Part shown: positions 1 to 64,000 of the stretch, one piece after another
Numbering within the stretch: the stretch's first letter is position 1
Layout: each line of letters begins with the position of its first letter
NCBI GenBank assembly: GCA_035604455.1
Contig: DATNIM010000021.1
Span: forward strand, 1,730 to 65,729
DNA from: Gemmatimonadales bacterium
GTDB taxonomy: Bacteria; Gemmatimonadota; Gemmatimonadetes; Gemmatimonadales; GWC2-71-9
Length of the DNA: 64,000 nucleotides
Direction: 5' to 3'
Program-made: the position numbers and the translations under genes
Notes under the pieces: model-generated
The model's database searches: none
What the model was told of the DNA's origin: nothing
What the model saw: only the letters and a program-made list of their open reading frames with translations

Positions 1-901
1 CCTCTTCGAGGGTGCCCGGGTCCTCACCGACGGCCGCGGCAACCGTGGCCACCCCTACCGGCCCGCCTTCGAACTGTTCGATGATCGTTTTGAGAATGCG
101 GGCGTCCATGTCGTCCAACCCGAATTCGTCCACATCCAGGCGTTTCAGGGCGTCGGCCGCCACGGCGGTCGAGATGCGTCCGTCGGCCCGCACCTGCGCG
201 TAGTCCCGCACGCGTCGGAGGAGACGGTTCGCGACGCGGGGTGTGCCGCGACTACGCCGCGCGATTTCCGCGATACCGCCGGGGTCCGTCTCGACGCCGA
301 GGATCTGTGCGGACCGCGCCAGAATCTGCGCGAGGTCGTCGGGAGGATAGTAGTGGAGGCGCTCGACGAGGCCGAAGCGCGCGCGCATCGGCGGCGTGAG
401 CAGTCCGAACCGCGTGGTCGCCCCGATCAGCGTGAACCGTTCGAGGGCCATGGGGATGGTCTGGGCACGGGGGCCGTCGGCGACGCGGACGTCCACGTGG
501 TAATCCTCCATCGCCGGGTAGAGGAACTCCTCCAGGGCGGGCCGGAGCCGATGGACTTCGTCGATGAACAGGATCGCGCCGCCCTCGAGCGCGGTCAGCA
601 GCCCTACCAAGTCTCCTGGACGCTCGAGGACGGGCCCCGAGGTGGTTCGGATGCCGACGCCGAGCTCGCGCGCCATGAGGAGCGCGAGCGTGGTCTTGCC
701 GAGCCCCGGCGGGCCCACGAACAGCGTGTGGTCGAGCGGCTCGCCGCGCTGCTTCGCCGCGTCGATCGCGATCTGCAGCGAGTCCTTCACTTTGGCCTGC
801 CCGACGAACTCGCTCAGGCGGGACGGGCGCAAGGCGCTTTCGGCCGAGCGCTCCTCGGCGAGCGCCGCGGGGGTTGTGACCTGGGGTCTCGTGCGCGTCA
901 C
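1..901 (-). CDS. ruvB: Holliday junction branch-migration ATPase RuvB (C-terminal end runs off the window)
   Basis: Own translation of the minus strand from GTG at 901: [102 protein letters not shown]...LFIDEVHRL. Walker A is GPPGLGKT. It is absent from the ORF track because it leaves the window. The start codon is uncertain. Confidence 0.9.
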
Positions 902-906
902 TGTCT

Positions 907-1071
907 CTAGACCGGGCGCGCGCGCCAGCGCACCGGGCGCGCGTCGGCCTCGAGCTCGTGGCGGGCGTGGCATGTGACGCACGCGTCCTCGCTCTCCCGC
1001 GCGTCGTCGGCCACCAGCCGGCGGTTCGTGGACCCACACCTGGTGCAGACCCATTCAGCGGTGCGGGGCAT
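907..1071 (-). CDS. Small zinc-ribbon protein, 54 aa, CxxC...CxxC, not in the ORF track
   Basis: Own translation: [57 protein letters not shown] at 1071 lies 2 nt after the ruvA stop. TAG at 909-907 lies 5 nt before the ruvB GTG. Nearly all third codon positions are G/C, while the overlapping RuvB-frame extension has many A/T third positions. Confidence 0.5.
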
Positions 1072-1073
1072 GG

Positions 1074-1661
1074 TCAACCGGTGGCCAGGTAGCGGAGTGC
1101 GTGCCGCACGAGCGTGTCCGTGGAGGCGCCCGCGCCGTCGGTCGCGAGCGCCTTCCGCAGGGCCCCGTCCGCCTCAGCCGGCCCGTAACCGAGCGTCTCG
1201 AGGGCCCGGAGGGCCGTCTCGGCAGTGCCGTTCGTCGGCGCGGTGGCGTCGGCAAACTCGCCGAGTTTGTCGGCGAGTTCGAGCACCAACCGTTCCGCCG
1301 TCTTCTTGCCGATCCCGTTGACCGAGGACAACAGGCCGATGTTCCGCTCAGTTACAGCCCGGGCGCCCCGCGCGACGCCGAGCGTCGACAGAAGCGTGAG
1401 CGCGAGCCGCGGACCTACCCCGGATACACTCGTGAGCCGCTGGAAAAGCCGGCGCTCGGCGCCCTCGAGGAAGCCGTATAAGGCCCACCCGTCGTCTCGT
1501 ACGACGAGCTCGGTCTGAAGCGTGACGAGTTCTCCCACGGCTGGCAGCCGCTCCATGACCCCGAGCGGCACCACGACCTCGTACCCGACGCCGCCTGGCG
1601 TCTGCACGACGACCCGTTCGGCGTGCTTCGCCCCCACGCGCCCGGTGACGGTCGCGATCAC
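1074..1661 (-). CDS. ruvA: Holliday junction DNA helicase subunit RuvA
   Basis: C-terminal 195 aa of ORF 1074..2039: VIATVTGRVGAKHAERVVVQTPGGVGYEVVVPL...LLSSVNGIGKKTAERLVLEL (HhH motifs). GTG at 1661 (plus-strand cac at 1659-1661). 4-nt overlap with the ruvC stop. Confidence 0.9.
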   Translation of the reverse strand: MIATVTGRVGAKHAERVVVQTPGGVGYEVVVPLGVMERLPAVGELVTLQTELVVRDDGWALYGFLEGAERRLFQRLTSVSGVGPRLALTLLSTLGVARGARAVTERNIGLLSSVNGIGKKTAERLVLELADKLGEFADATAPTNGTAETALRALETLGYGPAEADGALRKALATDGAGASTDTLVRHALRYLATG

Positions 1662-2140
1662 GCGCGCAGGACGTGGGTGAGCGCCACGGCCACGCCATCG
1701 GCCGCGTCGGCCGGCTGCGGGGCCTGCGCGAGGCGAAGCAGGCGGGCGACCATGAGAGCCACTTGGCTCTTGGGCGCCGCCCCTCGGCCCCCGACCGTCC
1801 GCTTGACCGTCGCGGGCGCGTACTCGACGATCTCGAGGCCTGCTTGCTGGGCGGCGAGGAGCACCACGCCCCGCGCGTGTCCCAGGACGAGCGTCGTGCG
1901 GACGTTCTTCTGGTAGAACGCATCCTCGAGCGCCAACGTCGTCGGATGATGACGCTCGATCAGCGTCGTGATGCCGTCGTGCAATTGTTCGAGTCGGCGC
2001 GGCAAGGGCGCCCGGCGGGTGAGGCTGATGATGCCGCATTCGACGAGCCGGGCGGGCGGGGACAGGAGGCGCCCGTCCTCCACGTCGACCACACCGTATC
2101 CCGTTACAGCAGTCCCCGGGTCGACCCCCAGGACCCTCAC
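1658..2140 (-). CDS. ruvC: Crossover junction endodeoxyribonuclease RuvC
   Basis: ORF 1658..2182 contains VRVLGVDPGTAVTGYGVVD...ALEDAFYQKNVRTTLVLGHARGV...ADAADGVAVALTH. GTG at 2140 sits directly after the yebC stop (2142-2144). The longer ATG-2182 start would overlap yebC. Confidence 0.9.
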   Translation of the reverse strand: MRVLGVDPGTAVTGYGVVDVEDGRLLSPPARLVECGIISLTRRAPLPRRLEQLHDGITTLIERHHPTTLALEDAFYQKNVRTTLVLGHARGVVLLAAQQAGLEIVEYAPATVKRTVGGRGAAPKSQVALMVARLLRLAQAPQPADAADGVAVALTHVLRA

Positions 2141-2141
2141 G

Positions 2142-2891
2142 TCACTCGGTGACTGCCGCCATCGCCTCGGCGTCGATGTCAAAGTTGGAGTGCACCTTCG
2201 CCACGTCGTCCATCTCGTCCAAGGCCTCGATCAGCCGAAGCAGGTTCGCGGCGTCCTTGCCTTCGACCTTGACCGTGTTCTTGGGGAGCATGGCGATCTC
2301 GGCACTCTGCACCGCAATGTGACGGGCCGTGAGCCCATCCTGGACCGCCCGCAGCTGGATCATGGGCGCCGTGATCAGGTACGTGTCGCCGTCGCGGACC
2401 ACGTCCTCGGCACCCGCATCGAGCGCGGCTTCGAGCGTGGCGTCTTCATCGGTACGGGCCGCGGCCACCACGATCTGGGCTTTGCGGTCGAACATCCACG
2501 CGACTGAGTTGGCCGCGCCCAGGTTGCCGCCGTAGCGGGTGAACAGGTGGCGGATTTCGGCGACGGTGCGGTTCGCATTGTCAGTCGTGGCTTCGACGAG
2601 AAGCGCCGCTCCGCCCGGCCCATATCCTTCATAAAGCACTTCCTCGTACTGCACGCCCTCGAGCCCGCCCGCGCCCTTCTTTACGGCGCGCTCGATGTTG
2701 TCGGCTGGCATGTTCTCGGCCCGGGCCGCCTCGATGGCGGTCCGGAGACGGGCGTTCCCGGCAGGATCGCCGCCCCCCTGCCGCGCGGCGATCGTGATCT
2801 CGCGGATCAGCTTCGTGAAGGCGGCCCCCCGACGCGCATCGGTGACGGCTTTCTTCCGCTTGATCTGCTTCCACTTACTGTGACCAGCCAT
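2142..2891 (-). CDS. yebC: YebC/PmpR family DNA-binding transcriptional regulator
   Basis: MAGHSKWKQIKRKKAVTDARRGAAFTKLIREITIAARQGGGDPAGNARLRTAIEAARAENMP... is the canonical YebC N-terminus. Full length, 249 aa. Confidence 0.93.
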   Translation of the reverse strand: MAGHSKWKQIKRKKAVTDARRGAAFTKLIREITIAARQGGGDPAGNARLRTAIEAARAENMPADNIERAVKKGAGGLEGVQYEEVLYEGYGPGGAALLVEATTDNANRTVAEIRHLFTRYGGNLGAANSVAWMFDRKAQIVVAAARTDEDATLEAALDAGAEDVVRDGDTYLITAPMIQLRAVQDGLTARHIAVQSAEIAMLPKNTVKVEGKDAANLLRLIEALDEMDDVAKVHSNFDIDAEAMAAVTE

Positions 2892-2939
2892 GCCTCGAAG
2901 TTACCTCCGGCCAAGCGCCCGACGCCACCGGCGCGTCGC

Positions 2940-3809
2940 TCAGCGATCCGGATCGAGCATGTCCTCGAAGCGCATCCAGCGACGATAGAAATACAGGTCG
3001 ATGAAGCCGGTGGGTCCGTTGCGGTTCTTGACCGCCGCGAGTTCGGTGGCGCCCTCGACACCACCGCCCGGGCGGTACATCTCCTCGCGGAAGATGGTGA
3101 GGACGACGTCGGCGTGTTGCTTGATCGCTCCGAGGCCGCCAAAGTCGTCGAGCGTGGGTCGCGGGTTCGTCCGCGTCGCGTCGAACCGCGGCAGTTGTGC
3201 CACGACCAGCAAGGCGACGTCGTGCTCGAGCGCGAGCGCCTTGAGGTGGCGGATCGCGAGGGCCGCTTCCTCGTCCTGGGAGGCCGGCCGCGTGCCGGCC
3301 GGCGGCGGCACGACCTGGAGGTAGTCGACGACGACCAGCGTCTGGCCCCGCGCGGCGTCGAGCTCCGCCGCCATGTCCAGGTCTGGGGCGCCCAACGCCC
3401 GAACGCTCAATCGCAGGTTGCGCAGCCGGACGGCGGCGGCTCCGACGCTGGCGCGCGCCTGATCGGATAGGCGCGCGCCCCGCAGCTCGTCAACCGCCAC
3501 GCGCCCCTCGATGGCGAGCGCTCGCTCCATCAGGCGCCGCTCGTCCATCTCCCCCGACCAAAACCCGACGGTCTGGTTCTGCTGCGCCACCCGCAGAGCG
3601 ATGCCCAAGGCCAACGCCGACTTCCCCGCGCCGATGTCGCCGCCCAGCACGACGAGATCGCGGCGGCGGATGCCGCCTCCGAGAATGCGGTCAACTGAGG
3701 GGAACCCCGTGGCCACGGTGTCCCTGGGGAGCTCCCCGGGGCGCTGCTGATCGACGCGCTCGACGATGGATTCGAGCGAAGCGAGTGGGATCAACCGGCG
3801 GGTCGTCAT
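2940..3809 (-). CDS. DnaB-helicase C-terminal (RecA-like) domain protein lacking the DnaB N-terminal domain
   Basis: TGFPSVDRILGGGIRRRDLVVLGGDIGAGKSALALGIA (Walker A), LVVVDYLQVV (Walker B), RHLKALALEHDVALLVVAQL, AVKNRNGPTG. ATG 3809 is preferred over TTG 3854, because the codons between them are AT-rich at third positions and include a TATAGA -10-like element. Confidence 0.75.
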   Translation of the reverse strand: MTTRRLIPLASLESIVERVDQQRPGELPRDTVATGFPSVDRILGGGIRRRDLVVLGGDIGAGKSALALGIALRVAQQNQTVGFWSGEMDERRLMERALAIEGRVAVDELRGARLSDQARASVGAAAVRLRNLRLSVRALGAPDLDMAAELDAARGQTLVVVDYLQVVPPPAGTRPASQDEEAALAIRHLKALALEHDVALLVVAQLPRFDATRTNPRPTLDDFGGLGAIKQHADVVLTIFREEMYRPGGGVEGATELAAVKNRNGPTGFIDLYFYRRWMRFEDMLDPDR

Positions 3810-3822
3810 GGGCAGACCGACT

Positions 3823-4200
3823 CTATAGATGTATGCGCGCGGCCCGCGCGGCAACGCCCACGGCCTCGCCCACCTGGAGCCCGAGCACCTCCCGCGCGGG
3901 GGCGACGAGCTGGGCGAGCGCCAGCGCGCCCGCTCCGGGCGTCGCGGGTTCGAGGTGCTGGCGCGCCGCTACGAGGGCTCGTTGCAAAGGCCCCGGTACG
4001 ACCAGGGTGGCCAACCGGGCCTCGAGGGCTTGGAGGCGGCGTCGGTGCGCGCGCGGTGAGGGGGGGAGGGGGGTCATCAGCCCCTCCGCTGCCCGCACGA
4101 CGAGCCACAGCGCGAACAGGCCCTCGCGCTCGGGGCCGCGCGCGGCGGCGGCGAGCAGGGCCACGAGCCGCTCCTCGCACGGCGTCGTGCTCCGGATCAT
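3823..4200 (-). CDS. Hypothetical protein (125 aa)
   Basis: ORF with mostly G/C third positions. ATGA overlap with the upstream GT9 fragment. No recognisable motif. Confidence 0.35.
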   Translation of the reverse strand: MIRSTTPCEERLVALLAAAARGPEREGLFALWLVVRAAEGLMTPLPPSPRAHRRRLQALEARLATLVVPGPLQRALVAARQHLEPATPGAGALALAQLVAPAREVLGLQVGEAVGVAARAARIHL

Positions 4201-4382
4201 GCCGCGAGCCGGGCGACCGCGCCGCTTCCGCTGGGGTGATCGGCCACGAGAGGCGCGAGGGCGCGCTCGGTCACGAAGACGACACGCGCCTCGGGATGAC
4301 GTCGCGCGAGGGCCCGGACGAGCGGGGTGGTGAGGAGGATGTCGCCGACGGCGCTGAAGCGGACGACCAAAATGCTCAGCAC
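4197..4382 (-). pseudogene. Remnant of a family-9 glycosyltransferase (heptosyltransferase-like); N-terminal ~50 aa only
   Basis: MLSILVVRFSAVGDILLTTPLVRALARRHPEARVVFVTERALAPLVADHP matches the characteristic GT9 N-terminus. The frame then stops after 61 aa, and no frame downstream continues a GT9-like sequence. Confidence 0.5.
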
Positions 4383-4441
4383 GCGGCCAATGTTAGCCCT
4401 GCGTTGCCCGCCCTCGCCAGTCTGGTTTAGGTTTCGCTACG

Positions 4442-6037
4442 ATGCCCCGCCCGAAGAGCATCTTGTGGGTTGACGACGAGGTCGAGGGCCTGGCGGCACA
4501 CCGTCGTTTCCTCGAGACGCAAGGGTTCACCGTAGAGCAGGCTGCCCACGGGGACGACGCGCTTGCCCTGCTGAGACGGCGGCCCTATAGCGTCGTCCTG
4601 TTGGATGAGCAGATGCCGGGCCGGCGCGGCCTCGCGTTGCTGAGCGAAATCCGCGCGATCGATCCCACCATGCCCGTCGTCATGGTCACGCAGAGCGAGG
4701 ACGAAGGCACCCTCCGCGAGGCCATCGGTTTCGAGGTCGCGGACTATCTCGTCAAGCCGGTGCACCCGCGCCAGGTCCTGTCGGTCGTCACGCGCTTGCT
4801 CGATGGCGATCGCATCCGTCAGCAGCGGCTGGCGCGGGACTTTGTCACCCGGTTCCGCGAGCTCGAGGCGCGGCGGGCCGTGGCGCTCGGGTGGCGGGAA
4901 TGGGTGGAGCTCGTGGCGGAGCTCGCGCGCTGGGACGTGCGGCTCGCCGCGGCGCAAGAGCCCGGGCTCTCGGAGGCCCTCCGCGCGCTGCAGCGCAGCC
5001 TGCGCCAAGACTTCGCGCGGTACGTGGGCCGGCAGTATCCGCGCTGGCTCGCGCATCCGGAGGCGGATCGGCCGCCGCTCTCGGTCGACGTGGGGGCCGA
5101 GTTTCTCGTGCCGGTCCTCGAGGGTGCCGGGCGCGTGCTCCTCGTCGTGATCGACTGTCTGCGGCTCGACCAGTGGGAGATGCTGCGCGAGGTCGTGACG
5201 CCGCTGTTCGAAGTGGAAGAGTCCCACTATTTCAGCATCCTGCCCACGGCCACGCCGTTCTCGCGCAACGCGATCTTCTCCGGTCTCTTCCCGATGGAGA
5301 TCGCGGCGCGCCATCCGGCATGGTGGGGCCAGGCGTCGGACGAGGAGAGCCTCAACGCCCACGAGGACGAGATGTTGGCCGAACAACTCGCGGAAGTGGT
5401 GGGTCGGCCGGTGCCCGTGCGGTACGAGAAGCTATTCAGCGCGAACGACAGCGGCGACCTCTTGCGGCGCCTGCCGGCGCACCTCTCCCAGGACGGCGTT
5501 ACGGCGCTGGTGTTCAATTTCATCGACCAGCTCACCCACGGACGCTCCGAGAGCGCGATCCTCTTCGAGGTCGCGCGCGACGAAGCAGCTCTGCGGAACC
5601 TGACGCGGACGTGGTTTGAGCGCTCGCCCGTGCTCGCCGCCCTCCAGGAGGCCGAGCGTCGCGGGGTGTCGGTGCTGCTGACGACCGATCACGGCTCGAT
5701 CCACTGCGAAACGCCGGCCACCGTGTTCGCGAAGCGCGACGCGACCGCCAACCTCCGCTACAAGTTCGGCGAGGACCTGCGGACCGAGGACCCGGAAGCG
5801 GCCTTGGCCGTCTCGGATCTGAAGAGTTACGGCATCCCGGCCCAGGGCCTCGGCGTGCGCTTGCTCCTCGCGACCAGCGATCGGTTCTTCGTGTACCCCA
5901 CCAAACTGCGGGAATACCAGGCCCGCTACCGCGGGTCCTTCCTCCATGGGGGCGTGACGCCCGAAGAGATGATCCTCCCGGTGGCGTTGCTCACGCCGCG
6001 GGGACGCGGGGGCGGAGGCGCGGGAGGAGGTCGCTGA
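4442..6037 (+). CDS. Response regulator with receiver plus PglZ (alkaline-phosphatase superfamily) domains, PorX-like
   Basis: REC: ILWVDDEVEGL...VVLLDEQMPGRRGL...VVMVTQSEDEG...DYLVKPV. C-terminal PglZ-like: LLVVIDCLRLDQW...ILPTATPFSRNAIFSGL...FNFIDQLTHG...LLTTDHGSI...FLHGGVTPEEMILP. Confidence 0.85.
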   Translation: MPRPKSILWVDDEVEGLAAHRRFLETQGFTVEQAAHGDDALALLRRRPYSVVLLDEQMPGRRGLALLSEIRAIDPTMPVVMVTQSEDEGTLREAIGFEVADYLVKPVHPRQVLSVVTRLLDGDRIRQQRLARDFVTRFRELEARRAVALGWREWVELVAELARWDVRLAAAQEPGLSEALRALQRSLRQDFARYVGRQYPRWLAHPEADRPPLSVDVGAEFLVPVLEGAGRVLLVVIDCLRLDQWEMLREVVTPLFEVEESHYFSILPTATPFSRNAIFSGLFPMEIAARHPAWWGQASDEESLNAHEDEMLAEQLAEVVGRPVPVRYEKLFSANDSGDLLRRLPAHLSQDGVTALVFNFIDQLTHGRSESAILFEVARDEAALRNLTRTWFERSPVLAALQEAERRGVSVLLTTDHGSIHCETPATVFAKRDATANLRYKFGEDLRTEDPEAALAVSDLKSYGIPAQGLGVRLLLATSDRFFVYPTKLREYQARYRGSFLHGGVTPEEMILPVALLTPRGRGGGGAGGGR

Positions 6038-6038
6038 G

Positions 6039-7841
6039 ATGAGCCGCGGCGCGCGGCTGCTGCGGCTCGCTCGGCCCTACACGCTCCTGTTCGTGACGAA
6101 CATCCTGACCACGTTCGGGGCTTCGGTCCTCGACGGGGCCACGTTCGTTCTGTTGATCCCGTTTCTGCGCACGCTGTTCGGCGAGCAGGCCATCCCCACC
6201 GCCGGCGGTCCGAGTGTGGAGCGACTTCTCCACGCCGTCGCGGGTCCGTTCCTCGCGGTGGGCAGCCCGCAGGCGGCGCTCCGCAATGTCGTCATCGTCC
6301 TGGTCGGGGCGCTCGTTCTGAAGAACGTCCTCAGCTACGTGGCCTCGCTCACGAGCGTCGCGATCCAAGAGGGCGTCGTCCGCGATCTCCGCGTGCACCT
6401 CTTCGAGCATCTGCAGACCCTGCCCATCACGTTCTTTCAGCAAACCCGGGGCGGGCAGGTGCTCGCCCGGGTCATCAGCGACACGGATCAGACGAAGACC
6501 GCGGTCTCGGCCGCGCTCGCGTCGCTGCTGCAGAACGCGAGCCTCATGCTCGTCTACGTTGCGATTCTCCTCAGTCTGTCGTGGCGCCTGACGCTGATTG
6601 CGCTCGTGAGCGCGCCCCTCCTCGCGCTGCTCGTGCGGCCGGTCGTGGGCCGAGTCCGCCGCCGCTCGCGCGAGCTCGCCGAAGAACGCGGGGAGCTCAC
6701 CAGCCTGGTCAGTGAGATGGTTGCGTCGATCAAGCTCGTCCGCGCGTATGTGGCGGAAGGTTTTGAGTCGGAGCGCTTCCAGCGCCTCGTCGAGCGCAAC
6801 CGCATGGGCACGCTGCGCGCCCAACGCTTTGCCCTGGCTACGAGCCCCATGAGCGAGGTGTTTGCCGGGGTCGTCGTGGTCGTGATCTTCTCGGTCGGCA
6901 CGCAGCTCGCGCTCGGGGGCGCCTCGGCGGTCCGGCCTGAGGCCCTGATCGCCTTCGTCGCCGTGGCGCTCCGGCTCATGTCGCCCGTTAAGTCCGTGGC
7001 GAACTATCCGACGATCATGGCCGGAGCGCTCGCGGCGGCCGACCGCGTCTTCGACGTCCTCGATCTCCCCTCGGGCGAGGACGACGCCCCGAACGCCCGC
7101 CCGGCGGGCTTCGTCGAACGGATCGAGTACCGCGACGTCTCTTTTGCGTACGACGGACAAGACGCCGTCCTCGCCGGGATCGATCTCGAGGTTCGCCGCG
7201 GACAGGTCGTCGCCATCGTCGGGCCGTCGGGAGCGGGCAAGACGACCTTGGTCGACCTGTTGCCTCGGTTCTACGAGCCCACCGGGGGCCTGATCCTGAT
7301 GGACAGCGTGCCAATCACCGCGTTCGGACGCAAGAGCCTGCGGCGCTTGATGGGCATCGTCGCCCAGGAGACGATCCTGCTCAACGACACGGTGCTCGCC
7401 AACATCGCGTACGGCCGCCGTGACTTCTCCATGGCCGCCGTGGAGGCGGCGGCGCGGGCTGCCAACGCGCACGAGTTCGTCACGGCCCTGCCGCGCGGCT
7501 ACGAGACCTTGCTCGGAGAGCGGGGGACGCGCCTGTCCGGGGGTGAGCGCCAGCGCATCGCCATCGCGCGCGCCCTGCTGCGCGATCCGCCGATCCTGAT
7601 CCTCGACGAGGCGACGAGCGCGCTCGACACCGAAGCGGAGCGTCTGGTGCAGGAGGCGGTCGACCGCCTCATGGCCCACCGTACGGCCTTCGTCATTGCG
7701 CACCGCCTCGCCACGGTGCGACACGCCGATCTCATCGTCGTCCTGGCGAGCGGCCGGATCGTGGAGCGGGGCACGCACGACAGCCTGTTCGCTGCGGGAG
7801 GCCTCTACCGGCGCTTCTACGACCTCCAGTTCCAAGTCTAG
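6039..7841 (+). CDS. ABC transporter, fused permease/ATPase, MsbA-like lipid exporter
   Basis: Six-TM N-terminal half. GPSGAGKTT Walker A, LSGGERQRIAIARAL signature, ILILDEATSALD Walker B. The start lies 1 nt after the stop of the upstream gene. Confidence 0.9.
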   Translation: MSRGARLLRLARPYTLLFVTNILTTFGASVLDGATFVLLIPFLRTLFGEQAIPTAGGPSVERLLHAVAGPFLAVGSPQAALRNVVIVLVGALVLKNVLSYVASLTSVAIQEGVVRDLRVHLFEHLQTLPITFFQQTRGGQVLARVISDTDQTKTAVSAALASLLQNASLMLVYVAILLSLSWRLTLIALVSAPLLALLVRPVVGRVRRRSRELAEERGELTSLVSEMVASIKLVRAYVAEGFESERFQRLVERNRMGTLRAQRFALATSPMSEVFAGVVVVVIFSVGTQLALGGASAVRPEALIAFVAVALRLMSPVKSVANYPTIMAGALAAADRVFDVLDLPSGEDDAPNARPAGFVERIEYRDVSFAYDGQDAVLAGIDLEVRRGQVVAIVGPSGAGKTTLVDLLPRFYEPTGGLILMDSVPITAFGRKSLRRLMGIVAQETILLNDTVLANIAYGRRDFSMAAVEAAARAANAHEFVTALPRGYETLLGERGTRLSGGERQRIAIARALLRDPPILILDEATSALDTEAERLVQEAVDRLMAHRTAFVIAHRLATVRHADLIVVLASGRIVERGTHDSLFAAGGLYRRFYDLQFQV

Positions 7842-7843
7842 GC

Positions 7844-8698
7844 GTGCTCTCGGGCTTCACGATTGTCCGGAACGCGGTCCGGCTCGACTACCCGGTCGTG
7901 CCCGCGATCCGCTCGCTACTCGAAGTCTGCGACGAGGTCGTGGTGAACGTCGGCCAGTCCGACGACGGGACCCGCGAGTTGGTCGCGGGGATCGAGGACC
8001 CGCGCGTCCGCGTCCTCGACACCGTGTGGGACCCGTCGCGGTGGGGGCGGACCCTGGCCGTCGAGACCGACCGCGCGCTCGCGGCGTGCCACGGCCCGTG
8101 GACCCTCTACATCCAGGCCGATGAGGTGTTGCACGAAACGGGCGCGGCGCTCGTGGTCGACCGGCTGAACGCGTGGGGCGGTGAGACCCGCCTTGAGGGC
8201 TTGCTGGTCGACTACTTGCACTTCTACGGCGACGTGGACACGGTCGTCACGAACCGTCACTGGTACCGGCGCGAGGTGCGGGTCCTGCGGCTGGGCCGCG
8301 ACCTGCGTTCGTTCGGCGATGCGCAGGGGTTTCGCGTGGGCGACGCGAACCGCCGGGTGCGGGCCCGTGCCACCGGCGCGCAGATGTTTCACTACGGGTG
8401 GGCGCGACGCGCCAGCGCACTCGCGGGCAAGCGCGCCGCGTTCCGGGAGTTCTTCACCGAGCACGGCGGCGCCCCGACGAACGAGGTCCCGCACCTGGAT
8501 TGGACCCCCGGGCTCAAGCCGTTCCGCGGCCCTCACCCGCGCGCGGCCCGCGAGTGGGTCGCCGAGCGGCGCGGTCGAGGCCCCGGGATCGGCCCCCGCG
8601 AACTCCGCGCGCGGGACGTGCGCTACTACGTCTCGGATTGGATCGAACGGATGACCGGCGTTCGGGTCTTCGAATACCGCAACTACCTGTCGGGATGA
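7844..8698 (+). CDS. Glycosyltransferase, GT2-like
   Basis: GFTIVRNAVRLDYPVVPAIRSLLEVCDEVVVNVGQSDDGT...YIQADEVLHE has a GT2-like N-terminal fold pattern. GTG lies 2 nt after the MsbA-like stop. Confidence 0.65.
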   Translation: MLSGFTIVRNAVRLDYPVVPAIRSLLEVCDEVVVNVGQSDDGTRELVAGIEDPRVRVLDTVWDPSRWGRTLAVETDRALAACHGPWTLYIQADEVLHETGAALVVDRLNAWGGETRLEGLLVDYLHFYGDVDTVVTNRHWYRREVRVLRLGRDLRSFGDAQGFRVGDANRRVRARATGAQMFHYGWARRASALAGKRAAFREFFTEHGGAPTNEVPHLDWTPGLKPFRGPHPRAAREWVAERRGRGPGIGPRELRARDVRYYVSDWIERMTGVRVFEYRNYLSG

Positions 8699-9429
8699 CC
8701 GCCGCGCCCGCTCCGCGGGAGCTCACGTCACCCAACACGCACGCCGTGGTGGCGCGGTTGCTCGCCGCGGAATCCGCGTGCGCGCGCGTGCTCGACATCC
8801 CTTGCGGCGAAGGCGCCTTTCTCGCGCGGGCCCAGCGCGCCGGGCACGTGGGATATGGCGTCGACATCGCCAACCGGCTCGAGGGTCGGGGCGTCCGGTT
8901 CGCGCGCGCCGACATGAACGGTGGCCTCCCGTTCGCGGCGGGCGCCTTCGACGCGGTGGTGTGCATCGACGGCATCGAACATCTCGAGCGGCCGTTCGAC
9001 TTCGTGCACGAGTGCCGTCGCGTGCTGCGCCCCGGCGGCGTGCTCATCGTGTCGACCCCGAACATCAGTGCGTTGCGATCGCGGTGGCGGTGGCTGCTGA
9101 CCGGTTTCCACAACAAGCAGAAGGTGCCACTGAACGAGGCCGACCCGACGCCGTGGCATCACGTGAGTCTCCTCTCGTTCCCCATGCTCCGCTACATGCT
9201 GCACCGCGAGGGCTTCGAGCTCCGCACGATCGCGACCAATCGCATCAAGGCAGTGAGCTGGCTCTATCTGCCGCTCTGGCCCATCACCGCGGTGGTCACG
9301 AAAGCTGCCCTCTCGCGGTGGGAGGACGACCCCGGGCAGCGTGAGCGTAACGTGGAAATCCTGCACCAGCTCCTCCTGCCGGCCATCGCGTTCGGGGAGA
9401 CCACGATCGTCAAAGCCGTGCGGCGGTGA
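8695..9429 (+). CDS. Class I SAM-dependent methyltransferase
   Basis: ATG at 8695 (ATGA overlap with the upstream stop). Motif I is VLDIPCGEGAF. Also AFDAVVCIDGIEHLERP and LRPGGVLIVSTPN. Confidence 0.8.
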   Translation: MTAAPAPRELTSPNTHAVVARLLAAESACARVLDIPCGEGAFLARAQRAGHVGYGVDIANRLEGRGVRFARADMNGGLPFAAGAFDAVVCIDGIEHLERPFDFVHECRRVLRPGGVLIVSTPNISALRSRWRWLLTGFHNKQKVPLNEADPTPWHHVSLLSFPMLRYMLHREGFELRTIATNRIKAVSWLYLPLWPITAVVTKAALSRWEDDPGQRERNVEILHQLLLPAIAFGETTIVKAVRR

Positions 9430-10373
9430 GTCGGCCGTTCGCCGGATTGCGGGTGGTGCTGGTGGCGTCGTTCAACGCCCGCTACCACCGCAGCGGCACG
9501 GCGCTCGCGGCGGGCCTCGAGGCCTTGGGCTGCGACGTGACCAGGTGCGAGGCGCGGGACCGCGGGCTCGCGAAGCTCCTCGGGCGCACGCTCGACCAGC
9601 GGCTCGGCGCCGCGGTCGCGCGGGGTGCGGACGTCGTCCTCGCCTTTCGCGGGGAGCGGCTCGATCCCGCGCTCGTAGCAGCGCTCCGGCCCCTCACGCG
9701 CGCCCGGTGGGTGAATTGGTTTCCCGACGATCCGCACGAGGCCGCCCTGTCCGATCGCCTCGCACCCGTGTACGACGCGTTTTTCACGCACGACTCCGCG
9801 AGTCTCGCGCGTTATCGCAGCGGCGGTGTCGAGGCGCACTACCTCGCCTTCGGGTGTGACCCGGGCTTTCTCCGCCCCCTGGCCGGCGGGCCCGCGTGGC
9901 ACGGCCCGCTCGTGTTTGTGGGGTCGCGCGATCCGCTCCGCGAGCGCGTGCTCCAGGACGTCGCCGACCTGGGCCTCGTCGTTTGGGGGCCGCGCTGGCC
10001 GAACGGACCGGTGTACGGCACCAACTTTGTCCGGGCGCTGGCCGGCGGGACCGTCGGTTTGAACGTGCACCAGCAATTCGGCGGGGACGACCCGGCGCGC
10101 TACGGCTCGGGGGCGAACATGCGGGTCTTCGAGCTCGCCGCTGTTGGGACGCCGCAGCTCGTGGACGCCAAGGCCGATATCCCCCGCCACTTCGCGCCGG
10201 ACCAGGAGATCGTGCTGTACCGGAGCGTGGCGGAACTCCGAGCCCGCGCGTCCGAACTGCTGGCAAATGAGCCGCAGCGCCGCTCCCTGTCGACGGCCGC
10301 GCGGACCCGCGCCCTCCGCGAGCACACGTGGACGCAGCGGCTCGAGGAACTCTTGACGATTACGCTCCGCTAG
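9426..10373 (+). CDS. CgeB-family / GT1-like glycosyltransferase
   Basis: GTGA overlap with the upstream stop. C-terminal NMRVFELAAVGTPQLVD...EIVLYRSVAELRARASELLANEPQRRSLSTAARTRALREHTWTQR resembles the CgeB-type C-terminal domain. Confidence 0.65.
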   Translation: MSRPFAGLRVVLVASFNARYHRSGTALAAGLEALGCDVTRCEARDRGLAKLLGRTLDQRLGAAVARGADVVLAFRGERLDPALVAALRPLTRARWVNWFPDDPHEAALSDRLAPVYDAFFTHDSASLARYRSGGVEAHYLAFGCDPGFLRPLAGGPAWHGPLVFVGSRDPLRERVLQDVADLGLVVWGPRWPNGPVYGTNFVRALAGGTVGLNVHQQFGGDDPARYGSGANMRVFELAAVGTPQLVDAKADIPRHFAPDQEIVLYRSVAELRARASELLANEPQRRSLSTAARTRALREHTWTQRLEELLTITLR

Positions 10374-11305
10374 GCGTCCGTCGCCGCGCGACCCGCCGGC
10401 AGGGCGTCGCGCTCGAGTACGTCGGCGTACATGCGGAGGTAGCCCGCGGCCATCGCCCGATGGGTGAAGTTGCGCTCCGCGTGGGCGCGACAGGCGGCGG
10501 CCGTACGGGTTTCGATTTCCGCCCGTGCGGTCACCAGATCGTCCAGGGAGTCCCCGAGCGCGCCGACCTCGGGACTCACGATTTCGGGCAAGGCGCCGCG
10601 TCGCGTTCCCAACACCGGTGTCCCCGAGAACAACCCTTCGATCGCGGTCAGGCCAAAGGGCTCCTCCCATAGCGCTGGCGCCCAGAGGCAGCGTGCGCCG
10701 GCGAGGAGCTCCACTTTGCGCGCGCCCCCGACGGCGCCCACGAATCGCACGCCGCCGCGCAAGCTCGGCCTCCAGCCTCCCGCAATCACAAGCGGTCGCC
10801 CCGCGCGGCGCGCCCCTTCGATGGCCCAGCGGTAGCCCTTCACGCGGTGCAGGCGGCCGAGAAACAGGTCATAAGCTCCCTTGGTCGCTCGGTACTCGTA
10901 ATCCGTGGGGTCGAGCCCGTTGTGGACGAACGCGTCGCGCTGGTAGTACGCGGCGTGCGCGCGAGAGACGAAAATCGTGAGCGGGGGCGGCGAGGCTCCC
11001 TTGGGCAGGTGACCGTGGAGCGTTTGGACGTAAGGCCGCGAGGGTGCCCGGTTGAGGAGGAAATGGGCATGCAGGATGTCTGAGTCCCTCGGCGCGAGCG
11101 TGGCAAGGTCGAGGCGGGGATCCGTCAGTACTTCCGGCGCCACGGGGACCACCGTGACGTCAGGAACGAGGGTGCCCGGAGCGGCAAGGAGGGTGACCTG
11201 ATGCCCCAACGCCCGAAGGCCCCGCACCAAGGCCACGACCACGCGCTCGGTTCCTCCATAGCCCGTCACGGGCAGCCGGTAGTGCGACGCGATCGTGACG
11301 TGCAC
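10370..11305 (-). CDS. Glycosyltransferase family 4/1
   Basis: GYGGTERVVVALVRGLRALGHQVTL... plus EPFGLTAIEGLFSGTPVLGTRRGALPEIV (the E-x7-E region). Confidence 0.8.
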   Translation of the reverse strand: MHVTIASHYRLPVTGYGGTERVVVALVRGLRALGHQVTLLAAPGTLVPDVTVVPVAPEVLTDPRLDLATLAPRDSDILHAHFLLNRAPSRPYVQTLHGHLPKGASPPPLTIFVSRAHAAYYQRDAFVHNGLDPTDYEYRATKGAYDLFLGRLHRVKGYRWAIEGARRAGRPLVIAGGWRPSLRGGVRFVGAVGGARKVELLAGARCLWAPALWEEPFGLTAIEGLFSGTPVLGTRRGALPEIVSPEVGALGDSLDDLVTARAEIETRTAAACRAHAERNFTHRAMAAGYLRMYADVLERDALPAGRAATDA

Positions 11306-11308
11306 CGG

Positions 11309-12445
11309 TTATGCCGGCAGTGTCCGGTAGACTGCGAGGACGCCCTCAGCCATTGCTGGGGCGGTGCAGTCGGGGGGGAGGGTTGTGGCCTCCGGATGCT
11401 CGAGCGCGTGCACGACGGCGTTGCCGAGCGCGCTCGGGTCGCCCACGGGCACGAGCCCAGATGGCGGCGCAATTTCCGGAAGACCGCCCGCACGGGTCGC
11501 GACCACCGGCTTGCCGAGGGCCAGGGCGTGCAACACCACGCTCCCCAGCCCCTCCTCACGAGAGGACATGACGAATACGTCGGCCTCGCGAATCAGCGCA
11601 TCCGCTTCGGGCACATACCCCAGCAGGTGCACGCGGTGCTCGAGTCCGGCCCGCGCGATCTCCGCGGCAAGCGCCGGGCGCAGAGGTCCCGCTCCAGCGA
11701 TCGCCCAGTGGAGGTCGGGGCGGCGAGCGGCAGTCGCTGTCGCGGCGCCGATCAGCGTGCGGTGGTCCTTGTGGGCCACGAGGGCCGCGACGTTGACGGC
11801 GAGCGGCGTCGCGGGCGGGAGCCCGAGACGGCCGCGAATGTCGAGCGGCACCGCCGCGCTCCGCCGCACGGCCTCGGGATCGATGCCGTCGCGGACGACG
11901 GTGATCCGGTCGGCAGGCACGCCGTCCGATCCGAGGACGCGGGCCACCGCTTCTGAGACGGCGATGACGCGCCCCGCCCGTTGCCAAAGGCCTCGCCGAC
12001 GCAAGTGAAAGTCCACACGCCGAGTGGCGACGAGCTGGGCCGGCCCACCGCACCGGCGGGCCCAGGTCGCTAGCAGGAGCGCGTGGCTGTCGTGCGCGTG
12101 GATGACGACGGGGCGGAAGCGCCGCACTTCCCGGCAGAGCGCCCAGAGGGCCCGAGGATCGAGCGCGGCCGTCCATGGGGTGCCGCGCACCGAGACCCCG
12201 GCGGCGCGAGCGCGCTGAGCGAGCTCGCCTGCGCCATTCGTGACGAGTCGCACGTCCACGCCCGCGCGCGTGAGCTCCTGGCCCAGCAGCAGCACCTGCG
12301 CCTGGCCTCCCCGCCACTCGCGGCCCGAGTCGACCAAGAGGACGCGCAGCGTCCCTGGCGGCCGCGCCGGTCTCGCGGGCTCGGCTACGCTTAGATCGGG
12401 CGTCGGCCGGCCTCCGGGGGAGGGACGTAGATAAGGAAAGCCCAA
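11309..12445 (-). CDS. Glycosyltransferase family 4 (start uncertain)
   Basis: LRVLLVDSGREWRGGQAQVLLLGQEL...SSREEGLGSVVLHALALGKPVVATRAGGLPEI. The track ORF extends to 12853, but its first ~140-170 aa are Arg/Ser-rich and cross the divergent gene. Candidate TTG starts are at 12445 and 12337. Confidence 0.7.
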   Translation of the reverse strand: MGFPYLRPSPGGRPTPDLSVAEPARPARPPGTLRVLLVDSGREWRGGQAQVLLLGQELTRAGVDVRLVTNGAGELAQRARAAGVSVRGTPWTAALDPRALWALCREVRRFRPVVIHAHDSHALLLATWARRCGGPAQLVATRRVDFHLRRRGLWQRAGRVIAVSEAVARVLGSDGVPADRITVVRDGIDPEAVRRSAAVPLDIRGRLGLPPATPLAVNVAALVAHKDHRTLIGAATATAARRPDLHWAIAGAGPLRPALAAEIARAGLEHRVHLLGYVPEADALIREADVFVMSSREEGLGSVVLHALALGKPVVATRAGGLPEIAPPSGLVPVGDPSALGNAVVHALEHPEATTLPPDCTAPAMAEGVLAVYRTLPA

Positions 12446-12575
12446 CGCGCGAGCAACGAGCCGATCACGGCTCCAGGCGGGCGATGCCTTGCCAAAAGGG
12501 TCGTGGCGTCCCCTGATTATACAGCGTGCCCGTCGCCCCCAGTATGTCGCGAGACCGCATGCCACGCGGCGGGCG

Positions 12576-13748
12576 ATGACCGCGCTGCTCCTCGCCCACG
12601 ACTTCCCCCCGCTTGGCGGTGGCATCGCGCGGCTGCACAGCGAACTCGCGCTGCGTTTTCCCCCTGGTGAGCTCATCGTCTCGACGCCCGCCGACCCCGA
12701 TGCCGCGGAGGTCGATGGCGCGTTCGGCGGCGCCGTGGACCGACTGCCAATCAGCCGCAATCGCGTAAAGACACTCCCGGGGCTGCTCCTGTGGTCCCGT
12801 CGCGCGACGGCCCTCACGCGCGAGCACGGTGTGAGATTCGTGTATTGCGGCAACGTGAAGCCGGCCGGCTACCCGGCGCGGTGGGTTCACGAGCGCCTCG
12901 GCATACCGTATTGCATCTTCCTCTATGGCGGCGACCTCTTGAGCGAACTCCACAAGTACCACCATTCCGCCTTCAAGCGACGCTCCGGGAAGGCGATCAT
13001 CGGCGGGGCCGCCGCGCTCGTGGCTATCAGCACCTGGACCCGCGATCTCGCGCTCTCCGTGCTCGGGGAACTGGGCCTCGACGGTCACGGCAAGCGGTTG
13101 CGCATCGTGCGACTCGGGACGGACCCGGAGCGGTTTCGTCCGGGGATCGACCCCACTGCACTCCGGGACCGACTCCGGCTCCCGAACCGCGGCGTGTGGT
13201 TGCTCACCGTGGCGCGCCTCGATCCCCACAAGGGCGTCGACACGGGGATCCGCGCGCTCCCGGCCATCCTCGCCCGTCATCGCGACGTGCAGTACGCGGT
13301 CGCCGGCAGCGGCCCCGAGCGCGATCGCCTCGAGCGACTCGCGCACCAGACGGGCGTGGCGGCGCACGTCCATTTTCTCGGCGAGGTCGCCGAGCGTGAC
13401 CTCCCAGCTCTCTACAACCTTGCCTCCGTGTATGTGGGCCTGTCGCGACGCGCCGAGCGGATCGGGGTTGAGGGATTCGGCATCTCGCTCGTCGAGGCCT
13501 CGGCGAGCGGCCTGCCGATCGTGGCGGGCAACTCGGGCGGTGTGCCCGACGCGGTGCGTGACGGGGAAACGGGGTTTCTCGTGCCCCCCGAAGACCCCGA
13601 GGCCGTGGCCGCGGCCGTCTGCCGGTTGCTCGACGACCGCGCACTTGCCGCGCAGGTCGGCGCGGCCGGGCGGCACGCGGTCGAGACCTATTACAACTGG
13701 GACCGCGTGGTGCGGGACATGCGGGCGATCGAGCTGGAGTGTGTCTAG
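12576..13748 (+). CDS. Glycosyltransferase family 4 (PimB-like)
   Basis: MTALLLAHDFPPLGGGIARL... plus GVEGFGISLVEASASGLPIVAGNSGGVPDAVRDGETGFLV. The ATG at 12576 is an internal Met of track ORF 12489..13748. Confidence 0.85.
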   Translation: MTALLLAHDFPPLGGGIARLHSELALRFPPGELIVSTPADPDAAEVDGAFGGAVDRLPISRNRVKTLPGLLLWSRRATALTREHGVRFVYCGNVKPAGYPARWVHERLGIPYCIFLYGGDLLSELHKYHHSAFKRRSGKAIIGGAAALVAISTWTRDLALSVLGELGLDGHGKRLRIVRLGTDPERFRPGIDPTALRDRLRLPNRGVWLLTVARLDPHKGVDTGIRALPAILARHRDVQYAVAGSGPERDRLERLAHQTGVAAHVHFLGEVAERDLPALYNLASVYVGLSRRAERIGVEGFGISLVEASASGLPIVAGNSGGVPDAVRDGETGFLVPPEDPEAVAAAVCRLLDDRALAAQVGAAGRHAVETYYNWDRVVRDMRAIELECV

Positions 13749-14830
13749 GCTCCGGCCGCCCCGGCGACTTTCTGTGCGAGAGCCGGGCGCGCACTGATCG
13801 CGTACGTCGGGCAGTGGCGGATGAACCCTCCATCGATCGGCGACCACTCCTGCTCGGGCGCCGTCACGACCGCCCGTCGTTGCGCATCGAGGACGAACAT
13901 CCCCGGCGGCCCTTGCACGAGGCAGGCGCCGCACCCGACGCACCGCTCGCGTTCGACGCGCACGCTGACGCGTCGGCGAGGGTAGACACCTTCGTCCCCC
14001 AACCGCGGCCACTCCTCCGGTTGGCCGAGGGCTGCGGTCGCTTCCCGGTACCCCTCCTCCACGAGCTCCCGCAGGTGATCGAAGGAGAAGGGTGAGATGT
14101 GCTCGACCCGGGGGTGCATGAAGTAGATCGGCGGCGTAGTCCAGGCGGCGAGCCGGAGCTCGAGGGTCGACTGGATGGCGAGCTCGGTGGCGCGCGAGAA
14201 GACGGCGGCGAAGCCCTCCTCCTGGGTGTCGGCGCGGAAGGCGCTCGAGGCCGATACATCGACCGCGACAACGAGGTCCACGCCGAGCGCGCGCGCCGTG
14301 GCGACGGGGAGGTTGTCCACCGTCGCGCCGTCCACGCAGTAGTGGCCCCGGATTTCGCGCGGCGGGAGGTAGCCCGGCAGGGCGCACGAGGCAAACACGG
14401 CGTCGGCTACGCGCGCGTCCTCGAGCCCGTCGAGGCCCCAGAAGATCTGCATCCCGGAATTGATGTCGACGGTGTTCACGATCAGCGGCCGCTCGAGCTG
14501 GGCGAACGTCAGGTCGCCCACGAGACGGTCGAGCAACGTCTCGAGCGGCTCCCGGCGAAACAGCGCGGGGGAGCGCATGCGTTTGAAGGCCATGTCGGCG
14601 TGGGCGACGACGAAGATGTCGCGGCGGCGGAGCTGGATCGCCAGCTCGCGCAGCGCATCGGGGTCGCGGCCCGCGGCCCAGGCTGCCCCGACCAATGCGC
14701 CGACGCTCGAGCCGATCACACAGCTCGGCGTGAGCCCGCGCTCGGCGAGGGCCTGAAAGACGCCCACGTGCGCGAGGCCTTTCATGCCGCCGCCCCCCAA
14801 CACGAGACTAAAGCGCGTCGCGCTGTTCAC
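13745..14830 (-). CDS. Patatin-like phospholipase with a C-terminal ferredoxin-like (CxxCxxC...CP) domain
   Basis: Patatin motifs: LVLGGGGMKGLAHVG, GSSVGAL (GxSxG), DGATVDN (catalytic Asp). C-terminus: VRVERERCVGCGACLVQGPPGMFVLD...FIRHCPTYAI. Confidence 0.85.
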   Translation of the reverse strand: MNSATRFSLVLGGGGMKGLAHVGVFQALAERGLTPSCVIGSSVGALVGAAWAAGRDPDALRELAIQLRRRDIFVVAHADMAFKRMRSPALFRREPLETLLDRLVGDLTFAQLERPLIVNTVDINSGMQIFWGLDGLEDARVADAVFASCALPGYLPPREIRGHYCVDGATVDNLPVATARALGVDLVVAVDVSASSAFRADTQEEGFAAVFSRATELAIQSTLELRLAAWTTPPIYFMHPRVEHISPFSFDHLRELVEEGYREATAALGQPEEWPRLGDEGVYPRRRVSVRVERERCVGCGACLVQGPPGMFVLDAQRRAVVTAPEQEWSPIDGGFIRHCPTYAISARPALAQKVAGAAGA

Positions 14831-14877
14831 GTGTCCCGCCCGCTTGCCCGGAAGGTCGGCCCCCGACTAACGTAGTC

Positions 14878-16128
14878 GTGGCCGCCAGCCAAGCGCCATT
14901 CGTCGGGCGCGCGACGGCCGCAGATCGAGGCGATCCCGGCGTGACCGACATTGCGTATCATCCCACCCGCCTCCGGGCGCTCCGCGACACGTTCCGCGCG
15001 CTGCGCGCCACCGAGTTTCCGTGGACTGCGGACACGGTGTATCTCAACAACGCGTCCATCGGCCCGATCCCCGAGCGCACCCGCCGGGCGTTGGACGAAT
15101 TCACCGCGAAGCGTACGGCACCGCACCTCCTGCCGGACCGCGAGCTCCTCGCTGGTCTGCAGGCCGCCCGAGAACAGGTGGCCCGGCTCATCAACGCGAC
15201 CGCGGGCGAGATCGCGCTCACGACCAACACCGGGGTCGGGCTTAACCTGGCCGCGCGGGCCCTGCCGCTACGCCCGGGCGACGTCGTGCTCGTCTCGGAC
15301 AAGCAGTTCCCGGCCAACGTCTACCCGTGGCTGCTGCTCAAGAAGGATGGGATCGAAGTTGAGCTGGCGCCGTGCGCGCCGGGTGGCTGGCCCGACGAAG
15401 ACTACCTGGTCGAGCGGCTGGCGGACCCGCGCGTACGCGTCCTCGCCGTGTCGTTCGTGCAGTTCTCAAACGGCTATCGTGTGGATCTCGGGCGCGTCGG
15501 CGCCGCCTGCCGCGCGAACGGCACGTTCCTCGTCGTCGACGGCATCCAGGGCGTCGGGAACTCGGTGCTGGACGTGCAGGAGACCCCCGTCGACATTCTC
15601 GCTTGCGGGGGGCAGAAGTGGCTCATGTCCCCATGGGGTTCGGGGTTCCTGTACGTCCGGCGCGAGCTCGTGCGGGTACTCGAGCCCGCTGTAGCGGGCT
15701 GGATGGCGTTCGAGGGGACGGACGACTTCTCCCGCCTCACCGAGTACAACCCGACATTCCGAGGCGACGCGCGTCGGTTCGAGATGGCCACGTTGCCCTA
15801 TCAGGATTTCGTCGGCTTGACGGTGTCGGCCGGTCTCTTGGCCGAACTCGGGATTCGCGACATCGCCGAGCACACGCGCTCGCTCCACGAGCCCGTGTGG
15901 CAGTGGGCGGATGCAGTGGGGATGCGGGTCGTGTCGCCGCGCGACGAGGCGCACCGCTCGGCGATCGTCTGCCTCGCACCGGAGCGCGCGGCCGAGGCGT
16001 TTCACGCCGTGCGTCGCGCCCACATCGTCTGCTCGCTTCGGGAGGGGGCGATCCGCCTGTCGCCCCATTGCTTCAACACGGCGGATGAAATGGAACGCGT
16101 CCTCGGCGTCCTCGAGGAGTTCGCCTAG
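14878..16128 (+). CDS. Class V aminotransferase / cysteine-desulfurase-like PLP enzyme
   Basis: VYLNNASIGPIP..., FLVVDGIQGVG, ACGGQKWLMSPWGSGFLY (PLP-lysine region). Alternative GTG start at 14941. Confidence 0.85.
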   Translation: MAASQAPFVGRATAADRGDPGVTDIAYHPTRLRALRDTFRALRATEFPWTADTVYLNNASIGPIPERTRRALDEFTAKRTAPHLLPDRELLAGLQAAREQVARLINATAGEIALTTNTGVGLNLAARALPLRPGDVVLVSDKQFPANVYPWLLLKKDGIEVELAPCAPGGWPDEDYLVERLADPRVRVLAVSFVQFSNGYRVDLGRVGAACRANGTFLVVDGIQGVGNSVLDVQETPVDILACGGQKWLMSPWGSGFLYVRRELVRVLEPAVAGWMAFEGTDDFSRLTEYNPTFRGDARRFEMATLPYQDFVGLTVSAGLLAELGIRDIAEHTRSLHEPVWQWADAVGMRVVSPRDEAHRSAIVCLAPERAAEAFHAVRRAHIVCSLREGAIRLSPHCFNTADEMERVLGVLEEFA

Positions 16129-17390
16129 CGGTCCCGAGGTTCGAGCAGGGCGTAGTCCTTTTTCCCGCGACGCAGCAGCACGTGGCCGCCCGCGAGCCCA
16201 TCCGACGGACCGATCCGGCGTTCAGGATCCTGCACGCGGACCTGGTTCACGTAGATCCCCCCTTGTTGAATGGCCCGGCGCGCATCGCTCTTGGAGGTGG
16301 CGAGCCCCACCTGTGTGAGGGCATCAACGAGGGGCACGTCGCCCTCCGGCGGCAGCGCGCCGGTCGGGATCTCGGAGGAGAGCGTGGCGAGCGCGGGAGC
16401 GCTCACGCGGCGCGGATCGGAGTCGTCGAAGAGCAACGCGCTCGCGGCGGCGGCGCCGTCGGCGGCCGCGGGCCCGTGCACGAGCGCGGTGAGATCCGCG
16501 GCGAGACGGCGCTGGGCCACGCGGGCCGCGGGATTCTTGGCGTGTTCGGCGAGGACGGCCGCAATGTCGTCGGCCACTCGGGACGTGAAGTACTTGAGAT
16601 AGCGCTCGACGTCCCGGTCGTCGCTGTTGATCCAGAACTGGTAGAGCTTGTAGGGCGACGTGCGCACCGGATCAAGCCAGATCGCCCCCGCCTCGGTTTT
16701 CCCGAACTTGGCGCCGGTCGCCGTCGTGACGAGGGGTGCCACGAGGCCGTGCGCCTCTTTTCCCTCGACTCTGCGAATGAGGTCGATGCCCGCGGTGATG
16801 TTGCCCCACTGGTCGCTGCCGCCCACTTGGACGCTGCACCGATGGGTCCGCGCGAGGTGCAGGAAATCGAAAGCCTGGAGCAGGATGTAGCTGAACTCGG
16901 TGTAGGAGATGCCCGCCTCGAGACGGCCCTGGATGGACTCCTTCTGCAGCATCACGTTCACGGTGAAGTGCTTGCCGACGTCGCGGAGGAAGTCGAGCAG
17001 CGGCTCCGGGGAAAGCCAGTCGGCGTTGTTCAGCACCCGGGCCTGGGCCGGCCCGGGGTCGAAGTCCAGGAACCGCTGCATCTGATCGCGCTGGCGGTGC
17101 AGGTTCTCGCGAATCTCTTCCCGCGACAGCAGCGGACGCTCGTCGCGCTTCCCGCTCGGATCGCCGATCAGGCCAGTGCCGCCGCCCATGAGGACGATTG
17201 GCTGATGGCCAGCTCGTTGAAAGTGTCGGAGCAGTGTGAGCGGGATCAGGTTCCCAAGCTGCAGGCTCGGTGCGGTGGGATCGAACCCGGCGTAGACGGC
17301 CGTGGGCCCGCGGCCGAGGTGCGTGGCGAGGGCGGGCGTGGCCTGCTGCACGAGGTCGCGGCACTCGAGCTCGGCGATCAGGTCCGGCAT
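16125..17390 (-). CDS. tyrS: Tyrosine--tRNA ligase
   Basis: YAGFDPTAPSLQLGNLIPL, GGTGLIGDPSGK, QVGGSDQWGNITAG, KFGKTE (KMSKS-type), and a C-terminal S4-like GGIYVNQVRV. Confidence 0.95.
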   Translation of the reverse strand: MPDLIAELECRDLVQQATPALATHLGRGPTAVYAGFDPTAPSLQLGNLIPLTLLRHFQRAGHQPIVLMGGGTGLIGDPSGKRDERPLLSREEIRENLHRQRDQMQRFLDFDPGPAQARVLNNADWLSPEPLLDFLRDVGKHFTVNVMLQKESIQGRLEAGISYTEFSYILLQAFDFLHLARTHRCSVQVGGSDQWGNITAGIDLIRRVEGKEAHGLVAPLVTTATGAKFGKTEAGAIWLDPVRTSPYKLYQFWINSDDRDVERYLKYFTSRVADDIAAVLAEHAKNPAARVAQRRLAADLTALVHGPAAADGAAAASALLFDDSDPRRVSAPALATLSSEIPTGALPPEGDVPLVDALTQVGLATSKSDARRAIQQGGIYVNQVRVQDPERRIGPSDGLAGGHVLLRRGKKDYALLEPRDR

Positions 17391-17448
17391 GGGGCGGAAT
17401 CGTAAGAGTCCCTCGAACTGGTAGCAAGGCGCCGACGCCTCGACTAGG

Positions 17449-19620
17449 TTGTCCGAGCAGATGGCCTCCGTGACGGCGCCCCTCGCGCCGCGGCTCCCTC
17501 CCCAGCCTTGGTGGCGGCACCCGGAAATCCGCGTTCGGCTGCTCGGCGCGGCCGCCCTGGTCCTCGCCTACCTGGCCGGCGTCGGCTACGGCTCATGGAC
17601 GCGCGTGTGCGCGGCCGAGCGGTGCCCCTCGATCTCGCGCCTGGTGAGCGGGCCGGGCCCCCAGCAGACCTCCAAGGTGTTCGCGGCCGACGGCCGCCTG
17701 ATCGCCGAGCTCGGTCTCGAACGGCGCACCGTGCTGCCCTTGGGCGAGATCCCGCCCGCCGTGCAGCAGGCCTTCATCGTCACCGAAGACAAGCGCTTCT
17801 ACTCGCATCACGGGATCGACTATTGGCGCATCTTCGGCGCCATCAAGGCCGACGTCTTTTCGATGAGCTGGGCCCAGGGGTTTTCCACGATCACGATGCA
17901 GCTCGCGCGCAACATCTTCCCCGAGGAGATCTCGCGGGAAAAGACGCTGACGCGCAAACTGAAAGAGGCGCGCGTCGCGCTCGAGATCGAGCACCACTTC
18001 CCGAAGGATTCGATCCTCCAGCTCTACTTGAATCAGATCGACCTCGGCGCGGGGGCGCACGGGGTCGAGGCCGCGGCGCAGGTGTATTTCGGCAAGTCCG
18101 CGCGCCAGTTGAACGTCGCCGAAGCCGCGACCCTCGCCGCGCTGCCCAAGGGGCCCGCCAAGTACGACCCCCGCACGCACCCCGATCGGGCGGTTCGGCG
18201 GCGCAACGCCGTACTCACGCTGATGCGCGATCAGGGGTACCTCACGCCCGCCGACGCGGAGCTCTGGAAAGCCTACCCCCTGCTCCTCACGACCACGCGC
18301 ACGAACTACGGCGACGTCGCGCCGTACTTCGTCGAATGGCTCCGACAGGATCTCGACAAGCGCTACGGTCGGGACCTCTACGAAGGGGGACTGCGCATCT
18401 ACACCACGCTCGATCTCGACATGCAGGACGCCGCTGAGCGGGCCGTCCAGGCGCAGCTCGACGCGATCGAGTCGGGGGTGTACTCGAGCGGCAAGGCCCC
18501 GGGCCGCGTGACCTATCGCGACTACATCGAGTCCGCCAAGGCGTCCGGGGAGGACCACGGACCGTTCACGCCCTACCTCCAGGGCGCGCTCGTCGCCATC
18601 GAGGCCAACACGGGCTACATCCGCGCGATGGTCGGGGGACGCGACTTCGACGACTCGAAGTTCAACCGGGCCACCCAGGCGATCCGGCAGCCCGGGTCCA
18701 CGTTCAAGCCGTTCGTGTACTCGACGGCCGTGCGGGCCGGTCATCCCGTCACGGAGATCCTCGACGATTCGCCGCTCAACCCGCCCGTGCTCCAGCTCGA
18801 CAGCACCCTGTGGCAGCCGAAGGACGACGACGACACCACGCTGGGCCTCATTCCCATGCGGGAAGCGCTCTACCTGTCGCGCAACCTCGCTACGATCAAG
18901 CTCGGGATGCAGCTCGGGGAGCAGGCGGTGATCGGCGAGGCCCGCCGCTACGGTCTCACGAGTCCCCTGCGGCCGTATCCGTCCCTGCACATCGGCGCGA
19001 ACGGCGTGATTCCGCTCGAGATGATTGCGGCCTACACGTCGTTCGCCACCCTCGGTACGCGGGCCGACCCGCAGGGGATTCTCCGGGTCGAGGACAGTCG
19101 CGGCACGATCCTCTGGCAGCCGGCCGTGCGGCGGGAGGAGGTCATGGACCCCGCGCACACGTGGCTCCTCGTCGACATGATGAAGGACGTGATCCGCCGC
19201 GGCACCGCGTTCAGCGCCGTCTGGAAGGCCGGGTTCACGCTGCCCGCAGCTGGGAAGACGGGGACGACCGACGACTACACGGACGCCTGGTTCATCGGCT
19301 ACACGCCGGAGCTCGTGGCCGGGGTGTGGATCGGCTACGATCTCCAGCAGCGGATCCTCGATCACAACGCCGGCGGAGGCCGGATCGCGGCACCGGCCTG
19401 GACGGAGTTCATGCGGGACGTCTACCAGCGGCGCCCGCCCCCCGCCGACTGGGCGCGCCCCGACTCTCTCGTGACGCGGGAAGTCGATTGGAGCAACGGG
19501 TACCTCGCCTCGCCCTACTGTCCGCTGGAAGTGCGCCACTGGGATTGGTTCTTCCCCGGCACGGAGCCGACGCTGGTATGCCCGGTGCACGCGCCCTTCG
19601 GCATCGGGGTGACCCCTTAG
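17449..19620 (+). CDS. Penicillin-binding protein 1A family (transglycosylase/transpeptidase)
   Basis: GT51 motifs: VTEDKRFYSHHGID, GFSTITMQLARN, RKLKEA. Transpeptidase motifs: SxxK (QPGSTFKPFVY), SRN, KTGTT. Confidence 0.93.
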   Translation: MSEQMASVTAPLAPRLPPQPWWRHPEIRVRLLGAAALVLAYLAGVGYGSWTRVCAAERCPSISRLVSGPGPQQTSKVFAADGRLIAELGLERRTVLPLGEIPPAVQQAFIVTEDKRFYSHHGIDYWRIFGAIKADVFSMSWAQGFSTITMQLARNIFPEEISREKTLTRKLKEARVALEIEHHFPKDSILQLYLNQIDLGAGAHGVEAAAQVYFGKSARQLNVAEAATLAALPKGPAKYDPRTHPDRAVRRRNAVLTLMRDQGYLTPADAELWKAYPLLLTTTRTNYGDVAPYFVEWLRQDLDKRYGRDLYEGGLRIYTTLDLDMQDAAERAVQAQLDAIESGVYSSGKAPGRVTYRDYIESAKASGEDHGPFTPYLQGALVAIEANTGYIRAMVGGRDFDDSKFNRATQAIRQPGSTFKPFVYSTAVRAGHPVTEILDDSPLNPPVLQLDSTLWQPKDDDDTTLGLIPMREALYLSRNLATIKLGMQLGEQAVIGEARRYGLTSPLRPYPSLHIGANGVIPLEMIAAYTSFATLGTRADPQGILRVEDSRGTILWQPAVRREEVMDPAHTWLLVDMMKDVIRRGTAFSAVWKAGFTLPAAGKTGTTDDYTDAWFIGYTPELVAGVWIGYDLQQRILDHNAGGGRIAAPAWTEFMRDVYQRRPPPADWARPDSLVTREVDWSNGYLASPYCPLEVRHWDWFFPGTEPTLVCPVHAPFGIGVTP

Positions 19621-19622
19621 GC

Positions 19623-20804
19623 GTGCTGCGGCTCGAGGCCGGAGTCGTTCATCCGGTCACGGCGCCGCGGATCGCTCACGGCGCCGTGCTGGTCGACGAG
19701 ACGGGCCGCATTGCCGCCATCGGCCCCGATGCTCTCGTGCCCCGCCCACCTGGGGCCCGGACGTTCGCGTTTCCCGGGGGTCTCCTCGTCCCCGGCCTCG
19801 TCAACTGCCACACGCATCTCGAACTGACTGAGCTCGCGGGGCGCGTGCCGCCGCTTGCGTTCCCCGCCTGGATCCGCTCGGTCCGCGCGGCGAAGGACGC
19901 GACGCCTCCGGAGGCGTTCGCGCGGGCAGCACAGCAGGGGCTGCGGGACTGCTGGGCGGCTGGGGTCACGTGTATCGCCGACACCGGGAGCACGGGCGCC
20001 GCCCTGGACGCGCTCCACGCCCTCGGCGGGCGAGGGGTTGGCTATCAGGAGGTGTTCGGCCCCGCCACGAGCCAAGTCGCGTCGAGTCTCGCCGAGCTCG
20101 AACGGACGCTGGACTACGCTCGCCCCGCGACCTCGGCCCGCGTCCGGCTCGGCGTGTCGCCGCACGCTCCGTACACCGTGAGCGCGCCGCTCTACCGGGC
20201 GGTCGCTGCGCTCGCACGACGCGAGGGCCTGCCGACCGCCGTCCACATCGCCGAATCGCCCGACGAATCCGCATTCGTCCACGATGGTCGCGGCCCGTTC
20301 GCCGATGCGTGGCAGGGGCGCGGCATCGCCGTCGAGCCGCATCACCTCTCCCCGGTGGGGTACCTCGCCGCTCTTGACGTGCTCGATGCCACGGTCTTGT
20401 GTATCCATTGCGTCCAGCTCGACGCGACCGATATCGACACGCTCCGCCGGACCGGCGTCGCGATCGCCCACTGTCCCCGCTCGAACCGCGCCCACGGCCA
20501 CGGGGTGGCCCCGCTCGCCGCGCTCCGGGCGGCGGGTATCCGCGTGGGCCTGGGCACGGACTCGGTGGTGAGCGCGGGCGATGTCGAACTCGCCGCGGAG
20601 GCGTCGGCCGCGGGACTCGGCGGAGACGACGCGCTCCGCATGCTGACCCTCGAGGGCGCCCGCGCGCTCGGGTGGGACGACCGGATCGGCTCGCTCGAGG
20701 TCGGCAAGGAGGCGGACCTCGCCGTTTTCCCGCTCGCCCCCTCGGAGGCGGTCGGGCGCGAGGCCGTGCTCACCGTCGTCGCCGGGCGGGTGGTGCACGG
20801 CTAG
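19623..20804 (+). CDS. Amidohydrolase family protein (chlorohydrolase / nucleoside deaminase-like)
   Basis: GTG at 19623, 2 nt after the PBP stop. GLVNCHTHLELT (HxH metal site), VHIAES, GLGTDS, KEADLAVF. Confidence 0.8.
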   Translation: MLRLEAGVVHPVTAPRIAHGAVLVDETGRIAAIGPDALVPRPPGARTFAFPGGLLVPGLVNCHTHLELTELAGRVPPLAFPAWIRSVRAAKDATPPEAFARAAQQGLRDCWAAGVTCIADTGSTGAALDALHALGGRGVGYQEVFGPATSQVASSLAELERTLDYARPATSARVRLGVSPHAPYTVSAPLYRAVAALARREGLPTAVHIAESPDESAFVHDGRGPFADAWQGRGIAVEPHHLSPVGYLAALDVLDATVLCIHCVQLDATDIDTLRRTGVAIAHCPRSNRAHGHGVAPLAALRAAGIRVGLGTDSVVSAGDVELAAEASAAGLGGDDALRMLTLEGARALGWDDRIGSLEVGKEADLAVFPLAPSEAVGREAVLTVVAGRVVHG

Positions 20805-20813
20805 ATTCCCGGC

Positions 20814-21266
20814 GTGAAGACGCAGCGACACGCCGCCCTCCTGAAAATCGTCCGCCAGCAGCACGTCGCGAGCCAGGAACAGCTCCGCGCCCTCCTGCGC
20901 GAGGAGGGCTTCGAAGTGACCCAGGCCACGCTCTCCCGCGACATCCGTGAGCTGCGGCTCGGCAAGGTGGCGACCCCGGATGGTGCATCGCGGTACGCAC
21001 CGCCCTCCGACGCGGGCGTCCGGCCGCCGCTCGACAAGGTGGTGCCGGCGCTGCTCGTCTCCGTGGACGGCGTCGGCCCGCTGATCGTCGTGAAGACCCC
21101 GGCCGGTGGAGCACAAGCGCTGGGGATCGCGCTGGACGGCGCCGGATGGCCCGAGGTCATCGGCACGATCGCCGGGGACGACGCGGTGCTCGTGATCACG
21201 CGCAGCGAACGCGGCCGCCGCACGGTGCAGGCGCGGTTGAGTGAGCTCGGAGGACTCACACCCTGA
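20814..21266 (+). CDS. argR: Arginine repressor ArgR
   Basis: RHAALLKIVRQQHVASQEQLRALLREEGFEVTQATLSRDIRELRL (winged helix) plus C-terminal GTIAGDDAVLVI. Confidence 0.9.
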   Translation: MKTQRHAALLKIVRQQHVASQEQLRALLREEGFEVTQATLSRDIRELRLGKVATPDGASRYAPPSDAGVRPPLDKVVPALLVSVDGVGPLIVVKTPAGGAQALGIALDGAGWPEVIGTIAGDDAVLVITRSERGRRTVQARLSELGGLTP

Positions 21267-21280
21267 CCTGACCGAGGCCG

Positions 21281-21336
21281 TTGACACGCGGCCCGGGCGC
21301 TGTATGTTTATGCATCTCTCTGCATAAAAGGTGCAG
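21281..21336 (+). promoter_or_regulatory. Putative sigma70-type promoter with overlapping palindromic ArgR operator upstream of argG
   Basis: TTGACA (21281-86), N16, TATGTT (21303-08). Perfect inverted repeat TTTATGCA-N6-TGCATAAA (21307-21328), plus overlapping CTGCA-N7-TGCAG (21320-21336). AT-rich island in GC-rich DNA, 8 nt before the argG ATG and directly downstream of argR. Confidence 0.55.
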
Positions 21337-21343
21337 GCGTCTG

Positions 21344-22576
21344 ATGACAGGGCCGTTCGTCGTACTGGCCTACTCGGGTGGCCTGGATACTTCTGCGATC
21401 GTGCCCTGGCTCCGTGAACGCTACGGTTCCAGGGTCTTGTGTTTCGCGGCGGATCTCGGGCAGGGCGTGGGCGAGCTCGGGGACTTGGTCGAGAAGGCCA
21501 AGCGCTCGGGTGCGGTCGATTGCGTCGTCGAGGACCTCCGCGAAGAGTTCGTCCGCGACTTTGTGTTTCCCACGCTGCGCGCGGGCGCGGTCTATGCGCG
21601 AACGTATCTCCTCGGCACCGCGATGGCGCGGCCGCTCACGGCCGCGCGACAGGTCGCGGTGGCCCGCCGGGCGGGCGCTCAGGCGCTCGCGCACGGGTGT
21701 ACCGGGAAGGGCAACGATCAGGTCCGCTTCGAGCTGAGCTACGCCGCTTTGGCGCCGGATCTCCAGGTGATCGCGCCCTGGCGGGAATGGGACTTCAAGA
21801 GCCGCGAGGAGCTCATCGCCTTCGTGAAGTCCCGCGGCGTGCCCGTCACGGCGACGGCCGAGAAGCCGTACTCGACCGACCGCAATCTGTGGCACTGCTC
21901 GCACGAAGGTGGGATCCTCGAGGACCCCGCTCAGGAAGCGCCTCCCCACATTTTCGTGATGACGACCGACCCCCAGGCGGCGTCCGACCGACCGGTCACG
22001 GTGGCGATCGATTTCGAGGCCGGGACACCGGTCGCGGTCGATCACGTGCCGCTCGGGCCGGTCGAGCTCCTGGACACGCTGAATGCGATGGCCGGGGAAG
22101 CGGGCGTCGGGCGGGCGGACGTCGTCGAGGATCGCCTTGTGGGCATGAAGTCGCGCGGGGTCTACGAAACGCCGGGCGGCACGCTGCTCCACGCGGCGCA
22201 CCGCGAGATCGAACAGCTCGTTCTCGACCGCCGCACCCTGCGGATCAAGGACACCCTCGCCCTCGACTACGCGGATCTCGTCTACGATGGGCGGTGGTGG
22301 ACGCCCGAGCGCGAAGCCCTCGATGCCCTCGTCACGGTCACTCAGCGACACGTGACCGGGACGGTGCGCCTCAAGCTGTACAAGGGCAGCGTCACCGTGG
22401 CGGGTCGCGAGAGTCCCTACGCGCTCTACCAGCCGTCCTACGCGACGTTCGGAAAGGACAACGTGTACAACCAAAAAGACGCGGAAGGGTTCATCCACCT
22501 CTACGGTCTCGCCATCAAGATCGGCGCGGGGCTCGCCGCCGCGCGCCAGCGCGAAGTCGGGGCCGTCGCAGACTGA
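21344..22576 (+). CDS. argG: Argininosuccinate synthase
   Basis: [17 protein letters not shown]..., [32 protein letters not shown] 21344 is an internal Met of track ORF 21281..22576. Confidence 0.95.
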
Positions 22577-23982
22577 TGACCACGCACCCTACCGAGACCG
22601 CGCCCCACCAGATGTGGGGTGGCCGGTTCACCGTCGGCGCGAGCGAAGCCCTGGACGCTCTGAATCGCAGCCTTCCCGTTGACCACCGCCTGTGGCCGCA
22701 GGACGTCGCGGCAAGCAAGGCGTGGGTGCATGCCCTGGGCCGCGTCGGAGTGCTCGGCCCGGCCGAGGAGACCCTGCTCCTTGACGGGCTCGATCGCGTG
22801 GCCGAGCGACTGGCCGACGGCGCGGCTGTTGGAGCCCCGGACGAAGACGTGCATACGCTGGTCGAGCGGCTCCTCTACGAAGAAGTCGGTGCGGTCGCGG
22901 GGAAGCTCCATACCGGCAGATCCCGGAACGACCAGGTCGCGACCGATCTGCGCCTGTGGACCCTCGCCGCGATGGACCGGTTGGATGAGGACATCGCGGC
23001 CTTCGGCCGGGCCATCACGGCGCGCGCGCGGGCAGGGATCGATGATTTCCTTCCGGGCTACACCCATGGACAGCGGGCGCAGCCGGTGCGCTGGGCCTAC
23101 GTGCTCCTCGCCCACGTATGGCCGCTCGTGCGCGACCGGCAGCGGTTCGCCGATGCACGCCGCCGAGTGGCGGAATTGCCGCTCGGGTCCGGGGCCCTCG
23201 CCGGGTCGGGGTTCCCCGTGGACCGGGTGCTCTTGAAGGAGGCCCTCGGGTTTCGGACCGTCTCAGCGAACGCCCTGGACGTGACGGGTGACCGGGACTT
23301 CGTCGCCGAGGTGCTGTTCACCCTCACGTTGCTCGGCACGCATCTCTCGCGGTTCGCCGCCGAGATCGTCCAATACGCGAGCGCGGAGTTCGGCTTCGTG
23401 AAGCTCGCCGACGAGTTCAGTACGGGGTCGAGCCTCCTTCCCCAGAAGCGCAATCCGGACGTCTTCGAGCTGGCGCGCGCCAAATCCGCGCGTTTGCTCG
23501 GGGACTTAGTGGCGCTGCTTGCGACCTTGAAGGGGTTGCCGGCGGGTTACAGCAAGGACCTGCAGGAAGACAAGGCGCTCCTGTTCGATGCCTTCGACAC
23601 GCTGAGCCTCGTGCTCCCGGCGCTCACCGGGGCCGTGTCCACTTGGACGACCGACCGCGATCGGATGCACCGGGCGCTCGACGCGTCGCTCCGCGCCACG
23701 GACCTCGCCGATCTCCTCGTGGAGGGCGGTGTGCCGTTCCGTGAGAGCCACGGGCTCGTCGGTCGCCTCGTCCGGGAGGCCGAACGCGCGGGGGTGCCGC
23801 TGGACCGCGTGGCCCCGGCGGTGGCGGGGCAGATCCATCCCGCGCTGGCCGCGGCCCTGTCGCAACTCGGCACGTGGGAGGACTCGATCGAGGGCCGCGC
23901 CACGCCGGGGGGCTCCTCGCGCGCGTCGGTCGAGGACCAACTCGACGAACTGCGGAAGGCCCTCGCTCCCGCGATCCCTTGA
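22576..23982 (+). CDS. argH: Argininosuccinate lyase
   Basis: MWGGRFTVGASEALDALNRSL, TGRSRNDQVATDLRLW, GYTHGQRAQP, GSSLLPQKRNPD (fumarate-lyase signature). The ATG overlaps the argG TGA by 1 nt. Confidence 0.95.
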   Translation: MTTHPTETAPHQMWGGRFTVGASEALDALNRSLPVDHRLWPQDVAASKAWVHALGRVGVLGPAEETLLLDGLDRVAERLADGAAVGAPDEDVHTLVERLLYEEVGAVAGKLHTGRSRNDQVATDLRLWTLAAMDRLDEDIAAFGRAITARARAGIDDFLPGYTHGQRAQPVRWAYVLLAHVWPLVRDRQRFADARRRVAELPLGSGALAGSGFPVDRVLLKEALGFRTVSANALDVTGDRDFVAEVLFTLTLLGTHLSRFAAEIVQYASAEFGFVKLADEFSTGSSLLPQKRNPDVFELARAKSARLLGDLVALLATLKGLPAGYSKDLQEDKALLFDAFDTLSLVLPALTGAVSTWTTDRDRMHRALDASLRATDLADLLVEGGVPFRESHGLVGRLVREAERAGVPLDRVAPAVAGQIHPALAAALSQLGTWEDSIEGRATPGGSSRASVEDQLDELRKALAPAIP

Positions 23983-24134
23983 AGCCCGGCGGGGCCCTGT
24001 GCGCCACGAGTCGATTGTGGACGCGCACCCACCCCGCAACCGCCCGTCTTGCCGTGTCTTAGCCGCCTAGGTAGCATACGTGGCCGCCGCCCCCGCCCCG
24101 GGTCGGCGACCGCGCTTCTCTTCGGAGACCGACC

Positions 24135-24683
24135 GTGCGCTGCCTCGCCTTGAACGCGTCGTTTGAGCCCCTGACCATGGTGCCCGTGCGGCGGGCGCTC
24201 CGCTTGGTGATTGACCGCAAGGCGGAGATCGTCGAGGCGGACGGGTCGGTCGTTCACAGCGAGCGGCTCCAGCTTCCCCGGCCGGCCGTCATCCGGCTCG
24301 TCAAGTTCGTCCACGTGCCGCGCCGGTTCCGGCGCCAGGTAACCAATACGTTTCTCTTCGCCCGGGACAACTACGGGTGCCAGTTCTGCGGACGGACCCA
24401 GCACGCGCTCCGTCCGCGTGAGTGCCTTACGCGCGATCATCTGGTGCCGCTCTCCCGCGGTGGCACGAACTCGTGGGCCAACGTGGTGACGGCCTGCTCG
24501 TCCTGCAACACTCGCAAAGGCAACCTCCTCCCCGAAGAGGCCGGGATGCACCCGCTGCGGCCGCCGGTCGAGCCGCATTTCGTGCACTTGGCGTGGGCGG
24601 TGCGGCGGCTCACGACGATCCAGTCCCGCTACATCCGTCTCTTCTACGGCGCGGACGTGCTGGCGACCCTCGAGGCCTTGTGA
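24135..24683 (+). CDS. HNH endonuclease family protein
   Basis: CQFCGRT...LTRDHLVPLSRGGTNSWANVVTACSSCNTRKGN carries the HNH/zinc-finger core. Confidence 0.85.
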   Translation: MRCLALNASFEPLTMVPVRRALRLVIDRKAEIVEADGSVVHSERLQLPRPAVIRLVKFVHVPRRFRRQVTNTFLFARDNYGCQFCGRTQHALRPRECLTRDHLVPLSRGGTNSWANVVTACSSCNTRKGNLLPEEAGMHPLRPPVEPHFVHLAWAVRRLTTIQSRYIRLFYGADVLATLEAL

Positions 24684-25081
24684 AGCCGGTCGTTCCCTGG
24701 GCGGTGGCGGGCGTGGCGGTGGTGGGGCTGGCGGTGGTGCTCTTGCGGCCGGCGCAGAGTTCGGGCGCGACCCACCCCGCGCCGCGGCCCGGGATCACGG
24801 CCGCCGGAGTCCTGCCAGCGTCGCTCGTGCCCAACGAGCCGGGAGCTTCTGAGGCGTACGCCGCCGCACGCCGGGTCCCGCAGGTGCTTGACGGTCTCTA
24901 CTGCCACTGCCATTGCAGCAAGTCCTTCGGTCACCGGTCGCTCTTGACGTGCTTTGAGTCCGAGCACGGCGCGCGCTGCGACATCTGCATGGGGGAAGCG
25001 ACGCTTGCGGACCAGATGGCGGCGCGTGGAGCGTCCCTAGCCGACATCCGCAAGGCGATCGACGCGCAGTTCGGCAGCTAG
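24680..25081 (+). CDS. Membrane-anchored CxCxC (PCYCGC-type) motif protein
   Basis: GTG at 24680 (GTGA overlap with the HNH stop). N-terminal TM helix, then VLDGLYCHCHCSKSFGHRSLLTCFESEHGARCDICMGEA, which resembles the PCYCGC-family pattern. Confidence 0.6.
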   Translation: MKPVVPWAVAGVAVVGLAVVLLRPAQSSGATHPAPRPGITAAGVLPASLVPNEPGASEAYAAARRVPQVLDGLYCHCHCSKSFGHRSLLTCFESEHGARCDICMGEATLADQMAARGASLADIRKAIDAQFGS

Positions 25082-25704
25082 TTCCCTGGTCCCACGCGGA
25101 AGGGCTCGGAGCGCGCCTCGAGGCTGAGGCGCGGAAGGCCGGCGATGCGCACGAGCACGCGCTGTGCCCCCCGCACGATGGCGTCGCCCAAGTCCCCGCC
25201 GCCCTTGACCGCCGGGGCCACCTCGCCCTTGAGCCACGCCTCGATTTCCGCGAGATCCGTCTCGCTCAGCGTCGTGACGTCGAGCCGGCAGATGTAGTAG
25301 TACCGCCCCGGACCGCTCGGCGTGAGGGTCACCTTGTAAGGCACCGTGATCACCCGTTCGAGCGCCTCAGGGGTCGACGCGTGCATCGTGGCACCCCCGC
25401 TCCGGACGAGGACGAAGTCGTCGGCGAGCGGGTCGTAATGCGCCACAGCATCCCACCCCGCCTCCCGCACGTGCGCGTCAAACCAGTTCGATACGCTCCG
25501 CCACAACTCGAGTCGGTAATGAAGCCGCAGCGGCAGCCCGGCTCGCATGAGACTCACGAACTGCCCGTTCTCGAGCAGGTTGGTCACTTGGATGCGCGGC
25601 ACGCCGGTTTGGACGAGGATCGAGAGCGCGGGAGCGCTCTGCTGCGCCGGACTGGGCGCCGCCGTGCCGGTGAGGAGGGTGAGAACGGCCAGGCCGCGCC
25701 ACAC
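25078..25704 (-). CDS. Secreted DUF4390-like protein (tentative)
   Basis: Signal-like N-terminus MWRGLAVLTLLTGTAAPSPAQQ. The GTG directly follows the upstream TGA. Last gene of the NtrY/X-like operon. The family call comes from context and size recollection only. Confidence 0.5.
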   Translation of the reverse strand: MWRGLAVLTLLTGTAAPSPAQQSAPALSILVQTGVPRIQVTNLLENGQFVSLMRAGLPLRLHYRLELWRSVSNWFDAHVREAGWDAVAHYDPLADDFVLVRSGGATMHASTPEALERVITVPYKVTLTPSGPGRYYYICRLDVTTLSETDLAEIEAWLKGEVAPAVKGGGDLGDAIVRGAQRVLVRIAGLPRLSLEARSEPFRVGPGN

Positions 25705-27459
25705 TCAGAAGCGGTGGTCGAGGCGCACGGTGATGCGGAATGGCTCGCCCGCGGTGACCCCCTTCGCCAGGTAAATCCCGAACCCGCTCCAGTCGATGCC
25801 CAACCCCAGGTCCGCGAGCCAGCTCCCCAACGCCGGCAGCCGGTCGCCGGGCAGGCGGCCGGGCCCGGTCCCCACGAGCCACGCCTGACCCCCGTCGCCG
25901 AAGACCACGAGGTCCGGGCCGAGCAGCGTGAAGAGCGATTTGGCGAGCTCGTTTTCCGGGTGCGCGCTCTGGTAGGACCAGTGGAGGGACAGGTGCCCCC
26001 GATACTCGACTTGCGTGACGATCACCCGGTCGCAGGCCGCGACCGATGTGTTGTCGAACACCGGGGCGGTGATGTCGGAGTTGCACGCGCTCTCGCGGAA
26101 GCCGTAACCCGGCAGGGGATCCGCGCCCCCGAGCGAGAGACGCTGTTGCAGCGGCAGCGGGTCGCCGCCGAGCCAGCCCGACGCGAAGAGCCGGAGGTTC
26201 ACGCGCCCGGTCGGGCTGATCCGCGTATACCGGCGCACATCGAGCATGAACCGCGTGAACTCGTAAGACCCGTCGGTCGGGATCGGGGCTCGCACCCCGA
26301 CCGGTAGGAGCTGCGGGGTCACATCTCCGCTCCAGCCGTTGTCGACGTGCGTGGTCAGGAGCCACCCGACGGTGGGCTGATCGGGGTCGTTCCGCGTGTC
26401 GAACGTCACCGTCGCTCTGAGGGTCGTGTAGTGCCCGGCGTCGATCGGCGGGTTCAAGCGCCACGCCCCGCTGTAGCGGATCACGCTCCAGGGGTCGCGC
26501 GTGTCGACGCTCGTTTCCCAGTCGCGCCGCACATCAAGCGACAGGGTGAGGGGTGCCACGGGCTGGACGTATAGGCCACCTTGCCCGCCCCGGGTGAAGT
26601 AGTAATCGCGATAGTCGCGCTGGAAGAGAAACGCAGCCCATCCGACCTCGGCGTCGTGCAGCCCCCAGTCCTCGATCGGCGCCACGACGCTGCTGGCCCC
26701 GAGCCGCACGCCGAACGCCGGCGCGTCCCGGGGCGTCGAGCGGAGGTCGACGTTGACGAGATAGCCCAGGTCGCCAGGCTCCCCGCCCACACTCCCCACC
26801 GAGCGCGCGAGCCCGAGAATGTCCACGCGAAGGCGGGGGCCTGACGCGAACTGCCACTCCGACTGCGGTCCGAAGACGATCGGCAGCCCTTCGACCCGAT
26901 TGAACGTGCCCGCGGTCGCGACCGTCAACGTCGAGCGCGCTTCGGTGCCCTCCCAGGTTTTGTGCGCCCCGAGGAAGGGGAACAGGGCCTTCGGGTTCTG
27001 TGTGAGCGCGATCAGATCCCCGTCCGTGCGGTAGCTCAGGGGCTCCCGGTAGACGGCCACGCGCCCGCCGACCCGCGCCCCCGGCGCGCGGGCGAACGTC
27101 CCGCCGATCACGATCACGTCCCCCGTGACCTCGGCCGTTTCCTCGAGGGTCGCGTCGCCGTTGATCACGAGGAGGGTGCCGGTGATGCGGCCGGCAAGCG
27201 TGATGGCGCCGGTCCGTACCCCGACGTCGCCCTGCCAGCCGTTCCCCGCCGGCACGCGCGTGCGGCCCACGAGCCGGGTGGTCGTGGGGGCGTTGAACAG
27301 CCGGACCGCGTCGGCGGCGACGTCCCGAGGGAGGTCCCGCGATTCATCGACGACGCTGCTCTCGGGGTGAATGACGATCACCGTGTCCTGCGCCTCGCCG
27401 CGCGCCACGGCGGCGAGGCCAAGGGCGAGGACGGCGGCGAGCGGTCGGAGACCAGTCAT
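25705..27459 (-). CDS. Outer membrane protein: beta-helix (bactofilin-like) repeat N-domain plus Omp85/BamA-type surface-antigen barrel
   Basis: Signal peptide: LAAVLALGLAAVARGEAQ. Repeats: GDVGVRTGAITLAGRITGTLLVINGDATLEETAEVTGDVIVIGG. C-terminal barrel motifs: LSLGGADPLPGYGF, VVFGDGGQAW, terminal ...RITVRLDHRF. Confidence 0.7.
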   Translation of the reverse strand: MTGLRPLAAVLALGLAAVARGEAQDTVIVIHPESSVVDESRDLPRDVAADAVRLFNAPTTTRLVGRTRVPAGNGWQGDVGVRTGAITLAGRITGTLLVINGDATLEETAEVTGDVIVIGGTFARAPGARVGGRVAVYREPLSYRTDGDLIALTQNPKALFPFLGAHKTWEGTEARSTLTVATAGTFNRVEGLPIVFGPQSEWQFASGPRLRVDILGLARSVGSVGGEPGDLGYLVNVDLRSTPRDAPAFGVRLGASSVVAPIEDWGLHDAEVGWAAFLFQRDYRDYYFTRGGQGGLYVQPVAPLTLSLDVRRDWETSVDTRDPWSVIRYSGAWRLNPPIDAGHYTTLRATVTFDTRNDPDQPTVGWLLTTHVDNGWSGDVTPQLLPVGVRAPIPTDGSYEFTRFMLDVRRYTRISPTGRVNLRLFASGWLGGDPLPLQQRLSLGGADPLPGYGFRESACNSDITAPVFDNTSVAACDRVIVTQVEYRGHLSLHWSYQSAHPENELAKSLFTLLGPDLVVFGDGGQAWLVGTGPGRLPGDRLPALGSWLADLGLGIDWSGFGIYLAKGVTAGEPFRITVRLDHRF

Positions 27460-28826
27460 GAAGCGTGCCGGGGGGGTTCGAGCCCGAGCCGGCGCATGCG
27501 ACGGTAGAGGTTGGCCCGGTCGGTCGCGAGGCGGCGGGCGGCGTCAGCCACGTTGCCCCGCGTGACGGAGAGCGCTCGGGCGATCAACGTGCGCTCGAAG
27601 CGGTCAACCGCGTCGGCGAGCGCGACGTCGCGCCACGGTTCATCGGCGGCCGGGCCCGCCCCCCCGGGCGGGATGACGCGCGCCACGTCGTCGGCGGTGA
27701 TCGCGGGCGAGGTTGCGAGAATCGCCAGGCGCTCGACCACGTTCGCGAGCTCCCGCACGTTGCCGGGCCACGGATAGGCGGCGAGCAGGCTCAACGCTCC
27801 CGGGTCCATGCGGATGGGCCGGCCGAGCCTGCCTTCCTGACGGACGAGAAAGTGCTGGACCAAAGGCGCCACGTCCTCCGGACGCTCCCGGAGGGGCGGG
27901 ATGTCGATCGGGACCACGGTGAGGCGGTAGAGCAGGTCGGCGCGGAACCGACCCTCACTGGCAAGCCCCGCGAGGTCCCGGTTTGTCGCAGCGAGGACGC
28001 GCACGTCGACCGTCACGGGCCGCTCGCCCCCGAGGCGCTCGATCTGTCCGGTTTCGAGCACGCGGAGGAGCTTGGCCTGCGCTTCCGCGCTCAGGTCCCC
28101 GACCTCGTCCAACAGCAGGGTGCCGCCATCGGCCAGCTCGAAGCGCCCGAGACGCCGCTCGGTCGCGCCCGTGAACGCCCCGCGCTCGTGGCCGAACATT
28201 TCCGATTCGACGAGGTCCCTGGGCAAGGCCGCGCTGTTCACGCACACGAAGGGCCGGGACGCGCGCGCGCTCTGCCGGTGAATGGCGGAAGCGACGAGCT
28301 CCTTGCCCGTCCCCGACTCGCCCGTGATCAGTACCCGAGCGTCGGTCGGCGCGACCCGGGCGATCAGCGCGCGCAGCTCGTCAATGGCCCGGCTCGCGCC
28401 GACAAGGGGATCGCTGTGGCCAAGAGCCTCGTGCAGGCGGCGATTCTCGGCGCGGCTGCGTGAGAGCTCCAGGGCGCCGCGCAGCGCGACGAGCAACCCT
28501 TCCGGCGTGAGCGGTTTTTCGAGGAACTGGAAGGCGCCGAGCTTCGTGGCGCGCACGGCTTCGCTCAGGGTGGCTTTCCCGCTCATCATGACGATGGGAA
28601 CGTCGGGCACCCGCTGGCGCAGGCGCTCGAGGGTCGTGAGCCCGTCGGGTCCGCCCGGCATGACGAGGTCGAGCAGCACGGCGTCCGGAGCATCCTTGAC
28701 GCACGCCGCGAGCGCACCCTCGCCGTTTGCGGCCTCGGCGGTCTCGAACCCCTCCGTTTGGAGCAGGGCGCCGACCATCCGGCGGATGTTCGCCTCGTCG
28801 TCCACGACGAGGACGCGCGGACTCAC
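27456..28826 (-). CDS. Sigma54-dependent response regulator (NtrC/NtrX family)
   Basis: REC: [12 protein letters not shown]...[13 protein letters not shown]+: [44 protein letters not shown]-terminal Fis-type HTH. Confidence 0.93.
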
Positions 28827-30010
28827 TCCGGGAAGACGAGCGTGAACGTCGCACCGCCTCCGGGGGTCTCGTCGACCTGCACGGTGGCGCGCAGGGCGTC
28901 GAGGGTCTGGCGGACCAGGGCGAGCCCGAGCCCGGTCCCGTCGGCCTTGGTGGTGAAATAGGGCTCGAACACGCGTCCCCGGTGATCGGGCGGGATCCCC
29001 GGCCCGTGGTCGGCGACGGTCACGATCAATCCCTCCTCGCGTCCGGCGACGCCGACCTCGATCGTCCCGCGGCCCGCCATAGCTTCCGCGGCGTTGCGCA
29101 GGAGGTTCGCGAACGCCCGACGGAGCGCCTCGTAATGCCCGAGCACCGTGCGCCGCCCGCCGTTGGCGGAGACCGCGACGCGCACGCTTTCGGGAATCGC
29201 CGTGCGCCCGAGCTCCTCGATGAGTTCGACCACGTCGACCTCGCTCTGCGGCCCCTCGGGCAGGCGGCCGAAGTCGGCAAACTCGCGGGCGAGTCGGTCG
29301 AGGCGCTCGGTCTCCGCCTCGAGCACCTCCAGCGCCGCCGCTCGCTGCGGGCCCTGCCGGCTGTAGCGGCCCAGCTGGTCGAGCGCGATGCGCATGGCCG
29401 TCAAGGGGTTCTTGATTTCATGGGCTACGCGCCGGGCGACCTCCCGGAACGCGCGCAGCCGCTCGGCCTCGAGTTCGCTCTTGTGCGCCGCGTCGATCGC
29501 GGCCGCGAGCTCGCGCAGCGCCTGTCGCAGCGCTTCGAATTCCGGCGCCCCCCGCGTCGGCGGACCGGCCGGCAGCGGCAGGCGTCGGCGGATCAGCCGG
29601 GTCCACCCCACGAGCTCGTCGATCGGACGCGACAACTGACGCGAGAGATGGCCCGCGAGGCGGACGGCCGCGAACAAGATGAGCCCACCCAGCACCAGCA
29701 CCACGGCAAGGAATCCGCCGGCGTAATAGCGGAAGTACGTGTCGGCCCGGCGCGCCAACGTGAGGGCATTCGACACCTGATCGAGGTGTCGCCGCACCGC
29801 TGCCCGTTCGGCGGGCTCGAGACGCGCCGTGTCCATGTGGGCGAGCATCTCGCGCGCCGACACGGCCATCTGCTCCAGCGACACGCGCGCACCCGCCGGA
29901 GGCGCGTCGGCCCGCGCCGCGAGCGCCCACCCGATCACGCCCAACACCGTGGGGACCGCGGTCAGCGCCGCAAGGATCAAGAAGATCCGCTGCCGGAAGG
30001 CGAGCAGCAT
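28823..30010 (-). CDS. Membrane sensor histidine kinase (NtrY-like)
   Basis: Two TM helices, a HAMP-like linker, H-box VAHEIKNPLTAM, N-box LRNAAEAM, G-boxes DHGPGIP and GTGLGLALV. Confidence 0.9.
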   Translation of the reverse strand: MLLAFRQRIFLILAALTAVPTVLGVIGWALAARADAPPAGARVSLEQMAVSAREMLAHMDTARLEPAERAAVRRHLDQVSNALTLARRADTYFRYYAGGFLAVVLVLGGLILFAAVRLAGHLSRQLSRPIDELVGWTRLIRRRLPLPAGPPTRGAPEFEALRQALRELAAAIDAAHKSELEAERLRAFREVARRVAHEIKNPLTAMRIALDQLGRYSRQGPQRAAALEVLEAETERLDRLAREFADFGRLPEGPQSEVDVVELIEELGRTAIPESVRVAVSANGGRRTVLGHYEALRRAFANLLRNAAEAMAGRGTIEVGVAGREEGLIVTVADHGPGIPPDHRGRVFEPYFTTKADGTGLGLALVRQTLDALRATVQVDETPGGGATFTLVFPE

Positions 30011-30069
30011 ATTGTCTTGGCAGCAATCTAGTGTGGGTGCGACAATTCGACACAGGGGAGGTCTAAGAC

Positions 30070-30489
30070 GTGAAGAGTCATACGCATTACCTATGGTTCT
30101 CGACGGAGCGGCGACAGGAAATCATCGACATCACGGATCAGGTTGAGGCCCAGGTCGTCCGCAGCGGGGTGCAGGAAGGCATAGCGCTGGTCAGCGCCAT
30201 GCACATCACCGCCTCGGTGTTCGTCAACGACCACGAGTCGGGACTGTGGCAGGACATTCTGCGGTGGCTCGAGGAATCGGTGGCGCCGTGGGATCCCCGG
30301 CGCTACCGCCATAATGAAACGGGAGAAGACAACGCTGCAGCGCACCTGCGGAGCCTGACCATCGGCCACGAAGTCATCGTGCCGATCACGGCTGGCAAAC
30401 TCGATCTCGGTCCCTGGCAGCGGGTGTTCTACGGCGAGTGGGACGGTCAGCGGCGCAAACGCCTCATCATCAAGGTCTTAGGAGACTGA
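30070..30489 (+). CDS. yjbQ: YjbQ/UPF0047 family protein (secondary thiamine-phosphate synthase)
   Basis: ITDQVEAQV...VSAMHITASVFVNDHESGLWQD...HNETGEDNAAAHLRSLTIGHEV...GPWQRVFYGEWDGQR. Confidence 0.9.
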   Translation: MKSHTHYLWFSTERRQEIIDITDQVEAQVVRSGVQEGIALVSAMHITASVFVNDHESGLWQDILRWLEESVAPWDPRRYRHNETGEDNAAAHLRSLTIGHEVIVPITAGKLDLGPWQRVFYGEWDGQRRKRLIIKVLGD

Positions 30490-30491
30490 CC

Positions 30492-30537
30492 GGGCGGAGG
30501 TCTCGCCCCGCGGAGAGGGATCCGTTTTTGCTCTTTC
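30492..30537 (+). terminator. Possible intrinsic terminator after yjbQ
   Basis: Hairpins GGGCG-N7-CGCCC (30492-30508) and CGGA-N6-TCCG (30511-30524), followed by TTTTTGCTCTTT. A T-run is rare in this GC-rich DNA. Confidence 0.4.
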
Positions 30538-30864
30538 AGCGCAAGTCATTTAATTTCAAGGTGCTTGACACGAAGGGCAGGCGAGCGGTTGACGTCGTCG
30601 CGTCATCCGGCAGCGCTGGACTCCCCCGGCATGGGTCGGGGCCGCGTTCTTGGCGCGCCGTGGTGCAGTCGGCGACCCACCTGCAGACGCGTCTGCCTCA
30701 CATGACAGGATAAGCGACACCGTCTTGAACGCGTTGCGACGCGCAGTCGTCGCCCCTCACACGCCGCGCGAACCCGCGCGCCCAACTCCTCGCACCCCCG
30801 ACCCTCGGGGGTCAGTGCGTGTTGGGCGCCATCGAATCGCGCGTCCTCACTCGAGTACTCGCCC

Positions 30865-32643
30865 ATGATCCCACAGCAACACGCTCACTTGGCCAGACCG
30901 CACAAAGAACCCCCGTCTCACGCGCCGAACGCCGCGCTCATGATCGACTTCGACAACGTCACCATGGGGATTCGCTCGGACCTGCAGTCGGAGCTGAGGC
31001 GGCTCTTGCAATCCGACATCATCCGCGGCAAAGTCGCCGTGCAGCGGGCCTATGCCGACTGGCGACGCTATCCCCAATACATCGTACCACTCTCGGAATC
31101 CTCGATCGACCTGATCTTCGCCCCCGCCTACGGGTCGAACAAGAAGAACGCCACCGACATCCGCCTCGCGATCGACGCGCTCGAGCTCGTCTTCACGCGC
31201 CCGGAGATCGGCACGTTCATCCTCCTCTCGGGAGACAGTGATTTTTCGTCGCTCGTCCTCAAGCTGAAGGAGTACGGCAAGTACGTGATCGGCGTCGGCA
31301 TCCGCGAGTCGTCGAGCGACCTCCTGATCCAGAACTGCGATGAGTACTACTCGTACAACGAACTCGCCGGGTTGACGCGCGAGAGCGACGTGACGCAGGA
31401 GCACCGGGATCCCTGGGAGCTCGTGGTCGAAGCGATGAAGCAAATGACCGCCCACAACGACGTCATGCGCTCCGACCGTTTGAAGCAGGTCATGCAGGAA
31501 ATCGCTCCGGCGTTCGACGAAAAGGACGCGGGGTTCTCGCGCTTCAGCAAGTTCGTTGTGGAGGCCGCGCACCGCGGCCTCCTCGCCCTGACGAAGCTCG
31601 ATAACGGGCAATACGAGCTCGCCCTTGGCCCGGAGGTCACGGGCGCGCCCGCAGGGCCAGCAGCCGCCCGCGCGCCCCGCGAGCAGGAGCGGGAGCGCCA
31701 CCCGTCGGGCGGGGACGGTCGGGGGCGCCGGCACCAAGCTGGCGCGAGCGCCGCGCCGAGCCAGGTCAGCGAGTTCGTCGCTGCGCTGCGACAAGCGCTC
31801 GGACGACTCGGCGCGCCGGACCAGGCGGTGAGCGCGGATCAAGTGCGCGACACGATGCAAGAGATCGCGGGATCGGCGGAGGCGCTCGACCCCGAGCTGT
31901 TCCTGAAGCTCTTGCGCCAGGCCCAGGATGCCGAGGTCATCGACCTCTCGAAGGACGAAGCCGGGGGCTACCTGGTGAGACTCAGGCCCGAGCGGACGGC
32001 CGAGCCGAGCGCACCGGTGGAGGTTCAAGCGGAAGCCGCTGTTGGCGACGGGACCGCCGCGTCCGCCGTGGCCGGGATTCCCGCGCGGAGCGCCCGGTTC
32101 CGGCGCGGGTCGCGGGGCGCTCGCCTCACGCCGCCTGAGGTGCCGAACGTTGGGGTCGTCGAGGTCGACCCGAACTTCAAGCCTCGCGTGGAGCTCGTTC
32201 CGTCGCGCCCGGCCGGGCAGCCGCCGCCGCCGGCGCCCGTGACGCCGACCGGTCGTGGCGAAGACGAAGGGCGTGGGGGAAGAGGAGGCGATCGAGTGGC
32301 GCCGACGAGTCGCGGTGAGGACGAAGGACGTGGAGGAAGAGGAGGCGATCGGCCGCGGCGGGGTCGCGGCCGGCGCGGGGGCGCCGGACGGCGCGGTCAG
32401 TCGGGGACCAGGGAAGGGGCCGAGCGGGAGGGCGAACGGGGACGCCGGGGCGGTCGGGGCCGAAGCGAACCCAGACTCGAGCGAGACGAGGAGCGGGTTG
32501 AGCCCGTCGCAGCCCGCGCGCCTGCCGCGCCGGTGACGCCGAGCCCGACGCCCGTCGCCGCTCCGCTGCCCAACGCCGTCGCGGAGCCCGAGGGCGAGTC
32601 GTTTTGGACCAGGGTTCGGCGGGGGCTCACCGGCGGCGGGTGA
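30865..32643 (+). CDS. NYN (LabA-like) nuclease domain plus OST-HTH/LOTUS domain protein with an RGG/Arg-Gly-rich C-terminal tail
   Basis: NYN: ALMIDFDNV...AYADW...NATDIRLAIDALEL...FILLSGDSDFSSLVLKLKEYGKYVIGVG. LOTUS-like: FDEKDAGFSRFSKFVVEAAHRGLL. Tail: GRGEDEGRGGRGGDR x2, RRGRGRRGGAGRRG. Confidence 0.8.
   Translation: MIPQQHAHLARPHKEPPSHAPNAALMIDFDNVTMGIRSDLQSELRRLLQSDIIRGKVAVQRAYADWRRYPQYIVPLSESSIDLIFAPAYGSNKKNATDIRLAIDALELVFTRPEIGTFILLSGDSDFSSLVLKLKEYGKYVIGVGIRESSSDLLIQNCDEYYSYNELAGLTRESDVTQEHRDPWELVVEAMKQMTAHNDVMRSDRLKQVMQEIAPAFDEKDAGFSRFSKFVVEAAHRGLLALTKLDNGQYELALGPEVTGAPAGPAAARAPREQERERHPSGGDGRGRRHQAGASAAPSQVSEFVAALRQALGRLGAPDQAVSADQVRDTMQEIAGSAEALDPELFLKLLRQAQDAEVIDLSKDEAGGYLVRLRPERTAEPSAPVEVQAEAAVGDGTAASAVAGIPARSARFRRGSRGARLTPPEVPNVGVVEVDPNFKPRVELVPSRPAGQPPPPAPVTPTGRGEDEGRGGRGGDRVAPTSRGEDEGRGGRGGDRPRRGRGRRGGAGRRGQSGTREGAEREGERGRRGGRGRSEPRLERDEERVEPVAARAPAAPVTPSPTPVAAPLPNAVAEPEGESFWTRVRRGLTGGG
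32245..32358 (+). repeat. In-frame tandem duplication, 2 x 57 bp, inside the NYN-LOTUS gene
   Basis: Unit 1 (32245-32301) encodes PTGRGEDEGRGGRGGDRVA. Unit 2 (32302-32358) encodes PTSRGEDEGRGGRGGDRPR. About 80% nucleotide identity by eye. Confidence 0.8.
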
Positions 32644-33227
32644 CGTCGACTGCTCTCTCCCCTGCTTTCTACGCGCGACCGGCCGAAGTGGTCGCGCGTA
32701 GGCTATTGGGGCATTTCCTCGTCAGCACGATCGGGGGGCATCGCACGGTCGGGCGCATCGTCGAGACCGAAGCCTACCTCGGTCCGCACGATCCGGCCTG
32801 TCATGCCTTCGGCGGTCGTCGCACGCCCCGCACCGAATGGCTCTACGGTCGTCCGGGTACGGCGTACATCTACTTCACCTACGGACTGCACTGGTGTTTG
32901 AACGCCGTGACTGGACCCGTGGATTATCCTGCGGCTGTCCTGATTCGCGCCGTCGAGCCGACGGCGGGACTGGCCACGATGCGGCGTCGACGCGGTGGTG
33001 TGCCCGATCGACTGCTCTGCGCCGGCCCGGCGCGCCTGTGCGCCGCCTTTGGCGTGACGGGACAGTGGAACGGCGTCGCCCTGCAGCGGGGGCGGCTGCG
33101 AATCGTGCGCGACCGGCGGGCCATCGGCCACATCGTCGCCACGCCGCGGGTTGGCGTCACCCGGGCTCGGGCCTGGCCCTTGCGCTACGTGGTTGCCGGT
33201 TCCGTCTGGGCGTCTCGAACTCCCTGA
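32640..33227 (+). CDS. DNA-3-methyladenine glycosylase (AAG/Mpg family)
   Basis: FYARPAEVVARRLLG, GRIVETEAYLGPHDPACHAFGGRRTPRTEWLYGRPGTAYIYFTYGLHWCLN. GTG 32640 overlaps the upstream stop (GTGA). Confidence 0.9.
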   Translation: MTSTALSPAFYARPAEVVARRLLGHFLVSTIGGHRTVGRIVETEAYLGPHDPACHAFGGRRTPRTEWLYGRPGTAYIYFTYGLHWCLNAVTGPVDYPAAVLIRAVEPTAGLATMRRRRGGVPDRLLCAGPARLCAAFGVTGQWNGVALQRGRLRIVRDRRAIGHIVATPRVGVTRARAWPLRYVVAGSVWASRTP

Positions 33228-33234
33228 AACGACA

Positions 33235-33256
33235 ACGGCCGCCCGAAGGCGGCCGT
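33235..33256. terminator. Perfect 9-bp GC-rich hairpin between convergent genes
   Basis: ACGGCCGCC-CGAA-GGCGGCCGT. On the minus-strand transcript it is followed by TGTCGTTTCA, so it probably terminates the outer membrane protein gene. Confidence 0.6.
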
Positions 33257-33276
33257 CGCGACACCCATTGGCTGGC

Positions 33277-34482
33277 TCAGCGGTCCGGGTTCTCGTCTTC
33301 GCGCGAGCTCCCCAGGCTGTAGCGCAAGCCGCCCTGGAACGTGTGCGTCACGCCGTCGATCAGGAAGTTCGACGTGTGGGTCGTGAGGATGTAGTGCCCG
33401 TAGAGCGACAGCCTTCCCTGATGGACGTCGATGCCCCCCATCCACCAGAAGAACGCCTTCGTCGACATGTCCGACGCCTCGTTCTGGACGATCGTGGCGT
33501 CGGCCAGGGTGCAGTTCGTGCAGGTAATGTTGGAGCCCGGAATTTCCATGATCGCGAACCCGGCTCCGCCGAACGGCTGAATCGCGTGTTGCACGGGGAA
33601 GGCGAGCAGTCCGATCATGATGCGCCGGAGGCTGTTGAAGGCCACGTTCCCTGGTTCGACCGTGCCGCTCGGTTCGGTGATGGTGGCGTGGCGGTCCGAG
33701 ATGAAGAAGGCCTGATCGTAGCCGACGTACATCGCGCTGCGCTTCGCCGTGATGAGCCAATGGCCACCGAACGTGGGCTCCGCCGAGACGCCGTCGAAGG
33801 CGGTCTTGAAGAACATCAAGCCGGCTTCTGCCCCCCAGAACCACTGGTAGGGCCACTGCACCCCACGCTCCACGAAGATTTGCCGCGTGGGCGTCTCCGG
33901 TACGGTCCCGCCCGCCGCAATGATCGAGTCCCGCTTCTGCTTGGACATTTCCGGCGCGGCTTCGCCGCTGCTCCCGCCGAGGAGGAGCGACAGGCCGGCC
34001 GAGCCCTGGAAGTTGAGGAGGCTCGCCCCGATGCCCTTCTGGTTCGGCGAGTACAGAACCCCGCCCTCGATGCGGAGGCCGACTCGGTTCGAGAAGAAGA
34101 TCCGGTCGCCGATCGCGCCGCGCACTGAATTGAGGCTGCCGGAGCCCATCTTGTTCGAGACGTACCCGCCGAGGACGTACAGGATGTTGCGTTCCCCGCC
34201 GGAGTTGAGCACGACGTTGACGCCCAGGTTGGTCATCGAGGGCCCGGCGCCCCCCGCGGTCAGATTCGGACTCGCAACGTCGCCTGTTACCTCAAATCCG
34301 ATGAAGTCATTGAGGAAGTAGCCGAGACGCCCCCCGCCCCCAATGGCCCCGTTCAGGCCCCAGTAGGAGTCGAAGTGGGTGTAGGTGCCGAATGCCCCGA
34401 GCTCGAGCTGGTGAGCGTGCTGGGCACTCAGAGCCGTTACCGCACCCCCGAGCGCCACGCCGACAATGGTGAGAACCCGCAT
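33277..34482 (-). CDS. Outer membrane beta-barrel protein (two barrel-like halves)
   Basis: Signal peptide: MRVLTIVGVALGGAVTALSAQ. Alternating hydrophobic beta-strand pattern and Gly/aromatic-rich sequence. GGAG Shine-Dalgarno upstream. Confidence 0.7.
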   Translation of the reverse strand: MRVLTIVGVALGGAVTALSAQHAHQLELGAFGTYTHFDSYWGLNGAIGGGGRLGYFLNDFIGFEVTGDVASPNLTAGGAGPSMTNLGVNVVLNSGGERNILYVLGGYVSNKMGSGSLNSVRGAIGDRIFFSNRVGLRIEGGVLYSPNQKGIGASLLNFQGSAGLSLLLGGSSGEAAPEMSKQKRDSIIAAGGTVPETPTRQIFVERGVQWPYQWFWGAEAGLMFFKTAFDGVSAEPTFGGHWLITAKRSAMYVGYDQAFFISDRHATITEPSGTVEPGNVAFNSLRRIMIGLLAFPVQHAIQPFGGAGFAIMEIPGSNITCTNCTLADATIVQNEASDMSTKAFFWWMGGIDVHQGRLSLYGHYILTTHTSNFLIDGVTHTFQGGLRYSLGSSREDENPDR

Positions 34483-35052
34483 AAAGGACTCCCTCGGTCA
34501 GAAGCGCGGGCCAAGGCCCGCCGAAACGCCACCGAAGATAGGGAGTAAGGACAAAAAAGGCGATACCCCGAAAGGCTTGGGGAACGGGGAGTTAACCCCC
34601 GTAGCCTTGAAACTACTTGAAGGAGGTGGCCGTTTTCCCGAACAAAATCCGAAACAAACGGCCTAGTTCAGGCCCAGCCGCCCACCGACCCCACCAAACG
34701 CGCCGAGCGCGAACGCGAGGTCATCGAGGCTATGGGCGGTCGAAATTCGACAGCGGAGTCGAGCCTGTCCCTAGGGCACGACAGGATACCCGAACCCCAT
34801 TACGAGCATCTCTGCGCGGCGAGCAAGCGCTCACTCACGTCCGATCGCCTCGGCTATCTCGCCCACGATCACCGGGATGGGGAATGTCTCCCCTAAAGCT
34901 CTGATGGTCCCGCGTCCCGTCGGGCCGAGCACCCAAGCTCCATGGCAATGGTCCACGGCGAATGTGGCGTCATACTGTCGGCACAGTGCCGATTATGTCC
35001 GGCAGCGGAATGCCGTGGAGCTTTAGTCCCGAGGAAAAACGGAGGGTGCGGG
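34483..35052. other. ORF-poor, lower-GC region with many short hairpins and tmRNA-like sequence fragments
   Basis: No convincing ORF in any frame. One 60-nt line (34561-34620) counted 33/60 GC, against about 70% elsewhere. See the finding for this region. Confidence 0.4.
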
Positions 35053-35265
35053 TCAGCGCCCGTCGGTGATCGGGAGATGCTGATGCGGGTGGTCACCCGC
35101 CGGACCCTCGTCGGCGCACCAGCAGTACGCCCAGATCTTTGCGGGTCGTGCGAGTTCGCGCCCGAGGCGCAGGATGATCCCGATGGGCTCTTCGTCGAGG
35201 ACGATCGGCAGCGTGGTCACGGTGAATGTGAAAGCAAGCCGAGTGCCAGACCTTGGCTTACCCAA
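35053..35265 (-). CDS. Hypothetical small protein (70 aa, TTG start)
   Basis: Strong G/C third-position bias across ...TVTTLPIVLDEEPIGIILRLGRELARPAKIWAYCWCADEGPAGDHPHQH. No family recognised. The TTG directly follows an in-frame TAG. Confidence 0.4.
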   Translation of the reverse strand: MGKPRSGTRLAFTFTVTTLPIVLDEEPIGIILRLGRELARPAKIWAYCWCADEGPAGDHPHQHLPITDGR

Positions 35266-35311
35266 CTAATTGTGGCTTATGTTGTTACAGGACTGCTGTT
35301 GGTGCCCTGCG

Positions 35312-36082
35312 TTATTCCGACACGTGTACCGCCGTGTCGTGCTGACGCTCGGGCTTCGTCGCGAGGAACCCGGCCGAGCGGCCGCCCCGCTTGTGCTTCG
35401 TGATCTCCCACCCGCGATAGTGGGACTCGAGCGCGGTGGGAGCGAGCGGGATCACGCCGCCCGCAGCGGGCGCGGCAAGCACGAGGTGAACCCCGCCGGG
35501 GCGCGTGCGCGCCGTGAGGTCCGCGAGCGTCGCCGTGCGGTCGCGAGCCCGGACGGCGGCGAGGGCACGGGGGTCGATCACCACGACGTCCGGGCCCACG
35601 TCGGGCAACCAGTTTCCGAGCTGGATAACGAGCGCGTGGAAGCGGCCAGCGAGCTGCTCCGACACCGCTCGTCCCTCGGCCGCTTCGATCGCACCGATCT
35701 CTTGATCGAGGAGAAACACTTCCGCGTCGTGAGCCGCGAGGAACAGCGCGCCCGCCAGGGCGGCGGCCCCGATGACCACGACCTCGTCACCGGGTTCGAG
35801 CCGACGGGCCAGCGCCACGACCGGCGCGGAGTGGTCGAGGCCCCAATGCGTGGGCTCCCGTTGCGCGAGCCGGAGCGTACGGTGACGTCGTCGCCACCGC
35901 GGGAACGACGGGAGCCGGAGCCGCCGTGCAATGACGCGGTCGACGTGCTCGAGCAACAGAACCTCCGTGAGCAGGTACTGGCCCCCGGCGTTCATTTCCA
36001 GCTCGCGGATCGCCTCGTCGCCGATGCTCAAGATCGCGTCGCGTGACAGCGCGTTCTTGTACTCTTCGATCCGCTGCAGCAT
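35312..36082 (-). CDS. Hypothetical protein with a possible degenerate Rossmann/methyltransferase-like core
   Basis: MLQRIEEYKNALSRDAILSIGDEAIREL...DEVVVIGAAALAGALFLAAHDAEVFLLDQE...RPGGVHLVLA. The track ORF extends to 36505, but that part overlaps the CDF gene. Candidate starts: ATG 36082 or TTG 36106. Confidence 0.55.
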   Translation of the reverse strand: MLQRIEEYKNALSRDAILSIGDEAIRELEMNAGGQYLLTEVLLLEHVDRVIARRLRLPSFPRWRRRHRTLRLAQREPTHWGLDHSAPVVALARRLEPGDEVVVIGAAALAGALFLAAHDAEVFLLDQEIGAIEAAEGRAVSEQLAGRFHALVIQLGNWLPDVGPDVVVIDPRALAAVRARDRTATLADLTARTRPGGVHLVLAAPAAGGVIPLAPTALESHYRGWEITKHKRGGRSAGFLATKPERQHDTAVHVSE

Positions 36083-36171
36083 GAACTCTTCGTACTCCTG
36101 CTTCAACGAGCGCAGGGGCCGACCGATGACGCCCGGGGGCGCGCTCGGCGAGAGCGAGGGAGGGACGGCGC

Positions 36172-37050
36172 TCAGCACGGCTCGACGTGCACGAGTACCT
36201 CGTGCAGCTGCAGGTCCTGGCGGAGGCGGCCCTCGACCTGGTCGGCGATCGCGTGGGCGTCGGCGACGCTCGCGGTGCGGTCCACGGCGATCGTGACTTC
36301 GGCGTACCGGACCGGCGGGGCACCGCGCGAGCGAATGCCGTAGGCGTGGCGGACGCCGGTCACGGCCTCGGCACTGCGCTGGATCGTTGCGGGCGGCACC
36401 ACTCGTTCGTCGACGAGGACCGGGACGGCCCGCGCCAAGATCCCGTAGGCCACCCGCACGATCACGACGGCGACCGCGAGCGCCACGGCCGGGTCGGCCC
36501 ACCACCAGCCCTCGTGCGCGGCCCAGACGCCGAGCAGCACTCCGGCCGTGACGAGCGCGTCGGCTTGCATGTGGCCGGCGTCGGCGACGAGGAGCTCGCT
36601 CGACAAGGCCTGTCCCCGGACCCGCTCATACCACGACACCACGACGGTGACCCCCAGCGCCAACACCAGCAGTCCGGCCTGCACCGCGCTCATGGCGACC
36701 GGGTGGCCGCCATGGATGAGGTCGCTGACAGCGGTGCGGGCGAGCTCGAAGCAGCTGATGGAGAGGAAGCCGACGAGGGCTAGCGTGCCCAACGTCTCGA
36801 ACTTCCCGTGGCCGTAGGGGTGATCTTCGTCCGGCGCCTTCGCCGCCACGCGCACTACCACGAGGCCGAGCCCGTTGTTGAGCACGTCGACGGCCGAATC
36901 GAGCGCTCCGCCGAGTACGGCGAGCGACCCCGCCACAACCCCGACGACAAGCTTCGTGCCGACGACGGCCAGGTTCACGGCGAGCAGCATCAGCAGGACC
37001 CGCCGCACGGCGAGGGCCTGAGCTTGCGCGTCGGGCCGGGCTGGGGACAT
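36172..37050 (-). CDS. Cation diffusion facilitator family transporter
   Basis: Six TM helices. SLAVLGGALDSAVDVLNN (TM2 metal site), HMQADALVTAGV (TM5 HxxxD), and a C-terminal cytoplasmic domain. Confidence 0.9.
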   Translation of the reverse strand: MSPARPDAQAQALAVRRVLLMLLAVNLAVVGTKLVVGVVAGSLAVLGGALDSAVDVLNNGLGLVVVRVAAKAPDEDHPYGHGKFETLGTLALVGFLSISCFELARTAVSDLIHGGHPVAMSAVQAGLLVLALGVTVVVSWYERVRGQALSSELLVADAGHMQADALVTAGVLLGVWAAHEGWWWADPAVALAVAVVIVRVAYGILARAVPVLVDERVVPPATIQRSAEAVTGVRHAYGIRSRGAPPVRYAEVTIAVDRTASVADAHAIADQVEGRLRQDLQLHEVLVHVEPC

Positions 37051-37098
37051 TAGTGCAAGGTTGTAAACCGGTCCTGCGAAGTCAATCGCAGCGCCCGG

Positions 37099-38310
37099 TT
37101 AGTCCATCGCCGTGAGCAAAGCTCCCTTCAAATAGGCGGTCTCCGGGACGTTCAGGACCTCGGGGTGATCTGCGGCGGCGCCCGTCCAGGCGACCACGCG
37201 AAGCCGACGCCCGGCATCATGCGCGGCCGCCCCGAGAACCTCGCTGAACGCGGCCCGGGAGACGTGGTAGGAGCACGAACAGGTGAACAGGACCCCGCCC
37301 GGCCCGAGCAGGCGCATGGCCCGAAGGTTGATCTCCTTGTACCCGGCCAGCGCCCGCGGCAGGCTCGCCTTGGTCTTGGCGAACGCCGGAGGGTCGAGGA
37401 CGATCGTGTCGAAGCGCTCACCCTGGCGCTCAAACTGCCGTAGCAGGTCGAACGCATTGGCCTCCCGCCAGGCGATGTTGGTGAACCCGTTCAGCGCGGC
37501 GTTCTCCCCTCCGCGGGCGAGCGCCTCGACGCTCGAGTCCACCGCCAGGACCCGCCCTGCCCGCCGCGCCAAGTGCAGCGCGAAGGAGCCGTGGTAGGCG
37601 AAGAGATCAAGCGCCCGGCCGCCAAGCGCGGCGTGCGCCTCGACGAGCGCCCGATTGTCGCGTTGGTCGAGGAACCCGCCCGTTTTCTGCCCGGTCCAGG
37701 GCGCCACGAGGTAGCGCAACCCATGCTCGAGCGCCTCGATCGTCTCCGGGACGCTCCCGCTCGCGAGCGCGACCTCGAGCGGCAAGCGCTCGTGGCGGCG
37801 AATGGCCGCGTCGTTGCGGAGGAGTATGCCGGCGGGGGCGAGGGCCTCCTGTACGCCCGCGACCACGTCCGAGCGCAGCCGCTCGAGGCCGGCCGACAAG
37901 AGCTGGAGCACCACGTAGGGGCCGTAACGGTCGGCGATAAGCGACGGCAGCCCGTCACCTTCCGCGTAGACCGCGCGATACGCGGTGTCGGCGCCGACTG
38001 CCCGGCGCGCGAGCGCCGCCGCGACCCCCGCCCGCCACCACTCGGCGTCGATCCGCTCGCGGCCACGCGTGAGGAACCGAAGTCTGATCTCGGACTGGGG
38101 GGAGTAGAGCGCTTGACCGAGGTGGCGCCCGCGACGATCGGTCACCGTCACGAGGCCCGGCTCGCTCCGTGGCTCGGCGTAGACGTCGGTGCGGTAGACC
38201 CACGGGTGCCCTCCCGCCCAGCGCCCGGCTCCCCGCGCGGAGATGACGACGCGGCCCACACCGCGCGCGTCGGCCGCGTCCGAATCCGGCGCGACCTCGA
38301 GCACCGTCAT
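37099..38310 (-). CDS. PUA-domain SAM-dependent rRNA (cytosine-C5) methyltransferase, RlmI-like
   Basis: GHPWVYRTDV (PUA), QKTGGFLDQRDNR, ALDLFAYHGSFALH, VLDPPAFAK, TCSCS. Confidence 0.88.
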   Translation of the reverse strand: MTVLEVAPDSDAADARGVGRVVISARGAGRWAGGHPWVYRTDVYAEPRSEPGLVTVTDRRGRHLGQALYSPQSEIRLRFLTRGRERIDAEWWRAGVAAALARRAVGADTAYRAVYAEGDGLPSLIADRYGPYVVLQLLSAGLERLRSDVVAGVQEALAPAGILLRNDAAIRRHERLPLEVALASGSVPETIEALEHGLRYLVAPWTGQKTGGFLDQRDNRALVEAHAALGGRALDLFAYHGSFALHLARRAGRVLAVDSSVEALARGGENAALNGFTNIAWREANAFDLLRQFERQGERFDTIVLDPPAFAKTKASLPRALAGYKEINLRAMRLLGPGGVLFTCSCSYHVSRAAFSEVLGAAAHDAGRRLRVVAWTGAAADHPEVLNVPETAYLKGALLTAMD

Positions 38311-38675
38311 CCGCTCCGGTCCGGGCGTAACTGAACCGCGTCGCGCAGGTAGATATGTTTCAACTCTTGCGGCGCCCTCGTCGTGTAGACGTGGATGAGG
38401 AGGCGGATGCAGCGCGGCAGGCCGTTCGGGACCGCCACTTCGGTCGCCCCGAGGAGCGGCACGAGATGCCAGCCCAGCGCCCGGGCGGCTCGGGCCGGGT
38501 ACTCGGCCGTGAGGTCCGGGGAGGACGTGAAGAACACGCTCTCCACGTCATCCGGGGCGAAGCCGTTCGCGTCCTGCACGGCGCGGAGTAGCTCCTCAGT
38601 GGCCTCGAGAATCGCCTGAGGCGTGTTCGCCGTCGCCGTCGTCGCGCCGCGCAATCCACGCAGGATCTTGGTCAT
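38307..38675 (-). CDS. aroH: Chorismate mutase, AroH class
   Basis: LRGLRGATTATANTPQAILEATEELL...FFTSSPDLTAEYPARAAR...CIRLLIHVYT...IYLRDAVQLRPD closely parallels Bacillus subtilis AroH. Confidence 0.88.
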   Translation of the reverse strand: MTKILRGLRGATTATANTPQAILEATEELLRAVQDANGFAPDDVESVFFTSSPDLTAEYPARAARALGWHLVPLLGATEVAVPNGLPRCIRLLIHVYTTRAPQELKHIYLRDAVQLRPDRSG

Positions 38676-39333
38676 GTCTCTCGCAGATCAGTTGCGGTTG
38701 ATGGTGATCACGGACGCCGTGCTGCTCAAGGGCCGCGACGTCGTGGCCGAGTGCCGACGGGCCGTCGCGGGTGGCGCGACTGCTGTCCAGGTGCGCGCCC
38801 CGGATGCCACGCCCCGCGCCTTGATCGAGCTCACGCGGACGCTCGTGGCCGCCCTCCCCGTCCCGGTGCTCGTGAACGACCGCGTCGACGTCGCGCTTGT
38901 CGCGGAAGCCGCGGGCGCCCACCTGGGCCAAGGGGACGTGCCGCTCGGGGCGGTGCGGCCCTGGGTCCCGGCCGGTTTCACCTTGGGCCTCTCCGTCGGC
39001 TCAGACGGCGAGGCCGATCGGGCGCGGCACGCACCAGCCGACTACTGGAGCATCGGGCCGTGCTTTCCGACTGCGAGCAAGCCGGACGCTGGCCTCCCCC
39101 TCGGGCCCGAAGGGTTTGCGCGACTCCGCTCCTTAGCCCCGGCCGGTGTCCCCGTGATCGGGATCGGGGGCATCACCGCGGCCAATGCAGCGCTCGTGAC
39201 CCAGGCCGGCGCCGCGGGCGTCGCCGTGATCGCCGCGGTTTGGGGGCCTAGTGACCCGGCGAGAGCGGCGCGCGCTCTGCGGACCGCTGTTGCTTCACCG
39301 CGCGTATCGCCGCCTCATGCTGGGCCAGCGTGA
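38674..39333 (+). CDS. thiE: Thiamine-phosphate synthase
   Basis: LMVITD..., GGATAVQVR, VLVNDRVDVALVAEAAGAHLGQGD, IGPCFPTASK, VIGIGGIT. The ATG at 38674 overlaps the aroH start codon on the opposite strand. Confidence 0.88.
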   Translation: MSLADQLRLMVITDAVLLKGRDVVAECRRAVAGGATAVQVRAPDATPRALIELTRTLVAALPVPVLVNDRVDVALVAEAAGAHLGQGDVPLGAVRPWVPAGFTLGLSVGSDGEADRARHAPADYWSIGPCFPTASKPDAGLPLGPEGFARLRSLAPAGVPVIGIGGITAANAALVTQAGAAGVAVIAAVWGPSDPARAARALRTAVASPRVSPPHAGPA

Positions 39334-40240
39334 CCGAGAAAATATGCTTTCCGTCGGGCTGCGCGACGAAATACAAAAACGGCACGTCGGCGGGATACAG
39401 GGCCGCTGCCAAACTGGCCCGGCCCGGCTCGGCAATCGGGCCAGGCGGGAGTCCGGGGTGCAGGTAGGTGTTGTAGGGAGACTGCACACGGAGGTTGCTG
39501 TCCCAGACGCGCTTCAGGCGCCGGCCGTACGCGTAGAGAATCGTGGGGTCGGCTTCGAGCTTCATGCCGCGGGCGAGCCGGTTGTGGTAGACGGCCGACA
39601 CGAAGGCCCGGTCGGGATCATAGCGAACTTCAGCCTCGACGATCGACGCCAGCGTCACGAGCTCGTGGCGGGTCATGTGGAGACTGTCGAGGCGCGCGTC
39701 CCAGCCTGGCTGCCACTCGGCCACAAACTCGCGCGTCATGATCCGCAGCAGGTCGCGCGCCCCGACGTGCACCGGTAGGAGGTAGGTCGTAGGGTAGAGG
39801 TACCCGTCCACCGACGTTTGGGACGGCAACCCGAGCTCGCGCACGAGGGCAGGGTCCCGCACGGCCGTGCGCAGGGATTCCGCAGGCACTCCGAGCTCCT
39901 GCTCCGCGAGCGCCGCCACCTCAGGGAGCATGAGCCCTTCGGGCACGGTCCAGCGCACCTCGGCTCCGCGACCGCGCGCGAGGGCCGCCACGACGTCCCG
40001 CCATGGGGCATCCCGGCGCAGCTCGTACTCGCCGCTCTTCAGCACCCCACGCAGCCCTACGAGGCGAGCGTACACGCGGAATGGAAACTCGTCCACGACT
40101 CCGTGCGCGACGAGGGAATCCACCGCCGCGTCGAGCGTCGCGCCGGGAGGGATCGTGACCGCTTCCCGTGCGGCACCGTCTCGCGCCTGTCCGCAGCCAA
40201 CGGCGAGCCCCGCCAAGAGCGCGAGGGCGCCCCGGGTCAT
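39248..40240 (-). CDS. mltG: Endolytic murein transglycosylase MltG (YceG-like)
   Basis: Lipoprotein-like MTRGALALLAGLAVGCGQ. LASIVEAEV, YHNRLARGMKLEADPT, SPYNTYLHPGLPPGPI. ATG 40240 gives an ATGA overlap with the ruvX stop. Confidence 0.88.
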   Translation of the reverse strand: MTRGALALLAGLAVGCGQARDGAAREAVTIPPGATLDAAVDSLVAHGVVDEFPFRVYARLVGLRGVLKSGEYELRRDAPWRDVVAALARGRGAEVRWTVPEGLMLPEVAALAEQELGVPAESLRTAVRDPALVRELGLPSQTSVDGYLYPTTYLLPVHVGARDLLRIMTREFVAEWQPGWDARLDSLHMTRHELVTLASIVEAEVRYDPDRAFVSAVYHNRLARGMKLEADPTILYAYGRRLKRVWDSNLRVQSPYNTYLHPGLPPGPIAEPGRASLAAALYPADVPFLYFVAQPDGKHIFSVTLAQHEAAIRAVKQQRSAERAPLSPGH

Positions 40241-40758
40241 TGCGCCGACCCGCGGCGCGCGTCGAGGTATTGCTGGAGCAGGAGCGTCGCCGCGAGCGCG
40301 TCGAGTTCGGCCTTCCGGCCGACGGTCCCACCGCCCATTTCCCGAACGGCCGCGAGCACCCGGGCCGTGGTGAACCGCTCGTCCCACAACGCCGCTGGGA
40401 GGTTGGTCCGCCGCGCGATGGCGCTTGCCAGCGCCCGGGCTTCGTGCGCCGCTGGGCCCTCGTCGCCCGCCGCCGTGAGGGGAAGACCGACGACGACACC
40501 CGTGGCCGAATGCTCGTGGAGCAAGGCGAGGAGGGGGCGCATCGGCACCCGCTTGCCGGCGCGCCGCACGAGCGTCGCTACCGGCTGGGCGAGAATTTGC
40601 GCTTCGTCCGACCGCGCGACCCCGATCCGCCGCTCGCCCCAGTCGATGCCAATCAACCGGCCCGTCCGCGGCGGCTCTGCCGGCGGCGAACCCAGATCCG
40701 AGGGGTGGTCAGTGGGGGTGTGGTCGCGGACGGTCCTATGGGACCCGGGCGGCCCCAT
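40237..40758 (-). CDS. ruvX: Putative pre-16S rRNA nuclease / Holliday junction resolvase-like RuvX (YqgF)
   Basis: LIGIDWGERRIGVARSD..., VVVGLPL, WDERFTT, DALAATLLLQQYL. ATG 40758 overlaps the rho stop by 1 nt. Alternative TTG at 40656. Confidence 0.85.
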   Translation of the reverse strand: MGPPGSHRTVRDHTPTDHPSDLGSPPAEPPRTGRLIGIDWGERRIGVARSDEAQILAQPVATLVRRAGKRVPMRPLLALLHEHSATGVVVGLPLTAAGDEGPAAHEARALASAIARRTNLPAALWDERFTTARVLAAVREMGGGTVGRKAELDALAATLLLQQYLDARRGSAQ

Positions 40759-42032
40759 CACCCTTGGGACATGGTCGCGAAGAACTCGACGTTGGTCTTG
40801 GTGCGCTTCATGCGCTCGAGGAGAAACTCGATCGCCTCGACGGGCGGCATGTCGGCGAGGAAGTTGCGGAGCAGGTACACTTTGTTGAGTTCTTCCTTGG
40901 CGAGGAGCAGCTCTTCCTTACGCGTCGACGAGCGCTGGACGTCGATCGCGGGGTAGACCCGCCGGTCCGCGATGCGCCGGTCGAGCACGACCTCCATGTT
41001 CCCCGTGCCTTTGAACTCCTCGAAGATGACCTCGTCCATCCGCGAGCCGGTGTCGATCAGCGCCGTGGCAATGATGGTCAGCGATCCGCCGCCCTCGATG
41101 TTCCGAGCGGCGCCGAAGAATCGCTTGGGTTTCTGGAGGGCGTTGGCGTCCACGCCGCCCGAGAGGATCTTGCCCGAGTGGGGCACCACGACGTTGTGCG
41201 CGCGGCCGAGCCGCGTGATGGAATCGAGCAGGATGACGACGTCCTTTCCGTGCTCGACCATGCGCTTCGCCTTTTCGATCACCATATCGGCCACCTGGAC
41301 GTGCCGGTCGGCCGGCTCGTCGAACGTGGACGAGATGACCTCGGCGCCCTTGACGTTCTCCTCCATGTCGGTGACTTCTTCAGGGCGCTCGTCGATGAGA
41401 AGGACGATCAGGTAGATCTCGGGGTGGTTTTCGATAATCGAGTTGGCGAGCTTCTGCATCAGGATCGTTTTGCCCGCCTTCGGCGGTGACACGATCAGGC
41501 CGCGCTGTCCTTTGCCGATGGGACAGAGGATGTCCATGACGCGCATGGACAAATCCCCGTCCTTGCGCTCCAAGCGAATAAGCGACTCGGGGTAGCGAGG
41601 CCGCAGGTTGTCGAAGGCGACTCGGTGCTTGGCCTTCTCGGGCTCGTCCCCGTTGACGACCTCGACCTTGAGCAGCGCGAGGTAGCGTTCGCCCTCCTTC
41701 GGCGGGCGCACCTGCCCCATGATCGTGTCGCCCGTACGGAGGTCGAACCGCTTGATCTGGCTCGGGGAGACGTAGATGTCGTCCGGGCCGTACAAGTAGT
41801 TCCAGTCGGGGCTGCGCAGGAACCCGTAGCCCTCTGGGAGTATCTCGAGGACGCCCTCGCCCCGCAGCACCGTGTCCGAGTCGAGCAGCGACTGCTCGAT
41901 GCGGAAGATCAGGTCCTGCTTGCGGAGGCCCGAGTAGTTGGTGATGTTGAGAGTTTCGGCCATCGCGTGCAGTTCCGCGACGGACTTCCTCTTGAGTTCC
42001 GCGATGTCCACGTGGGTGTTGGCTCCGATCAA
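40758..42032 (-). CDS. rho: Transcription termination factor Rho
   Basis: [14 protein letters not shown] (cold-shock-like RNA-binding domain), [15 protein letters not shown] (Walker A), [22 protein letters not shown]. Start is TTG 42032 or GTG 42011. Confidence 0.97.
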
Positions 42033-42147
42033 GCTACGGCGAGCGGACCCCGGTCCGGGGGATTGATGGCGTCGAAGTGAGAACTAGGGAATGTGCAGAG
42101 GTGCGAGCGTATAGTAGGTCTCGCCGTACCCTGAGTCAAGAGCGCGC

Positions 42148-43254
42148 GTGCCGCTAACGGAGTTCCTGATCGCGTGGCGCACGACCGCCCTGCATGACCG
42201 CGAAGTAGTTGACGCGCTTGTACATCCGGCGCACGCGGCGCCCTCCCCAGGGCTCCGCGCCGCGCTCGCCGGTTTTCGCGGCCGGTTCTACTGGTCGAAC
42301 GAACCGGACGGGCGGCACCTCGTGCTCACCCGGCCCTTCCCGCGCCGGCCGGAGCGGTGGGCCTTGCACGTCGCGTTGTTCCTCGCGACGCTCGCCACGA
42401 CGACGTTCGCGGGGGGCGTTCTGGTTGGCACGATTCCCTATGACAATCCGCTCGATCTCCTGAGCGGTACCTACCCGCTGCCTCACCCGCTTCTGCCCGC
42501 CTGGGCGGCGGGACTCGCCTTTTCGCTGCCGCTCCTCGCCGTGCTGCTCTGCCACGAGCTCGGGCACTACGTCACCGCGCGCTGGTACGCCCTCGACGTG
42601 TCGCCGCCATACTTCATCCCCGTTCCCCTGGTCCCGTCGTTCATCGGCACCATGGGCGCCTTCATCCGACTCCGCACCCTGCTCGCCGACCGCCGTCAGC
42701 TCTTCGACGTGGGTGCCGCGGGGCCGCTCGCTGGGTTTGCGGTGGCGCTGCCGCTGCTGTGGATCGGACTCGCCCGGAGCCACCCTCTGCCTGGTCACGG
42801 AGAGTTCGGGGGCATGCTCGTGGCGATCGGGGGTGATACGATCGGCTTGGGCGATTCTCTCGTCACGCTCGTCGTCCGACGCCTGGCGCTCGGGCCGACC
42901 GGCGCGGTGCTCATCGGGCCGCTCGCCTTCGCGGGTTGGGTGGGGATGCTCGTGACGATGCTCAATCTCCTGCCGATCTCCCAGCTCGACGGGGGTCACG
43001 TGCTCTACGCCGCGCTCCCGCGTTGGCACGGCCGGATCGCGTTTGCGTTCTGGGTCGCGATTATCGCGTTGGGATGGTGGTGGCGGGGCTGGCTCGTGTG
43101 GGGCGTGATCGTCCTCGCGTTGTCGCGGGGTCGCCTGACGCACCCGCCAGTGCTCGACGCCGTGCGCCCGCTGCCCTCGTCGCGCCGGTGGTCTGCGATC
43201 GCGACGCTCGTGCTGTTCGGGGTGACGTTCGCGCCGGTGCCGTTCCGCCTCTAG
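42148..43254 (+). CDS. Site-2 protease family (M50) membrane metalloprotease
   Basis: HELGHY zinc motif in a TM helix, later NLLPISQLDGGH, multiple TM segments. Confidence 0.85.
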   Translation: MPLTEFLIAWRTTALHDREVVDALVHPAHAAPSPGLRAALAGFRGRFYWSNEPDGRHLVLTRPFPRRPERWALHVALFLATLATTTFAGGVLVGTIPYDNPLDLLSGTYPLPHPLLPAWAAGLAFSLPLLAVLLCHELGHYVTARWYALDVSPPYFIPVPLVPSFIGTMGAFIRLRTLLADRRQLFDVGAAGPLAGFAVALPLLWIGLARSHPLPGHGEFGGMLVAIGGDTIGLGDSLVTLVVRRLALGPTGAVLIGPLAFAGWVGMLVTMLNLLPISQLDGGHVLYAALPRWHGRIAFAFWVAIIALGWWWRGWLVWGVIVLALSRGRLTHPPVLDAVRPLPSSRRWSAIATLVLFGVTFAPVPFRL

Positions 43255-43347
43255 CGCACCCGCGCCGGGCGCACACCGCGCCCGTACCGCCGATATTGCG
43301 TAAGTGAGCCAGCCTTTTATCTTTACGCAAACCAGCCCAGGCGCCGC

Positions 43348-43632
43348 ATGCCCGGACAACCGGCCCGATATTCAAGCTCCGCCCCTGGCGAAGCCGTTGC
43401 CCACGATCTTCCTCCGATTCGCTTCGATGGCCAGCTCATCCCCATACGTCTCTTCGTCCGGCGCACCGAGGACGGGATTTGGCGCGGGCATATCCGCTAC
43501 GGCGCGCCCGACACGGAGGGCGAGCGCTCGACGGCGGAGATCTTCTGCGCGATGTCTGAGCCGGATCTCTGGCAAGCGGTGCGGGATCTGCGGGACCACC
43601 ACTTGCGCGACCTTTATCGGTCCCTGCTGTGA
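43348..43632 (+). CDS. Hypothetical protein (94 aa)
   Basis: Reasonable G/C third-position bias. GTGA overlap with the downstream DHp-only ORF. No family recognised. Confidence 0.45.
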   Translation: MPGQPARYSSSAPGEAVAHDLPPIRFDGQLIPIRLFVRRTEDGIWRGHIRYGAPDTEGERSTAEIFCAMSEPDLWQAVRDLRDHHLRDLYRSLL

Positions 43633-43841
43633 CGGATCTCCCCGCAGATAGCGCGCCAGAGGTCACGGCGGCGATCCGGAAGCTGCGCCACGACCTGTCG
43701 AATCCGCTGGCTGCCGTGCTCGCCGAAGCTCAGCTCATCCTCCTGACCGCCGACGCGCTCGACGCCGAAACTGTCTCGGGCGTGAAACAGATCGAGGCGC
43801 TCGCGCGCAAGATGCGCGACATCCTCGAGCAGGTGGGGTAG
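43629..43841 (+). CDS. Stand-alone HisKA/DHp-like domain protein (70 aa)
   Basis: H-box-like IRKLRHDLSNPLAAVLAEAQLILL followed by a second helix VKQIEALARKMRDILEQV. No ATPase domain. Confidence 0.55.
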   Translation: MTDLPADSAPEVTAAIRKLRHDLSNPLAAVLAEAQLILLTADALDAETVSGVKQIEALARKMRDILEQVG

Positions 43842-43883
43842 CGCCCGCCATCGCCTGGGCTCGCCGACGGGCGGCTCTTGGCG

Positions 43884-45698
43884 TCAGCCGCCCGGTGTCC
43901 CTTCCGGCGCCGCGTCGGCCCGAGCGCCGTTCCAGAAGTACAGCGCGAGCAGGAAGCCGCTTGCCGTCCCGGTGGCGTATTTCACGGCGGCGGGTGCGTC
44001 ACTCGCCGACAACAGGCCCTCGATCGTGCCGGCCAGGGCGAGGAGAGTCACCACCGCGCCCATCATCCGTGCGGCCACCCGCCCTTCGATCACCAGCGCG
44101 TCACGACGCGTGCGCTCCCCCGGGGTGAGGATCGCGCCAGCCACCCGGAACCCGGCGGCGGCTGAAATGCAGATCGCCGTGAGCTCGAGTACGCCGTGGC
44201 CCGCGACGAACGTGGCGAGGTAGCGCGCGGCGTGGTAGTTCGCGAAGAGGCCGAAACCCATCCCGAGCTCGAGTCCGTTCTGTATGAGCAGCCAAACGGT
44301 GAGCGTGCCCGCGAGCACCCCGCCCACGAACGCCCAGAACGATACGAGCGCGTTGTTCCCGATGATCGCCGCCGCGATGAGGGGCAGCTCGCGTTCGGGT
44401 GCCTGCGCGTAGCCGATGCCGCGCCGTTGATTCTCGGCCGCTTCAGCCGCGCGGCTCACCATGAGCGGCATCAGCTCGTCCCCGAGCGTCGGTCGCGCGC
44501 GGATCATCGCGTAGCCGACAGCGGTCGGCACGCCGAGCAAGAGGGCCGCCGCCAGCACGTACCGGCGCGACGCCACGACCGCGGCCGGGAAGTCGCGCAG
44601 CAGGTAGCGCGCGACCGGGGTGCGCGCCTCGCCCCGGGCTCGATAGAGCGCGTTGTGCCCCGCACTGGTCACCCGTTCGAGGTATTCGATGACTGCCGGG
44701 TCGACCCGGTAGGTGTGTGCGCGCGCGAGATCGGCCGCGATTTCCCGATAACGTGCCGCGAACCGGAGCACCTCATCGGGTGAAAGGGCCGCGACCCCGC
44801 GGCGCTCGAGACGGGTAGCGACGTCGTGGAATTCCTGCCAGCTCGCGCGTTTGCCCGCCACGAAGCGCTCCGCCGTGACCGCGGTGCGGCCCGCGCCGGC
44901 CGCCGCACTGGTCGCGAAGCGCCCCCCCCGCCGGGCCAGTTCGGCCGCGTGCAACTCGGCCAGGGCCGCGACTGGATCGGTGGTTGGGTCGCGCAGAACC
45001 ACGCCCAACCGCTGGACCAGCTCCGCCGCCAGACGTCGCTCGACCGTCGGGTCGAGGTCGCCCGCCCGGGCGAGGAAACGATCGAGGAGTCGGAAGGCGG
45101 CCGCCGGAAGCTCGGGCGGGCCCTCCGCACGGGGGGCGTCAGCCCTGGCCGTCGCCGCGGGGCTCCACGTGCCGACCCGGTCGCGGACCACCACCGTGCC
45201 CGCCACGAGATCACCGAGTCGCTGATGGCGCGGGTGGAGGAAAATCATGGCGAGCCCTGGGAGTGCAGGAGCCAAGGGGAAGTAGCAATCGACGAGCCGA
45301 CACAGATTCCGCGTCACGGCCGCCCCGGCGGTGATGGGGTGCCCCGTGTCGAGTACGACGCGGATCCCGAGCAGCTCCTTCCCCCAGGTGCGCCCGCCGT
45401 GCAGGGCCTCGAAGAGTGTGAAATAGAGGAGAAGCGCAAAGGCGTTGAGGAGGCCAAGCAGCGCCAGGACCCAGGTCGAAAGCGAGGCGAAGTGAGAGAT
45501 CCCGAGGAGGAACGCCCCGACCACGACGAGCGCCGTACCGCCCACGGTGGCGACGACCGTGTCGAACAGGGCCGCCGCCGTTCGCGACCCGAGCCCGGCG
45601 AGCTCGAGGCGCAGGGCGACGTGCTCGGGCGTTTCGATGCCAAGGTGCTCGCGCAGCGTGATGTCCGTGCTGGTTTGCTCTCGCGCTGCGGGGCTCAC
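43884..45698 (-). CDS. Fusion of an RDD-family membrane domain and a SpoIIM-like (stage II sporulation protein M) membrane domain
   Basis: N-terminus: LELAGLGSRTAAALFDTVV...RHQRLGDLVAGTVVV (RDD). C-terminus: IIGNNALVSFWAFVGGVLAGTLTVWLLIQNGLELG...GHGVLELTAICISAAAG (SpoIIM). Confidence 0.8.
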   Translation of the reverse strand: MSPAAREQTSTDITLREHLGIETPEHVALRLELAGLGSRTAAALFDTVVATVGGTALVVVGAFLLGISHFASLSTWVLALLGLLNAFALLLYFTLFEALHGGRTWGKELLGIRVVLDTGHPITAGAAVTRNLCRLVDCYFPLAPALPGLAMIFLHPRHQRLGDLVAGTVVVRDRVGTWSPAATARADAPRAEGPPELPAAAFRLLDRFLARAGDLDPTVERRLAAELVQRLGVVLRDPTTDPVAALAELHAAELARRGGRFATSAAAGAGRTAVTAERFVAGKRASWQEFHDVATRLERRGVAALSPDEVLRFAARYREIAADLARAHTYRVDPAVIEYLERVTSAGHNALYRARGEARTPVARYLLRDFPAAVVASRRYVLAAALLLGVPTAVGYAMIRARPTLGDELMPLMVSRAAEAAENQRRGIGYAQAPERELPLIAAAIIGNNALVSFWAFVGGVLAGTLTVWLLIQNGLELGMGFGLFANYHAARYLATFVAGHGVLELTAICISAAAGFRVAGAILTPGERTRRDALVIEGRVAARMMGAVVTLLALAGTIEGLLSASDAPAAVKYATGTASGFLLALYFWNGARADAAPEGTPGG

Positions 45699-45738
45699 AC
45701 GGACATCTTACCGCGGCCCTCGTGGGGGAGCGAGTTGC

Positions 45739-46602
45739 GTGGCTGATCTCCGGCCCCTGGACTTTGGCGAGCTGTTGGATGGTTCGCTGGTGATCTATCG
45801 CCGGCAGTTCGGGCTGTTCCTCCGCCTCGCGGCGATCACGCTGGCGGTTCCCTTCCTTCTCCTCGTCTACGTCGGCGCACGCTACTTCGGGTCGCTGTCC
45901 GTGTTCTTTCGCCTCCCGAGCGTCGGTGAGGGGCTCTCGATCCTGGGCGTTGCGATGGCGTTCTACCTCGCGAGCGTCGTCCTTACGGCGGGGACGGTCC
46001 GCGTAATCTCTGACTCCTATCTCGGACGGACTCCGACCTTGCGAGAGGCCCTGGCCTTGGGCGTCGCGAAGCTCGGCCCGCTCGTGTGGGTGGGACTTGC
46101 CAAGGGAGCGATCCTCGGACTGATCGGCCTTGGGATCGCGGTGCTCGCGACGTTGCTCGCCGTGTTCGCGCGAAGCGGCGGGGTCGCGGCGGTCGCCATC
46201 CTGGTCGGCAGCCTCGGCGGCTGTTGGGTCATCGGGTTCGTGCTGTGTGGCTATGCCGTGACCACGCCGATCGTCGTCCTCGAGGCCCTGCCGCACGCGA
46301 CTGCCGCGTTTCGACGGTCGTGGGAGCTCACGAAGCAATACAAGCGCAAACTCCTGGGTCTCTGGCTCGTCGCGTTCCTGCTGACGAACACATTGCCGTC
46401 CCTGGCCTTCCGCGCTTTAGGGGTCTTGGCGCAGGGGCCCTGGCCGGTGATCGGCCTGGCGTTGACAGCGGCGGGGTACGTCCTGCCCCTGGTCTTGGCG
46501 CCGATTCTCGCGGCGGTGATCACCCTCATGTACTACGACCTCCGCGTGCGTCGCGAAGGCTTCGACCTCGAGATGCTGGCTCAGCACCTGGAGTCGCTCT
46601 GA
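45739..46602 (+). CDS. Polytopic membrane protein (first gene of the MoxR cluster)
   Basis: GTG 45739: VADLRPLDFGELLDGSLVIYRRQFGLFLRL..., about six TM segments, ending YYDLRVRREGFDLEMLAQ. The upstream part of the track ORF overlaps the divergent gene. Confidence 0.7.
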   Translation: MADLRPLDFGELLDGSLVIYRRQFGLFLRLAAITLAVPFLLLVYVGARYFGSLSVFFRLPSVGEGLSILGVAMAFYLASVVLTAGTVRVISDSYLGRTPTLREALALGVAKLGPLVWVGLAKGAILGLIGLGIAVLATLLAVFARSGGVAAVAILVGSLGGCWVIGFVLCGYAVTTPIVVLEALPHATAAFRRSWELTKQYKRKLLGLWLVAFLLTNTLPSLAFRALGVLAQGPWPVIGLALTAAGYVLPLVLAPILAAVITLMYYDLRVRREGFDLEMLAQHLESL

Positions 46603-46661
46603 CGGCGGGCGGGCCCACACTGCCCATTCAGTCGGACTCGCTCCGGCGCGCGCTCGCCGAA

Positions 46662-47216
46662 GTGTTTGCCCGGCCGGCCTACCGATGGGCAGAAGGCTAC
46701 ATCCCGCTGCGCGGGTTGGCACGCGCGATCGGGCGTGTGCTCGCTTGGCTCGGTGCACTCGAGCGGCGTCATCCAGCGGCGTCGCGCGCCGTCGTGGTGG
46801 GTCTCGTAGTACTCCTGGCCCTCCTGCTCGCGCACCTGGCCTATGTCCTCTGGAGCGTGACCCGTCCGACCGTTCGCACGTCCAGTCCGGGAGGTGGCGC
46901 GCCGAAGCCGGCCGTCGATACCCCGGAACGCCATCGCGATCGAGCCGAGGCCCTCGCGCGGGCAGGCCGCTTCACGGAGGCTCTGTCCCAGCGATTCGTG
47001 GCTGTGGTGCTGGAGCTCGACCGCGGTCGATTCGTCAACTTCCATGAATCCAAGACCCCCGCCGAGTATGTCGGCGAGCCGCGGCTCGACGAGTCTCGCC
47101 GTCGCTCGCTTGGCAGCCTCGTCGCGGCGCTCTACCGCCACGTCTTCGGCGCGGTCCCCTGCGACGAGCGGGGGTACCGGGAATTTGAGGCGGTTGCGGC
47201 GGCGGTCGAGCAGTGA
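46662..47216 (+). CDS. DUF4129-like protein (start uncertain)
   Basis: One TM helix, then RHRDRAEALARAGRFTEAL...FHESKTPAEYV...LYRHVFG. The first canonical start in frame is GTG 46662. The reading frame is open from about 46600 (a CTG start is possible). Confidence 0.6.
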   Translation: MFARPAYRWAEGYIPLRGLARAIGRVLAWLGALERRHPAASRAVVVGLVVLLALLLAHLAYVLWSVTRPTVRTSSPGGGAPKPAVDTPERHRDRAEALARAGRFTEALSQRFVAVVLELDRGRFVNFHESKTPAEYVGEPRLDESRRRSLGSLVAALYRHVFGAVPCDERGYREFEAVAAAVEQ

Positions 47217-48430
47217 GCGGGTCGCGGAAGACGGAGGCGGCGCTTGTGGTCGGGCTCCTCGGCGCACTCGGGGTAGCGCTCTGGGCGGGACGGCACGAGG
47301 CGGCGCGAAGTCCCGATGAGGATCCGCGCGCCTCGAGTTTCGGAACCGGCCCGCAAGGGAGCGGCGCGGTGTTCGATGTGCTTGATCGTCTCGGCTGGGT
47401 GGTCGAGCGCCGTCGGCGACCCCTCCTCGATCTCGCCACGGCGCAGCCGCGGCCAGCGGTCTTGCTTGAGCTCGCTCCGGTCATGCCGCTGTCGCCCGCC
47501 GAGCTGGCGCAAACGACGAGCTTCATCCTCGACGGCGGGGCGGTGGTTGCCGCGGGGGAGGGAGGGGGGATTGCCGCGTGTGCGGGATGGGCCCCCGTTC
47601 ACGGCGCCGGCCTGTTGGCCGAGGCCGACACGATCGACGTCCGGTCAGAATCGGGGCTTGTGCTCCCACCGGTGAGCGACGTCTTGGACCGAACCGGCGA
47701 GCGAACCCCCGCGCGGGGCGGGTGCGCAGATTTGGTGGGGCTGCGGGAGGACACCCTGCTCGTCACGCGTGACGGCCGGCCCGTGGTCGTGGACATCCGG
47801 TACGCGCGCGGAGGTCGGCTCACGCTGTGGGCCGATGCCGCCTATTTTCGCAACGAGACGTGGCGCGCCGGCAGCGCCCCGTACTTCGTAGCCCCCCTTC
47901 TCGTGCCCGAACGGGGTGCTGGCCCGATCGTGTGGGACGAATACCACCAGGGTTTCGGCGCCGAAGCGTCGCTCAGCGCGGCGACGTGGCAGTGGCTGGC
48001 AGGGACGCCGGGGGGGTGGGCGCTGCTCCAGCTCGTGGGCGTCGTCCTGGTCGGAGTGGCGGGCGCGGCGGTGCGGTTCGGGCCCGCGCGGCCGGTCATC
48101 GTGCGGAGCCGCCGGTCGCCGCTCGAGCATCTCGAAGCCCTGGCTGCTGGGCTCGAAGGCGCACGCGGCTCGGATGTGGCCGTTCGCCTCGCCGTAGCGG
48201 GCTTGCGCCGGCGGCTCGCGCGCGTGGGGCGGGCGACCTCGGCGGACGACCGCGAGTGGCTCGCCACACTCGAACGTGCGGCCCCAACGCCCGCGGGTCA
48301 GCTAGCGGTGCGGCGGCTAGAGCGCAGCGTACACGAACCCGGCGGACCGGAGCGCGCGCTCGCGGCCGCCCAAGCGGTGGAGGACGTGTGGGAGGAGCTG
48401 CACCCGCGCACGACGCGCGTGAAATCCTAG
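47213..48430 (+). CDS. DUF4350-like membrane-anchored protein
   Basis: GTGA overlap with the upstream stop. N-terminal TM, GAVFDVLDRLGWVVERR, WDEYHQG, second TM, C-terminal helical region. Confidence 0.65.
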   Translation: MSGSRKTEAALVVGLLGALGVALWAGRHEAARSPDEDPRASSFGTGPQGSGAVFDVLDRLGWVVERRRRPLLDLATAQPRPAVLLELAPVMPLSPAELAQTTSFILDGGAVVAAGEGGGIAACAGWAPVHGAGLLAEADTIDVRSESGLVLPPVSDVLDRTGERTPARGGCADLVGLREDTLLVTRDGRPVVVDIRYARGGRLTLWADAAYFRNETWRAGSAPYFVAPLLVPERGAGPIVWDEYHQGFGAEASLSAATWQWLAGTPGGWALLQLVGVVLVGVAGAAVRFGPARPVIVRSRRSPLEHLEALAAGLEGARGSDVAVRLAVAGLRRRLARVGRATSADDREWLATLERAAPTPAGQLAVRRLERSVHEPGGPERALAAAQAVEDVWEELHPRTTRVKS

Positions 48431-49344
48431 GAGCGATCGAACGGGTTGTGCTCGGCCAGCAGGCCGCTACGCGGGAGGTGCTGATCTGCCTCCTCGCCCG
48501 CGGCCACGCACTCCTCGAAGGTGTTCCGGGAACGGCCAAAACGCTGCTCGTTCGCGCGCTCGCGCTCACCCTGCAGGTGCGCTTCCAACGGATCCAGTTC
48601 ACGCCCGATCTCATGCCGGCAGATATCACGGGCGTCTCGCTCCTGTCCGGCACGCACGAGTTCATCTTCCGGCCGGGCCCGGTCTTCGCGGACGTCGTCC
48701 TCGCCGACGAGATCAACCGAGCCCCGGCGAAGACGCAGGCGGCGCTCCTCGAAGCCATGCAGGAACGGACCGTCACGGTCGACGGGACGGTGCATCCGCT
48801 GTCAGAGGCCTTCACGGTGTTCGCCACTCAGAACCCGATCGAGTTCGAGGGCACCTATCCTCTGCCCGAGGCCGAGCTCGACCGCTTCATGATGAAGATC
48901 GTCATCGGCTACCCGGCCGAGGCCTTGGAGCAGGCGATGCTCAGGCGCTACGTGGAAGGCTTTGAGGCTGACCGGCCGGCGACCTTCGGCATCGCTCCGG
49001 TCACAGATAGAGCCGGCCTCGAACGGTTGCGCGGGGAGGTGGAGCGAGTGCACGTCGAGCCGCAGGTGACTGCGTACATCACGGCCGTGGTTCGCGCGAC
49101 CCGCGAGACCGCCTCGTTGACCCTCGGTGCGAGCCCGCGCGCCGGCGTCGCCCTGCTCAAGGCCACTCGCGCGCAGGCGGTTTTGGAAGGTCGCGACTAC
49201 GTCATCCCCGACGACGTGAAGCAACTTGCAATTCCCGTGTTGCGGCACCGGGTTCGGCTCGCCCCGGAGCTCGAGCTGGAGGGTGTGACACCCGACGCGG
49301 CGCTGCGCACCGTGCTGGACCGCGTGGACGTTCCCACGACGTGA
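48388..49344 (+). CDS. MoxR-family AAA+ ATPase
   Basis: HALLEGVPGTAKTLLVRALA (Walker A), VVLADEINRAPAKTQAALLEAM (Walker B / sensor), TVFATQNPIEFEGTYPLPEAELDRF. GTG 48388 overlaps the upstream gene by 43 nt. The start is uncertain. Confidence 0.92.
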   Translation: MGGAAPAHDAREILGAIERVVLGQQAATREVLICLLARGHALLEGVPGTAKTLLVRALALTLQVRFQRIQFTPDLMPADITGVSLLSGTHEFIFRPGPVFADVVLADEINRAPAKTQAALLEAMQERTVTVDGTVHPLSEAFTVFATQNPIEFEGTYPLPEAELDRFMMKIVIGYPAEALEQAMLRRYVEGFEADRPATFGIAPVTDRAGLERLRGEVERVHVEPQVTAYITAVVRATRETASLTLGASPRAGVALLKATRAQAVLEGRDYVIPDDVKQLAIPVLRHRVRLAPELELEGVTPDAALRTVLDRVDVPTT

Positions 49345-50651
49345 TCCTGCCAACCCGCCGCGCGCTTTGGAGCGCCGCCGCCGCGGCGCTCCTCGCGCTC
49401 GCGGGGTACTGGATTCCGGGCGCACGCGCGGCGCTGGTCGTCGTGGATCTGGCCCTCATTGCCGGGATTTGTTTCGACTTCTGGAGCGTCCCTCGGCCAG
49501 GGATCACGCGCGAGTCGTCGACCGCATTCTCGGTCGGCCGCTCGACGCCCGTCGCCTACCGGTGGGCCAATCCGTCAATTCGGCGGCTGCGCTTGCGGGT
49601 CCGCGAGGTGCGGCCGGACCTGCTCGGCGGGCTCCAGCCCCCGCGCGAGCTCACGGTGGAGCCTCGGGCCACGCTGACCGAGACCGTCCACGTCGTGCCC
49701 GCGCGACGGGGCCGGACGCGGGGAGACGACGGCGCTATGGTGGTCGATGCCCGTGGTCCCCTCGGTCTCGGGGTGCGGCGCGGCACCGTCAAGCTCCCTT
49801 GGGGGGCCCTGGTGTATCCGCCGTTAACGGCCGCGCGACTCGCCTCCGTTGCCGAGGCCCGGCGGCACCGGGCGCCGGGCCTGACGCCGGTCCGGCGCAT
49901 CGTAGGCGAGGGGCGCCAATTCGAATCCCTGCGCGATTGGGTCCCGGGCGATGACCTCCATCACATCGACTGGAAGGCGACGGCGCGGCGGCGGAAGGTC
50001 ATGCTGCGGCAATACGAAGTTGAGCGACGCCAGCAAGTCGTGCTGGTCATCGACACCGGACGACTGCTCAGCGCGCAAATCGGCGGAGGCACGCGGCTCG
50101 ACTATGTTGTCCGCGCGGCGCTCGATCTCGCGTACGCGGCGAGCGAGCTCGGCGACGACATCGGCGTCATGGCCTTCTCCGAAGGGGTCGACCACTTCGT
50201 GGCGCCGGCGCCCGGTCGCCGCGGGCTCCGGAGCGTCGTCGAGGTATTGGCCGTGCTCGAGCCCCACCTTGCGGAGCCCGATTACCCCGGGGCCTTTCGT
50301 TACCTGGCCCTCCGCAACCGTAAGCGCGCCCTCACGGTCGTCTTCACGGATCTCATCGACCGCCTGGCGTCCCAGGCGCTCGTCGCGAACGTCGCCGCAC
50401 TTCGCGCGCGGCACTTGCCGCTCGCCGTCACGCTGCGCAATTCCGGGATCGACGCGATCGCTGCCCTCCGGCCGACGGTCGCCGCGGACGCGTATCGGAA
50501 GGCCGCCGCCGAGGAGCTCCTCCGCGCCCGCGAAGACGCGCTGGCCGTGATGCGCGGGGGGGGAGTGGTGGTGCTCGATGTCCCGCCGGAACGGGCCGCC
50601 GAGGGCGTCGTCACGCAGTATCTCGCCCTCAAGCGGCGGGGACGCCTGTAG
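49341..50651 (+). CDS. DUF58 domain protein (vWA-like fold)
   Basis: GTGA overlap with the moxR stop. Two N-terminal TM helices. Signature: FESLRDWVPGDDLHHIDWKATARRRKVMLRQYEVERRQQVVLVIDTG. Confidence 0.85.
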   Translation: MILPTRRALWSAAAAALLALAGYWIPGARAALVVVDLALIAGICFDFWSVPRPGITRESSTAFSVGRSTPVAYRWANPSIRRLRLRVREVRPDLLGGLQPPRELTVEPRATLTETVHVVPARRGRTRGDDGAMVVDARGPLGLGVRRGTVKLPWGALVYPPLTAARLASVAEARRHRAPGLTPVRRIVGEGRQFESLRDWVPGDDLHHIDWKATARRRKVMLRQYEVERRQQVVLVIDTGRLLSAQIGGGTRLDYVVRAALDLAYAASELGDDIGVMAFSEGVDHFVAPAPGRRGLRSVVEVLAVLEPHLAEPDYPGAFRYLALRNRKRALTVVFTDLIDRLASQALVANVAALRARHLPLAVTLRNSGIDAIAALRPTVAADAYRKAAAEELLRAREDALAVMRGGGVVVLDVPPERAAEGVVTQYLALKRRGRL

Positions 50652-50658
50652 CGGTGTG

Positions 50659-51804
50659 CTAGAAGTGGGTCTCGTCGGTCGGGGCGCGCGTGGGCGCAGG
50701 CGCCCGTTCCCGCGGGCGGCGCTCGAGTTTCCAGGCGCTCGTTTGCCAGTTGTCGGGGCGCTCGACGGTCCTCACCCAGGGCGGCAAGGCCAGGCCCAAG
50801 TAGACCGCGAGCGCCGCTGCATACGGTTCGTAGAGGACGCGAAGCTCGGCGAGCTCGTCGGCGAGCCCACCGTCTCGGAGCTTCATGCCGCCTTGGATGA
50901 GGCGGGTACGCAGCCGGTCCAGTTCCACATCCGGCAACCGCTCCGCGACCGGTTCAGTCGGAGGCTTGGTGAAGACCTGGGCCAGGTCGACGACGGCGTG
51001 CCGCGCCATCGCAAATGTGAGACGCGCTTGTCGCACGCAGAATCCTTCCAGCCCCACCATCACGAGGGCGCTCGTATCGAGGATCGTCACGAGTGCCGCG
51101 AGCCACGACTGGTTGTTGTGCTGCGATCGGAAATACGCGAGAGCGGGATAGGAGAGATGACTTTCGAGCACCTCTGCGGCCCACTGTTCCCACTCCCGTA
51201 GCAGGTCCGCCAGCCGCTCATGCTTGGGGTCGTCGCGATGACGCCAGAGGAGTTCCCCGGCGCTCGGCGGTGTCCCAGCGCGGGCGTCGAGCAGCGAAAT
51301 CGCTATCTCGCGCCGAGAGAAGCCCTGATAGATGACCGGCAGATAGCCGATGACGATCGCGAGAAACGCAAAGCCCGTACCGGACTCGACCACTGTCAGC
51401 GCGCGGGCCACCGCCGTTTGGGGCACGACGTCTCCCAGCCCGAGCGTGAAGAACGTCGTGCCGCTCATGTACAGGTCGGTTCCAAACCCGCGCGCCGCGC
51501 CGGGGGAGCTGAGGGCGGATCCGGCGGCCCACTGGAGGCCCCCGAAGGCTACCACGATACTGGCGGCCCAGAGACTGAGGAGCATGAGCAGCGAAAGCGG
51601 GCCGTAGAAACTGAGGAAGGCCTGTTGCCGGCCGCCTCGCAGAGTGGCGGCGATCGCGCGCCAGGGGCGCCACGAGGCGCGATAGAAAAGCCGCGTTAGG
51701 CGAAGGCGTCCGCTCGCGCGGCGCGGCAGGATGACGGTTTCGAAGGCGTCCCACAGCACCCCCCCGAGGAGCAGCAGGGCTCCAAGGCCGACGACCCATC
51801 GCAC
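50659..51804 (-). CDS. Two-TM potassium-channel-like protein with a large cytoplasmic C-terminal domain
   Basis: Pore-like TTFFTLGLGDVVP (TxGxGD) flanked by TM helices. GTG start. Confidence 0.65.
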   Translation of the reverse strand: MRWVVGLGALLLLGGVLWDAFETVILPRRASGRLRLTRLFYRASWRPWRAIAATLRGGRQQAFLSFYGPLSLLMLLSLWAASIVVAFGGLQWAAGSALSSPGAARGFGTDLYMSGTTFFTLGLGDVVPQTAVARALTVVESGTGFAFLAIVIGYLPVIYQGFSRREIAISLLDARAGTPPSAGELLWRHRDDPKHERLADLLREWEQWAAEVLESHLSYPALAYFRSQHNNQSWLAALVTILDTSALVMVGLEGFCVRQARLTFAMARHAVVDLAQVFTKPPTEPVAERLPDVELDRLRTRLIQGGMKLRDGGLADELAELRVLYEPYAAALAVYLGLALPPWVRTVERPDNWQTSAWKLERRPRERAPAPTRAPTDETHF

Positions 51805-51924
51805 AAGACTCCTCCCCGGGCGTTCGTGAGTTCCTCAGAACCTAGCGCGCCGACAAGGCCGGGGAGGCTTAGGGGGGGACGAAACCCCGGGGTCGTTCGG
51901 ATCCCGGGTAGCGAGGTCGGCTGC

Positions 51925-52149
51925 TCAGGCGCGCGCGCGCAGCCCGAGCCCGGCGCAGACCGTAATGGCGAGGTACATGAAGAAGCCGTAGACGCACGCG
52001 GGGTATCCGAAGACGGTGCCCGGAGCACCCGGGGCCGGACAGGTCTGAAGCGCTCCGCCAAAGAGCTCGTGATACGTCAACACGCCGGAGAAGACGAGCC
52101 CGAACGCGCTGATCCCGAGGATGATCCGCAACCAGCCTTTGGCGGACAT
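51925..52149 (-). CDS. Small two-TM membrane protein with a Cys-containing loop (74 aa)
   Basis: MSAKGWLRIILGISAFGLVFSGVLTYHELFGGALQTCPAPGAPGTVFGYPACVYGFFMYLAITVCAGL. AAGGAG Shine-Dalgarno 6 nt upstream of ATG 52149. Confidence 0.45.
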   Translation of the reverse strand: MSAKGWLRIILGISAFGLVFSGVLTYHELFGGALQTCPAPGAPGTVFGYPACVYGFFMYLAITVCAGLGLRARA

Positions 52150-52168
52150 GCGATCTCCTTTGGCCCCC

Positions 52169-52879
52169 TCAGGCCGGGTTCGATCCGGCCTCGCCTGGCG
52201 CCACCACTTCGAGCTCATCCTCGACCGCCACCACACCTGGCGCTCCCCAGGCAGCCGCTTCAGCGGCCGCACGATCAGCCCATGAGTGGACGGTGCCCCG
52301 CAACACGACGCGGTCGCCGCACGTCTCCACCCTCACCAGCGTCGCGTCGCGAGCCGCGAGTTCGGCCCGACGCCGCAACGCGGCTTCGACCCGGCCTCGT
52401 ACGTCTGTCGGTTGCGGGGGCGCATTTGGGCGTAGGGCGACGAGGTTCGTCACCCCGACCACGCCCACGAGCGTCGCGACCGCCTCTTCGGCGGCAAGGC
52501 GCTCAAACGGCTTTTCGACCGTTCCCTCGAGGCGCACCCACCCATCGGCGACCCGCACGACGAGCTGCGTGGCATCGATTCGCGCGTTCCAGCGGAGCGC
52601 CTGCAACGCGGCTTCAGCAAGAGCTTCGTCGTCGCGCTCGTGGTGCGCGTGCAGCCTGACGTCGATGTCGTTGACCACGCCTCGGACGCCGGCTCGCTTC
52701 GCGGCGTGCTCAGCCGCGACCTTCTGAGCGTAGGTCGGCACCACACCAGTCAGCGCGACAACGTCGTCTTTCACCGCCACCGCAATGCCGGCCGCGTCCA
52801 GACTCGGTTCCCAGTTCAGTTCATCCAGCACGTGCTGGCGCAGCGTCTCTTGATCCCTCATCATGCCACCCCTTTGCAT
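52169..52879 (-). CDS. BON-domain protein (three BON repeats, OsmY-like)
   Basis: Three repeats of the type V.V..G.V.L.G.V....... A......GV..V.N.L: VAVKDDVVALTGVV...VRGVVNDIDV, VRVADGWVRLEGTV...VVGVTNLVAL, VETCGDRVVLRGTV...VVAVEDELEV. Confidence 0.85.
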   Translation of the reverse strand: MQRGGMMRDQETLRQHVLDELNWEPSLDAAGIAVAVKDDVVALTGVVPTYAQKVAAEHAAKRAGVRGVVNDIDVRLHAHHERDDEALAEAALQALRWNARIDATQLVVRVADGWVRLEGTVEKPFERLAAEEAVATLVGVVGVTNLVALRPNAPPQPTDVRGRVEAALRRRAELAARDATLVRVETCGDRVVLRGTVHSWADRAAAEAAAWGAPGVVAVEDELEVVAPGEAGSNPA

Positions 52880-52888
52880 GGCCGGGCT

Positions 52889-53599
52889 CTAGCCCGGCGG
52901 TGCGGCGTTGCCCAATGCCATCGGGCGCGCCCCCGCGTTGGCGTCCGCGACCAAGTAGCGCTTCAACCACCCCGTGACGAGCCAATCCAGGTGCGCAAGA
53001 GCGCGGGGAGCCTCGAGCAGCGGCCCCTGTACCGCAACAACTGCAAGCTCCTGAACTCCGCCAAACTTCCCCAGGGCGGAATAGTTCGCGCTCAGTATTC
53101 GCGCATCCGGGCCGGTCACGGCGAGGAGGACGGGGGTCGCGACCTGCGCTAAGTCTCGATCCCCAAGCTCGACGCTTCCGTCGAGCGCGATCGTCGTCTT
53201 CACCTGAGGTCCGTAGAGGGGAGCCGCCAGGAGCGCGGCGCTCGCGCCGAGATGCCATCCGACGAAACCCATGGGTAGGTCTTTGTATCGGGGCGCCCTC
53301 CCAAGCCACGCGGTGACCCTGAGCAACCGGCGCACCAGCAGGGGCAGATCAGAGGCTCCACCGCCCTGGGTCATTTCGCGGTCGGCCACGAGTTCGCAGC
53401 GGAGTGTTCCAAACCGCGAGCCGTACAGCGACCGTGCGAGACCCGCGTCGACGCGAGCGGTCAGACTGCTGCCTGCCGCGTGCCCGAACACCACCAGTCC
53501 GACGGGATTGGACGGCATAAGCACTATGGCCGATAAGAGTCTTTCGCCCGCGGGAATCTGTGCCATCATTTCCACCGTTGGGCCGGGTCCGATCGCCAT
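52889..53599 (-). CDS. Alpha/beta-hydrolase-fold protein, dienelactone-hydrolase-like
   Basis: LVVFGHAAGSS..., FVGWHLGASAAL (nucleophile-elbow position), VLLAVTGPDARI. Strong AAAGGAGG Shine-Dalgarno. Confidence 0.6.
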   Translation of the reverse strand: MAIGPGPTVEMMAQIPAGERLLSAIVLMPSNPVGLVVFGHAAGSSLTARVDAGLARSLYGSRFGTLRCELVADREMTQGGGASDLPLLVRRLLRVTAWLGRAPRYKDLPMGFVGWHLGASAALLAAPLYGPQVKTTIALDGSVELGDRDLAQVATPVLLAVTGPDARILSANYSALGKFGGVQELAVVAVQGPLLEAPRALAHLDWLVTGWLKRYLVADANAGARPMALGNAAPPG

Positions 53600-53722
53600 A
53601 GCAACCTCCTTTGAGACTCAGCCTATCCCTATCGGTGTGAACGCGTTCTGAGATCGGCATGAGGGAGGTCGGAGGCGAGGTAGAGGACGCCAAGGGCGAC
53701 GTCGGCGGGGGCTTCACGGGCT

Positions 53723-53746
53723 GTTCACCGTCCCGTCAGGGTGAAC
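53723..53746 (+). promoter_or_regulatory. Inverted repeat GTTCACC-N10-GGTGAAC upstream of the CBS gene
   Basis: Seen directly. 7-bp perfect arms, about 36 nt upstream of ATG 53782, in the divergent intergenic region. Confidence 0.3.
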
Positions 53747-53781
53747 CGGGCAGGTTGATGCGGGTGCACGAGGAGGTCCCA

Positions 53782-54249
53782 ATGATGAGGATTCACGAGG
53801 TGATGACGCTCCGTCCCGTCACGGTGACCCCGCAAACCATGATCCGCGACCTCATGGGCCAGTTCGACCGTCACGAGTTCAATGCCTTCCCGGTCGTAGA
53901 CGAAGGTGGCGGCGCGCTGATGGGGATCGTGACGAAGCTCGACGTGCTGAAGGCGCTGCGCCCGCAGCCGGAGGCGGGGTTCGAGCCATCTCTGACGTTC
54001 GGTCGCGTCGAGAACATTATGCGTCATGGAGTCGTCGTAGTGGAGCCGGACGATCCTGTCATCGTAGCCGCGGACCTCATGGTCGAAACGCATCTGCGGA
54101 GCCTGCCGGTCGTGCGACGGCCGGGCGGGTCGGCTCCCCAGCTCGTGGGCATCGTGAGTCAGGGCGATCTCTTGCGCGCTTTGCGATTGGGGGCAGCGGA
54201 CCCTCAATTGGCGACGCGGCGCCAAGTGATGGCTTCGGTCGACACATGA
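53782..54249 (+). CDS. CBS-domain pair protein
   Basis: MMRIHEVMTLRPVTVTPQT...FPVVDEGGGALMGIVTKLDVL...IMRHGVVVVEPDD...LPVVRRPG...LVGIVSQGDLL. AGGAGG Shine-Dalgarno 5 nt upstream of ATG 53782. Confidence 0.85.
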   Translation: MMRIHEVMTLRPVTVTPQTMIRDLMGQFDRHEFNAFPVVDEGGGALMGIVTKLDVLKALRPQPEAGFEPSLTFGRVENIMRHGVVVVEPDDPVIVAADLMVETHLRSLPVVRRPGGSAPQLVGIVSQGDLLRALRLGAADPQLATRRQVMASVDT

Positions 54250-54908
54250 GAGACCACGAGGGAATCTTCCGGGACCGGACCGATGCCGGAGTCGACTTGG
54301 CGCGGCACTTGATGCGGCACCGCGGGCCCGGTACCCTCGTGCTGGGTATTCCGCGAGGCGGTGTGGTGGTCGCGGCGGAGATCGCACGCCAGCTCGATGC
54401 GGAGCTCGACGTCGTCGTGGCGCGAAAGCTCGGCGCGCCCATGTCAGAAGAGCTGGCCATCGGGGCGGTGAGCGCGAATGGTGGTCGTTATCTCAATGAG
54501 GACATCATCCGGGAGCTCGATGTCTCGCCTGACTATCTGGCAACGGTCACCGAGCGTGAACAGGCCGAAGCGCGCAGGCGCGAGGCGCGGTTCCGGGGGG
54601 GCCGGCCCGCCCCGCGCGTGGCGGGGCGCACGGTGATCGTGGTTGACGACGGCCTGGCCACCGGGGCCACGATGTATGCGGCCGTGCGCTCAGTACGCCA
54701 GCAATCGCCCGCCCGCCTTGTTGCGGCGGTACCGGTAGGCTCTCGCGAAGGGTGCGCCGTGTTGCGCAACGAGGTGGACGAGCTCGTGTGCCTTCTTGCG
54801 CCGGACTTCTTCGCGGCCGTAGGGAGCTTCTATCTCGACTTCCGGCCCACCGAGGACGCAGCCGTCGAGCGACTGCTCAAAGAATCCGGCACGGTCGCAC
54901 CGGCCTGA
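54246..54908 (+). CDS. Phosphoribosyltransferase-family protein (stress-cluster type)
   Basis: FRDRTDAGVDLARHL...VLGIPRGGVVVAAEIA, PRPP loop VIVVDDGLATGATM. ATGA overlap with the CBS gene stop. Confidence 0.85.
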   Translation: MRDHEGIFRDRTDAGVDLARHLMRHRGPGTLVLGIPRGGVVVAAEIARQLDAELDVVVARKLGAPMSEELAIGAVSANGGRYLNEDIIRELDVSPDYLATVTEREQAEARRREARFRGGRPAPRVAGRTVIVVDDGLATGATMYAAVRSVRQQSPARLVAAVPVGSREGCAVLRNEVDELVCLLAPDFFAAVGSFYLDFRPTEDAAVERLLKESGTVAPA

Positions 54909-54917
54909 CCTAGCCGC

Positions 54918-55856
54918 GTGACGCTCACCTTGTTCGCGGGCAGTGCGCACCCGGGGCTCGGCGCCGCGGTGGCGGCCGGTCTTGGCCAAGAGCTCGGCGC
55001 ATCGGAAATCCACGCGTTCCCCGACAGCGAACTGTCGGTGGGGCTCCGACAGAGCGTGCGCGGGCACGATGTCTACATCCTCCAGCCGACCGCGCCGCCC
55101 ACAGTTGAGCGTCACCTGGTCGAGCTTTTGCTCCTGGCGGACGCCGCCCGTCGGGCCGGCGCTGCTCGGCTCACGGCGGTAATTCCCTATTTGGGCTATG
55201 CCCGTCAGGACCGTCGGGCAACGGGCCGGGAAGCCGGCGCAGCTCGCGTGATCGCCGATCTCATTGACACCCGTGGCTTCGCTCGGCTGGTGGCGCTCCA
55301 CCTCCATTCGGTGGCGCTGGAGGGCTTCTTCGGGACGCCGGTGGAACATTTGAGCGCGGTGCCTCTTCTGGCAACGGCCCTTGCGCCGCAGCTTCCGGCG
55401 GACGGTGTCGTCGTGGCTCCCGATCTCGGCGCCGCCAAACTTGCCGAGCGCTACGCCCGCGTGCTACGCCTCCCGGTGGCGATTGTGCACAAGGAGCGGC
55501 AAGCCGGCGCCGAGGTCTCCGTGCGCGCCATTACCGGCGATGTGCGGAATCGCGTACCGATCATCGTCGACGACATGATCACGACGGGCGCCACCATAGT
55601 CGCGGCGCAAACCGCACTTGTGGCCGCGGGTTGCAAGCCCGGGCTGATCGTGGCGGCGACTCACCCGCTGCTGGTCGACGGTGCCGTGGGACGCCTGCGA
55701 ACGCTGAACCCGCGGCGCCTCATCGTCACCGACAGCGTGGCCGCGCGCGAGAACCCCTCTTCCTTCGAAGTCGTTAGCGTGGCCTCGCTCCTGGCCGAGG
55801 CCATTTCACGTCTGCATCACGAGCGCTCGCTGCAGGATCTCCTAGCGCACGAATAG
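54918..55856 (+). CDS. prs: Ribose-phosphate pyrophosphokinase
   Basis: FPDSELSV, VYILQPT, IPYLGYARQDR, HLHS, VVAPDLGAAK, IIVDDMITTGATI. Confidence 0.93.
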   Translation: MTLTLFAGSAHPGLGAAVAAGLGQELGASEIHAFPDSELSVGLRQSVRGHDVYILQPTAPPTVERHLVELLLLADAARRAGAARLTAVIPYLGYARQDRRATGREAGAARVIADLIDTRGFARLVALHLHSVALEGFFGTPVEHLSAVPLLATALAPQLPADGVVVAPDLGAAKLAERYARVLRLPVAIVHKERQAGAEVSVRAITGDVRNRVPIIVDDMITTGATIVAAQTALVAAGCKPGLIVAATHPLLVDGAVGRLRTLNPRRLIVTDSVAARENPSSFEVVSVASLLAEAISRLHHERSLQDLLAHE

Positions 55857-55860
55857 CGGA

Positions 55861-56496
55861 TCAGATACCCAGTTCGGCGACCGCGCGCATGATGTCCGTG
55901 GCGGTGACGATTCCTATGAGCTCGCCCGCTTCAAGCACGACGGCCCGGTGCACGCGCTCTTTGAGCATATAGGCGGCGGCGTCCGCGACCGTCGTGTCGG
56001 GCGAGACGGCCCGCACTCCCTGACTCATGGCCTCGGCCACCGTGTGTTCGCCGAGCACGTCCCACTCCGGCCCGGCGAGGGACTCGAAGCGCTGCGCCAC
56101 ATCGGCCCCCGCGTCTGCCCACAGATCGTTGAAGTAAGTGCTCGGCGTCTCGGCGTCGGGCTCCCACATTTCGCCAGCCGGTGACTCGAGCTCGGTTTCC
56201 CCCTCGGCGCTCTCCATGCGCTCGGTTGGGACCCCTGGGGTATCCGCTTCGAATGCCAGGATGTCGTTCGCTGAGATTGCCCCGACCACGGCGCCCGCGG
56301 ACACGACCGGCGCGCCGGTGATGTGCTGGGCGGCCAGGATCTCGACGGCGTCGCGCAGCGTAAGCGCGGGATCGAGCACCTGAACGCTGGGGGACATGAT
56401 GTCCCGCACCGTAACCGCGCTCTTGCGGGAGCCAGCGGCCCGCGGGTGCGGCGCGCGGCGAGCTGGCTTGTTGTGCTTCGTCTGCAGCCTCCTCAT
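55861..56496 (-). CDS. CBS-domain pair protein with an acidic insert
   Basis: VRDIMSPSVQVLDPALTLRDAVEIL...GAPVVSAGAVVGAISANDIL and VAEAMSQGVRAVSPDTTV...RAVVLEAGELIGIVTATDIM. GGAGGG Shine-Dalgarno upstream of ATG 56496. Confidence 0.8.
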   Translation of the reverse strand: MRRLQTKHNKPARRAPHPRAAGSRKSAVTVRDIMSPSVQVLDPALTLRDAVEILAAQHITGAPVVSAGAVVGAISANDILAFEADTPGVPTERMESAEGETELESPAGEMWEPDAETPSTYFNDLWADAGADVAQRFESLAGPEWDVLGEHTVAEAMSQGVRAVSPDTTVADAAAYMLKERVHRAVVLEAGELIGIVTATDIMRAVAELGI

Positions 56497-56922
56497 AGGG
56501 CCCTCCGAGTTGCGGTGACCAGCCTCGGCGGACAGTCTCGCGCCGGAGGGGTGAGGCCATCGTGAACGGGCGATGAGCGATTTCTCCGCGCGGCCGGTTC
56601 GCGTAAAGATGATCTCAGGTGAGTTTGGCGCGCTGTTCATCGACGGGGGGCTGTGCTAGCGAAGGCGTAAGGGCTCCGGGCAAATCAGGAAGGTGGCCCC
56701 AGTGGCCGCCAACGGGGCTTGCACGTACGAGGTTCGTACGATGGCCTCACGAGGAGTGGACGACGTCCACCCGCCCGGCGCCCTACGCCACCGCTGTTCT
56801 TTCTCCATCTCGCTCGCAAAAACGCCTGCTTGATTGATTGTTCCGTCCATCTACCTGACGGCGCGGGGACGGCGTAGCTCTGCGGCCGCCCGCCGCCCTG
56901 CCGGGCTGTCTCGCGCCGATCG

Positions 56923-57708
56923 TCAGTCCGCGAAGCGCAGCAGAGCCGCTAGCCCATCCACGCGCTTGGCAAGCACCGGATCTCGGATCAGCTCGATGGC
57001 GGCGCCTTGCCGGAGCCCTTCCTCTTGTGCTTGGCCCACGAGATCCGGCTCCGGAACCGCATCCCCCTCGCCGCGGCAATCGGTCGCCGTCAGCACGAGG
57101 CGACCCGACATGGAGCAGCGGAAGCCCGCGCCGGTCACCCCGGGAACGACCAAGAGCGTACGGACCTGGCCTCGCCCGAGCGCCCGCAGCGTCTCGCGCG
57201 CGCCATTGGTCGCCGCGCCGCGGCCCACTCCCTCTTCCATCTTGGCGACGAGGTCGGATTCGACGGCGTGCCGGTGGGCCGCGCGGGCCGCTTCCGCCGC
57301 CCCCACCAGGGCCGCCATTGTCACCTCCGGAGGACTGAGGTGCGTGACGCCGATTACGCGGTCGGCCAAAGCCGCCGGCAACACCTTGGCGAGCGCGGCC
57401 GTCGCGGGCCCCGGCCCGGCGAGGAGGATCCCCTCAGCCGGTCGCTCGCGCTCCAGTTCCACGAGCTGCGCGACGACTCCCTCGAGGTGCCGGTGCTCCT
57501 CTTCGCGGACCCGGCCGTGATACTCGCGCTCTCCCCAGCCCGGTCCGCCTTGGCGGTCGCTATGGAAACGTTTGCCATGCATTGCCGGGGACCGAAAATC
57601 GGCCACTTCCCTGACCCCACTATTCGTTACTTCGAAGAACCGCGCGTGGGCGCGATCGAGTACCACCGCGAGCACGCGTTCAAAGTCCTGCGCCACACTG
57701 GTTGTCAT
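56923..57708 (-). CDS. eRF1/Pelota-like protein (bacterial aeRF1-type, host-attachment-protein-like); no GGQ motif seen
   Basis: Three-part layout: LAVVLDRAHARFFEV...; ILLAGPGPATAALAKVLPAALADRVIGV; ATNGARETLRALGRGQVRTLLV...GAAIELI...GLAALLRF. These resemble the eRF1/Pelota central and C-terminal domains. GGAG Shine-Dalgarno. Confidence 0.65.
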   Translation of the reverse strand: MTTSVAQDFERVLAVVLDRAHARFFEVTNSGVREVADFRSPAMHGKRFHSDRQGGPGWGEREYHGRVREEEHRHLEGVVAQLVELERERPAEGILLAGPGPATAALAKVLPAALADRVIGVTHLSPPEVTMAALVGAAEAARAAHRHAVESDLVAKMEEGVGRGAATNGARETLRALGRGQVRTLLVVPGVTGAGFRCSMSGRLVLTATDCRGEGDAVPEPDLVGQAQEEGLRQGAAIELIRDPVLAKRVDGLAALLRFAD

Positions 57709-57757
57709 GGTCAGAGCTCCTCGGCGCCTGGAGTCGGCGCCGGCTTCAACATCCTCG

Positions 57758-58312
57758 CTACCCGACCGTCACATGACCCCGAGCGATGTGCACCGAGGTG
57801 GCCTGGGGGCCCTTTTGGCCGGGCTCTTCGGTGAAGCGGACCTCGGCGCCGACGTCGACTCGAGGCAACGCACCGTCCAGGACGCTGTGAGCGTCGAAGT
57901 AGACTTCATGCCCATCCTCCGCTTCCTCGATGAACCCGTAGCTGCCGAGCGGATAGTACTGGCTGACCCGGCCGCGCCGCAGCGTCTCGTGTGCCTTCAC
58001 AGCGCCGTGTTGGCGCCGGGCGTAGTCCTCCAGCCGCCGGCGTGCGGCGCTGAACGCGTCTTGGAAGGCCGTGCGAAGGTCCGCGTGCGGTTGTCGACCG
58101 ATCGCGACTGCCCCGCCGGGCAGCATGAGCTCCAGCCGGACGCGGTAACGCTCGGCGTCGCTCCGACGCCGTCGCTGCGGCGTATCGATCGTCACGACCG
58201 CCCTCACGATCCGACTATAGAAGCGTGTAAGCCGGGCCATCCGCTTGCGAAGGTCCTGTTCCAGCTCAGGAGAGAGCTCGAAGTTCAAAGCAGCAATGCG
58301 CAACGGCACCAT
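57758..58312 (-). CDS. Ribosome hibernation factor (HPF/RaiA) fused to a cold-shock domain
   Basis: HPF-like: LRIAALNFELSPELEQDLRKRMARLTRFYSRIVRAVVTID...DLRTAFQDAFSAARRRLEDY. CSD: GRVSQYYPLGSYGFIEEAEDGHEVYFDAHSVL...GAEVRFTEEPGQKGPQATSV. AAGGAG Shine-Dalgarno before ATG 58312. Confidence 0.85.
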   Translation of the reverse strand: MVPLRIAALNFELSPELEQDLRKRMARLTRFYSRIVRAVVTIDTPQRRRRSDAERYRVRLELMLPGGAVAIGRQPHADLRTAFQDAFSAARRRLEDYARRQHGAVKAHETLRRGRVSQYYPLGSYGFIEEAEDGHEVYFDAHSVLDGALPRVDVGAEVRFTEEPGQKGPQATSVHIARGHVTVG

Positions 58313-58597
58313 AGGTCGCTCCTTCAGGTCCGTCTGCAAGCTGGCTGTTCCCGGATGAAGGAGTCCTGAGGGAGCAAGGAAGGTCTAGCCGTCGTCTTAG
58401 CGTTTCAGCGCGTCGGTCGGCCTGCTCTTTGGCCTGTGGCGAGCGGCCGGGCGGCGCGGCTCGACCCGATCGACGCCCTGCGTCATGAGTGTGGCGTCTT
58501 CGACCCAAACTCACGGGTGCTTAACGCAGGAGGTGTGATCGTTGCCCGAGGAGCGAGGGTGTAGGGCAAAGGTTGCATCAAATGAGGAGAATGAGCC

Positions 58598-58852
58598 ATG
58601 AAGTACACTGCACAGGAGTTCACGGCTGCGGCGAGAGTGGCCGCGGCTCGCGCCCGCTCGCGGGCGCGGCGGCTGTTTGAACGGGCGGATGCAGCACTCA
58701 TCTACGCCGGTGATGCGGCCCGGCGGCGTCAGCGGAGACGGGCCGCGAGTATTGCGCTGAGGTTCGCAGCGCGGGCCGTGCTGGTCGCCGGAACAGCGGC
58801 CATTGGGGTTGCGGCCGCGCGCGCTCTCCGGTCCCGGAAGCCGAGCGCCTGA
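58598..58852 (+). CDS. Hypothetical small Arg/Ala-rich protein with a C-terminal TM helix
   Basis: GAGGAG Shine-Dalgarno 8 nt upstream of the ATG. Followed by a strong terminator. Confidence 0.45.
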   Translation: MKYTAQEFTAAARVAAARARSRARRLFERADAALIYAGDAARRRQRRRAASIALRFAARAVLVAGTAAIGVAAARALRSRKPSA

Positions 58853-58881
58853 TTCGGTCCAAAGCTGTGCTCCAAATTTAC

Positions 58882-58918
58882 GCGGGGGTCCGGATCACCG
58901 GACCCCCGCTCTCTTTGT
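58882..58918. terminator. Strong, probably bidirectional, intrinsic terminator
   Basis: Perfect 12-bp stem GCGGGGGTCCGG-ATCA-CCGGACCCCCGC, followed by TCTCTTTGT and preceded by AAATTTA. Lies between convergent genes. Confidence 0.8.
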
Positions 58919-58955
58919 GCCTACTGCCTGGATCAACGCCCGAGAGGCCCGTTCC

Positions 58956-59570
58956 CTAGCGCGGGTGTTCGAGTACAAAGGAAATCCCCACCGCCACGAC
59001 CCGGGGAGCGCCCGGCGCCGCCTGCCCCGGGGGCAGGATGATCGGGACCCATCTCTCGGGGCCTACGCCCACATGCCCGAGCCACTCGGCCAGCCCCATT
59101 CCCAACGCTCCGAAGCCAAGGGCGCCGTACGCCGCCTTAACGGGGGCGGACATTGCGAAAACCCCCTTCGCACTCGCGGGGTCGTTGCCGCTCGCGAGCC
59201 CCATCGCGGTGCCGAACGTTGCACCAAGGACCGCACCGACCAGGCGGTCGCGACCCGGCGTGGCGTAACGGCCGTGACTAACTGCGATTGACTCGATCGC
59301 GGGCACCGGGACCGCGATGACCCGCCACCACGCGAACGCGCGAGCGCTACCGGCGCTCGGGAGCTCGCTGACGCCGAGGCGCAGCGTATCGTCGTTAAAC
59401 GCCTCGACGTAGCCCACCACTGCAACGTCGTGGATGCCAGCCAGGACAATCCGTAGACGCTCCCCATGCCGGGGGACCTGCGCGACGCCGCGGCCCGCCG
59501 CGAGCAGGCCCAGTAACACCCCGATGCCACAGAGAACATGACCGCTCATTCGTGTCATCGCGTCCTCCAC
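58956..59570 (-). CDS. Hypothetical membrane/lipoprotein-like protein
   Basis: N-terminal hydrophobic segment and Gly-rich C-terminal hydrophobic segments. No family recognised. Confidence 0.45.
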   Translation of the reverse strand: MEDAMTRMSGHVLCGIGVLLGLLAAGRGVAQVPRHGERLRIVLAGIHDVAVVGYVEAFNDDTLRLGVSELPSAGSARAFAWWRVIAVPVPAIESIAVSHGRYATPGRDRLVGAVLGATFGTAMGLASGNDPASAKGVFAMSAPVKAAYGALGFGALGMGLAEWLGHVGVGPERWVPIILPPGQAAPGAPRVVAVGISFVLEHPR

Positions 59571-59727
59571 CCGATGAGATGCAGCATGGCAGGTGGCGGC
59601 TCACGCAAACGTGAAGCTGAGAAGAAGATTTCGAACAACGACGTGGAGACGTGCGCCCGGTCCTCGCGGGTCTTCACGTTCTGCGGGTACAGACGGAGGG
59701 TTAGCTTGTGGCAGACGCGGGATCTGA

Positions 59728-60213
59728 GTGTATGCCATGGCCAGAGTCAGTGCAGGACTGATCGGGTATCGTCGTTCGAAGGGCGTTCTCGAGGTGCTCC
59801 TCGTTCACCCGGGCGGTCCGTTTTGGAAGGCGAAGGATCTCGGGGCTTGGTCGATCCCTAAGGGGGCGCTTGATGCGGGGGAAGAGGCACTCGAGGGCGC
59901 GAAGCGGGAGTTTCGTGAGGAGACTGGTTTCACAGTCGTCGGGCCGTGTATTCCGCTCGCCTCCCTACGACAGCCAGGCGGCAAGCTTGTGCACGCCTGG
60001 GCCGTCGCGGGTGATTGGGACCCGAGCGCGCTCCGCAGCAACATGGCCTCGATCGTATGGCCCCCCCGCTCCGATCGCACGCTCGAGTTCCCGGAGGTCG
60101 ACCGCGCGGCGTGGTTTCCGATCCATGAGGCGCGGCGACGCATCGCGCCGGGGCAGGTGGGATTCTTGGATGAACTCGTCGGTCTTCTCGAACAGCACCG
60201 CGGGGCGCTGTGA
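59728..60213 (+). CDS. NUDIX hydrolase
   Basis: Nudix box GALDAGEEALEGAKREFREETGF. Alternative ATG start at 59737. Confidence 0.85.
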   Translation: MYAMARVSAGLIGYRRSKGVLEVLLVHPGGPFWKAKDLGAWSIPKGALDAGEEALEGAKREFREETGFTVVGPCIPLASLRQPGGKLVHAWAVAGDWDPSALRSNMASIVWPPRSDRTLEFPEVDRAAWFPIHEARRRIAPGQVGFLDELVGLLEQHRGAL

Positions 60214-60267
60214 GCAGCTTCTGCTGACGGTGCGCGGGCGCGCCTGGCGGACGAAAAGCCTCGTCCC

Positions 60268-61083
60268 GTGACGACCTCCCAGGGCTCCCCCCGGGTCATT
60301 GAGACGAACGCCTTGACCAGGGTCTTCGGCGAGCTTTCGGCCGTAGACCACCTCGACCTGGGCGTGGAACAGGGGGTGATTTTCGGGCTACTCGGCCCGA
60401 ACGGGGCGGGGAAGAGCACGACGATCAAGATGCTCACGACGCTCCTCCCTGCCACGTCGGGCAGTGCGCGGGTCGCGGGCTACGACATTAGTCGCGAGGC
60501 GCCTCAAGTCCGGCGTCGCATCGGCTATGTACCCCAGCTCCTGTCGGCGGACGGCGGGCTGACCGGACGGGAGAACCTCACGCTGTCGGCTCGCCTGTAC
60601 CGGGTGCCGCGTCCCGAGCGGGGCCGCCGGATCGCCGACGCACTCGCGTTCATGGATCTTGCCGACGCGGCTGATCACCTCGTCCGCACCTACTCGGGGG
60701 GAATGATTCGCCGCCTTGAGATCGCCCAGGCGATGCTGCACGAGCCCGAGATACTCTTTCTGGACGAACCGACGGTCGGGTTGGACCCCGTCGCCCGCCG
60801 CGCGGTGTGGGAGCGCCTGCGCGAGCTCAAGCGCCGGTCGCGGACGACCATTCTTCTGACTACCCACGACATGGAAGAGGCTGACATCCTCTGCGATCGC
60901 CTCGCGATCCTGCACCAGGGGAAAGTTGCGGTCATCGGGGTACCGAGCGAGCTCAAGGCGGTCGTGGGGCCGGAGGCCACCTTGGAAGATGTGTTTGTGC
61001 AGACCGTCGGAGGCGCTGTCGAGGAGGGAGGGACCTACCATGACGTCCGTCGAGTCCGTAGTACCGTCCGCCGGCTGGGGTAG
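60268..61083 (+). CDS. ABC transporter ATP-binding protein (ABC-2/DrrA-like)
   Basis: GLLGPNGAGKSTT, YSGGMIRRLEIAQAM, ILFLDEPTVGLD, TTHDMEEA. Confidence 0.92.
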   Translation: MTTSQGSPRVIETNALTRVFGELSAVDHLDLGVEQGVIFGLLGPNGAGKSTTIKMLTTLLPATSGSARVAGYDISREAPQVRRRIGYVPQLLSADGGLTGRENLTLSARLYRVPRPERGRRIADALAFMDLADAADHLVRTYSGGMIRRLEIAQAMLHEPEILFLDEPTVGLDPVARRAVWERLRELKRRSRTTILLTTHDMEEADILCDRLAILHQGKVAVIGVPSELKAVVGPEATLEDVFVQTVGGAVEEGGTYHDVRRVRSTVRRLG

Positions 61084-61864
61084 TCGCGGTACCGTCGCGT
61101 CGTTCGTTGCGCAAACGATGGCGGTGGCGGAAATGGAGGTTCGCAAGCTCGCTCGCGATCCCGCCGAGCTCGTGAGCCGCGCGGTGCAGCCCGTCCTCTG
61201 GCTGATCGTGTTCGGCCAGGTCTTCACCCGAACGCATGCAATCCCCACGGGCGAGATGAGCTACCTCGAGTTCATGGCGCCCGGCGTGCTTGCGCAGGGG
61301 GTCCTGTTCACCTCGATCTTCTACGGCATCGCGGTGATCTGGGAGCGAGACCTCGGGATCATTCACAAGCTGCTGGCGAGCCCCGCGCCCCGCGCGAGCT
61401 TGGTGCTGGGCAAGGGCCTCGCAGCCGGCGCCCGCGGCGTGCCCCAGGCCGCCATCATCTTCGTCCTCGCCGCCCTCCTCGGGCTCAGACTGGATGTCAC
61501 ACCGGGCGCATTAATCGCCGTGTTTGGATTGGTCGTCCTCGGCTCGGCGGCGTTCGCTACGTTCTCGCTCGTGGTGGCGTGTATCGTAAAGACCAGGGAG
61601 CGGTTCATGGGGATCGGGCAGTTGCTCACCATGCCGCTGTTCTTCGCAAGCAACGCGATCTACCCCCTCGAGCTCATGCCCGGGTGGCTTCGGGTCGTCG
61701 CGCGCGTCAATCCGCTGACGTACTTGGTCGATGGGTTACGGGCCTCCATGATTCACGGCGCAGTAAGCCGCTTCGGGTTGGGCGTGGATGCACTGGTTGT
61801 CCTTGTCCTCCTCAGCCTCCTCGTCGCCGTAGCGGCTCGGCTGTATCCGGGACTCGCCCGCTAG
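61040..61864 (+). CDS. ABC-2 type transporter permease
   Basis: ATG 61040 preceded by GGAGGGAGGGA. Six TM segments. 44-nt overlap with the ATPase gene. Confidence 0.85.
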   Translation: MTSVESVVPSAGWGSRGTVASFVAQTMAVAEMEVRKLARDPAELVSRAVQPVLWLIVFGQVFTRTHAIPTGEMSYLEFMAPGVLAQGVLFTSIFYGIAVIWERDLGIIHKLLASPAPRASLVLGKGLAAGARGVPQAAIIFVLAALLGLRLDVTPGALIAVFGLVVLGSAAFATFSLVVACIVKTRERFMGIGQLLTMPLFFASNAIYPLELMPGWLRVVARVNPLTYLVDGLRASMIHGAVSRFGLGVDALVVLVLLSLLVAVAARLYPGLAR

Positions 61865-61878
61865 GGCGCGAGACGAGA

Positions 61879-63495
61879 TTGACGACCGAACGGGATCCCC
61901 AAGGGTCTACCCACGCCCTTCAGGAGCTGCCTCCCCTCGTTCGTTCGCTCCTGGCACCGGCCGCCTACCCCGCGGAAGAGCGTCCGATCCGCGTCGAGCT
62001 CCTTGAGACCCATGTCTCCTGGTTGTTCTTTGCCGAGTCCCTTGTCTACAAGGTCAAGAAGCCCGTGGATTTCGGCTTCCTCGATTTCACGACGCTCGAG
62101 CGACGCCACTTGTTTTGCGAGGAAGAGCTGCGGCTGAACCGACGCCTCTCTCCGGACGTGTACCTGGCCGTGGTCCCTATCGCCGAGCGCGAAGGACGCT
62201 ATGCGGTGCAAGGCCCGGGGAGCGTCGTCGAGTACGCCGTCAAGATGCGCCGCCTCCCGGGCGACCGTTGGCTGTCGGGGCTCCTGGAGCGCGGGGACGC
62301 GAGCCTACCCCTGATGCGGCGCCTCGCGCGGCGCCTCGCCGCTTTTCACGCAGACGCGCGCGTCTCGGGTGACGTCGGGGGGGCGGCCACGGTTCGATTC
62401 AACACGACGGAGAACTTCACGCAAGTCCGCGACCAGATCGGCCTCACAGTGAGCCGTCCGGCCTTCGATCGCGTGAGGGCGTACACGGAGGCATTCCTCG
62501 ATGTTCGCGCATCGCACTTCGCGCAACGCGAGCGCGACGGGCGCATCAGAGAATGCCATGGCGACCTTCACGCCGATCAGATTTGCGTGGCAAACGGGAT
62601 CGCCTTCATCGATTGCATCGAGTTCAACGAGCGATTTCGATGGAGCGACGTCGCGGCCGATATCGCGTTTCCCGCCATGGACGTCGATTACCACGGGCGA
62701 CCGGATCTCGCAACGGAGCTCGTGCGGGAATGGGTGACGGCGACCGGGGATCGCGACGTCTGGACCGTGCTTGACTTCTACAAGTGCTACCGCGCCTTCA
62801 CGCGGGGCAAGGTGCGCGGCTTCCGACTCCTGCAGCCGGGGCACCCAGCCCCGCAGCGCGAGGCGATCCGCGAGCAGGCCGCGCGCTACTTCGACTTGGC
62901 GGCCGGGTACGCGCGGCTTCGCGGTCCGATGCTCGTCGTGATCGGCGGACTCATGGGTGCAGGGAAGAGCACCTTAGCTGCGTCGCTCGGCTCGCGGCTC
63001 GGTGCGGTCGTCCTCGCGTCTGACGTCCTGCGAAAGGAATTGGCGGGCATCAGCCCGGACGAACGTCGCCCGGACCCGTGGGGCGAGGGTCTATACCGGG
63101 ACGAGGTGAGCGCTCGGACCTATGACGAGCTCCACCGACGGGCGACCGAGCGGTTGCGGGCCGGTGACCTGGTCATTCTTGACGCGTCGTATCGCCGGGC
63201 GACCTGGCGGACCGACGCGCGCGAGGCCGCGCGAGGTGCGGGAGCGCCCTTTCTGTTCCTCGAGGCCACGTGCCCGGACGACATTGTGCGCCACCGGCTC
63301 ACGGGTCGCCGCTCGGGGCCAAGCGATGGAAGACTAGAACTTGTGAGCCGGCAGCGTCAGGAATTCGAACCGCCCTTCGAGATACCGGCCGGCGAGCGGG
63401 TTCGAATCGACACGTCAAGGGCGGTTGACGACGTCGGCATGGACGCCTCGGCCGTGGTGTACCGGTCGGGACTCGCGCAGGCGACCCCAGCCTAG
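61879..63495 (+). CDS. Bifunctional aminoglycoside-phosphotransferase-like kinase plus P-loop (AAA_33-type) kinase
   Basis: APH-like: ETHVSWLFFAESLVYKVKKP...ECHGDLHADQICV...IDCIEFNERF. C-terminus: VIGGLMGAGKSTLA (Walker A), LDASY. TTG start at 61879. The upstream part of the track ORF overlaps the permease. Confidence 0.8.
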   Translation: MTTERDPQGSTHALQELPPLVRSLLAPAAYPAEERPIRVELLETHVSWLFFAESLVYKVKKPVDFGFLDFTTLERRHLFCEEELRLNRRLSPDVYLAVVPIAEREGRYAVQGPGSVVEYAVKMRRLPGDRWLSGLLERGDASLPLMRRLARRLAAFHADARVSGDVGGAATVRFNTTENFTQVRDQIGLTVSRPAFDRVRAYTEAFLDVRASHFAQRERDGRIRECHGDLHADQICVANGIAFIDCIEFNERFRWSDVAADIAFPAMDVDYHGRPDLATELVREWVTATGDRDVWTVLDFYKCYRAFTRGKVRGFRLLQPGHPAPQREAIREQAARYFDLAAGYARLRGPMLVVIGGLMGAGKSTLAASLGSRLGAVVLASDVLRKELAGISPDERRPDPWGEGLYRDEVSARTYDELHRRATERLRAGDLVILDASYRRATWRTDAREAARGAGAPFLFLEATCPDDIVRHRLTGRRSGPSDGRLELVSRQRQEFEPPFEIPAGERVRIDTSRAVDDVGMDASAVVYRSGLAQATPA

Positions 63496-63631
63496 CCTGC
63501 TCCCGCGGTTGCGCACCTTCTGGCGGCGGTCTAGCATTTTGCTGTGCATCGGACCTCCTACCAATCCGTGAATCCCCCAGGTGTCACGGCACGGCGGAGC
63601 CATCGGGGGCTGAGGAGCCGGAGGACATTGT

Positions 63632-64000
63632 TTGTCGACCAACGTCGACTCGCCTGAGTGGCGCGATCCTCCGGCGGGCCGGGGGTCGCAGCAGCGGTTC
63701 GAACGCCTGCTCGCCGCGGGTTTGGAGATCTTCGCCGAACACCGCCTAGAGGGCGTACTCCAGCGCGTGACCGATTGGGCCCGCGTCTTAGTGGGCGCGC
63801 GGTACGCGGCGCTGGGTGTCCTGAGCCCTGATGGGGGATCCCTCTCAGCGTTCGTAACCTCAGGGCTCACACCGGCGGAGCGTGCGGCGATCGGTGCGCC
63901 GCCCACCGGCCACGGTTTACTCGGGCTCCTCATCCGCGAGCCCACACCAATCCGGATCCGAGACATCGCGGGTCACCCGTGCCGCTCCGGCTTCCCCTCC
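63632..64000 (+). CDS. GAF-domain sensor protein, N-terminal part (DevS/DosT-like GAF; runs off the window)
   Basis: Own translation from TTG 63632: LSTNVDSPEWRDPPAGRGSQQRFERLLAAGLEIFAEHRLEGVLQRVTDWARVLVGARYAALGVLSPDGGSLSAFVTSGLTPAERAAIGAPPTGHGLLGLLIREPTPIRIRDIAGHPCRSGFP. Confidence 0.75.
   Translation, partial: MSTNVDSPEWRDPPAGRGSQQRFERLLAAGLEIFAEHRLEGVLQRVTDWARVLVGARYAALGVLSPDGGSLSAFVTSGLTPAERAAIGAPPTGHGLLGLLIREPTPIRIRDIAGHPCRSGFPS

Follow-up and report, generated by a model that had tools for sequence, protein, structure and literature searches.

The locus considered here is a six-gene cluster of a Gemmatimonadales soil bacterium, located in a 64,000-nucleotide stretch of DNA (the window), in which the gene of a MoxR ATPase is found together with the genes of five membrane proteins (Table 1). 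The question raised by this arrangement is whether the six proteins function together and, if so, in which process. With a probability of about 0.6, the six genes would form one conserved membrane-embedded module, encoding an inner-membrane complex that is assembled or remodelled by the MoxR/DUF58 pair. The gene set is shared by members of more than ten bacterial phyla, the tuberculosis bacillus among them. In agreement with the first-pass annotation, the literature searched includes no paper that assigns a function to the cluster, and no experimental interaction or phenotype is reported there for this organism or, as regards the whole cluster, for any other.

Gene layout and start codons

The cluster consists of one minus-strand gene (g1), encoding an RDD-SpoIIM fusion, and a five-gene plus-strand operon (g2-g6). 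The divergent orientation, as annotated earlier, is read from the sequence, and since the intervening gap is so short, the promoters must sit within the opposing genes; a consensus promoter scan gave no match. Overlaps are found at four of the four operon junctions. The translational coupling claimed for g2-g6 is directly visible in the last three of them, whereas the gapless g2/g3 junction, claimed at about 46600, holds if g3 starts on a CTG codon and not otherwise.

Table 1. Genes and junctions of the cluster (positions in the window)
Feature	Positions	Strand	Size	Remark
g1, RDD-SpoIIM fusion	43884-45698	-	604 aa	
g1/g2 divergent intergenic gap	45699-45738		40 nt	read from sequence
g2, polytopic membrane protein	45739-46602	+	287 aa	
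g3, DUF4129 protein	about 46599-47216	+	205 aa	
g3/g4 junction	47213-47216			GTGA overlap, read from sequence
g4, DUF4350 protein	47213-48430	+	405 aa	
g4/g5 junction	48388-48430		43 nt	overlap, read from sequence
g5, MoxR AAA+ ATPase	48388-49344	+	318 aa	
g5/g6 junction	49341-49344			GTGA overlap, read from sequence
g6, DUF58/vWA protein	49341-50651	+	436 aa	

As judged from the sequence context, g3 probably starts at CTG 46599, in a CTGA overlap with the stop codon of g2. No ATG, GTG or TTG alternative to this codon is present near the junction, a GGAG motif is located 5 nt upstream of it, and in two relatives (G011 and G004) a GTGA overlap is found at exactly this position. The automatic gene call places the start at GTG 46662 (184 aa); this alternative is less likely, as it would cost the protein 21 residues, among them D13 and A18, both conserved without exception in 17 orthologues of about 198-211 aa. 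There is no GGAG-type site upstream of GTG 46662. The starts of g1 and g2 agree with the N-termini of their homologues, and GGGGGAG precedes the GTG start of g2 by 8 nt. With the g4 start at 47213, homologues of 402-423 aa cover 99-100% of the query; one gene call favours 47246.

Domain identities and predicted topology

Transmembrane (TM) segments are seen by hydropathy in g1, g2, g3, g4 and g6 and not in g5, the sole soluble component, which bears out the earlier statement that all partners of the MoxR ATPase are membrane proteins. The earlier domain assignments are confirmed by matches above the Pfam cut-off for RDD, SpoIIM, DUF4350, AAA_3 and DUF58, but the DUF4129 match of g3 is below it (16.2 bits versus a cut-off of 24.8, E 0.011, with positions 3-66 of the 69-position profile aligned); most g3 orthologues (50-66% identity) carry PF13559. 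The DUF4129 domain of g3 is C-terminal and is preceded by one hydrophobic segment (residues 58-89), whose flanks are both Arg-rich, such that the topology of g3 is ambiguous.

The g1 protein matches RDD with 68.2 bits (residues 33-167) and SpoIIM with 88.7 bits (385-564). Its RDD part (about residues 17-278) corresponds to a complete protein with three TM helices and a cytoplasmic tail, and its SpoIIM-like part (about 272-600) is also complete, having an N-terminal helical domain and a TM core of five helices. The middle of the protein corresponds to Pfam DUF8413 (PF28475, a precomputed match on record). Where RDD and SpoIIM are separate proteins, they align to residues 17-278 and 272-577 of g1 in the case of Nocardia, and to 24-241 and 258-591 in that of Rhizobium. 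In the AF2 model of g1 (pLDDT 73.9, pTM 0.62), the TM core reaches 80-97, and the linkers 174-194 and 258-277 are low-confidence regions. The end-to-end fusion is found across the class Gemmatimonadetes and is the sole distinctive feature of the Gemmatimonadales cluster. In every other lineage examined, RDD and SpoIIM are encoded by separate yet adjacent genes in three arrangements, being either on the same strand (in either order) or divergent. As far as gene context can tell, the fusion fits a functional pair, in line with the earlier suggestion that the two partners normally act together. Further fusions, of g2 with DUF4129 in Proteobacteria and of SpoIIM with a g2-like region in Bernardetia, are tentative.

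The g2 protein, with about six TM segments by hydropathy, has a Pfam match of only 16.9 bits, and comparison of its family, in which 30 of 49 diverse members match PF10110 (best E 8e-12), indicates a remote member of the GPDPase_memb/DUF975/DUF7847 superfamily. Its homologues form 4014 representative clusters at E<=1e-3, and its C-terminal motif YYDLRVRxEGFDLE includes the invariant residues Y265, D267, R269, R271, E273 and D276.

The g4 protein (DUF4350, 41.8 bits) is anchored by an N-terminal TM segment, which is followed by an extracytoplasmic α/β domain; a second TM helix then leads to a cytoplasmic tail of four helices. The tail is weakly DUF4381-like (20.6 bits, below the cut-off) and is, together with the TM helix, the best-conserved DUF4350 region across phyla. 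The ectodomain, which spans about 200 residues and lacks conserved catalytic ones, is predicted from the AF2 model (pLDDT 87.2) to have a GIFT/class-I-glutamine-amidotransferase-like α/β fold; the Foldseek matches include the middle domain of GH42 β-galactosidase (E 1.6e-4) and the N-terminal domain of IFT52 (5fmr/5fms, TM 0.49-0.54, normalised to the target).

The g5 protein (AAA_3, 201.7 bits; AAA_lid_2, 82.6 bits) is an MRP-type MoxR AAA+ protein whose Walker A (GVPGTAKT) and Walker B (LADEINR) motifs are both intact and whose residues G45, P47, G48, K51, T52, D107 and E108 are invariant across five phyla. It shares 45-51% identity with the MoxR proteins that this cluster encodes in Prevotella, Catenovulum, Rhizobium and Nocardia. 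The g6 protein begins with a TM hairpin, after which comes a vWA-like domain (DUF58, 98.2 bits; VWA_2, 26.4 bits, barely under the 27-bit cut-off). At the MIDAS position it reads DTGRL instead of DxSxS, and alignment with four orthologues gives D-x-G-[RK]. Among 48 cluster-type DUF58 orthologues, DxSxS is found in none and DxGxx in 32, whereas two DUF58 paralogues of the same genome read DQSGS and DVSRS. The usual grip of a vWA adaptor on its client may therefore not apply here.

Conservation of the gene set and related systems

The cluster is not a chance neighbourhood. Among 151 Gemmatimonadota genomes, the full-length RDD-SpoIIM fusion is present in 72 and a g4 homologue in 71; the latter occurs in 71 of the 72 fusion-positive and in none of the 79 fusion-negative genomes (Fisher test, without phylogenetic correction), presence and absence being intermixed even inside genera. 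In 66 of the 71 pairs the two genes are less than 10 kb apart (42 divergent, 24 convergent). Across phyla, the five partner families were scored within 10 kb of 80 loci with the closest MoxR relatives: at least two families are found at 55 loci and at least three at 49. Within the phylum as well as between phyla, the families thus occur together much more often than expected by chance. At 22 of the 80 loci the MoxR-DUF58 pair occurs without any partner family, so this motor pair is not bound to those partners. Loci with at least two families span more than ten phyla and are found in Gemmatimonadota, Actinomycetota, Acidobacteriota, Bacteroidota, Ignavibacteriales, Anaerolineales, Planctomycetota, Verrucomicrobiota, Poribacteria and Alpha-, Beta- and Gammaproteobacteria. 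Prevotella shows the gene order of the window, RDD and SpoIIM being encoded there by two genes.

A related architecture occurs in the MoxR-DUF58-transglutaminase operons (Bifidobacterium PFNA, Pseudomonas TgpA-type), in which MoxR and DUF58 are also linked to a membrane protein with a C-terminal DUF4129 domain. The link between DUF4129 and transglutaminases is part of the Pfam description of this domain. In the present cluster, the transglutaminase core is absent and DUF4129 stands alone behind a single hydrophobic segment. The PFNA cluster is described in PMC12067865.

The cluster is the Gemmatimonadales version of the seven-family mycobacterial cluster Rv3689-Rv3695, in which Rv3689 is a membrane protein, Rv3691 DUF4350, Rv3692 MoxR, Rv3693 DUF58, Rv3694c SpoIIM and Rv3695 RDD (table in PMC8191103). 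Its counterpart in M. chelonae/M. abscessus is MAB_0386c-0392c (MoxR2 being Rv3692), and the whole orthologous set shifts expression together in M. chelonae (PMC8191103). In Nocardia and many Actinomycetota loci the order is g2-DUF4129-DUF4350-MoxR-DUF58, followed by SpoIIM and RDD as two genes after DUF58, whereas in the window these form one polypeptide, encoded divergently before the operon.

A possible inner-membrane complex and its alternatives

It is possible that a cytoplasmic MoxR hexamer is docked at the membrane by the DUF58 protein, through its TM hairpin and cytoplasmic vWA-like domain, and spends ATP on the integral-membrane partners (the RDD-SpoIIM unit, the GPDPase_memb-like g2 and the DUF4129 and DUF4350 proteins), whose complex it would assemble, gate or remodel. 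MoxR/DUF58 would probably be contacted through the helical tails that the DUF4129 and DUF4350 proteins have in the cytoplasm. The non-catalytic GIFT-like domain of the DUF4350 protein, being the sole large extracytoplasmic part, suggests that the output faces the envelope, and the cluster may encode a MoxR-driven membrane or envelope remodelling machine, as the first-pass annotation had proposed. The mechanistic model is provided by NorQ/NorD, CbbQ/CbbO and RavA/ViaA, in which an AAA+ hexamer and a vWA adaptor mature or remodel a target complex, acting as assembly or insertion chaperones (PMC11834572 and PMC12067865). In those systems the clients are known and the adaptors depend on a canonical MIDAS, whereas the MIDAS motif of g6 is degenerate.

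The remodelling idea is not new, as a secretion or membrane-remodelling complex was proposed for DUF4350 + MoxR + vWA in 2015 (Makarova, Galperin, Koonin; PMC5898192). A novel protein-secretion or surface-assembly system, proposed for the archaeal neighbourhood (PMC5898192, sections 3.2-3.3), in which the GldG/IFT52-like DUF4350 domain works outside the membrane and the polytopic proteins form the conduit, is considered unlikely for the present cluster. The archaeal DUF4350 proteins (arCOG01314) share with g4 the signal anchor, the GldG-like ectodomain and the C-terminal TM helix, and the Foldseek matches of g4 again relate this fold to GldG/IFT52 and to the middle domain of GH42. In both cases a COG0714 MoxR and a vWA protein are encoded in the same operon. 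[quoted passage not shown] However, the window cluster has no genes for secreted cargo, for S-layer or Ig-like proteins (partners in the archaeal version) or for an outer-membrane component, it lacks the archaeal partner families (arCOG02884 and others), and its sole large extracytoplasmic domain, that of g4, is only about 200 residues long and non-catalytic. RDD, DUF4129 and the g2 family are not described as set members in PMC5898192, nor is the RDD-SpoIIM fusion.

The membership of g1 in the SpoIIM family (PF01944) would also agree with a cell-wall hydrolase scaffold or division-site factor, in which RDD-SpoIIM recruits peptidoglycan-remodelling enzymes and MoxR controls their activity, but this reading seems improbable. 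The related MoxR-DUF58 operon RL3499-RL3502 of Rhizobium reportedly affects envelope integrity, which would favour it. In mycobacteria, Rv3694c and Rv3695 both co-purify with the divisome protein Rv0954, as recorded in one mass-spectrometry list (PMC8093794), and M. tuberculosis MoxR1 is reported (reviewed in PMC12067865) to aid the export of the peptidoglycan hydrolase RipA. Against this, no hydrolase gene is found inside or beside the cluster, and archaea, which lack peptidoglycan, also have SpoIIM homologues and DUF4350-MoxR-vWA sets (PMC5898192). The link to the SpoIID-SpoIIM-SpoIIP engulfment complex of Bacillus subtilis, drawn in the first-pass annotation, does not hold: the host is no spore former, its genome has no SpoIIP, its sole SpoIID-domain gene is on another contig, and the SpoIIM part is fused to RDD and linked to MoxR.

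The Bat/MRP-type operons (MoxR-DUF58-BatA-BatB-... in Bacteroides, Riemerella, Francisella and Borrelia) resemble the window cluster in having an MRP-type MoxR directly before DUF58 and in being membrane-associated (PMC11834572). In Riemerella, Francisella and others, such operons influence how well stress is withstood (PMC11834572), and the M. abscessus MoxR2 orthologue is among the hypoxia-responsive genes (PMC12071387), but it is quite improbable that the cluster is a Bat-type (Bacteroides aerotolerance) module that guards proteins of the membrane or of respiration under stress (oxidative, thermal or hypoxic), with no dedicated machine. BatA/BatB-type vWA-TPR genes are absent, the membrane partners differ, the DUF58 protein has a TM hairpin and the non-canonical MIDAS position, and the genome has, on contig C44, another MoxR-DUF58 pair that could represent its Bat-type module. 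A dedicated complex is also favoured by the five partner families, which are specific to clusters of this type and stay with MoxR through many rearrangements.

A MoxR-vWA biological-conflict or anti-phage system, such pairs being known in conflict systems (Kaur et al. 2020, as cited in PMC12067865), is highly unlikely: the bpMoxR profile match on g5 (35.9 bits) underlies the far stronger AAA_3 match, PADLOC gives nothing beyond a weak AAA match (19.6 bits), there is no effector domain, and the cluster is single-copy, host-like in GC and found across the whole class.

Gene layout and borders of the cluster

All seven families (RDD, SpoIIM, the polytopic membrane protein of the g2 type, DUF4129, DUF4350, MoxR and DUF58) are found within one locus at positions 43884-50651, the DUF4129 match being sub-threshold, and they are encoded by six genes, g1-g6. 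The junctions between these genes agree with those read in the sequence by the first-pass annotation, with GTGA overlaps (47213 and 49341), an overlap of 43 nt (48388-48430) and a divergent gap of 40 nt (45699-45738). The borders assigned to the cluster are also correct, since the genes on either side are unrelated, being Rho, an M50 peptidase and two small ORFs on one flank and an Ion_trans_2 channel protein on the other. The GC content of the cluster region is about 70%, which is the same as that of its surroundings, and a scan for promoters and terminators gives nothing exceeding shuffled controls. On the g1 side, the segment 42148-43841 of the window holds the M50 site-2-protease-like gene, then a 94-aa ORF and a 70-aa HisKA-like ORF, all converging on the end of g1. 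On the other side, the minus-strand segment 50659-51804, adjoining the cluster end, encodes a 381-aa protein with the (potassium-channel-like) Ion_trans_2 pore domain.

Genes of the cluster, from the ORF listing and translation (window coordinates)
Gene	Product	Position	Strand	Length (aa)
g1	RDD-SpoIIM fusion	43884-45698	-	604
g2	Polytopic membrane protein	45739-46602	+	287
g3	DUF4129 (sub-threshold)	about 46599-47216	+	205
g4	DUF4350	47213-48430	+	405
g5	MoxR	48388-49344	+	318
g6	DUF58	49341-50651	+	436

Near position 46600, there is no ATG, GTG or TTG, and the g2 stop is overlapped by a CTG codon (CTGA, 46599-46602); the automatic gene call puts the start of g3 at the GTG at 46662. It is most likely that g3 starts at the CTG, within a coupled g2/g3 junction, because a start at 46662 would remove 21 residues, including positions that are invariant in 17 orthologues (198-211 aa), because a GTGA overlap is found at the exact site of the CTGA in two relatives (G011 and G004), and because GGAG is found 5 nt upstream of the CTG, with no comparable site upstream of 46662. 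Alternatively, the assembly may have a wrong base here; the Logan contig, which is identical over 7693 bases, may not be independent of the window's own assembly. The CTG at the probable start of g3 is one of the particular features of the cluster in the window.

In the own genome, g1-g4 are single copy and the number of MoxR genes is three. The two further MoxR genes are found at C44:23800-25260 and C29:44060-44920 (contig and positions), and the former, which is adjoined by a canonical DUF58 gene, may be part of a Bat-type module.

The fused RDD-SpoIIM protein

The RDD domain of g1 (PF06271; 68.2 bits, residues 33-167, with the full profile covered) and its SpoIIM domain (PF01944; 88.7 bits, residues 385-564) both score above the Pfam cut-offs, and the middle part corresponds to Pfam DUF8413. 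The separate RDD and SpoIIM proteins of Nocardia align with residues 17-278 and 272-577 of g1, respectively, and those of Rhizobium with residues 24-241 and 258-591, so that g1 is a complete RDD protein followed directly by a complete SpoIIM protein. The N, N-G, H-G-x-x-E, R and E positions of the SpoIIM part are invariant across six phylum-level homologues. In the AF2 model of g1 (51 sequences; pLDDT 73.9, pTM 0.62), the TM core of the SpoIIM part is confident (80-97) and the linkers 174-194 and 258-277 are disordered; the comparison of this model with the PDB by Foldseek gives no meaningful match (best E 0.37, query-normalised TM at most 0.13).

Proteins matching the fusion are common in the databases (at least 1689), and the RDD, DUF8413 and SpoIIM domains are all present in 119 of the best 120 matches, the sole exception being a 452-aa fragment; the named matches among those listed are from Gemmatimonadales. 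When considering the 151 Gemmatimonadota genomes sampled, a full-length, single-frame match to g1 is found in 72, with identities down to 31%, and these genomes range from the window's own family and order to other families of the class Gemmatimonadetes; within this sample, the other class of the phylum has RDD matches only. Among 80 MoxR loci collected across phyla, a fused RDD-SpoIIM is found only at the Gemmatimonadota locus L012 (Longimicrobiales). The class-wide fusion is particular to the lineage of the window and is the strongest genomic argument so far for RDD and SpoIIM, both poorly understood families of membrane proteins, working as a pair. It also makes g1 a natural choice of single-chain construct for structural studies.

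The other membrane partners and the MoxR-DUF58 pair

TM helices had been expected in all partners except MoxR, and this is borne out by the hydropathy profiles, which give about 3 + 5-6 TM segments in g1, about six in g2, a single one in g3, an N-terminal one and another at 264-292 in g4, and an N-terminal hairpin in g6. The g2 protein is without a Pfam family of its own and is one member of a very large family, with 4014 representative clusters at 50% identity; 30 of 49 diverse members match PF10110 (GPDPase_memb), and others match DUF7847, DUF7544 or DUF975. Its cytoplasmic C-terminal motif YYDLRVRxEGFDLE (window 46530-46602) does not vary among 49 diverse homologues and may be a site of docking. 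The match of g3 to DUF4129 (PF13559) covers 64 of the 69 profile positions and scores 16.2 bits, the cut-off being 24.8; PF13559 is a precomputed match in most of the g3 orthologues at 50-66% identity, and NCBI names some of these as DUF4129 proteins. The HMM searches uphold the earlier domain calls for SpoIIM and DUF4350, the DUF4129 call for g3 itself being sub-threshold.

The DUF4350 match of g4 (PF14258; 41.8 bits) is above the Pfam cut-off, and the C-terminus is DUF4381-like, sub-threshold. In the AF2 model of g4 (69 sequences, including other phyla; pLDDT 87.2), two TM helices, the first of them N-terminal, enclose an alpha/beta ectodomain of GldG/IFT52-like fold, and the second is followed by a cytoplasmic bundle of four helices. 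When the ectodomain is compared by Foldseek, it matches the middle domain of GH42 beta-galactosidase (E about 1e-4) and the N-terminal GIFT domain of IFT52 (target-normalised TM about 0.5), and it also matches class-I glutamine-amidotransferase folds; these matches reproduce the HHpred fold result for the DUF4350 ectodomain reported by Makarova et al. 2015 (PMC5898192). The ectodomain is probably non-catalytic, as no Cys or His is conserved. The best-conserved region of g4 across phyla is the TM helix with the cytoplasmic tail.

The g5 protein is a MoxR protein of the MRP subfamily, with AAA_3 (201.7 bits) and AAA_lid_2 (82.6 bits) matches far exceeding the cut-offs and with intact Walker A (GVPGTAKT) and Walker B (LADEINR) motifs, whose residues are invariant across five phyla. 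The DUF58 gene lies directly 3' of it, overlapping by GTGA, and DUF58 is present in 73 of the 80 related loci. The g6 protein matches DUF58 (PF01882) with 98.2 bits and VWA_2 with 26.4 bits, slightly below the cut-off. At the expected MIDAS site, residues 238-242 of g6 are DTGRL and the canonical DxSxS is absent; four orthologues of other phyla have D-x-G-[RK] at this position, and DxSxS is found in 0 of 48 cluster-type DUF58 orthologues. The non-canonical MIDAS position characterises the cluster type as a whole, and the contrast with non-cluster DUF58 proteins is drawn from two paralogues of the own genome (contigs C44 and C85), which keep the MIDAS as DQSGS and DVSRS. This degenerate MIDAS hints that the DUF58 adaptor of the cluster works unlike those of NorD, CbbO and ViaA. 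Five of the six proteins are without a specific NCBIfam family, and MoxR has only AAA matches far below the cut-off there.

Co-inheritance, gene order and a candidate membrane complex

That the families co-occur beyond chance is seen in two samples. The DUF4350 gene is found in 71 of the 151 Gemmatimonadota genomes, all 71 being fusion-positive, and in 0 of the 79 fusion-negative genomes (Fisher test, 5e-43, over the 151 genomes with kinship ignored). The two genes are at most 10 kb apart in 66 of the 71 genomes, being divergent as in the window in 42 and convergent in 24. The gene set is gained or lost as a unit, since the presence and absence of the fusion and DUF4350 are mixed even within genera. 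The second sample consists of 80 loci with the closest MoxR relatives, collected from one-genome-per-species collections with the MoxR alignment as query and scanned as six-frame ORFs with HMMs built for this analysis. Within 10 kb of MoxR, at least two of the five partner families (RDD, SpoIIM, g2-type, DUF4129 and DUF4350) are found in 55/80 loci and at least three in 49/80, the partner-bearing loci being from Gemmatimonadota, Actinomycetota, Acidobacteriota, Bacteroidota, Ignavibacteriales, Anaerolineales, Planctomycetota, Verrucomicrobiota, Poribacteria and Alpha-, Beta- and Gammaproteobacteria. At 22/80 loci, from Bacillota, archaea and some Chloroflexota, MoxR is found with or without DUF58 and with zero partner families. 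A chance adjacency of the genes is rejected by the co-occurrence in the 151 genomes together with the partner counts at the 80 loci, and the window copy is a real, conserved module, an ordinary member with an informative fusion.

The order in Bacteroidota is RDD(-) / SpoIIM - g2 - DUF4129 - DUF4350 - MoxR - DUF58, which is the order of the window in unfused form and is complete in Prevotella; all seven families also recur together at many of the 80 loci. Two orders are seen in Proteobacteria, RDD - SpoIIM - long g2 - DUF4350 - MoxR - DUF58 and DUF4129 - DUF4350 - MoxR - DUF58 - SpoIIM - RDD. In Actinomycetota, g2 - DUF4129 - DUF4350 - MoxR - DUF58 is followed by SpoIIM(-) and RDD(+), in agreement with the M. 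tuberculosis cluster Rv3689-Rv3695 as tabulated in PMC8191103. The adjacency of RDD and SpoIIM is kept through all these rearrangements and also in Bernardetia, where no MoxR is nearby.

An ORF of about 515-610 aa in Gamma- and Betaproteobacteria has weak collinear similarity to both g2 and DUF4129 and may be a second fusion within the module; a single ORF of this size is found in the place of g2 and DUF4129 at L006:10384-11931 (Catenovulum) and at loci L023, L038, L040, L042 and L075. On a Bernardetia plasmid (L010:7986-9839), a 617-aa SpoIIM-like protein has a C-terminal extension that starts like the N-terminus of g2; its gene is divergent from RDD and is without nearby MoxR or DUF58. Both the g2-DUF4129 fusion of Proteobacteria and the SpoIIM-g2 one of Bernardetia are tentative, the similarities being collinear and weak (hhalign E 1e-4 to 0.013; relaxed HMM domain E 0.015 to 26). 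A search of plasmids with the DUF4350 protein (tblastn) gives no match. Plasmid pCff1 of Curtobacterium flaccumfaciens (L008, 5400-12200) carries a degenerate module, in which an RDD gene is accompanied by a SpoIIM region with a frameshift and by MoxR and DUF58 regions in fragments.

The tight coupling, the co-inheritance, the conservation through rearrangements and the one clear and two tentative fusions point to the cluster products forming one membrane complex. Other MoxR/vWA pairs suggest by analogy a MoxR that is anchored to the membrane through DUF58 and that would assemble or remodel the membrane partners; candidate sites of contact are the helical tails of DUF4129 and DUF4350 in the cytoplasm, and the DUF4350 ectodomain would be the only sizeable envelope-facing part. 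The other readings are less well supported than such a complex. For a secretion system, neither a cargo nor an outer-membrane component is found in the cluster, and for a scaffold of cell-wall hydrolases there is no linked hydrolase and SpoIIP is absent. Concerning a Bat-like stress module, the BatA/BatB vWA and TPR domains are not found in the six proteins or the flanking genes. The sporulation reading (SpoIID-SpoIIM-SpoIIP) is rejected, SpoIIP being absent from the genome and the sole SpoIID-domain gene being unlinked (contig C129). A defence system is also rejected, as there is no defence-family match and the PADLOC defence models give only a 19.6-bit AAA match on g5.

It is conceivable but rather unlikely that RDD-SpoIIM, not being a passive scaffold, is the working core of an undescribed class of membrane transporter or intramembrane enzyme, assembled or gated by MoxR/DUF58 via the cytoplasmic tails of DUF4129 and DUF4350. 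Between Gemmatimonadota and Bacteroidota, Proteobacteria and Actinomycetota, the polar residues N-N, N-G, H-G-x-x-E, R and E in the TM helices of RDD-SpoIIM do not vary, and no solved structure resembles the fold. If RDD-SpoIIM were such a core, the cluster would be an AAA+-controlled membrane machine conserved in more than 10 phyla, including M. tuberculosis.

The cluster is the orthologue of Rv3689-Rv3695 and overlaps the neighbourhoods described by Makarova et al. 2015 (PMC5898192). No functional study of it is found in the literature searched for its families and locus tags, and with its occurrence in more than 10 phyla it ranks among the more widespread clusters of bacterial genes that lack a tested function in that literature. 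Weak hints come from mycobacteria: the orthologous cluster genes of M. chelonae shift expression together (PMC8191103), a list of hypoxia-responsive genes includes the MoxR2 orthologue of M. abscessus (PMC12071387), and Rv3694c (SpoIIM) and Rv3695 (RDD) are both present in the pull-down of the divisome protein Rv0954 (PMC8093794).

Follow-up and report, generated by a model that had tools for sequence, protein, structure and literature searches.

Positions 50659-64000 of the window, by which we mean the whole 64,000-nucleotide stretch that was analysed, carry a probable heme-sensor-linked dormancy gene cluster of a Gemmatimonadales soil bacterium. The island is chromosomal, occupies 50.6-64 kb of the window, and continues for at least 3 kb beyond it. 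Its genes and features are as follows.

50659..51804, minus strand: K+ channel-type membrane protein with an Ion_trans_2 pore (Pfam PF07885, E=6.7e-10)
51925..52149, minus strand: small putative membrane protein, 74 aa, 3' of the BON gene (codon-usage gene call)
52169..52879, minus strand: OsmY-like protein with three BON domains (Pfam PF04972, E=5.7e-37, three stretches)
52889..53599, minus strand: DLH-like alpha/beta hydrolase (PDB 2o2g 'dienelactone hydrolase', E=4e-18)
53782..54249, plus strand: CBS-pair protein, first gene of a CBS-PRTase-Prs operon (Pfam CBS, E=1e-27)
54246..54908, plus strand: stand-alone type I phosphoribosyltransferase, PRTase (Pfam PF00156, E=1.7e-19)
54918..55856, plus strand: ribose-phosphate pyrophosphokinase (PRPP synthetase), Prs (Pribosyltran_N, E=2e-37; Pribosyl_synth, E=5e-16)
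55861..56409, minus strand: second CBS-pair protein, 3' of the Balon-type gene (Pfam CBS, E=5e-25)
56923..57708, minus strand: short Balon-type factor, bacterial aeRF1, family 10 (Pfam baeRF_family10, E=1e-13)
57758..58339, minus strand: HPF-CSD, an HPF fused to a cold-shock domain (Pfam S30AE, E=5e-11; CSD, E=1e-6)
58598..58852, plus strand: conserved small basic protein, 84 aa, divergent from HPF-CSD (homologue in locus L082)
58882..58909: intrinsic-terminator-like hairpin after the small basic protein gene (perfect 12-bp stem, then a T-rich tail)
58956..59570, minus strand: protein with an N-terminal hydrophobic segment and a Gly-rich C-terminus, likely an envelope protein (membrane or secreted)
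59728..60213, plus strand: NUDIX hydrolase (Pfam PF00293, E=6e-14)
60268..61083, plus strand: ABC-2 exporter ATPase (ABC_tran, E=2e-31)
about 61118..61864, plus strand: ABC-2 exporter permease (ABC2_membrane, E=8e-39)
61879..63495, plus strand: two-domain kinase, Rv2004c-like (AAA_33, E=1.6e-25)
63632..64000, plus strand: start of a heme-type GAF-A/HisKA/HATPase_c sensor kinase of 415 aa, which runs ~880 bases past the window end

The gene families assigned to this region in a preliminary description were essentially all correct, at or near the places where it had put them, and the K+ channel, BON, NUDIX and PRTase genes and both CBS genes have Pfam matches there. The PRPP synthetase, the ABC-2 pair, the small ORF with its hairpin and the 58956-59570 protein had not been named. 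The description was also right that the host is not an actinobacterium: the best relatives are Gemmatimonadales MAGs, and an Omp85 protein encoded in the window marks the host as diderm. None of the named families occurs at 1-48 kb of the window, and the same families recur near the same sensor in other genomes. The physical clustering that had been claimed is thus real, and exceeds chance.

Some of the smaller genes have counterparts in related loci. The 51925..52149 protein gives only weak Pfam matches (VKOR/DUF2273), and a 91-aa gene takes the equivalent position in L167, adjoining the BON gene. L167 and L171 also have BON genes close to the GAF kinase, and L167 an ABC2_membrane fragment as well. 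The small basic protein is 51% identical over 63 aa to the product of an 88-aa gene at the equivalent position in L082. The NUDIX gene is not conserved in related loci, and the 58956..59570 protein has no homologue there and no Pfam, NCBIfam or PADLOC match.

The gene described as eRF1-like belongs to baeRF_family10, and also matches baeRF_family2 and baeRF_family3 in Pfam. When its profile was compared with all PDB chains, the mycobacterial Balon proteins MSMEG_1130 (1e-18) and then Rv2629 (2.7e-11) came out on top; among solved structures, the family is closest to Balon/Rv2629. The matches cover only chain residues ~125-375, and the N-terminal domain is absent. The NCBIfam hibernation-factor families for MSMEG_1130 (E=2e-12) and Rv2629 (E=9e-10) both match far below cutoff. 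The RQGG loop, whose Gln-containing form in family 10 may be catalytic according to Burroughs and Aravind (PMC6514570), is retained in three of four short Balon-type homologues, and reads RHGS in L088. The predicted HPF-type silencer has the expected S30AE domain, and in addition a C-terminal cold-shock domain that had not been named. It matches PDB 9t0z/9tze 'Ribosome hibernation promoting factor', solved in the ribosome-bound state, over its full length (E=1e-25). L082, L084 and L167 have the fusion too, beside a Balon-type or a GAF-kinase gene. Balon genes are known to neighbour RaiA/HPF genes (PMC10901736, PMC6514570).

The DLH-like call stands on the 2o2g match; Pfam returned nothing for this protein at E<=0.01, its DLH family reaching only E=0.056. 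The nucleophile motif reads GWHLG, whereas GASTG is present in 23 of the 32 matches to PRTase-linked homologues, and the hydrolase has probably lost its nucleophile Ser. DLH homologues adjoin the PRTase or are fused to it in 31 of 84 PRTase-anchored loci. Homologues of the PRTase are 65-77% identical to it. Metagenomic loci contain in-frame PRT-DLH, DLH-PRT and PRT-Ere fusions, and there too PRT genes adjoin DLH or Ere genes. The PRTase belongs to a conserved PRTase/DLH/erythromycin-esterase module. In L082, L084 and L085, Prs and the PRTase are no more than about 1 kb apart, and in L166 no more than about 2.5 kb. The gene order CBS-PRTase-Prs is also found in L082/L083, and the arrangement of the second CBS gene and baeRF in L082. 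The second CBS protein has a 56% identical homologue in L166. The first had been assigned to the Rv2626c family, but a search with it at E<=1e-3 did not bring up Rv2626c. Both CBS proteins are generic, and the CBS, NUDIX, ABC and nitroreductase matches hold at the broad family level only.

For the protein described as an APH-like plus P-loop kinase, the profile search detected AAA_33 alone and no APH profile; many of its homologues carry PF01636. The APH fold came from the AlphaFold model (pLDDT 92), in which the N-domain matched choline kinase, MTR kinase, capreomycin phosphotransferase and APH(3''), and the C-domain gluconate/polynucleotide kinase. The protein thus models as an APH/choline-kinase-like fold joined to a P-loop kinase, the architecture attributed to Rv2004c. 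K58/60/61, E83, HGD227-229, D245 and the Walker A motif (357-363) are invariant.

Beyond base 64000, the sequence was read from an identical Logan contig. The GAF domain had been likened to those of DevS and DosT, and its best PDB match is indeed the DosT GAF-A (2vzw, E=1.3e-39, 50% identity), with the DevS GAF-A at ~1e-33 and 44% identity. His125 and Tyr147 align, at the same 22-residue spacing, with DevS His149 and Tyr171, the proximal His and distal Tyr with documented roles (PMC4082495); by sequence, the domain is a heme-type GAF-A of the DosT/DevS kind. A kinase core was expected downstream and is present, but Pfam finds a single GAF followed by HisKA (PF00512) and HATPase_c, and HisKA_3 is not the core. 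The anticipated NarL/LuxR-type regulator is missing from this stretch. The gene after the kinase encodes a receiver only, with Ala in place of the Asp phospho-acceptor and no DNA-binding or output domain. Three genomes share the change of EDD to EHP/AEQ, the replacement of Asp by Ala and the lack of an output domain, with Thr and Lys retained; the two closest relatives also have the Asp-less receiver, while OmpR-type regulators are found in more distant ones. A nitroreductase gene and an erythromycin-esterase-like (Ere) gene complete the sensor block outside the window.

The surroundings of the sensor were scored for DosR-type families, among them USP, CBS, PRTase, DLH, Ere, HPF-CSD, PGA_cap, RtcB, P-type ATPase, nitroreductase and Rv2004c-like genes. 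At least one of these families lies within 10 kb of the single-GAF kinase in all eight loci examined, and at least two in six of the eight, compared with 9 and 4, respectively, of 80 loci anchored on the Rv2004c-like gene; the eight are related genomes rather than independent samples, and the contrast is inflated because the tblastn queries were drawn from the same lineage. In 71 of the 80 genomes, the Rv2004c-like gene has none of the other families nearby. A CBS-PRT-Prs / CBS-baeRF10-(Cpn60)-HPF-CSD block is present in a Gemmatimonadales MAG, and L084 has the same block genes in scrambled order, alongside RtcB, archease, tandem USPs and a P-type ATPase. Relatives differ widely in which genes surround the sensor and in how these are ordered.

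We lean, with restrained confidence, towards the view that the island is a stress/dormancy neighbourhood of juxtaposed modules, and a rewired relative of the actinobacterial DosRST system rather than a copy of it. A first module (K+ channel, small membrane protein, OsmY-like triple-BON protein) would serve envelope and osmotic functions. The second, conserved one would combine hibernation and nucleotide genes, with CBS-PRTase-Prs convergent with HPF-CSD, the short Balon-type gene and CBS, and the degenerate DLH-like partner of the PRTase alongside. The small basic protein, the envelope protein, NUDIX and the ABC-2 exporter may form a variable insert. The sensor module would comprise the Rv2004c-like kinase, the heme-GAF kinase, the Asp-less receiver, the nitroreductase and the Ere-like gene, the other usual partner of the PRTase.

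Its conserved residues suggest that the kinase binds heme via His125 and, like DosT and DevS, reads O2, NO or CO with Tyr147 assisting. Falling O2 would then lead to autophosphorylation on the HisKA histidine. With Ala at the acceptor site, the adjacent receiver cannot take over the phosphate; a regulator gene located elsewhere, or protein-protein control involving the pseudo-receiver, probably provides the output. Judging from homologues characterised by experiment, HPF-CSD and the short Balon-type protein would occupy and silence ribosomes, while PRTase, Prs, DLH, Ere and NUDIX have a putative role in remodelling a nucleotide or PRPP-derived pool. We infer that the island genes are co-regulated.

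It is possible, though on balance doubtful, that the island is instead a general stress or stationary-phase neighbourhood without common GAF-kinase control, in which the hibernation, osmotic and nucleotide genes answer to an alternative sigma factor, the stringent response or some other regulator. In that case, the two-component system would control its immediate neighbours only (the nitroreductase here; a ba3-type oxidase, USP and CBS in relatives), and the likeness to the DosR regulon would come from both drawing on the same stock of stress families. The island's intergenic regions, including those proposed for such a search in the preliminary description, yielded no shared operator or DosR-box-like motif, and neither did footprinting against orthologous regions. 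No sensor-to-promoter route is visible, because the adjacent pseudo-receiver is not phosphorylatable and lacks a DNA-binding domain. The closest genome has the hibernation/PRTase block on one contig and the kinase block on another. The tightest conserved sensor unit in relatives is Usp-CBS-COX2-COX1-kinase-OmpR regulator-second kinase, not one with hibernation genes; the DosT-like GAF is absent from all 84 PRTase-anchored loci; and across phyla Balon genes occur in varied stress operons whatever the sensor (PMC10901736). Nevertheless, the sensor adjoins HPF-CSD in L167, and lies near Ere/PRTase/Prs/PGA_cap in L166 and near DLH/PRTase in L168. The family enrichment around it is strong under one scoring method, and exactly these families are under DosRST control in mycobacteria (PMC5309233, PMC10901736).

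If a fragment of an actinobacterial DosR regulon had recently been acquired by horizontal transfer, this would account for the family overlap and the slightly lower GC of the island (0.66-0.69, versus 0.70-0.72 elsewhere). The weaker third-position bias, the 50% identity of the GAF to DosT and the known lateral transfer of Balon-type genes (PMC6514570) would fit as well. We consider this quite unlikely, because the PRTase, the kinase and the Rv2004c-like protein have their closest homologues (65-92% identity) in Gemmatimonadales and Chloroflexota, not in actinobacteria, the kinase core and regulator type are unlike DevS/DosR, the sensor family has many and diverse members within Gemmatimonadales, and no integrase, tRNA or repeat boundary was found in or beside the island. 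An anti-phage defence island, suggested by the occurrence of PRTase, NUDIX, CBS, cold-shock and P-loop kinase domains in defence systems and by domain-level matches that are weak (ShosT, E=2.4e-4; CSD_V, E=3e-8) or far below cutoffs (retron Se72 effector, E=2e-7; DS11 CBS, E=3e-3), is highly improbable, as PADLOC components match no further than generic domains, every informative match is to ribosome hibernation, heme sensing or metabolism, and in related genomes the neighbourhood holds USPs, oxidases and RtcB instead of defence genes.

We read the island as a rewired variant, specific to its lineage, of a hypoxia/dormancy system of a known kind. The preliminary description had called it a mirror of the DosR regulon, which holds for the families and the heme GAF, but not for the kinase core, the regulator type, the operator or the equation of the CBS protein with Rv2626c. 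Like the island, the M. tuberculosis DosS(DevS)/DosT-DosR system, with a regulon of about 50 genes, has a heme GAF-A with the same proximal His and distal Tyr. Its regulon includes a Balon-type protein (Rv2629), an HPF/RaiA-type factor (Rv0079), a putative PRTase (Rv0571c), a PRTase with erythromycin esterase (Rv2030c), a phosphotransferase (Rv2004c), nitroreductase and a CBS pair (PMC5309233, PMC4410610, PMC10901736, PMC8701281). Related Gemmatimonadales loci add further DosR-type families, namely tandem USPs, RtcB, PGA_cap, an M50-CBS protease and a P-type ATPase. In contrast, DosS and DosT have two GAFs and HisKA_3 where the island kinase has one GAF and HisKA, and the partner is a NarL/LuxR-type DosR instead of an Asp-less receiver (OmpR-type in relatives). 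The DosR regulon has a Dev-box operator, of which no equivalent was found in the island, and its genes are spread over nine genomic blocks (PMC5309233), rather than clustered. USPs, the largest DosR-regulon family, and alpha-crystallin are absent from the sequenced part of the island, the Balon-type protein lacks the N-domain, and the host is diderm.

In Balon-RaiA/HPF operons (Helena-Bueno et al. 2024, PMC10901736; Burroughs and Aravind 2019 for baeRF-1/HPF, PMC6514570), an aeRF1-like gene likewise adjoins an HPF gene, and OsmY-type BON and CBS (Hrp1-like) neighbours have been reported. The island differs in its short family-10 form without the decoding-centre-binding N-domain, and in the cold-shock domain of its HPF. 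As described in PMC5069765, OsdK/OsdR of Streptomyces coelicolor is DevS/DevR-like outside mycobacteria and has an overlapping stress/dormancy regulon, but is actinobacterial and retains a DevR-type regulator. Outside Actinobacteria, a Dehalococcoidia MAG (L016) has the canonical DevS/DosR-type counterpart, with the complete actinobacterial architecture. Its DosT-like GAF-A (48% identical) stands beside a Rv2004c-like kinase, a nitroreductase and a USP (none in the sequenced island), and it retains GAF-GAF-HisKA_3-HATPase_c and a REC-GerE/LuxR regulator, whereas in the island the transmitter and the regulator type have been swapped.

Reading frames in the 50.6-64 kb region of the window (about 70% G+C) were picked with a codon-usage model trained on long ORFs with high GC3, and annotated by Pfam, NCBIfam and PDB sequence searches. 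The preliminary description had assigned gene families from the sequence alone, and had likened this island, which continues for at least 3 kb past the window end, to the Mycobacterium tuberculosis DosR regulon. The searches bear out its family calls, including that of a dienelactone-hydrolase-like (DLH) protein, for which Pfam alone was insufficient and the PDB match was decisive. They add a PRPP synthetase, an ABC-2 pair and the cold-shock domain (CSD) of the hibernation-promoting factor (HPF).

Genes in the 50.6-64 kb region of the window
50659-51804, minus strand: K+ channel
51925-52149, minus strand: 74-aa membrane protein
52169-52879, minus strand: protein with three BON domains
52889-53599, minus strand: DLH-like protein (PDB 2o2g, E=4e-18; nothing significant in Pfam)
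53782-54249, plus strand: CBS pair (CBS1)
54246-54908, plus strand: type I phosphoribosyltransferase (PRTase)
54918-55856, plus strand: PRPP synthetase (Prs)
55861-56409, minus strand: second CBS pair
56923-57708, minus strand: bacterial aeRF1 (baeRF family 10) protein
57758-58339, minus strand: HPF fused to a cold-shock domain (HPF-CSD)
58598-58852, plus strand: small basic ORF, 84 aa
58956-59570, minus strand: envelope-type protein, no family
59728-60213, plus strand: NUDIX hydrolase
60268-61864, plus strand: ABC-2 exporter pair
61879-63495, plus strand: 538-aa protein with a C-terminal AAA_33 P-loop kinase
63632 onward, plus strand: GAF protein, running past the window end

The first 48 kb of the window are an ordinary housekeeping chromosome (RuvB, PBP1A, Rho, an Omp85 protein, a sigma-54 activator and others), in which none of the DosR-type island families was found. 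The G+C content is 0.66-0.69 in window 50000-64000 versus 0.70-0.72 elsewhere, and the third-position GC bias is weaker than in the housekeeping part, which is compatible with low expression as well as with past transfer. The island is immediately preceded by a MoxR-type AAA_3 ATPase and a DUF58/VWA protein (47827-50651, plus strand), a pair typical of Bat-like aerotolerance operons. Unrelated to the island are a response regulator with a PglZ output domain (4442-6037, plus strand) and an NYN-domain protein with a long Arg/Gly-rich low-complexity tail (30940-32643, plus strand). An ARAGORN call of tRNA-Arg(ACG) at 28581-28667 (minus strand) lies within the sigma-54 activator gene (27456-28826) and is probably a false positive.

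The GAF protein could be completed with a 5.6-kb public contig (L001), which overlaps 61316-64000 with zero mismatches and adds 2.96 kb. It is a kinase of 415 aa, with one GAF domain (residues 37-177), HisKA from residue 191, and HATPase_c according to Pfam. In the whole PDB, the best match of the GAF domain is DosT GAF-A (2vzw, E=1.3e-39, 50% identity), followed by DevS GAF-A (E ~1e-33, 44% identity). His125 and Tyr147 of the kinase align with DevS His149 and Tyr171, with an identical spacing of 22 residues. The histidine (DosT His147) is the proximal heme ligand, and the tyrosine (DosT Tyr169) the distal residue for ligand discrimination (PMC4082495). Judged by sequence, the domain is a GAF-A of the DosT/DevS heme type, as the preliminary description had recognized, and heme binding is predicted. 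Outside the GAF domain, the kinase is unlike DevS in its domain composition. DevS and DosT have tandem GAF-A and GAF-B domains and a HisKA_3 core that pairs with NarL-type regulators, whereas the window kinase has a single GAF and a HisKA dimerisation domain (PF00512, E=1.6e-11), with no Pfam match to HisKA_3 (PF07730) anywhere in its 415 aa. The PDB relatives of the core are HisKA-type kinases, such as DivL, KdpD and HK853-like proteins.

A DosR-like NarL/LuxR-type regulator, which the preliminary description had suggested looking for past position 64000, does not adjoin the kinase in the roughly 2.96 kb that could be read there. A short receiver is found instead, and the lack of a cognate response regulator, which the preliminary description had named among the outcomes against its reading, applies in part.

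Genes past the window end, and orthologues of the receiver
L001 3630-3962 (about 64945-65277 in extended window coordinates), directly after the kinase: receiver-only gene, 110 aa
After the receiver gene: nitroreductase (PF00881, E=2e-27)
About 66.4 kb, opposite strand: truncated gene of the erythromycin-esterase (Ere) family (PF05139, E=6e-63)
L166 9166-9519: aspartate-less receiver orthologue
L167 11309-11680: aspartate-less receiver orthologue

The receiver aligns with OmpR-type regulators that follow the orthologous kinases in other Gemmatimonadales (loci L002, L168 and L169). It has lost the whole DNA-binding output domain, the phospho-acceptor Asp is replaced by Ala, and the acidic pocket is changed from EDD to AEQ, while the conserved Thr and Lys are kept. 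An assembly artefact or a pseudogene could account for such a gene, and both are ruled out by the same substitutions in two other genomes. Because the same kind of short aspartate-less receiver follows each of the two closest kinases (L166 and L167, 67-68% identical), the gene is a conserved pseudo-receiver derived from an OmpR-type regulator, and neither an assembly error nor a decaying gene. The partner thus differs from that in mycobacteria: DosR is of the NarL/LuxR type, whereas the orthologous Gemmatimonadales loci have either a pseudo-receiver or an OmpR-type regulator. That a conserved aspartate-less receiver accompanies a kinase that seems intact is somewhat puzzling in itself.

Families of bacterial aeRF1 proteins, and their association with HPF in operons, have been described by Burroughs and Aravind (PMC6514570). 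Helena-Bueno et al. introduced the family name Balon, and Balon genes occur most often beside RaiA, inside stress operons (PMC10901736). In pairwise comparison with the PDB, the window protein alone matches only aRF1 and Pelota (E ~0.01), and a profile built from six family-10 sequences was required to reach Balon and Rv2629. With this profile, the top PDB matches are the Balon chains 8v9j_z (MSMEG_1130, E=1e-18) and 8v9k_z (Rv2629, E=2.7e-11), which outrank Pelota and a/eRF1. The match spans only Balon chain residues ~125-375, and the window protein stays far below the cutoffs of the NCBIfam Rv2629 and MSMEG_1130 families (scores of 47 bits vs 480 and 38 bits vs 320). The short forms start at the central domain; longer family-10 homologues (loci L085 and L086) have 120-150 aa more at the N-terminus. 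In Balon, the N-terminal domain with its HP motif contacts the decoding centre, whereas the short form in the window is devoid of this domain. A loop, compared with a view to the GGQ-type catalytic motif that Balon factors lack, contains Gln and reads RQGG in the window protein and in L082 and L084, K/RQGG in L085 and L086, and RHGS in L088 (all five being homologous loci). For family 10, a conserved and possibly catalytic Gln has been noted (PMC6514570).

The Balon-type gene is separated from the HPF-CSD gene by 49 bases on the same strand, and the pairing recurs in L082 and L084. Pfam identifies the S30AE domain of the HPF (PF02482, E=5e-11). A match to the chain 9t0z_9, 'Ribosome hibernation promoting factor' (E=1e-25, residues 10-183), includes the cold-shock-like C-terminus, and HPF-CSD thereby matches a solved, ribosome-bound HPF end to end. 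The Arg/Ala-rich 84-aa ORF is divergent from HPF-CSD, and L082 has an equivalently placed gene of 88 aa with which it shares 51% identity. It is terminated by a GC hairpin (perfect 12-bp stem, T-rich tail; 58882-58909). The ORF seems to be a conserved partner, so far unnamed, of the hibernation genes.

The PRTase is a member of a highly conserved family of stand-alone proteins (65-77% identity over hundreds of metagenomic proteins). Among 84 loci anchored on it, 31 have a DLH-like gene, mostly abutting and on the same strand, and 17 have an Ere-like gene immediately downstream. In ten of the loci, the genes are fused in frame and without a stop, as PRT-DLH, DLH-PRT or PRT-Ere. The three domains make up a single conserved operon/fusion module, usually accompanied by PRPP synthetase, and both partners are present in the island (the DLH-like gene at 52889-53599, the Ere-like gene at ~66.4 kb). 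In M. tuberculosis, Rv0571c has a DLH-like half. Rv0571c is listed as a putative PRTase (PMC5309233), and in Rv2030c a PRTase and an erythromycin-esterase domain are joined (PMC4410610). The nucleophile elbow is GASTG in 2o2g and in 23 of 32 matches to PRTase-linked homologues. It is replaced by GWHLG in the window protein, and reads GATMG in L082, the closest Gemmatimonadales copy. Since GWHLG departs from GxSxG, the window DLH-like protein is probably an inactive, non-catalytic paralogue.

NAD synthetase (NadE) adjoins the PRTase family in two unrelated loci (L085 7615-9720 and L168 6423-10000), and nicotinate PRTase in one of them, which may point to a connection with NAD metabolism. Ahead of the CBS/PRTase operon, the window (~53659-53700) and L084 (~9667-9816) share a similar string, ATGAGGGAG(G/A)TCG(G/A)AG..., that would encode an acidic peptide MRE(V/I)..., perhaps a leader peptide, or else mark an alternative start.

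The N-terminal 345 aa of the protein encoded at 61879-63495 have no match in profile or PDB sequence searches. They were assigned through an AlphaFold model (pLDDT 92, pTM 0.90), for which Foldseek retrieved choline kinase, methylthioribose (MTR) kinase, capreomycin phosphotransferase and APH(3'') with the N-domain, and gluconate and polynucleotide kinases with the C-domain. According to the model, the protein is an APH/choline-kinase-like domain fused to a P-loop (AAA_33) kinase, with invariant residues compatible with both active sites; the APH-like half had been proposed in the preliminary description, and was invisible to profiles. This is the two-domain architecture of Rv2004c. Phosphotransferase activity has been reported for Rv2004c (PMC8701281). 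The parallel drawn between CBS1 and Rv2626c did not hold to the same degree. A phmmer search of the PDB with CBS1 found 41 CBS proteins at E<=1e-3, the Rv2626c (Hrp1) entries not among them, and the likeness has no specificity beyond CBS domains in general. Several of the better matches are 'CBS domain-containing protein' chains (9znf_4/5, 9zni_6, 9e6q_3, 9l96_a), whose names resemble those of chains in very large complexes; they may be hibernation factors of the CBS type bound to ribosomes.

In 71 of 80 species-representative genomes, the neighbourhood of the Rv2004c-like gene contains none of the other island families. We therefore reject a description of the island as a conserved unit built around this gene. 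In the closest genome, the Gemmatimonadales MAG DATIXG01, the genes are distributed over two contigs. Contig 41 has CBS-PRT-Prs and CBS-baeRF10-Cpn60-HPF-CSD. Contig 130 has the Rv2004c-like gene, a USP gene, the GAF kinase, an OmpR regulator, a second kinase and a P-type ATPase, with RtcB, archease and PGA_cap upstream of the Rv2004c-like/GAF-kinase block. Modules that are found apart elsewhere are thus brought together in the window, and the island is their lineage-specific juxtaposition.

The picture changes when the sensor is taken as the anchor. All eight single-GAF kinase loci that were compared (the window, L002 and L166-L171) have DosR-type families within 10 kb of the kinase, namely USP, CBS, PRTase, DLH, Ere, HPF-CSD, Prs, PGA_cap and archease/RtcB, as well as trehalose-phosphatase, M50-CBS protease, P-type ATPase and nitroreductase. 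Many of the loci also have a ba3-type oxidase. In tblastn searches, with sensor loci that are phylogenetically related and queries taken from the window lineage, at least one family was present in 8/8 sensor loci versus 9/80 loci anchored on the Rv2004c-like gene (Fisher p ~4e-7), and at least two in 6/8 versus 4/80 (p ~1e-5). Within the window lineage, the sensor is thus linked to DosR-type families. A divergent two-GAF kinase locus (L172) has none of them nearby.

A Dehalococcoidia MAG locus (L016, 657-3007, minus strand) encodes a GAF-GAF-HisKA_3 kinase of 563 aa and a REC-LuxR regulator, and their neighbours are an Rv2004c-like gene, a USP gene and a nitroreductase. The full DevS/DosR architecture with regulon-type neighbours is therefore not confined to Actinobacteria, and the system in Gemmatimonadales appears to have been derived from it by rewiring. 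Literature searches returned nothing relevant on DosR-like regulons in Gemmatimonadota or Chloroflexota, which is no proof of absence.

Motif discovery in the island intergenic regions, which the preliminary description had recommended, yielded no shared operator. We compared strand-collapsed 6-8-mers with the whole window, collected 9-mers common to orthologous upstream regions, and inspected dyads visually (among them GTTCACC-N12-GGTGAAC, upstream of CBS1), in a small data set of ~2.1 kb. Nothing was significant after correction (best k-mer p ~1e-4 in 1,100-2,000 tests), and strings that recur across genomes are Shine-Dalgarno-like or come from one shared divergent intergenic region. Except for the strong hairpin at 58882-58909, counts of sigma-70 promoters and terminators were no better than in shuffles, and the island scans found no Rfam families or tRNAs. 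An anti-phage role of the cluster was dismissed, PADLOC having returned generic domain matches only. From the gene neighbourhood and the mycobacterial analogy, we infer that the island genes may be co-regulated. If they are not, the finding shrinks to an ordinary stress-gene neighbourhood.

The observations can be combined into one reading, in which an older shared toolkit received a GAF-A transplant onto HisKA and a pseudo-receiver that gives a non-canonical output; we consider this possible rather than probable. Rather than having been invented by mycobacteria, the 'dormancy regulon' of tuberculosis may be one of the ways in which an older toolkit has been wired. Such a toolkit may be common to Actinobacteria, Chloroflexota and Gemmatimonadota. 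It may comprise a DosT-type heme sensor and the hibernation factors Balon and HPF, on the metabolic side the PRTase/DLH/erythromycin-esterase module with PRPP synthetase and the Rv2004c-like dual kinase, and in addition USP and CBS proteins, RtcB and PGA_cap. In Gemmatimonadales, the heme GAF-A would have been moved onto a HisKA transmitter, and in one subclade, which includes the window genome, the OmpR-type partner would have become a conserved receiver without aspartate and output domain. The output of the heme sensor kinase would then be non-canonical, and the pseudo-receiver would serve as its allosteric partner or as a connector.

To our knowledge, the DosR-regulon genes Rv0571c, Rv2030c and Rv2004c of M. 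tuberculosis are still without a physiological role. The same protein families accompany a DosT-type heme sensor in unrelated soil phyla, and their neighbourhoods permit guesses at substrates, with PRPP supply, and in some loci NadE or nicotinate PRTase, beside the PRTase. Balon-type and HPF factors are part of the neighbourhood of the DosT-type sensor, which can couple to different transmitters and regulators. The locus also offers a compact, non-pathogen system for the link between hypoxia sensing and ribosome hibernation.

In comparison with the DosR regulon, the family parallels seen in the preliminary description are real, and several of them (GAF-A, the Balon type, the PRTase/Ere/DLH module and the Rv2004c-like architecture) are specific. 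The membership in DosRST does not follow. The window system has a single GAF, a HisKA core and no NarL-type regulator, and no Dev box was found; it is not DosRST by membership. Among the pieces, heme-GAF kinases, Balon-HPF operons and stress neighbourhoods are of known kinds. New are their combination in Gemmatimonadales, the transmitter swap and the conserved aspartate-less receiver. New, too, is the clear operon and fusion evidence that joins PRTase, DLH-like and Ere-like domains, which in the DosR regulon belong to two proteins that are still uncharacterised.

Follow-up and report, generated by a model that had tools for sequence, protein, structure and literature searches.

Ribosome hibernation determines bacterial survival of starvation and the resumption of growth. 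In a 64,000-nucleotide stretch of a Gemmatimonadales genome (contig DATNIM010000021.1; hereafter the window), two genes on the minus strand, encoding proteins of 184 and 261 amino acids, raise the question of whether they belong to such a system. A preliminary description had read them as an HPF-cold-shock-domain fusion followed by an eRF1/Pelota-like protein without GGQ, which might park ribosomes in stress and release or recycle them afterwards. Both open reading frames were confirmed at the positions given in Table 1. Our analysis suggests that they probably form a two-gene ribosome-hibernation operon of the known class that pairs baeRF-1 (Balon) with HPF/RaiA, and that its net effect is the reversible silencing and protection of 70S ribosomes.

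Table 1. Features of the operon and its upstream region, in window positions, with the evidence for each.
Feature	Position	Strand	Basis
HPF/RaiA-CSD fusion gene, 184 aa, operon gene 1	57758..58312	-	Pfam S30AE and CSD; AF2 and Foldseek match RaiA and CspA
RaiA/HPF-matching domain	57995..58312	-	DSSP of model; Foldseek 8rd8_D RaiA TMt 0.88, 4hei HPF TMt 0.94
Cold-shock domain, aa 112-176	57785..57979	-	Pfam CSD 29 bits; five strands in model; CspA, CspB, YB-1 CSD TMt 0.8-0.9
Intercistronic spacer, 49 nt; GGAG 57717..57720; 7-bp GC stem 57722..57742	57709..57757	-	Sequence
N-domain-less baeRF-1/Balon-like gene, 261 aa, operon gene 2	56923..57708	-	Pfam baeRF_family10/2/3; family profile matches Pelota and Balon in PDB; AF2; Foldseek
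Middle domain (RNase-H-fold, aeRF1 M-type), aa 8-125	57334..57687	-	Model secondary structure; Pfam baeRF central-domain models, residues 5-126
Loop at the eRF1 GGQ-loop site, aa 40-60, ...RFHSDRQGGPGWGE	57529..57591	-	Alignments, column counts
C-terminal (Pelota/eRF1 C-type) domain, aa 161-259	56932..57228	-	Profile aligned with the C-domains of Pelota 3j15 and Balon, LaALLRf end included; invariant columns
Direct-repeat motif CTTCC-N7-CTCA-N6-CTTCAT, candidate operon promoter/operator	58355..58382	-	Conserved in related loci

The 184-aa protein carries the two domains that had been claimed for it. Residues 5-101 match the Pfam family Ribosomal_S30AE (PF02482; E 4e-11, 43.9 bits, cutoff 23.7) and residues 114-175 match CSD (PF00313; E 1e-6, 29.0 bits, cutoff 27.0), and Foldseek comparisons of the model returned RaiA and CspA. 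The HPF domain showed the DSSP order E-H-E-E-E-H and TM values of 0.85-0.94 to HPF/RaiA, while the five-stranded cold-shock domain (CSD) matched CspA (1mjc) with a TM of 0.87 and CspA, CspB and CspE with a TMt of 0.87-0.89. The linker between the domains is short (~8 residues; aa 103-109) and was modelled with low confidence. A Gemmatimonadales MAG protein that is 100% identical to the fusion is annotated as 'HPF/RaiA family ribosome-associated protein'. What sets the fusion apart from RaiA/YfiA and from short and long HPF is its C-terminal part: the long-HPF dimerisation domain is absent, and the last 70 aa form a CSD by Pfam and by fold instead of a dimerisation domain or a RaiA tail. It also differs from RaiA/YfiA in missing the cutoff of the yfiA equivalog TIGR00741 (25.6 bits against 40.9). 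When RNP1 and RNP2 were aligned by eye, the window protein was seen to have SYGFI and VYFDA, compared to the canonical KGFGFI and VFVHF and to a family consensus of YGF[IL] and [IV]YFH; the RNP aromatics are partly retained, and the His and last Phe of RNP2 are replaced.

A fusion of HPF/RaiA with four N-terminal CBS domains is already known, and there too HPF/RaiA is joined to a second ligand- or nucleic-acid-binding module. A further likeness is that CBS-pair proteins are encoded beside the window operon; the differences are that the partner in the window is a C-terminal CSD and that the window organism is bacterial. HPF-CSD fusions are widespread, with at least 758 clusters at 50% identity. 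Our search of the literature outside subscription journals, the HibA paper included, returned no functional description of the HPF-CSD fusion, which appears to count among the new elements of this locus.

For the 261-aa protein, Pfam baeRF models, profile alignment and Foldseek all recovered the central and C-terminal eRF1/Pelota layout that had been proposed. It passed the gathering scores of baeRF_family10 (E 1e-13, 52.0 bits against 27.1), baeRF_family2 (43.5 against 26.9) and baeRF_family3 (35.7 against 31.5), and it matched NCBIfam aRF1 weakly. A structural comparison had been suggested as a check of this gene, and the AlphaFold (AF2) model (pLDDT 90) was indeed closest to Balon Msmeg1130 (8v9l_z; E 5.6e-16, TMq 0.75, 24% identity), followed by 8v9j_z, before eRF1, aRF1 and Pelota. 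The family profile aligned with Pelota 3j15 and Balon as far as the C-terminus, and Foldseek matched the eRF1 C-domains 3ir9 and 5dmr; the C-domain contains a conserved two-Cys insert (C198, C211) and ends in GLAALLRF. The peptide strings quoted in the preliminary description are all present, and GGQ is, as had been noted, absent from all 261 aa. In the protein 10 residues precede strand 1 of the middle domain, and the 49 nt upstream of its gene are intergenic; it hence has no N-terminal decoding-centre domain, which the alignment showed to be carried by long paralogues in relatives. Since this domain is missing, the NIKS criterion does not apply. The 261-aa protein is a Balon-like member of the aeRF1 superfamily that consists of middle and C-terminal domains only and has no GGQ.

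The NCBI name of this protein is 'host attachment protein', and its Pfam Host_attach score lies barely above the cutoff (27.5 against 26.7 bits). This name, the weak matches of the 184-aa protein to NCBIfam CspE and CspA and the fact that CSD proteins can be antiterminators could be taken to mean that the pair has no ribosomal role, that the 261-aa protein is what its annotation says and that the HPF-CSD acts as a nucleic-acid chaperone or transcription regulator. We consider this highly improbable, as the Host_attach match overlaps stronger baeRF matches on the same stretch of the protein and ribosome-bound structures are high-confidence matches for both proteins.

We then asked what occupies the place of the GGQ loop. 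The segment of aa 40-60 has a low pLDDT and was therefore taken as a flexible loop; it follows strand 3 and precedes the long helix, which is precisely the place of the GGQ loop in eRF1. Column counts revealed that H49, D51, P56, G57, G59 and E60, and also R66 and R73, show little or no variation throughout the family. The loop sequence HSDRxGxPGWGE is strictly conserved in the Gemmatimonadota clade that lacks the N-domain and, in the alignment, is not shared by Msmeg1130. This strong conservation is unlike most inactive baeRF-1 families, whose loops are reported to be poorly conserved, and the best Pfam match is family 10, which was singled out as possibly catalytic for its retained, conserved Gln (PMC6514570); both observations speak against a hibernation reading. 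Together with the position of the loop, they could suggest that the 261-aa protein is an active alternative release or rescue factor, in which H49, D51, Q53 and E60 of the loop would promote the hydrolysis of peptidyl-tRNA on stalled ribosomes before the HPF-CSD locks them. The Gln in question, Q53 of 'RQGG', is kept in 66 of 85 short forms (78%) and in 5 of 26 long forms; the other 19 short forms have H, A, S or G in its place, and it is missing from 21 long ones. As it varies within the family, a shifted catalytic Gln was rejected as a defining feature. Moreover, in a by-eye alignment of the helix register the GGQ position of eRF1 matches G57-W58-G59 and not Q53. The absence of GGQ and of the codon- and mRNA-sensing N-domain, together with the inactivity of the Balon proteins that are the closest structures, makes release or rescue activity quite unlikely. 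The 261-aa protein would best be read as the non-catalytic A-site binder proposed earlier, in a hibernation module, because of its domain identity, the lack of GGQ, the synteny described below and its closest structures, which are of Balon bound in the ribosomal A site.

The preliminary description knew of no functional description of such a pair, which is out of date. In 2019, the aeRF1 families of bacteria (baeRF-1) were described along with their linkage to HPF in operons, and the products were predicted to be non-catalytic A-site blockers (Burroughs & Aravind, PMC6514570). In 2024, Balon and RaiA were shown on the same hibernating ribosomes, and their genes were most often adjacent (Helena-Bueno et al., PMC10901736). 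In published work, HPF and baeRF genes are in general linked across phyla. Pairing of these silencing proteins has thus been known since 2019-2024, and only the particular variant found here is new.

The known Balon members are P. urativorans Balon, M. smegmatis Msmeg1130 and M. tuberculosis Rv2629, of which the latter two inhibit translation; Balon is characterised by A-site binding, a lasso loop around A2602, a bL27 trap and EF-Tu contact, and the HP motif of its N-domain makes the decoding-centre contact with A1492 and A1913 (PMC10901736). The 261-aa protein shares with Balon the aeRF1-type middle and C-terminal domains, the lack of GGQ, an adjoining RaiA/HPF gene in a stress locus and, in relatives of the window organism, multiple paralogues per genome (L039 and L048, L047 and L059, and others). 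It differs in lacking the entire N-terminal domain (~130 aa), and therefore the HP motif, and in having the HSDRxGxPGWGE loop. It is also shorter than the length below which the Balon study discarded sequences (300 aa; PMC10901736). The NCBIfam Balon equivalogs scored far under their cutoffs (MSMEG_1130_fam_RHF, 47 bits against 480; Rv2629_fam_RHF, 38.3 against 320), a further difference and one that speaks against the hibernation reading.

With the baeRF-1 clade (Pfam entries PF18844, PF18845, PF18854 and PF10116) the protein shares the three family scores given above, the operon link to HPF and a two-strand, two-Cys insert at the zinc-ribbon position of the Pelota-type domain. The difference lies again in the architecture: families that have lost the C-domain or both flanking domains are listed, whereas a form with middle and C-terminal domains only is not described in the sections of PMC6514570 considered here.

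Among 80 Gemmatimonadota genome loci, the forms without an N-domain make up a single clade of 13, the window included. Of the 11 short-form loci with sufficient upstream sequence, 9 have an HPF gene in the same orientation ahead of the short form; among the 68 long-form loci, only 9 have one nearby. Long and short forms are ~50% identical, and the loss of the N-domain is recent and within one family. The HPF gene encodes a CSD in 6 of 9 HPF-linked short forms and in 7 of 9 long ones, therefore there is no complementary pattern, and the idea that the CSD compensates for the missing N-domain is unsupported.

In the window and in loci L003 and L006 the HPF and short baeRF genes are directly adjacent. 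Elsewhere a Cpn60 gene is found directly upstream of the short baeRF, in nine loci (L001, L002, L004, L007-L010, L037 and L084), of which eight are genome loci and L084 is an independent metagenome contig with the order HPF-CSD, Cpn60, short baeRF. L004 has Cpn60 and no HPF gene, and L069 has neither nearby. These arrangements, the occurrence of HPF-CSD genes without baeRF elsewhere and the lack of an N-domain for 30S contact could mean that free 50S subunits are the main target of the 261-aa protein, or that it is a client or co-factor of Cpn60, so that its adjacency to HPF-CSD would reflect shared stress regulation and not joint binding. The HPF synteny in 9 of 11 informative clade members, the three loci in which no Cpn60 separates the two genes and the known co-binding of Balon and RaiA (PMC10901736) argue against this explanation, which we regard as unlikely. 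The Gemmatimonadota clade of Balon-like proteins, which has lost the N-domain and kept the HSDRxGxPGWGE loop and HPF synteny, often with Cpn60 between, appears to be new.

A survey of gene neighbourhoods, also suggested earlier, thus supported synteny of the pair in diverged relatives, but the link of HPF-CSD to eRF1-like genes is not family-wide. When six more distant HPF-CSD genes were looked up, one was accompanied by a baeRF gene (L084, again an operon of the Gemmatimonadota type), three were flanked by other genes, and for two the contig stopped immediately behind the HPF-CSD gene. In 80 metagenome loci, scanning the nearest neighbour on each side of HPF-CSD with the family-specific HMM yielded no baeRF gene, and the top 25 Pfam families found in these neighbours included no baeRF family. 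A general linkage was therefore rejected, with L084 as the sole positive among the distant look-ups and 0/80 metagenome loci. As baeRF genes thus do not accompany HPF-CSD in the wider family, the CSD is not specifically tied to a Balon-like partner, which speaks against the hibernation reading of the pair. Neighbours of HPF-CSD genes elsewhere include HSP20, USP, nitroreductase, CBS and RtcB.

Next we examined the DNA around the two genes. The HPF-CSD gene starts at ATG 58312, preceded by the Shine-Dalgarno sequence GAAGGAG (58319..58325), and the 49-nt gap and the GGAG before the 261-aa gene, 8 nt ahead of its start ATG 57708, were both present as claimed. An 8-bp GC hairpin had also been reported in this gap. 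The hairpin exists, with a stem of 7 bp in the mRNA sense (CGGCGCC-N7-GGCGCCG); the eighth pair is a T-G wobble on the plus strand only. It folded no better than shuffled sequence (z = -0.07) and its sequence is not conserved in L003 and L006, which have the same gene order. As a regulatory element it was therefore rejected, being no more than expected by chance. A scan of 55700..58900 for sigma-70 promoters and intrinsic terminators gave a single promoter-like and a single terminator-like match, both inside coding sequence, no Rfam family reached its gathering score in the whole window, and no further HPF, baeRF or GroEL copy was found within it.

Upstream of the operon lies a directly repeated tandem motif, CTTSC-N7-CTCA-N6-CTTCAY in its degenerate form, with a period of 11-12 nt; it stands 42 nt ahead of the HPF-CSD start and at the same place in 7 related HPF-bearing loci. 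It occurs once in the window compared to 0.17 expected matches, and 27 times across 83 loci, where it also precedes USP, CBS and phosphoribosyltransferase (PRTase) genes. The window operon itself is flanked by genes for two CBS proteins, a phosphoribosyltransferase, a PRPP synthetase and a BON protein; it is part of an island of stress genes and follows a motif that it shares with other loci. The motif appears to be a new element, and its presence in front of the operon and of USP, CBS and phosphoribosyltransferase genes suggests a dormancy-type regulon. The mycobacterial DosR dormancy regulon contains USPs, the CBS protein Hrp1, the PRTase Rv0571c, HspX, nitroreductases, the RaiA-like Rv0079 and the Balon protein Rv2629. 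The genes that surround the operon or follow the shared motif are of similar kinds (USP, CBS, PRTase, BON), and so are those next to HPF-CSD genes at other loci; the motif described here differs in being a tandem direct repeat and not the DosR palindrome.

From the solved Balon/RaiA ribosome structures we infer how the pair may act. Upon stress both proteins would be made together, the HPF domain would fill the mRNA/tRNA channel of the 30S subunit and the Balon-like protein would take up the A site on the 50S side. There the HSDRxGxPGWGE loop of this protein would adjoin the peptidyl-transferase centre, and the factor-binding site would be taken by its C-domain, possibly together with EF-Tu. 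Without an N-domain it would make no decoding-centre contact and would not clash with HPF, and, as the HP motif is missing with that domain, its binding to the ribosome may differ or be weaker. The role of the CSD in the fusion is purely inferential. More speculatively, its linker to the HPF C-terminus may place it close to the E-site and platform, where it may bind single-stranded RNA, with the 16S rRNA 3' tail or residual mRNA as the most plausible candidates; the CSD would then replace the dimerisation domain of long HPF or the RaiA tail. Overall, 70S ribosomes would be reversibly silenced and protected, with neither peptide release nor ribosome splitting. The parking of ribosomes in stress that had been proposed is thus the best reading, while nothing that we found supports the Pelota-like rescue or recycling proposed to follow it.

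A more elaborate version of this hibernation scheme, which we put forward tentatively as possible though doubtful, divides the work between the subunits. Here HPF-CSD would cover the whole 30S side, with HPF in the decoding channel and the CSD on the 16S 3' end or residual mRNA, and the N-domain-less Balon derivative would plug only the 50S A site, the peptidyl-transferase centre and the factor site through its HSDRxGxPGWGE loop. A dedicated Cpn60 paralogue, which many relatives encode within the operon, may load or remove this derivative, and HPF-CSD would represent a fourth major architectural class, next to short HPF, RaiA and long HPF, that clamps RNA instead of dimerising.

Current understanding is not overturned by these results; a variant is filled in. 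Some Balon homologues of less than 300 aa are conserved, operon-linked proteins and not fragments, in a family that was recognised only in 2024. As they lack exactly the domain that contacts the decoding centre, they are a natural test of which domains are needed for binding and for cooperation with RaiA/HPF. HPF-CSD proteins are abundant in environmental bacteria, and knowledge of what the CSD binds would add to the known range of HPF architectures. Through the motif that precedes the operon and other genes, a putative, uncharacterised dormancy regulon becomes accessible in Gemmatimonadota, a soil phylum that is common and little studied.

Two open reading frames, described beforehand as an HPF-cold-shock-domain fusion and a following eRF1/Pelota-like protein, were both found on the minus strand at the positions assigned to them. 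In the first, HPF-CSD, residues 5-101 match Pfam Ribosomal_S30AE (E 4e-11) and residues 114-175 the Pfam cold-shock domain (CSD; E 1e-6), both above the curated cutoffs. The PDB structure nearest to the HPF domain is the RaiA of the Balon-RaiA ribosome complex 8rd8 (TM 0.88), with other HPF/YfiA structures also found, while CspA, CspB and the YB-1 cold-shock domain are nearest to the CSD (TM 0.8-0.9). By its Pfam matches HPF-CSD belongs to HPF/RaiA; its architecture with a CSD is uncharacterised. In the spacer between the genes, the stem of a GC hairpin reported as 8 bp exists, but comprises 7 bp in the transcribed sense. The hairpin was discounted, since its stability showed no gain over shuffled sequence (z -0.07) and it was not kept in two related loci of the same gene order.

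Features of the operon and its surroundings in the window, and counterparts in fetched related loci (L-numbers)
Feature	Position	Strand	Remarks
HPF-CSD gene	57758..58312	-	184 aa; ATG at 58312; GAAGGAG ribosome-binding site 6 nt ahead of start
Spacer between HPF-CSD and 261-aa gene		-	49 nt; GGAG 8 nt ahead of start codon
Balon-like gene	56923..57708	-	261 aa; starts after the 49-nt spacer
Motif CTTCC-N7-CTCA-N6-CTTCAT	58355..58382	-	42 nt upstream of HPF-CSD start
BON-domain (OsmY-like) gene	52169..52879	-
Unknown gene	52889..53599	-	236 aa
CBS-pair gene (first)	53659..54249	+
Phosphoribosyltransferase	54246..54908		220 aa
PRPP synthetase	54918..55856
CBS-pair gene (second)	55861..56640	-	259 aa from ATG 56640 as listed
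Motif in related loci	L001 1953; L002 519; L007 1745; L008 1749; L010 895; L021 1378; L037 1922	+
Cpn60 in related loci	L002 1137-2762; L004 2379-3920; L007 2361-3989; L008 2367-3998; L009 86-1627; L010 1526-3154; L021 1936-3624; L037 2368-3999; L084 5563-7182

The 261-aa protein passes the Pfam gathering scores of bacterial archaeo-eukaryotic release factor family10 (E 1e-13), family2 and family3, and just passes that of Host_attach; both mycobacterial Balon families and aRF1 are weak NCBIfam matches. When a profile of 19 homologues was compared with the PDB, it matched Pelota (3e-11), the Balon proteins Msmeg1130 (2e-7) and Rv2629 (9e-7), and also eRF1. An AlphaFold2 model based on 111 homologues (pLDDT 90, pTM 0.79) shows a middle domain of RNase-H-like fold, joined by a long helix to a C-domain of the Pelota type. 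The top structural matches of the model are ribosome-bound Msmeg1130 in 8v9l (E 5.6e-16, query-normalised TM 0.75) and 8v9j (2e-15, TM 0.71), followed by eRF1, aRF1, Psychrobacter Balon, Rv2629 and Pelota. The eRF1/Pelota-like fold proposed in the preliminary description was borne out by profile, model and structure matches, and the protein belongs to the baeRF-1 clade. Going by the model, the characterised proteins closest to it act in hibernation, not in release or rescue.

As had been noted before, the tripeptide GGQ occurs nowhere in the protein, and the loop that links strand 3 to the long helix, the site of GGQ in eRF1, reads RFHSDRQGGPGWGE. Among 111 family members there is little or no variation at H49, D51, P56, G57, G59, E60, R66 and R73; Q53 is kept in 66 of 85 two-domain (short) forms versus only 5 of 26 three-domain (long) forms. 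This loop sequence is not shared by Msmeg1130 in a profile alignment, and its conservation is far stronger than a 2019 survey describes for most inactive baeRF-1 families (PMC6514570). We consider a catalytically active rescue factor quite unlikely. Because Q53 varies as a catalytic glutamine would not, peptidyl-tRNA hydrolase activity is most likely absent; this variability and the absent GGQ favour the non-hydrolase reading made earlier.

Long forms (~377-430 aa) have an extra N-terminal domain of ~130 aa and are ~50% identical to the short forms (~252-266 aa) across the common part. The window protein genuinely lacks the N-domain, since its ORF begins directly behind the spacer. The homologue scan covered one genome per species and the best 80 loci were taken, all from Gemmatimonadota MAGs except one short contig labelled Solirubrobacteraceae. 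In a neighbour-joining tree of the common domains the short forms group as one clade with 13 members, the window protein among them, and the one seeming exception is a long form truncated where its contig ends. The N-domain of Balon bears an HP motif that contacts the decoding centre at A1492 and A1913 (PMC10901736), a contact that is lost in the short clade. Homologues below 300 aa were explicitly excluded from that study (PMC10901736). The available text of the 2019 survey mentions families without the C-domain or without both flanking domains, and no description of a form with only middle and C-domains was found in it (PMC6514570). Two membership tests separate the 261-aa protein from Balon, as it lacks the N-domain with the HP motif and falls short of the NCBIfam equivalog scores. 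Our best inference is that it acts in the Balon manner.

Among these loci, which are related by descent and not phylogenetically independent, an HPF gene lies upstream on the same strand in 9 of the 11 short-clade members with sufficient upstream sequence, versus an HPF gene nearby in only 9 of 68 long-form loci, all nine being basal lineages. Six of the nine HPF genes upstream of short forms carry the CSD. HPF(-CSD) immediately precedes the short gene in the window, L003 and L006; a Cpn60/GroEL paralogue stands between the two in L001, L002, L007, L008, L010, L037 and the independent contig L084, and L004 has the order HHH protein, Cpn60, short gene. No Cpn60 was found in the window. These counts and gene orders make HPF(-CSD) and the short gene the conserved operon core of the short clade, with the chaperonin as a frequent third member. 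It would be in keeping with this third gene that the 261-aa protein is chaperonin-linked, or acts on the 50S only, and is merely co-regulated with HPF-CSD, which we regard as unlikely. The paralogue, which most relatives carry between their HPF(-CSD) and Balon-like genes, is ~540 aa long and 85-89% identical among the genome loci; in L001 it is seemingly split over several frames (frameshifted).

When 1.84 billion cluster representatives were searched with a profile, at least 758 HPF-CSD proteins were found at E <= 1e-30, and all 150 matches listed cover both domains (most ~176-255 aa), so the fusion is widespread. Source databases name it 'cold shock CspA family protein/ribosome-associated translation inhibitor RaiA', and a literature search largely outside subscription journals found no description of its function. 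Its co-occurrence with an eRF1-like gene holds within the Gemmatimonadota operon, but not in the wider family sampled: three distant examples have other neighbours, and an HMM of the 261-aa protein's own family found no baeRF within 5 kb in 80 metagenome loci. A Pfam census of 132 immediate neighbours in the metagenome loci was headed by RtcB (6), phosphoribosyltransferase (6), CBS (5), USP (3) and HSP20 (3), then nitroreductase, BON and PRPP synthetase. Stress, dormancy and RNA repair mark this neighbourhood beyond the Gemmatimonadota operon, which fits a role of HPF-CSD by itself in hibernation. In these non-Gemmatimonadota loci (L088-L167) the RNA ligase RtcB ties with phosphoribosyltransferase as the commonest immediate neighbour, and L083 has an archease gene close to HPF-CSD; both hint at a connection of the variant with RNA repair. 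In a distant locus (L081 4313-6110; L082 2906-4703) the fusion gene is immediately followed by genes for a 238-aa phosphoribosyltransferase and a protein of 169 aa that faintly matches NMD3, possibly a further ribosome-related partner.

In the window the operon adjoins a stress-type gene island (52169..56640), whose families recur beside HPF-CSD genes on unrelated metagenome contigs. Upstream of the island lies a cluster of MoxR-type AAA ATPase, DUF58/VWA and DUF4350/DUF4381 genes (46086..50651, plus strand). Divergent from the HPF-CSD gene, a small Arg/Ala-rich ORF (58598..58852, plus strand, 84 aa) with a hydrophobic C-terminal stretch had no match in a Pfam search and may not be a real gene. 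Further on, the ORFs of an ABC-transporter ATPase (60268..61083) and an ABC-2 permease (60926..61864), both on the plus strand, share 158 nt as listed, and the permease probably starts later.

Domain identities, the absence of GGQ and of the N-domain, operon structure and conservation, and stress context are the observed basis on which joint hibernation by HPF-CSD and the 261-aa protein appears probable. Following the Balon-RaiA structures, the HPF domain would block the 30S mRNA/tRNA channel, and the Balon-like protein would sit in the A site on the 50S subunit. Its conserved loop would then lie next to the peptidyl-transferase centre, and its C-domain would take up the factor-binding site, perhaps together with EF-Tu. 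Having no N-domain, it would be unable to collide with HPF. More speculatively, the CSD, which a tether of ~8 residues joins to the end of the second HPF helix, a helix that points to the E-site and platform in known complexes, might there bind the single-stranded 16S rRNA 3' end or residual mRNA. A non-ribosomal role seems highly improbable. The preliminary description was aware of no functional description of such a pair. Hibernation by baeRF-1 together with HPF had been predicted in 2019 (PMC6514570), and was demonstrated for Balon and RaiA/HPF in 2024 (PMC10901736), so the finding is not categorically new.

The motif upstream of HPF-CSD reads CTTSC-N7-CTCA-N6-CTTCAY across loci, with an 11-12-nt period, and lies 41-60 nt ahead of HPF(-CSD) starts; its core CTCA-N6-YTTCAY is found at the matching position in seven related HPF-bearing loci. 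The core occurs once in the window (0.17 expected) and 27 times across 83 loci, a strong enrichment over the ~1.5 predicted at the window's expected rate; genes behind it in related loci encode tandem-USP, CBS-pair, phosphoribosyltransferase, YgaP-like and HHH proteins. One-mismatch copies, not enriched as a set (8 found versus 4.9 expected), lie upstream of three more genes or units: the unknown-plus-BON pair, the divergent small ORF (58510..58525, plus strand, 72 nt upstream) and, if its start is at 56496, the second CBS gene (56562..56577). This gene probably does start there, at Met-49, because its CBS domains are C-terminal (the second at residues 201-255) and the motif copy would otherwise fall inside the coding sequence. 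The motif is a candidate operator of a dormancy/stress regulon, and its periodic direct repeats look like the site of a winged-helix response regulator, which possibly binds there. In mycobacteria the RaiA-like Rv0079 and the Balon protein Rv2629 belong to the DosR regulon, and the gene set around the operon and behind the motif is reminiscent of this regulon.
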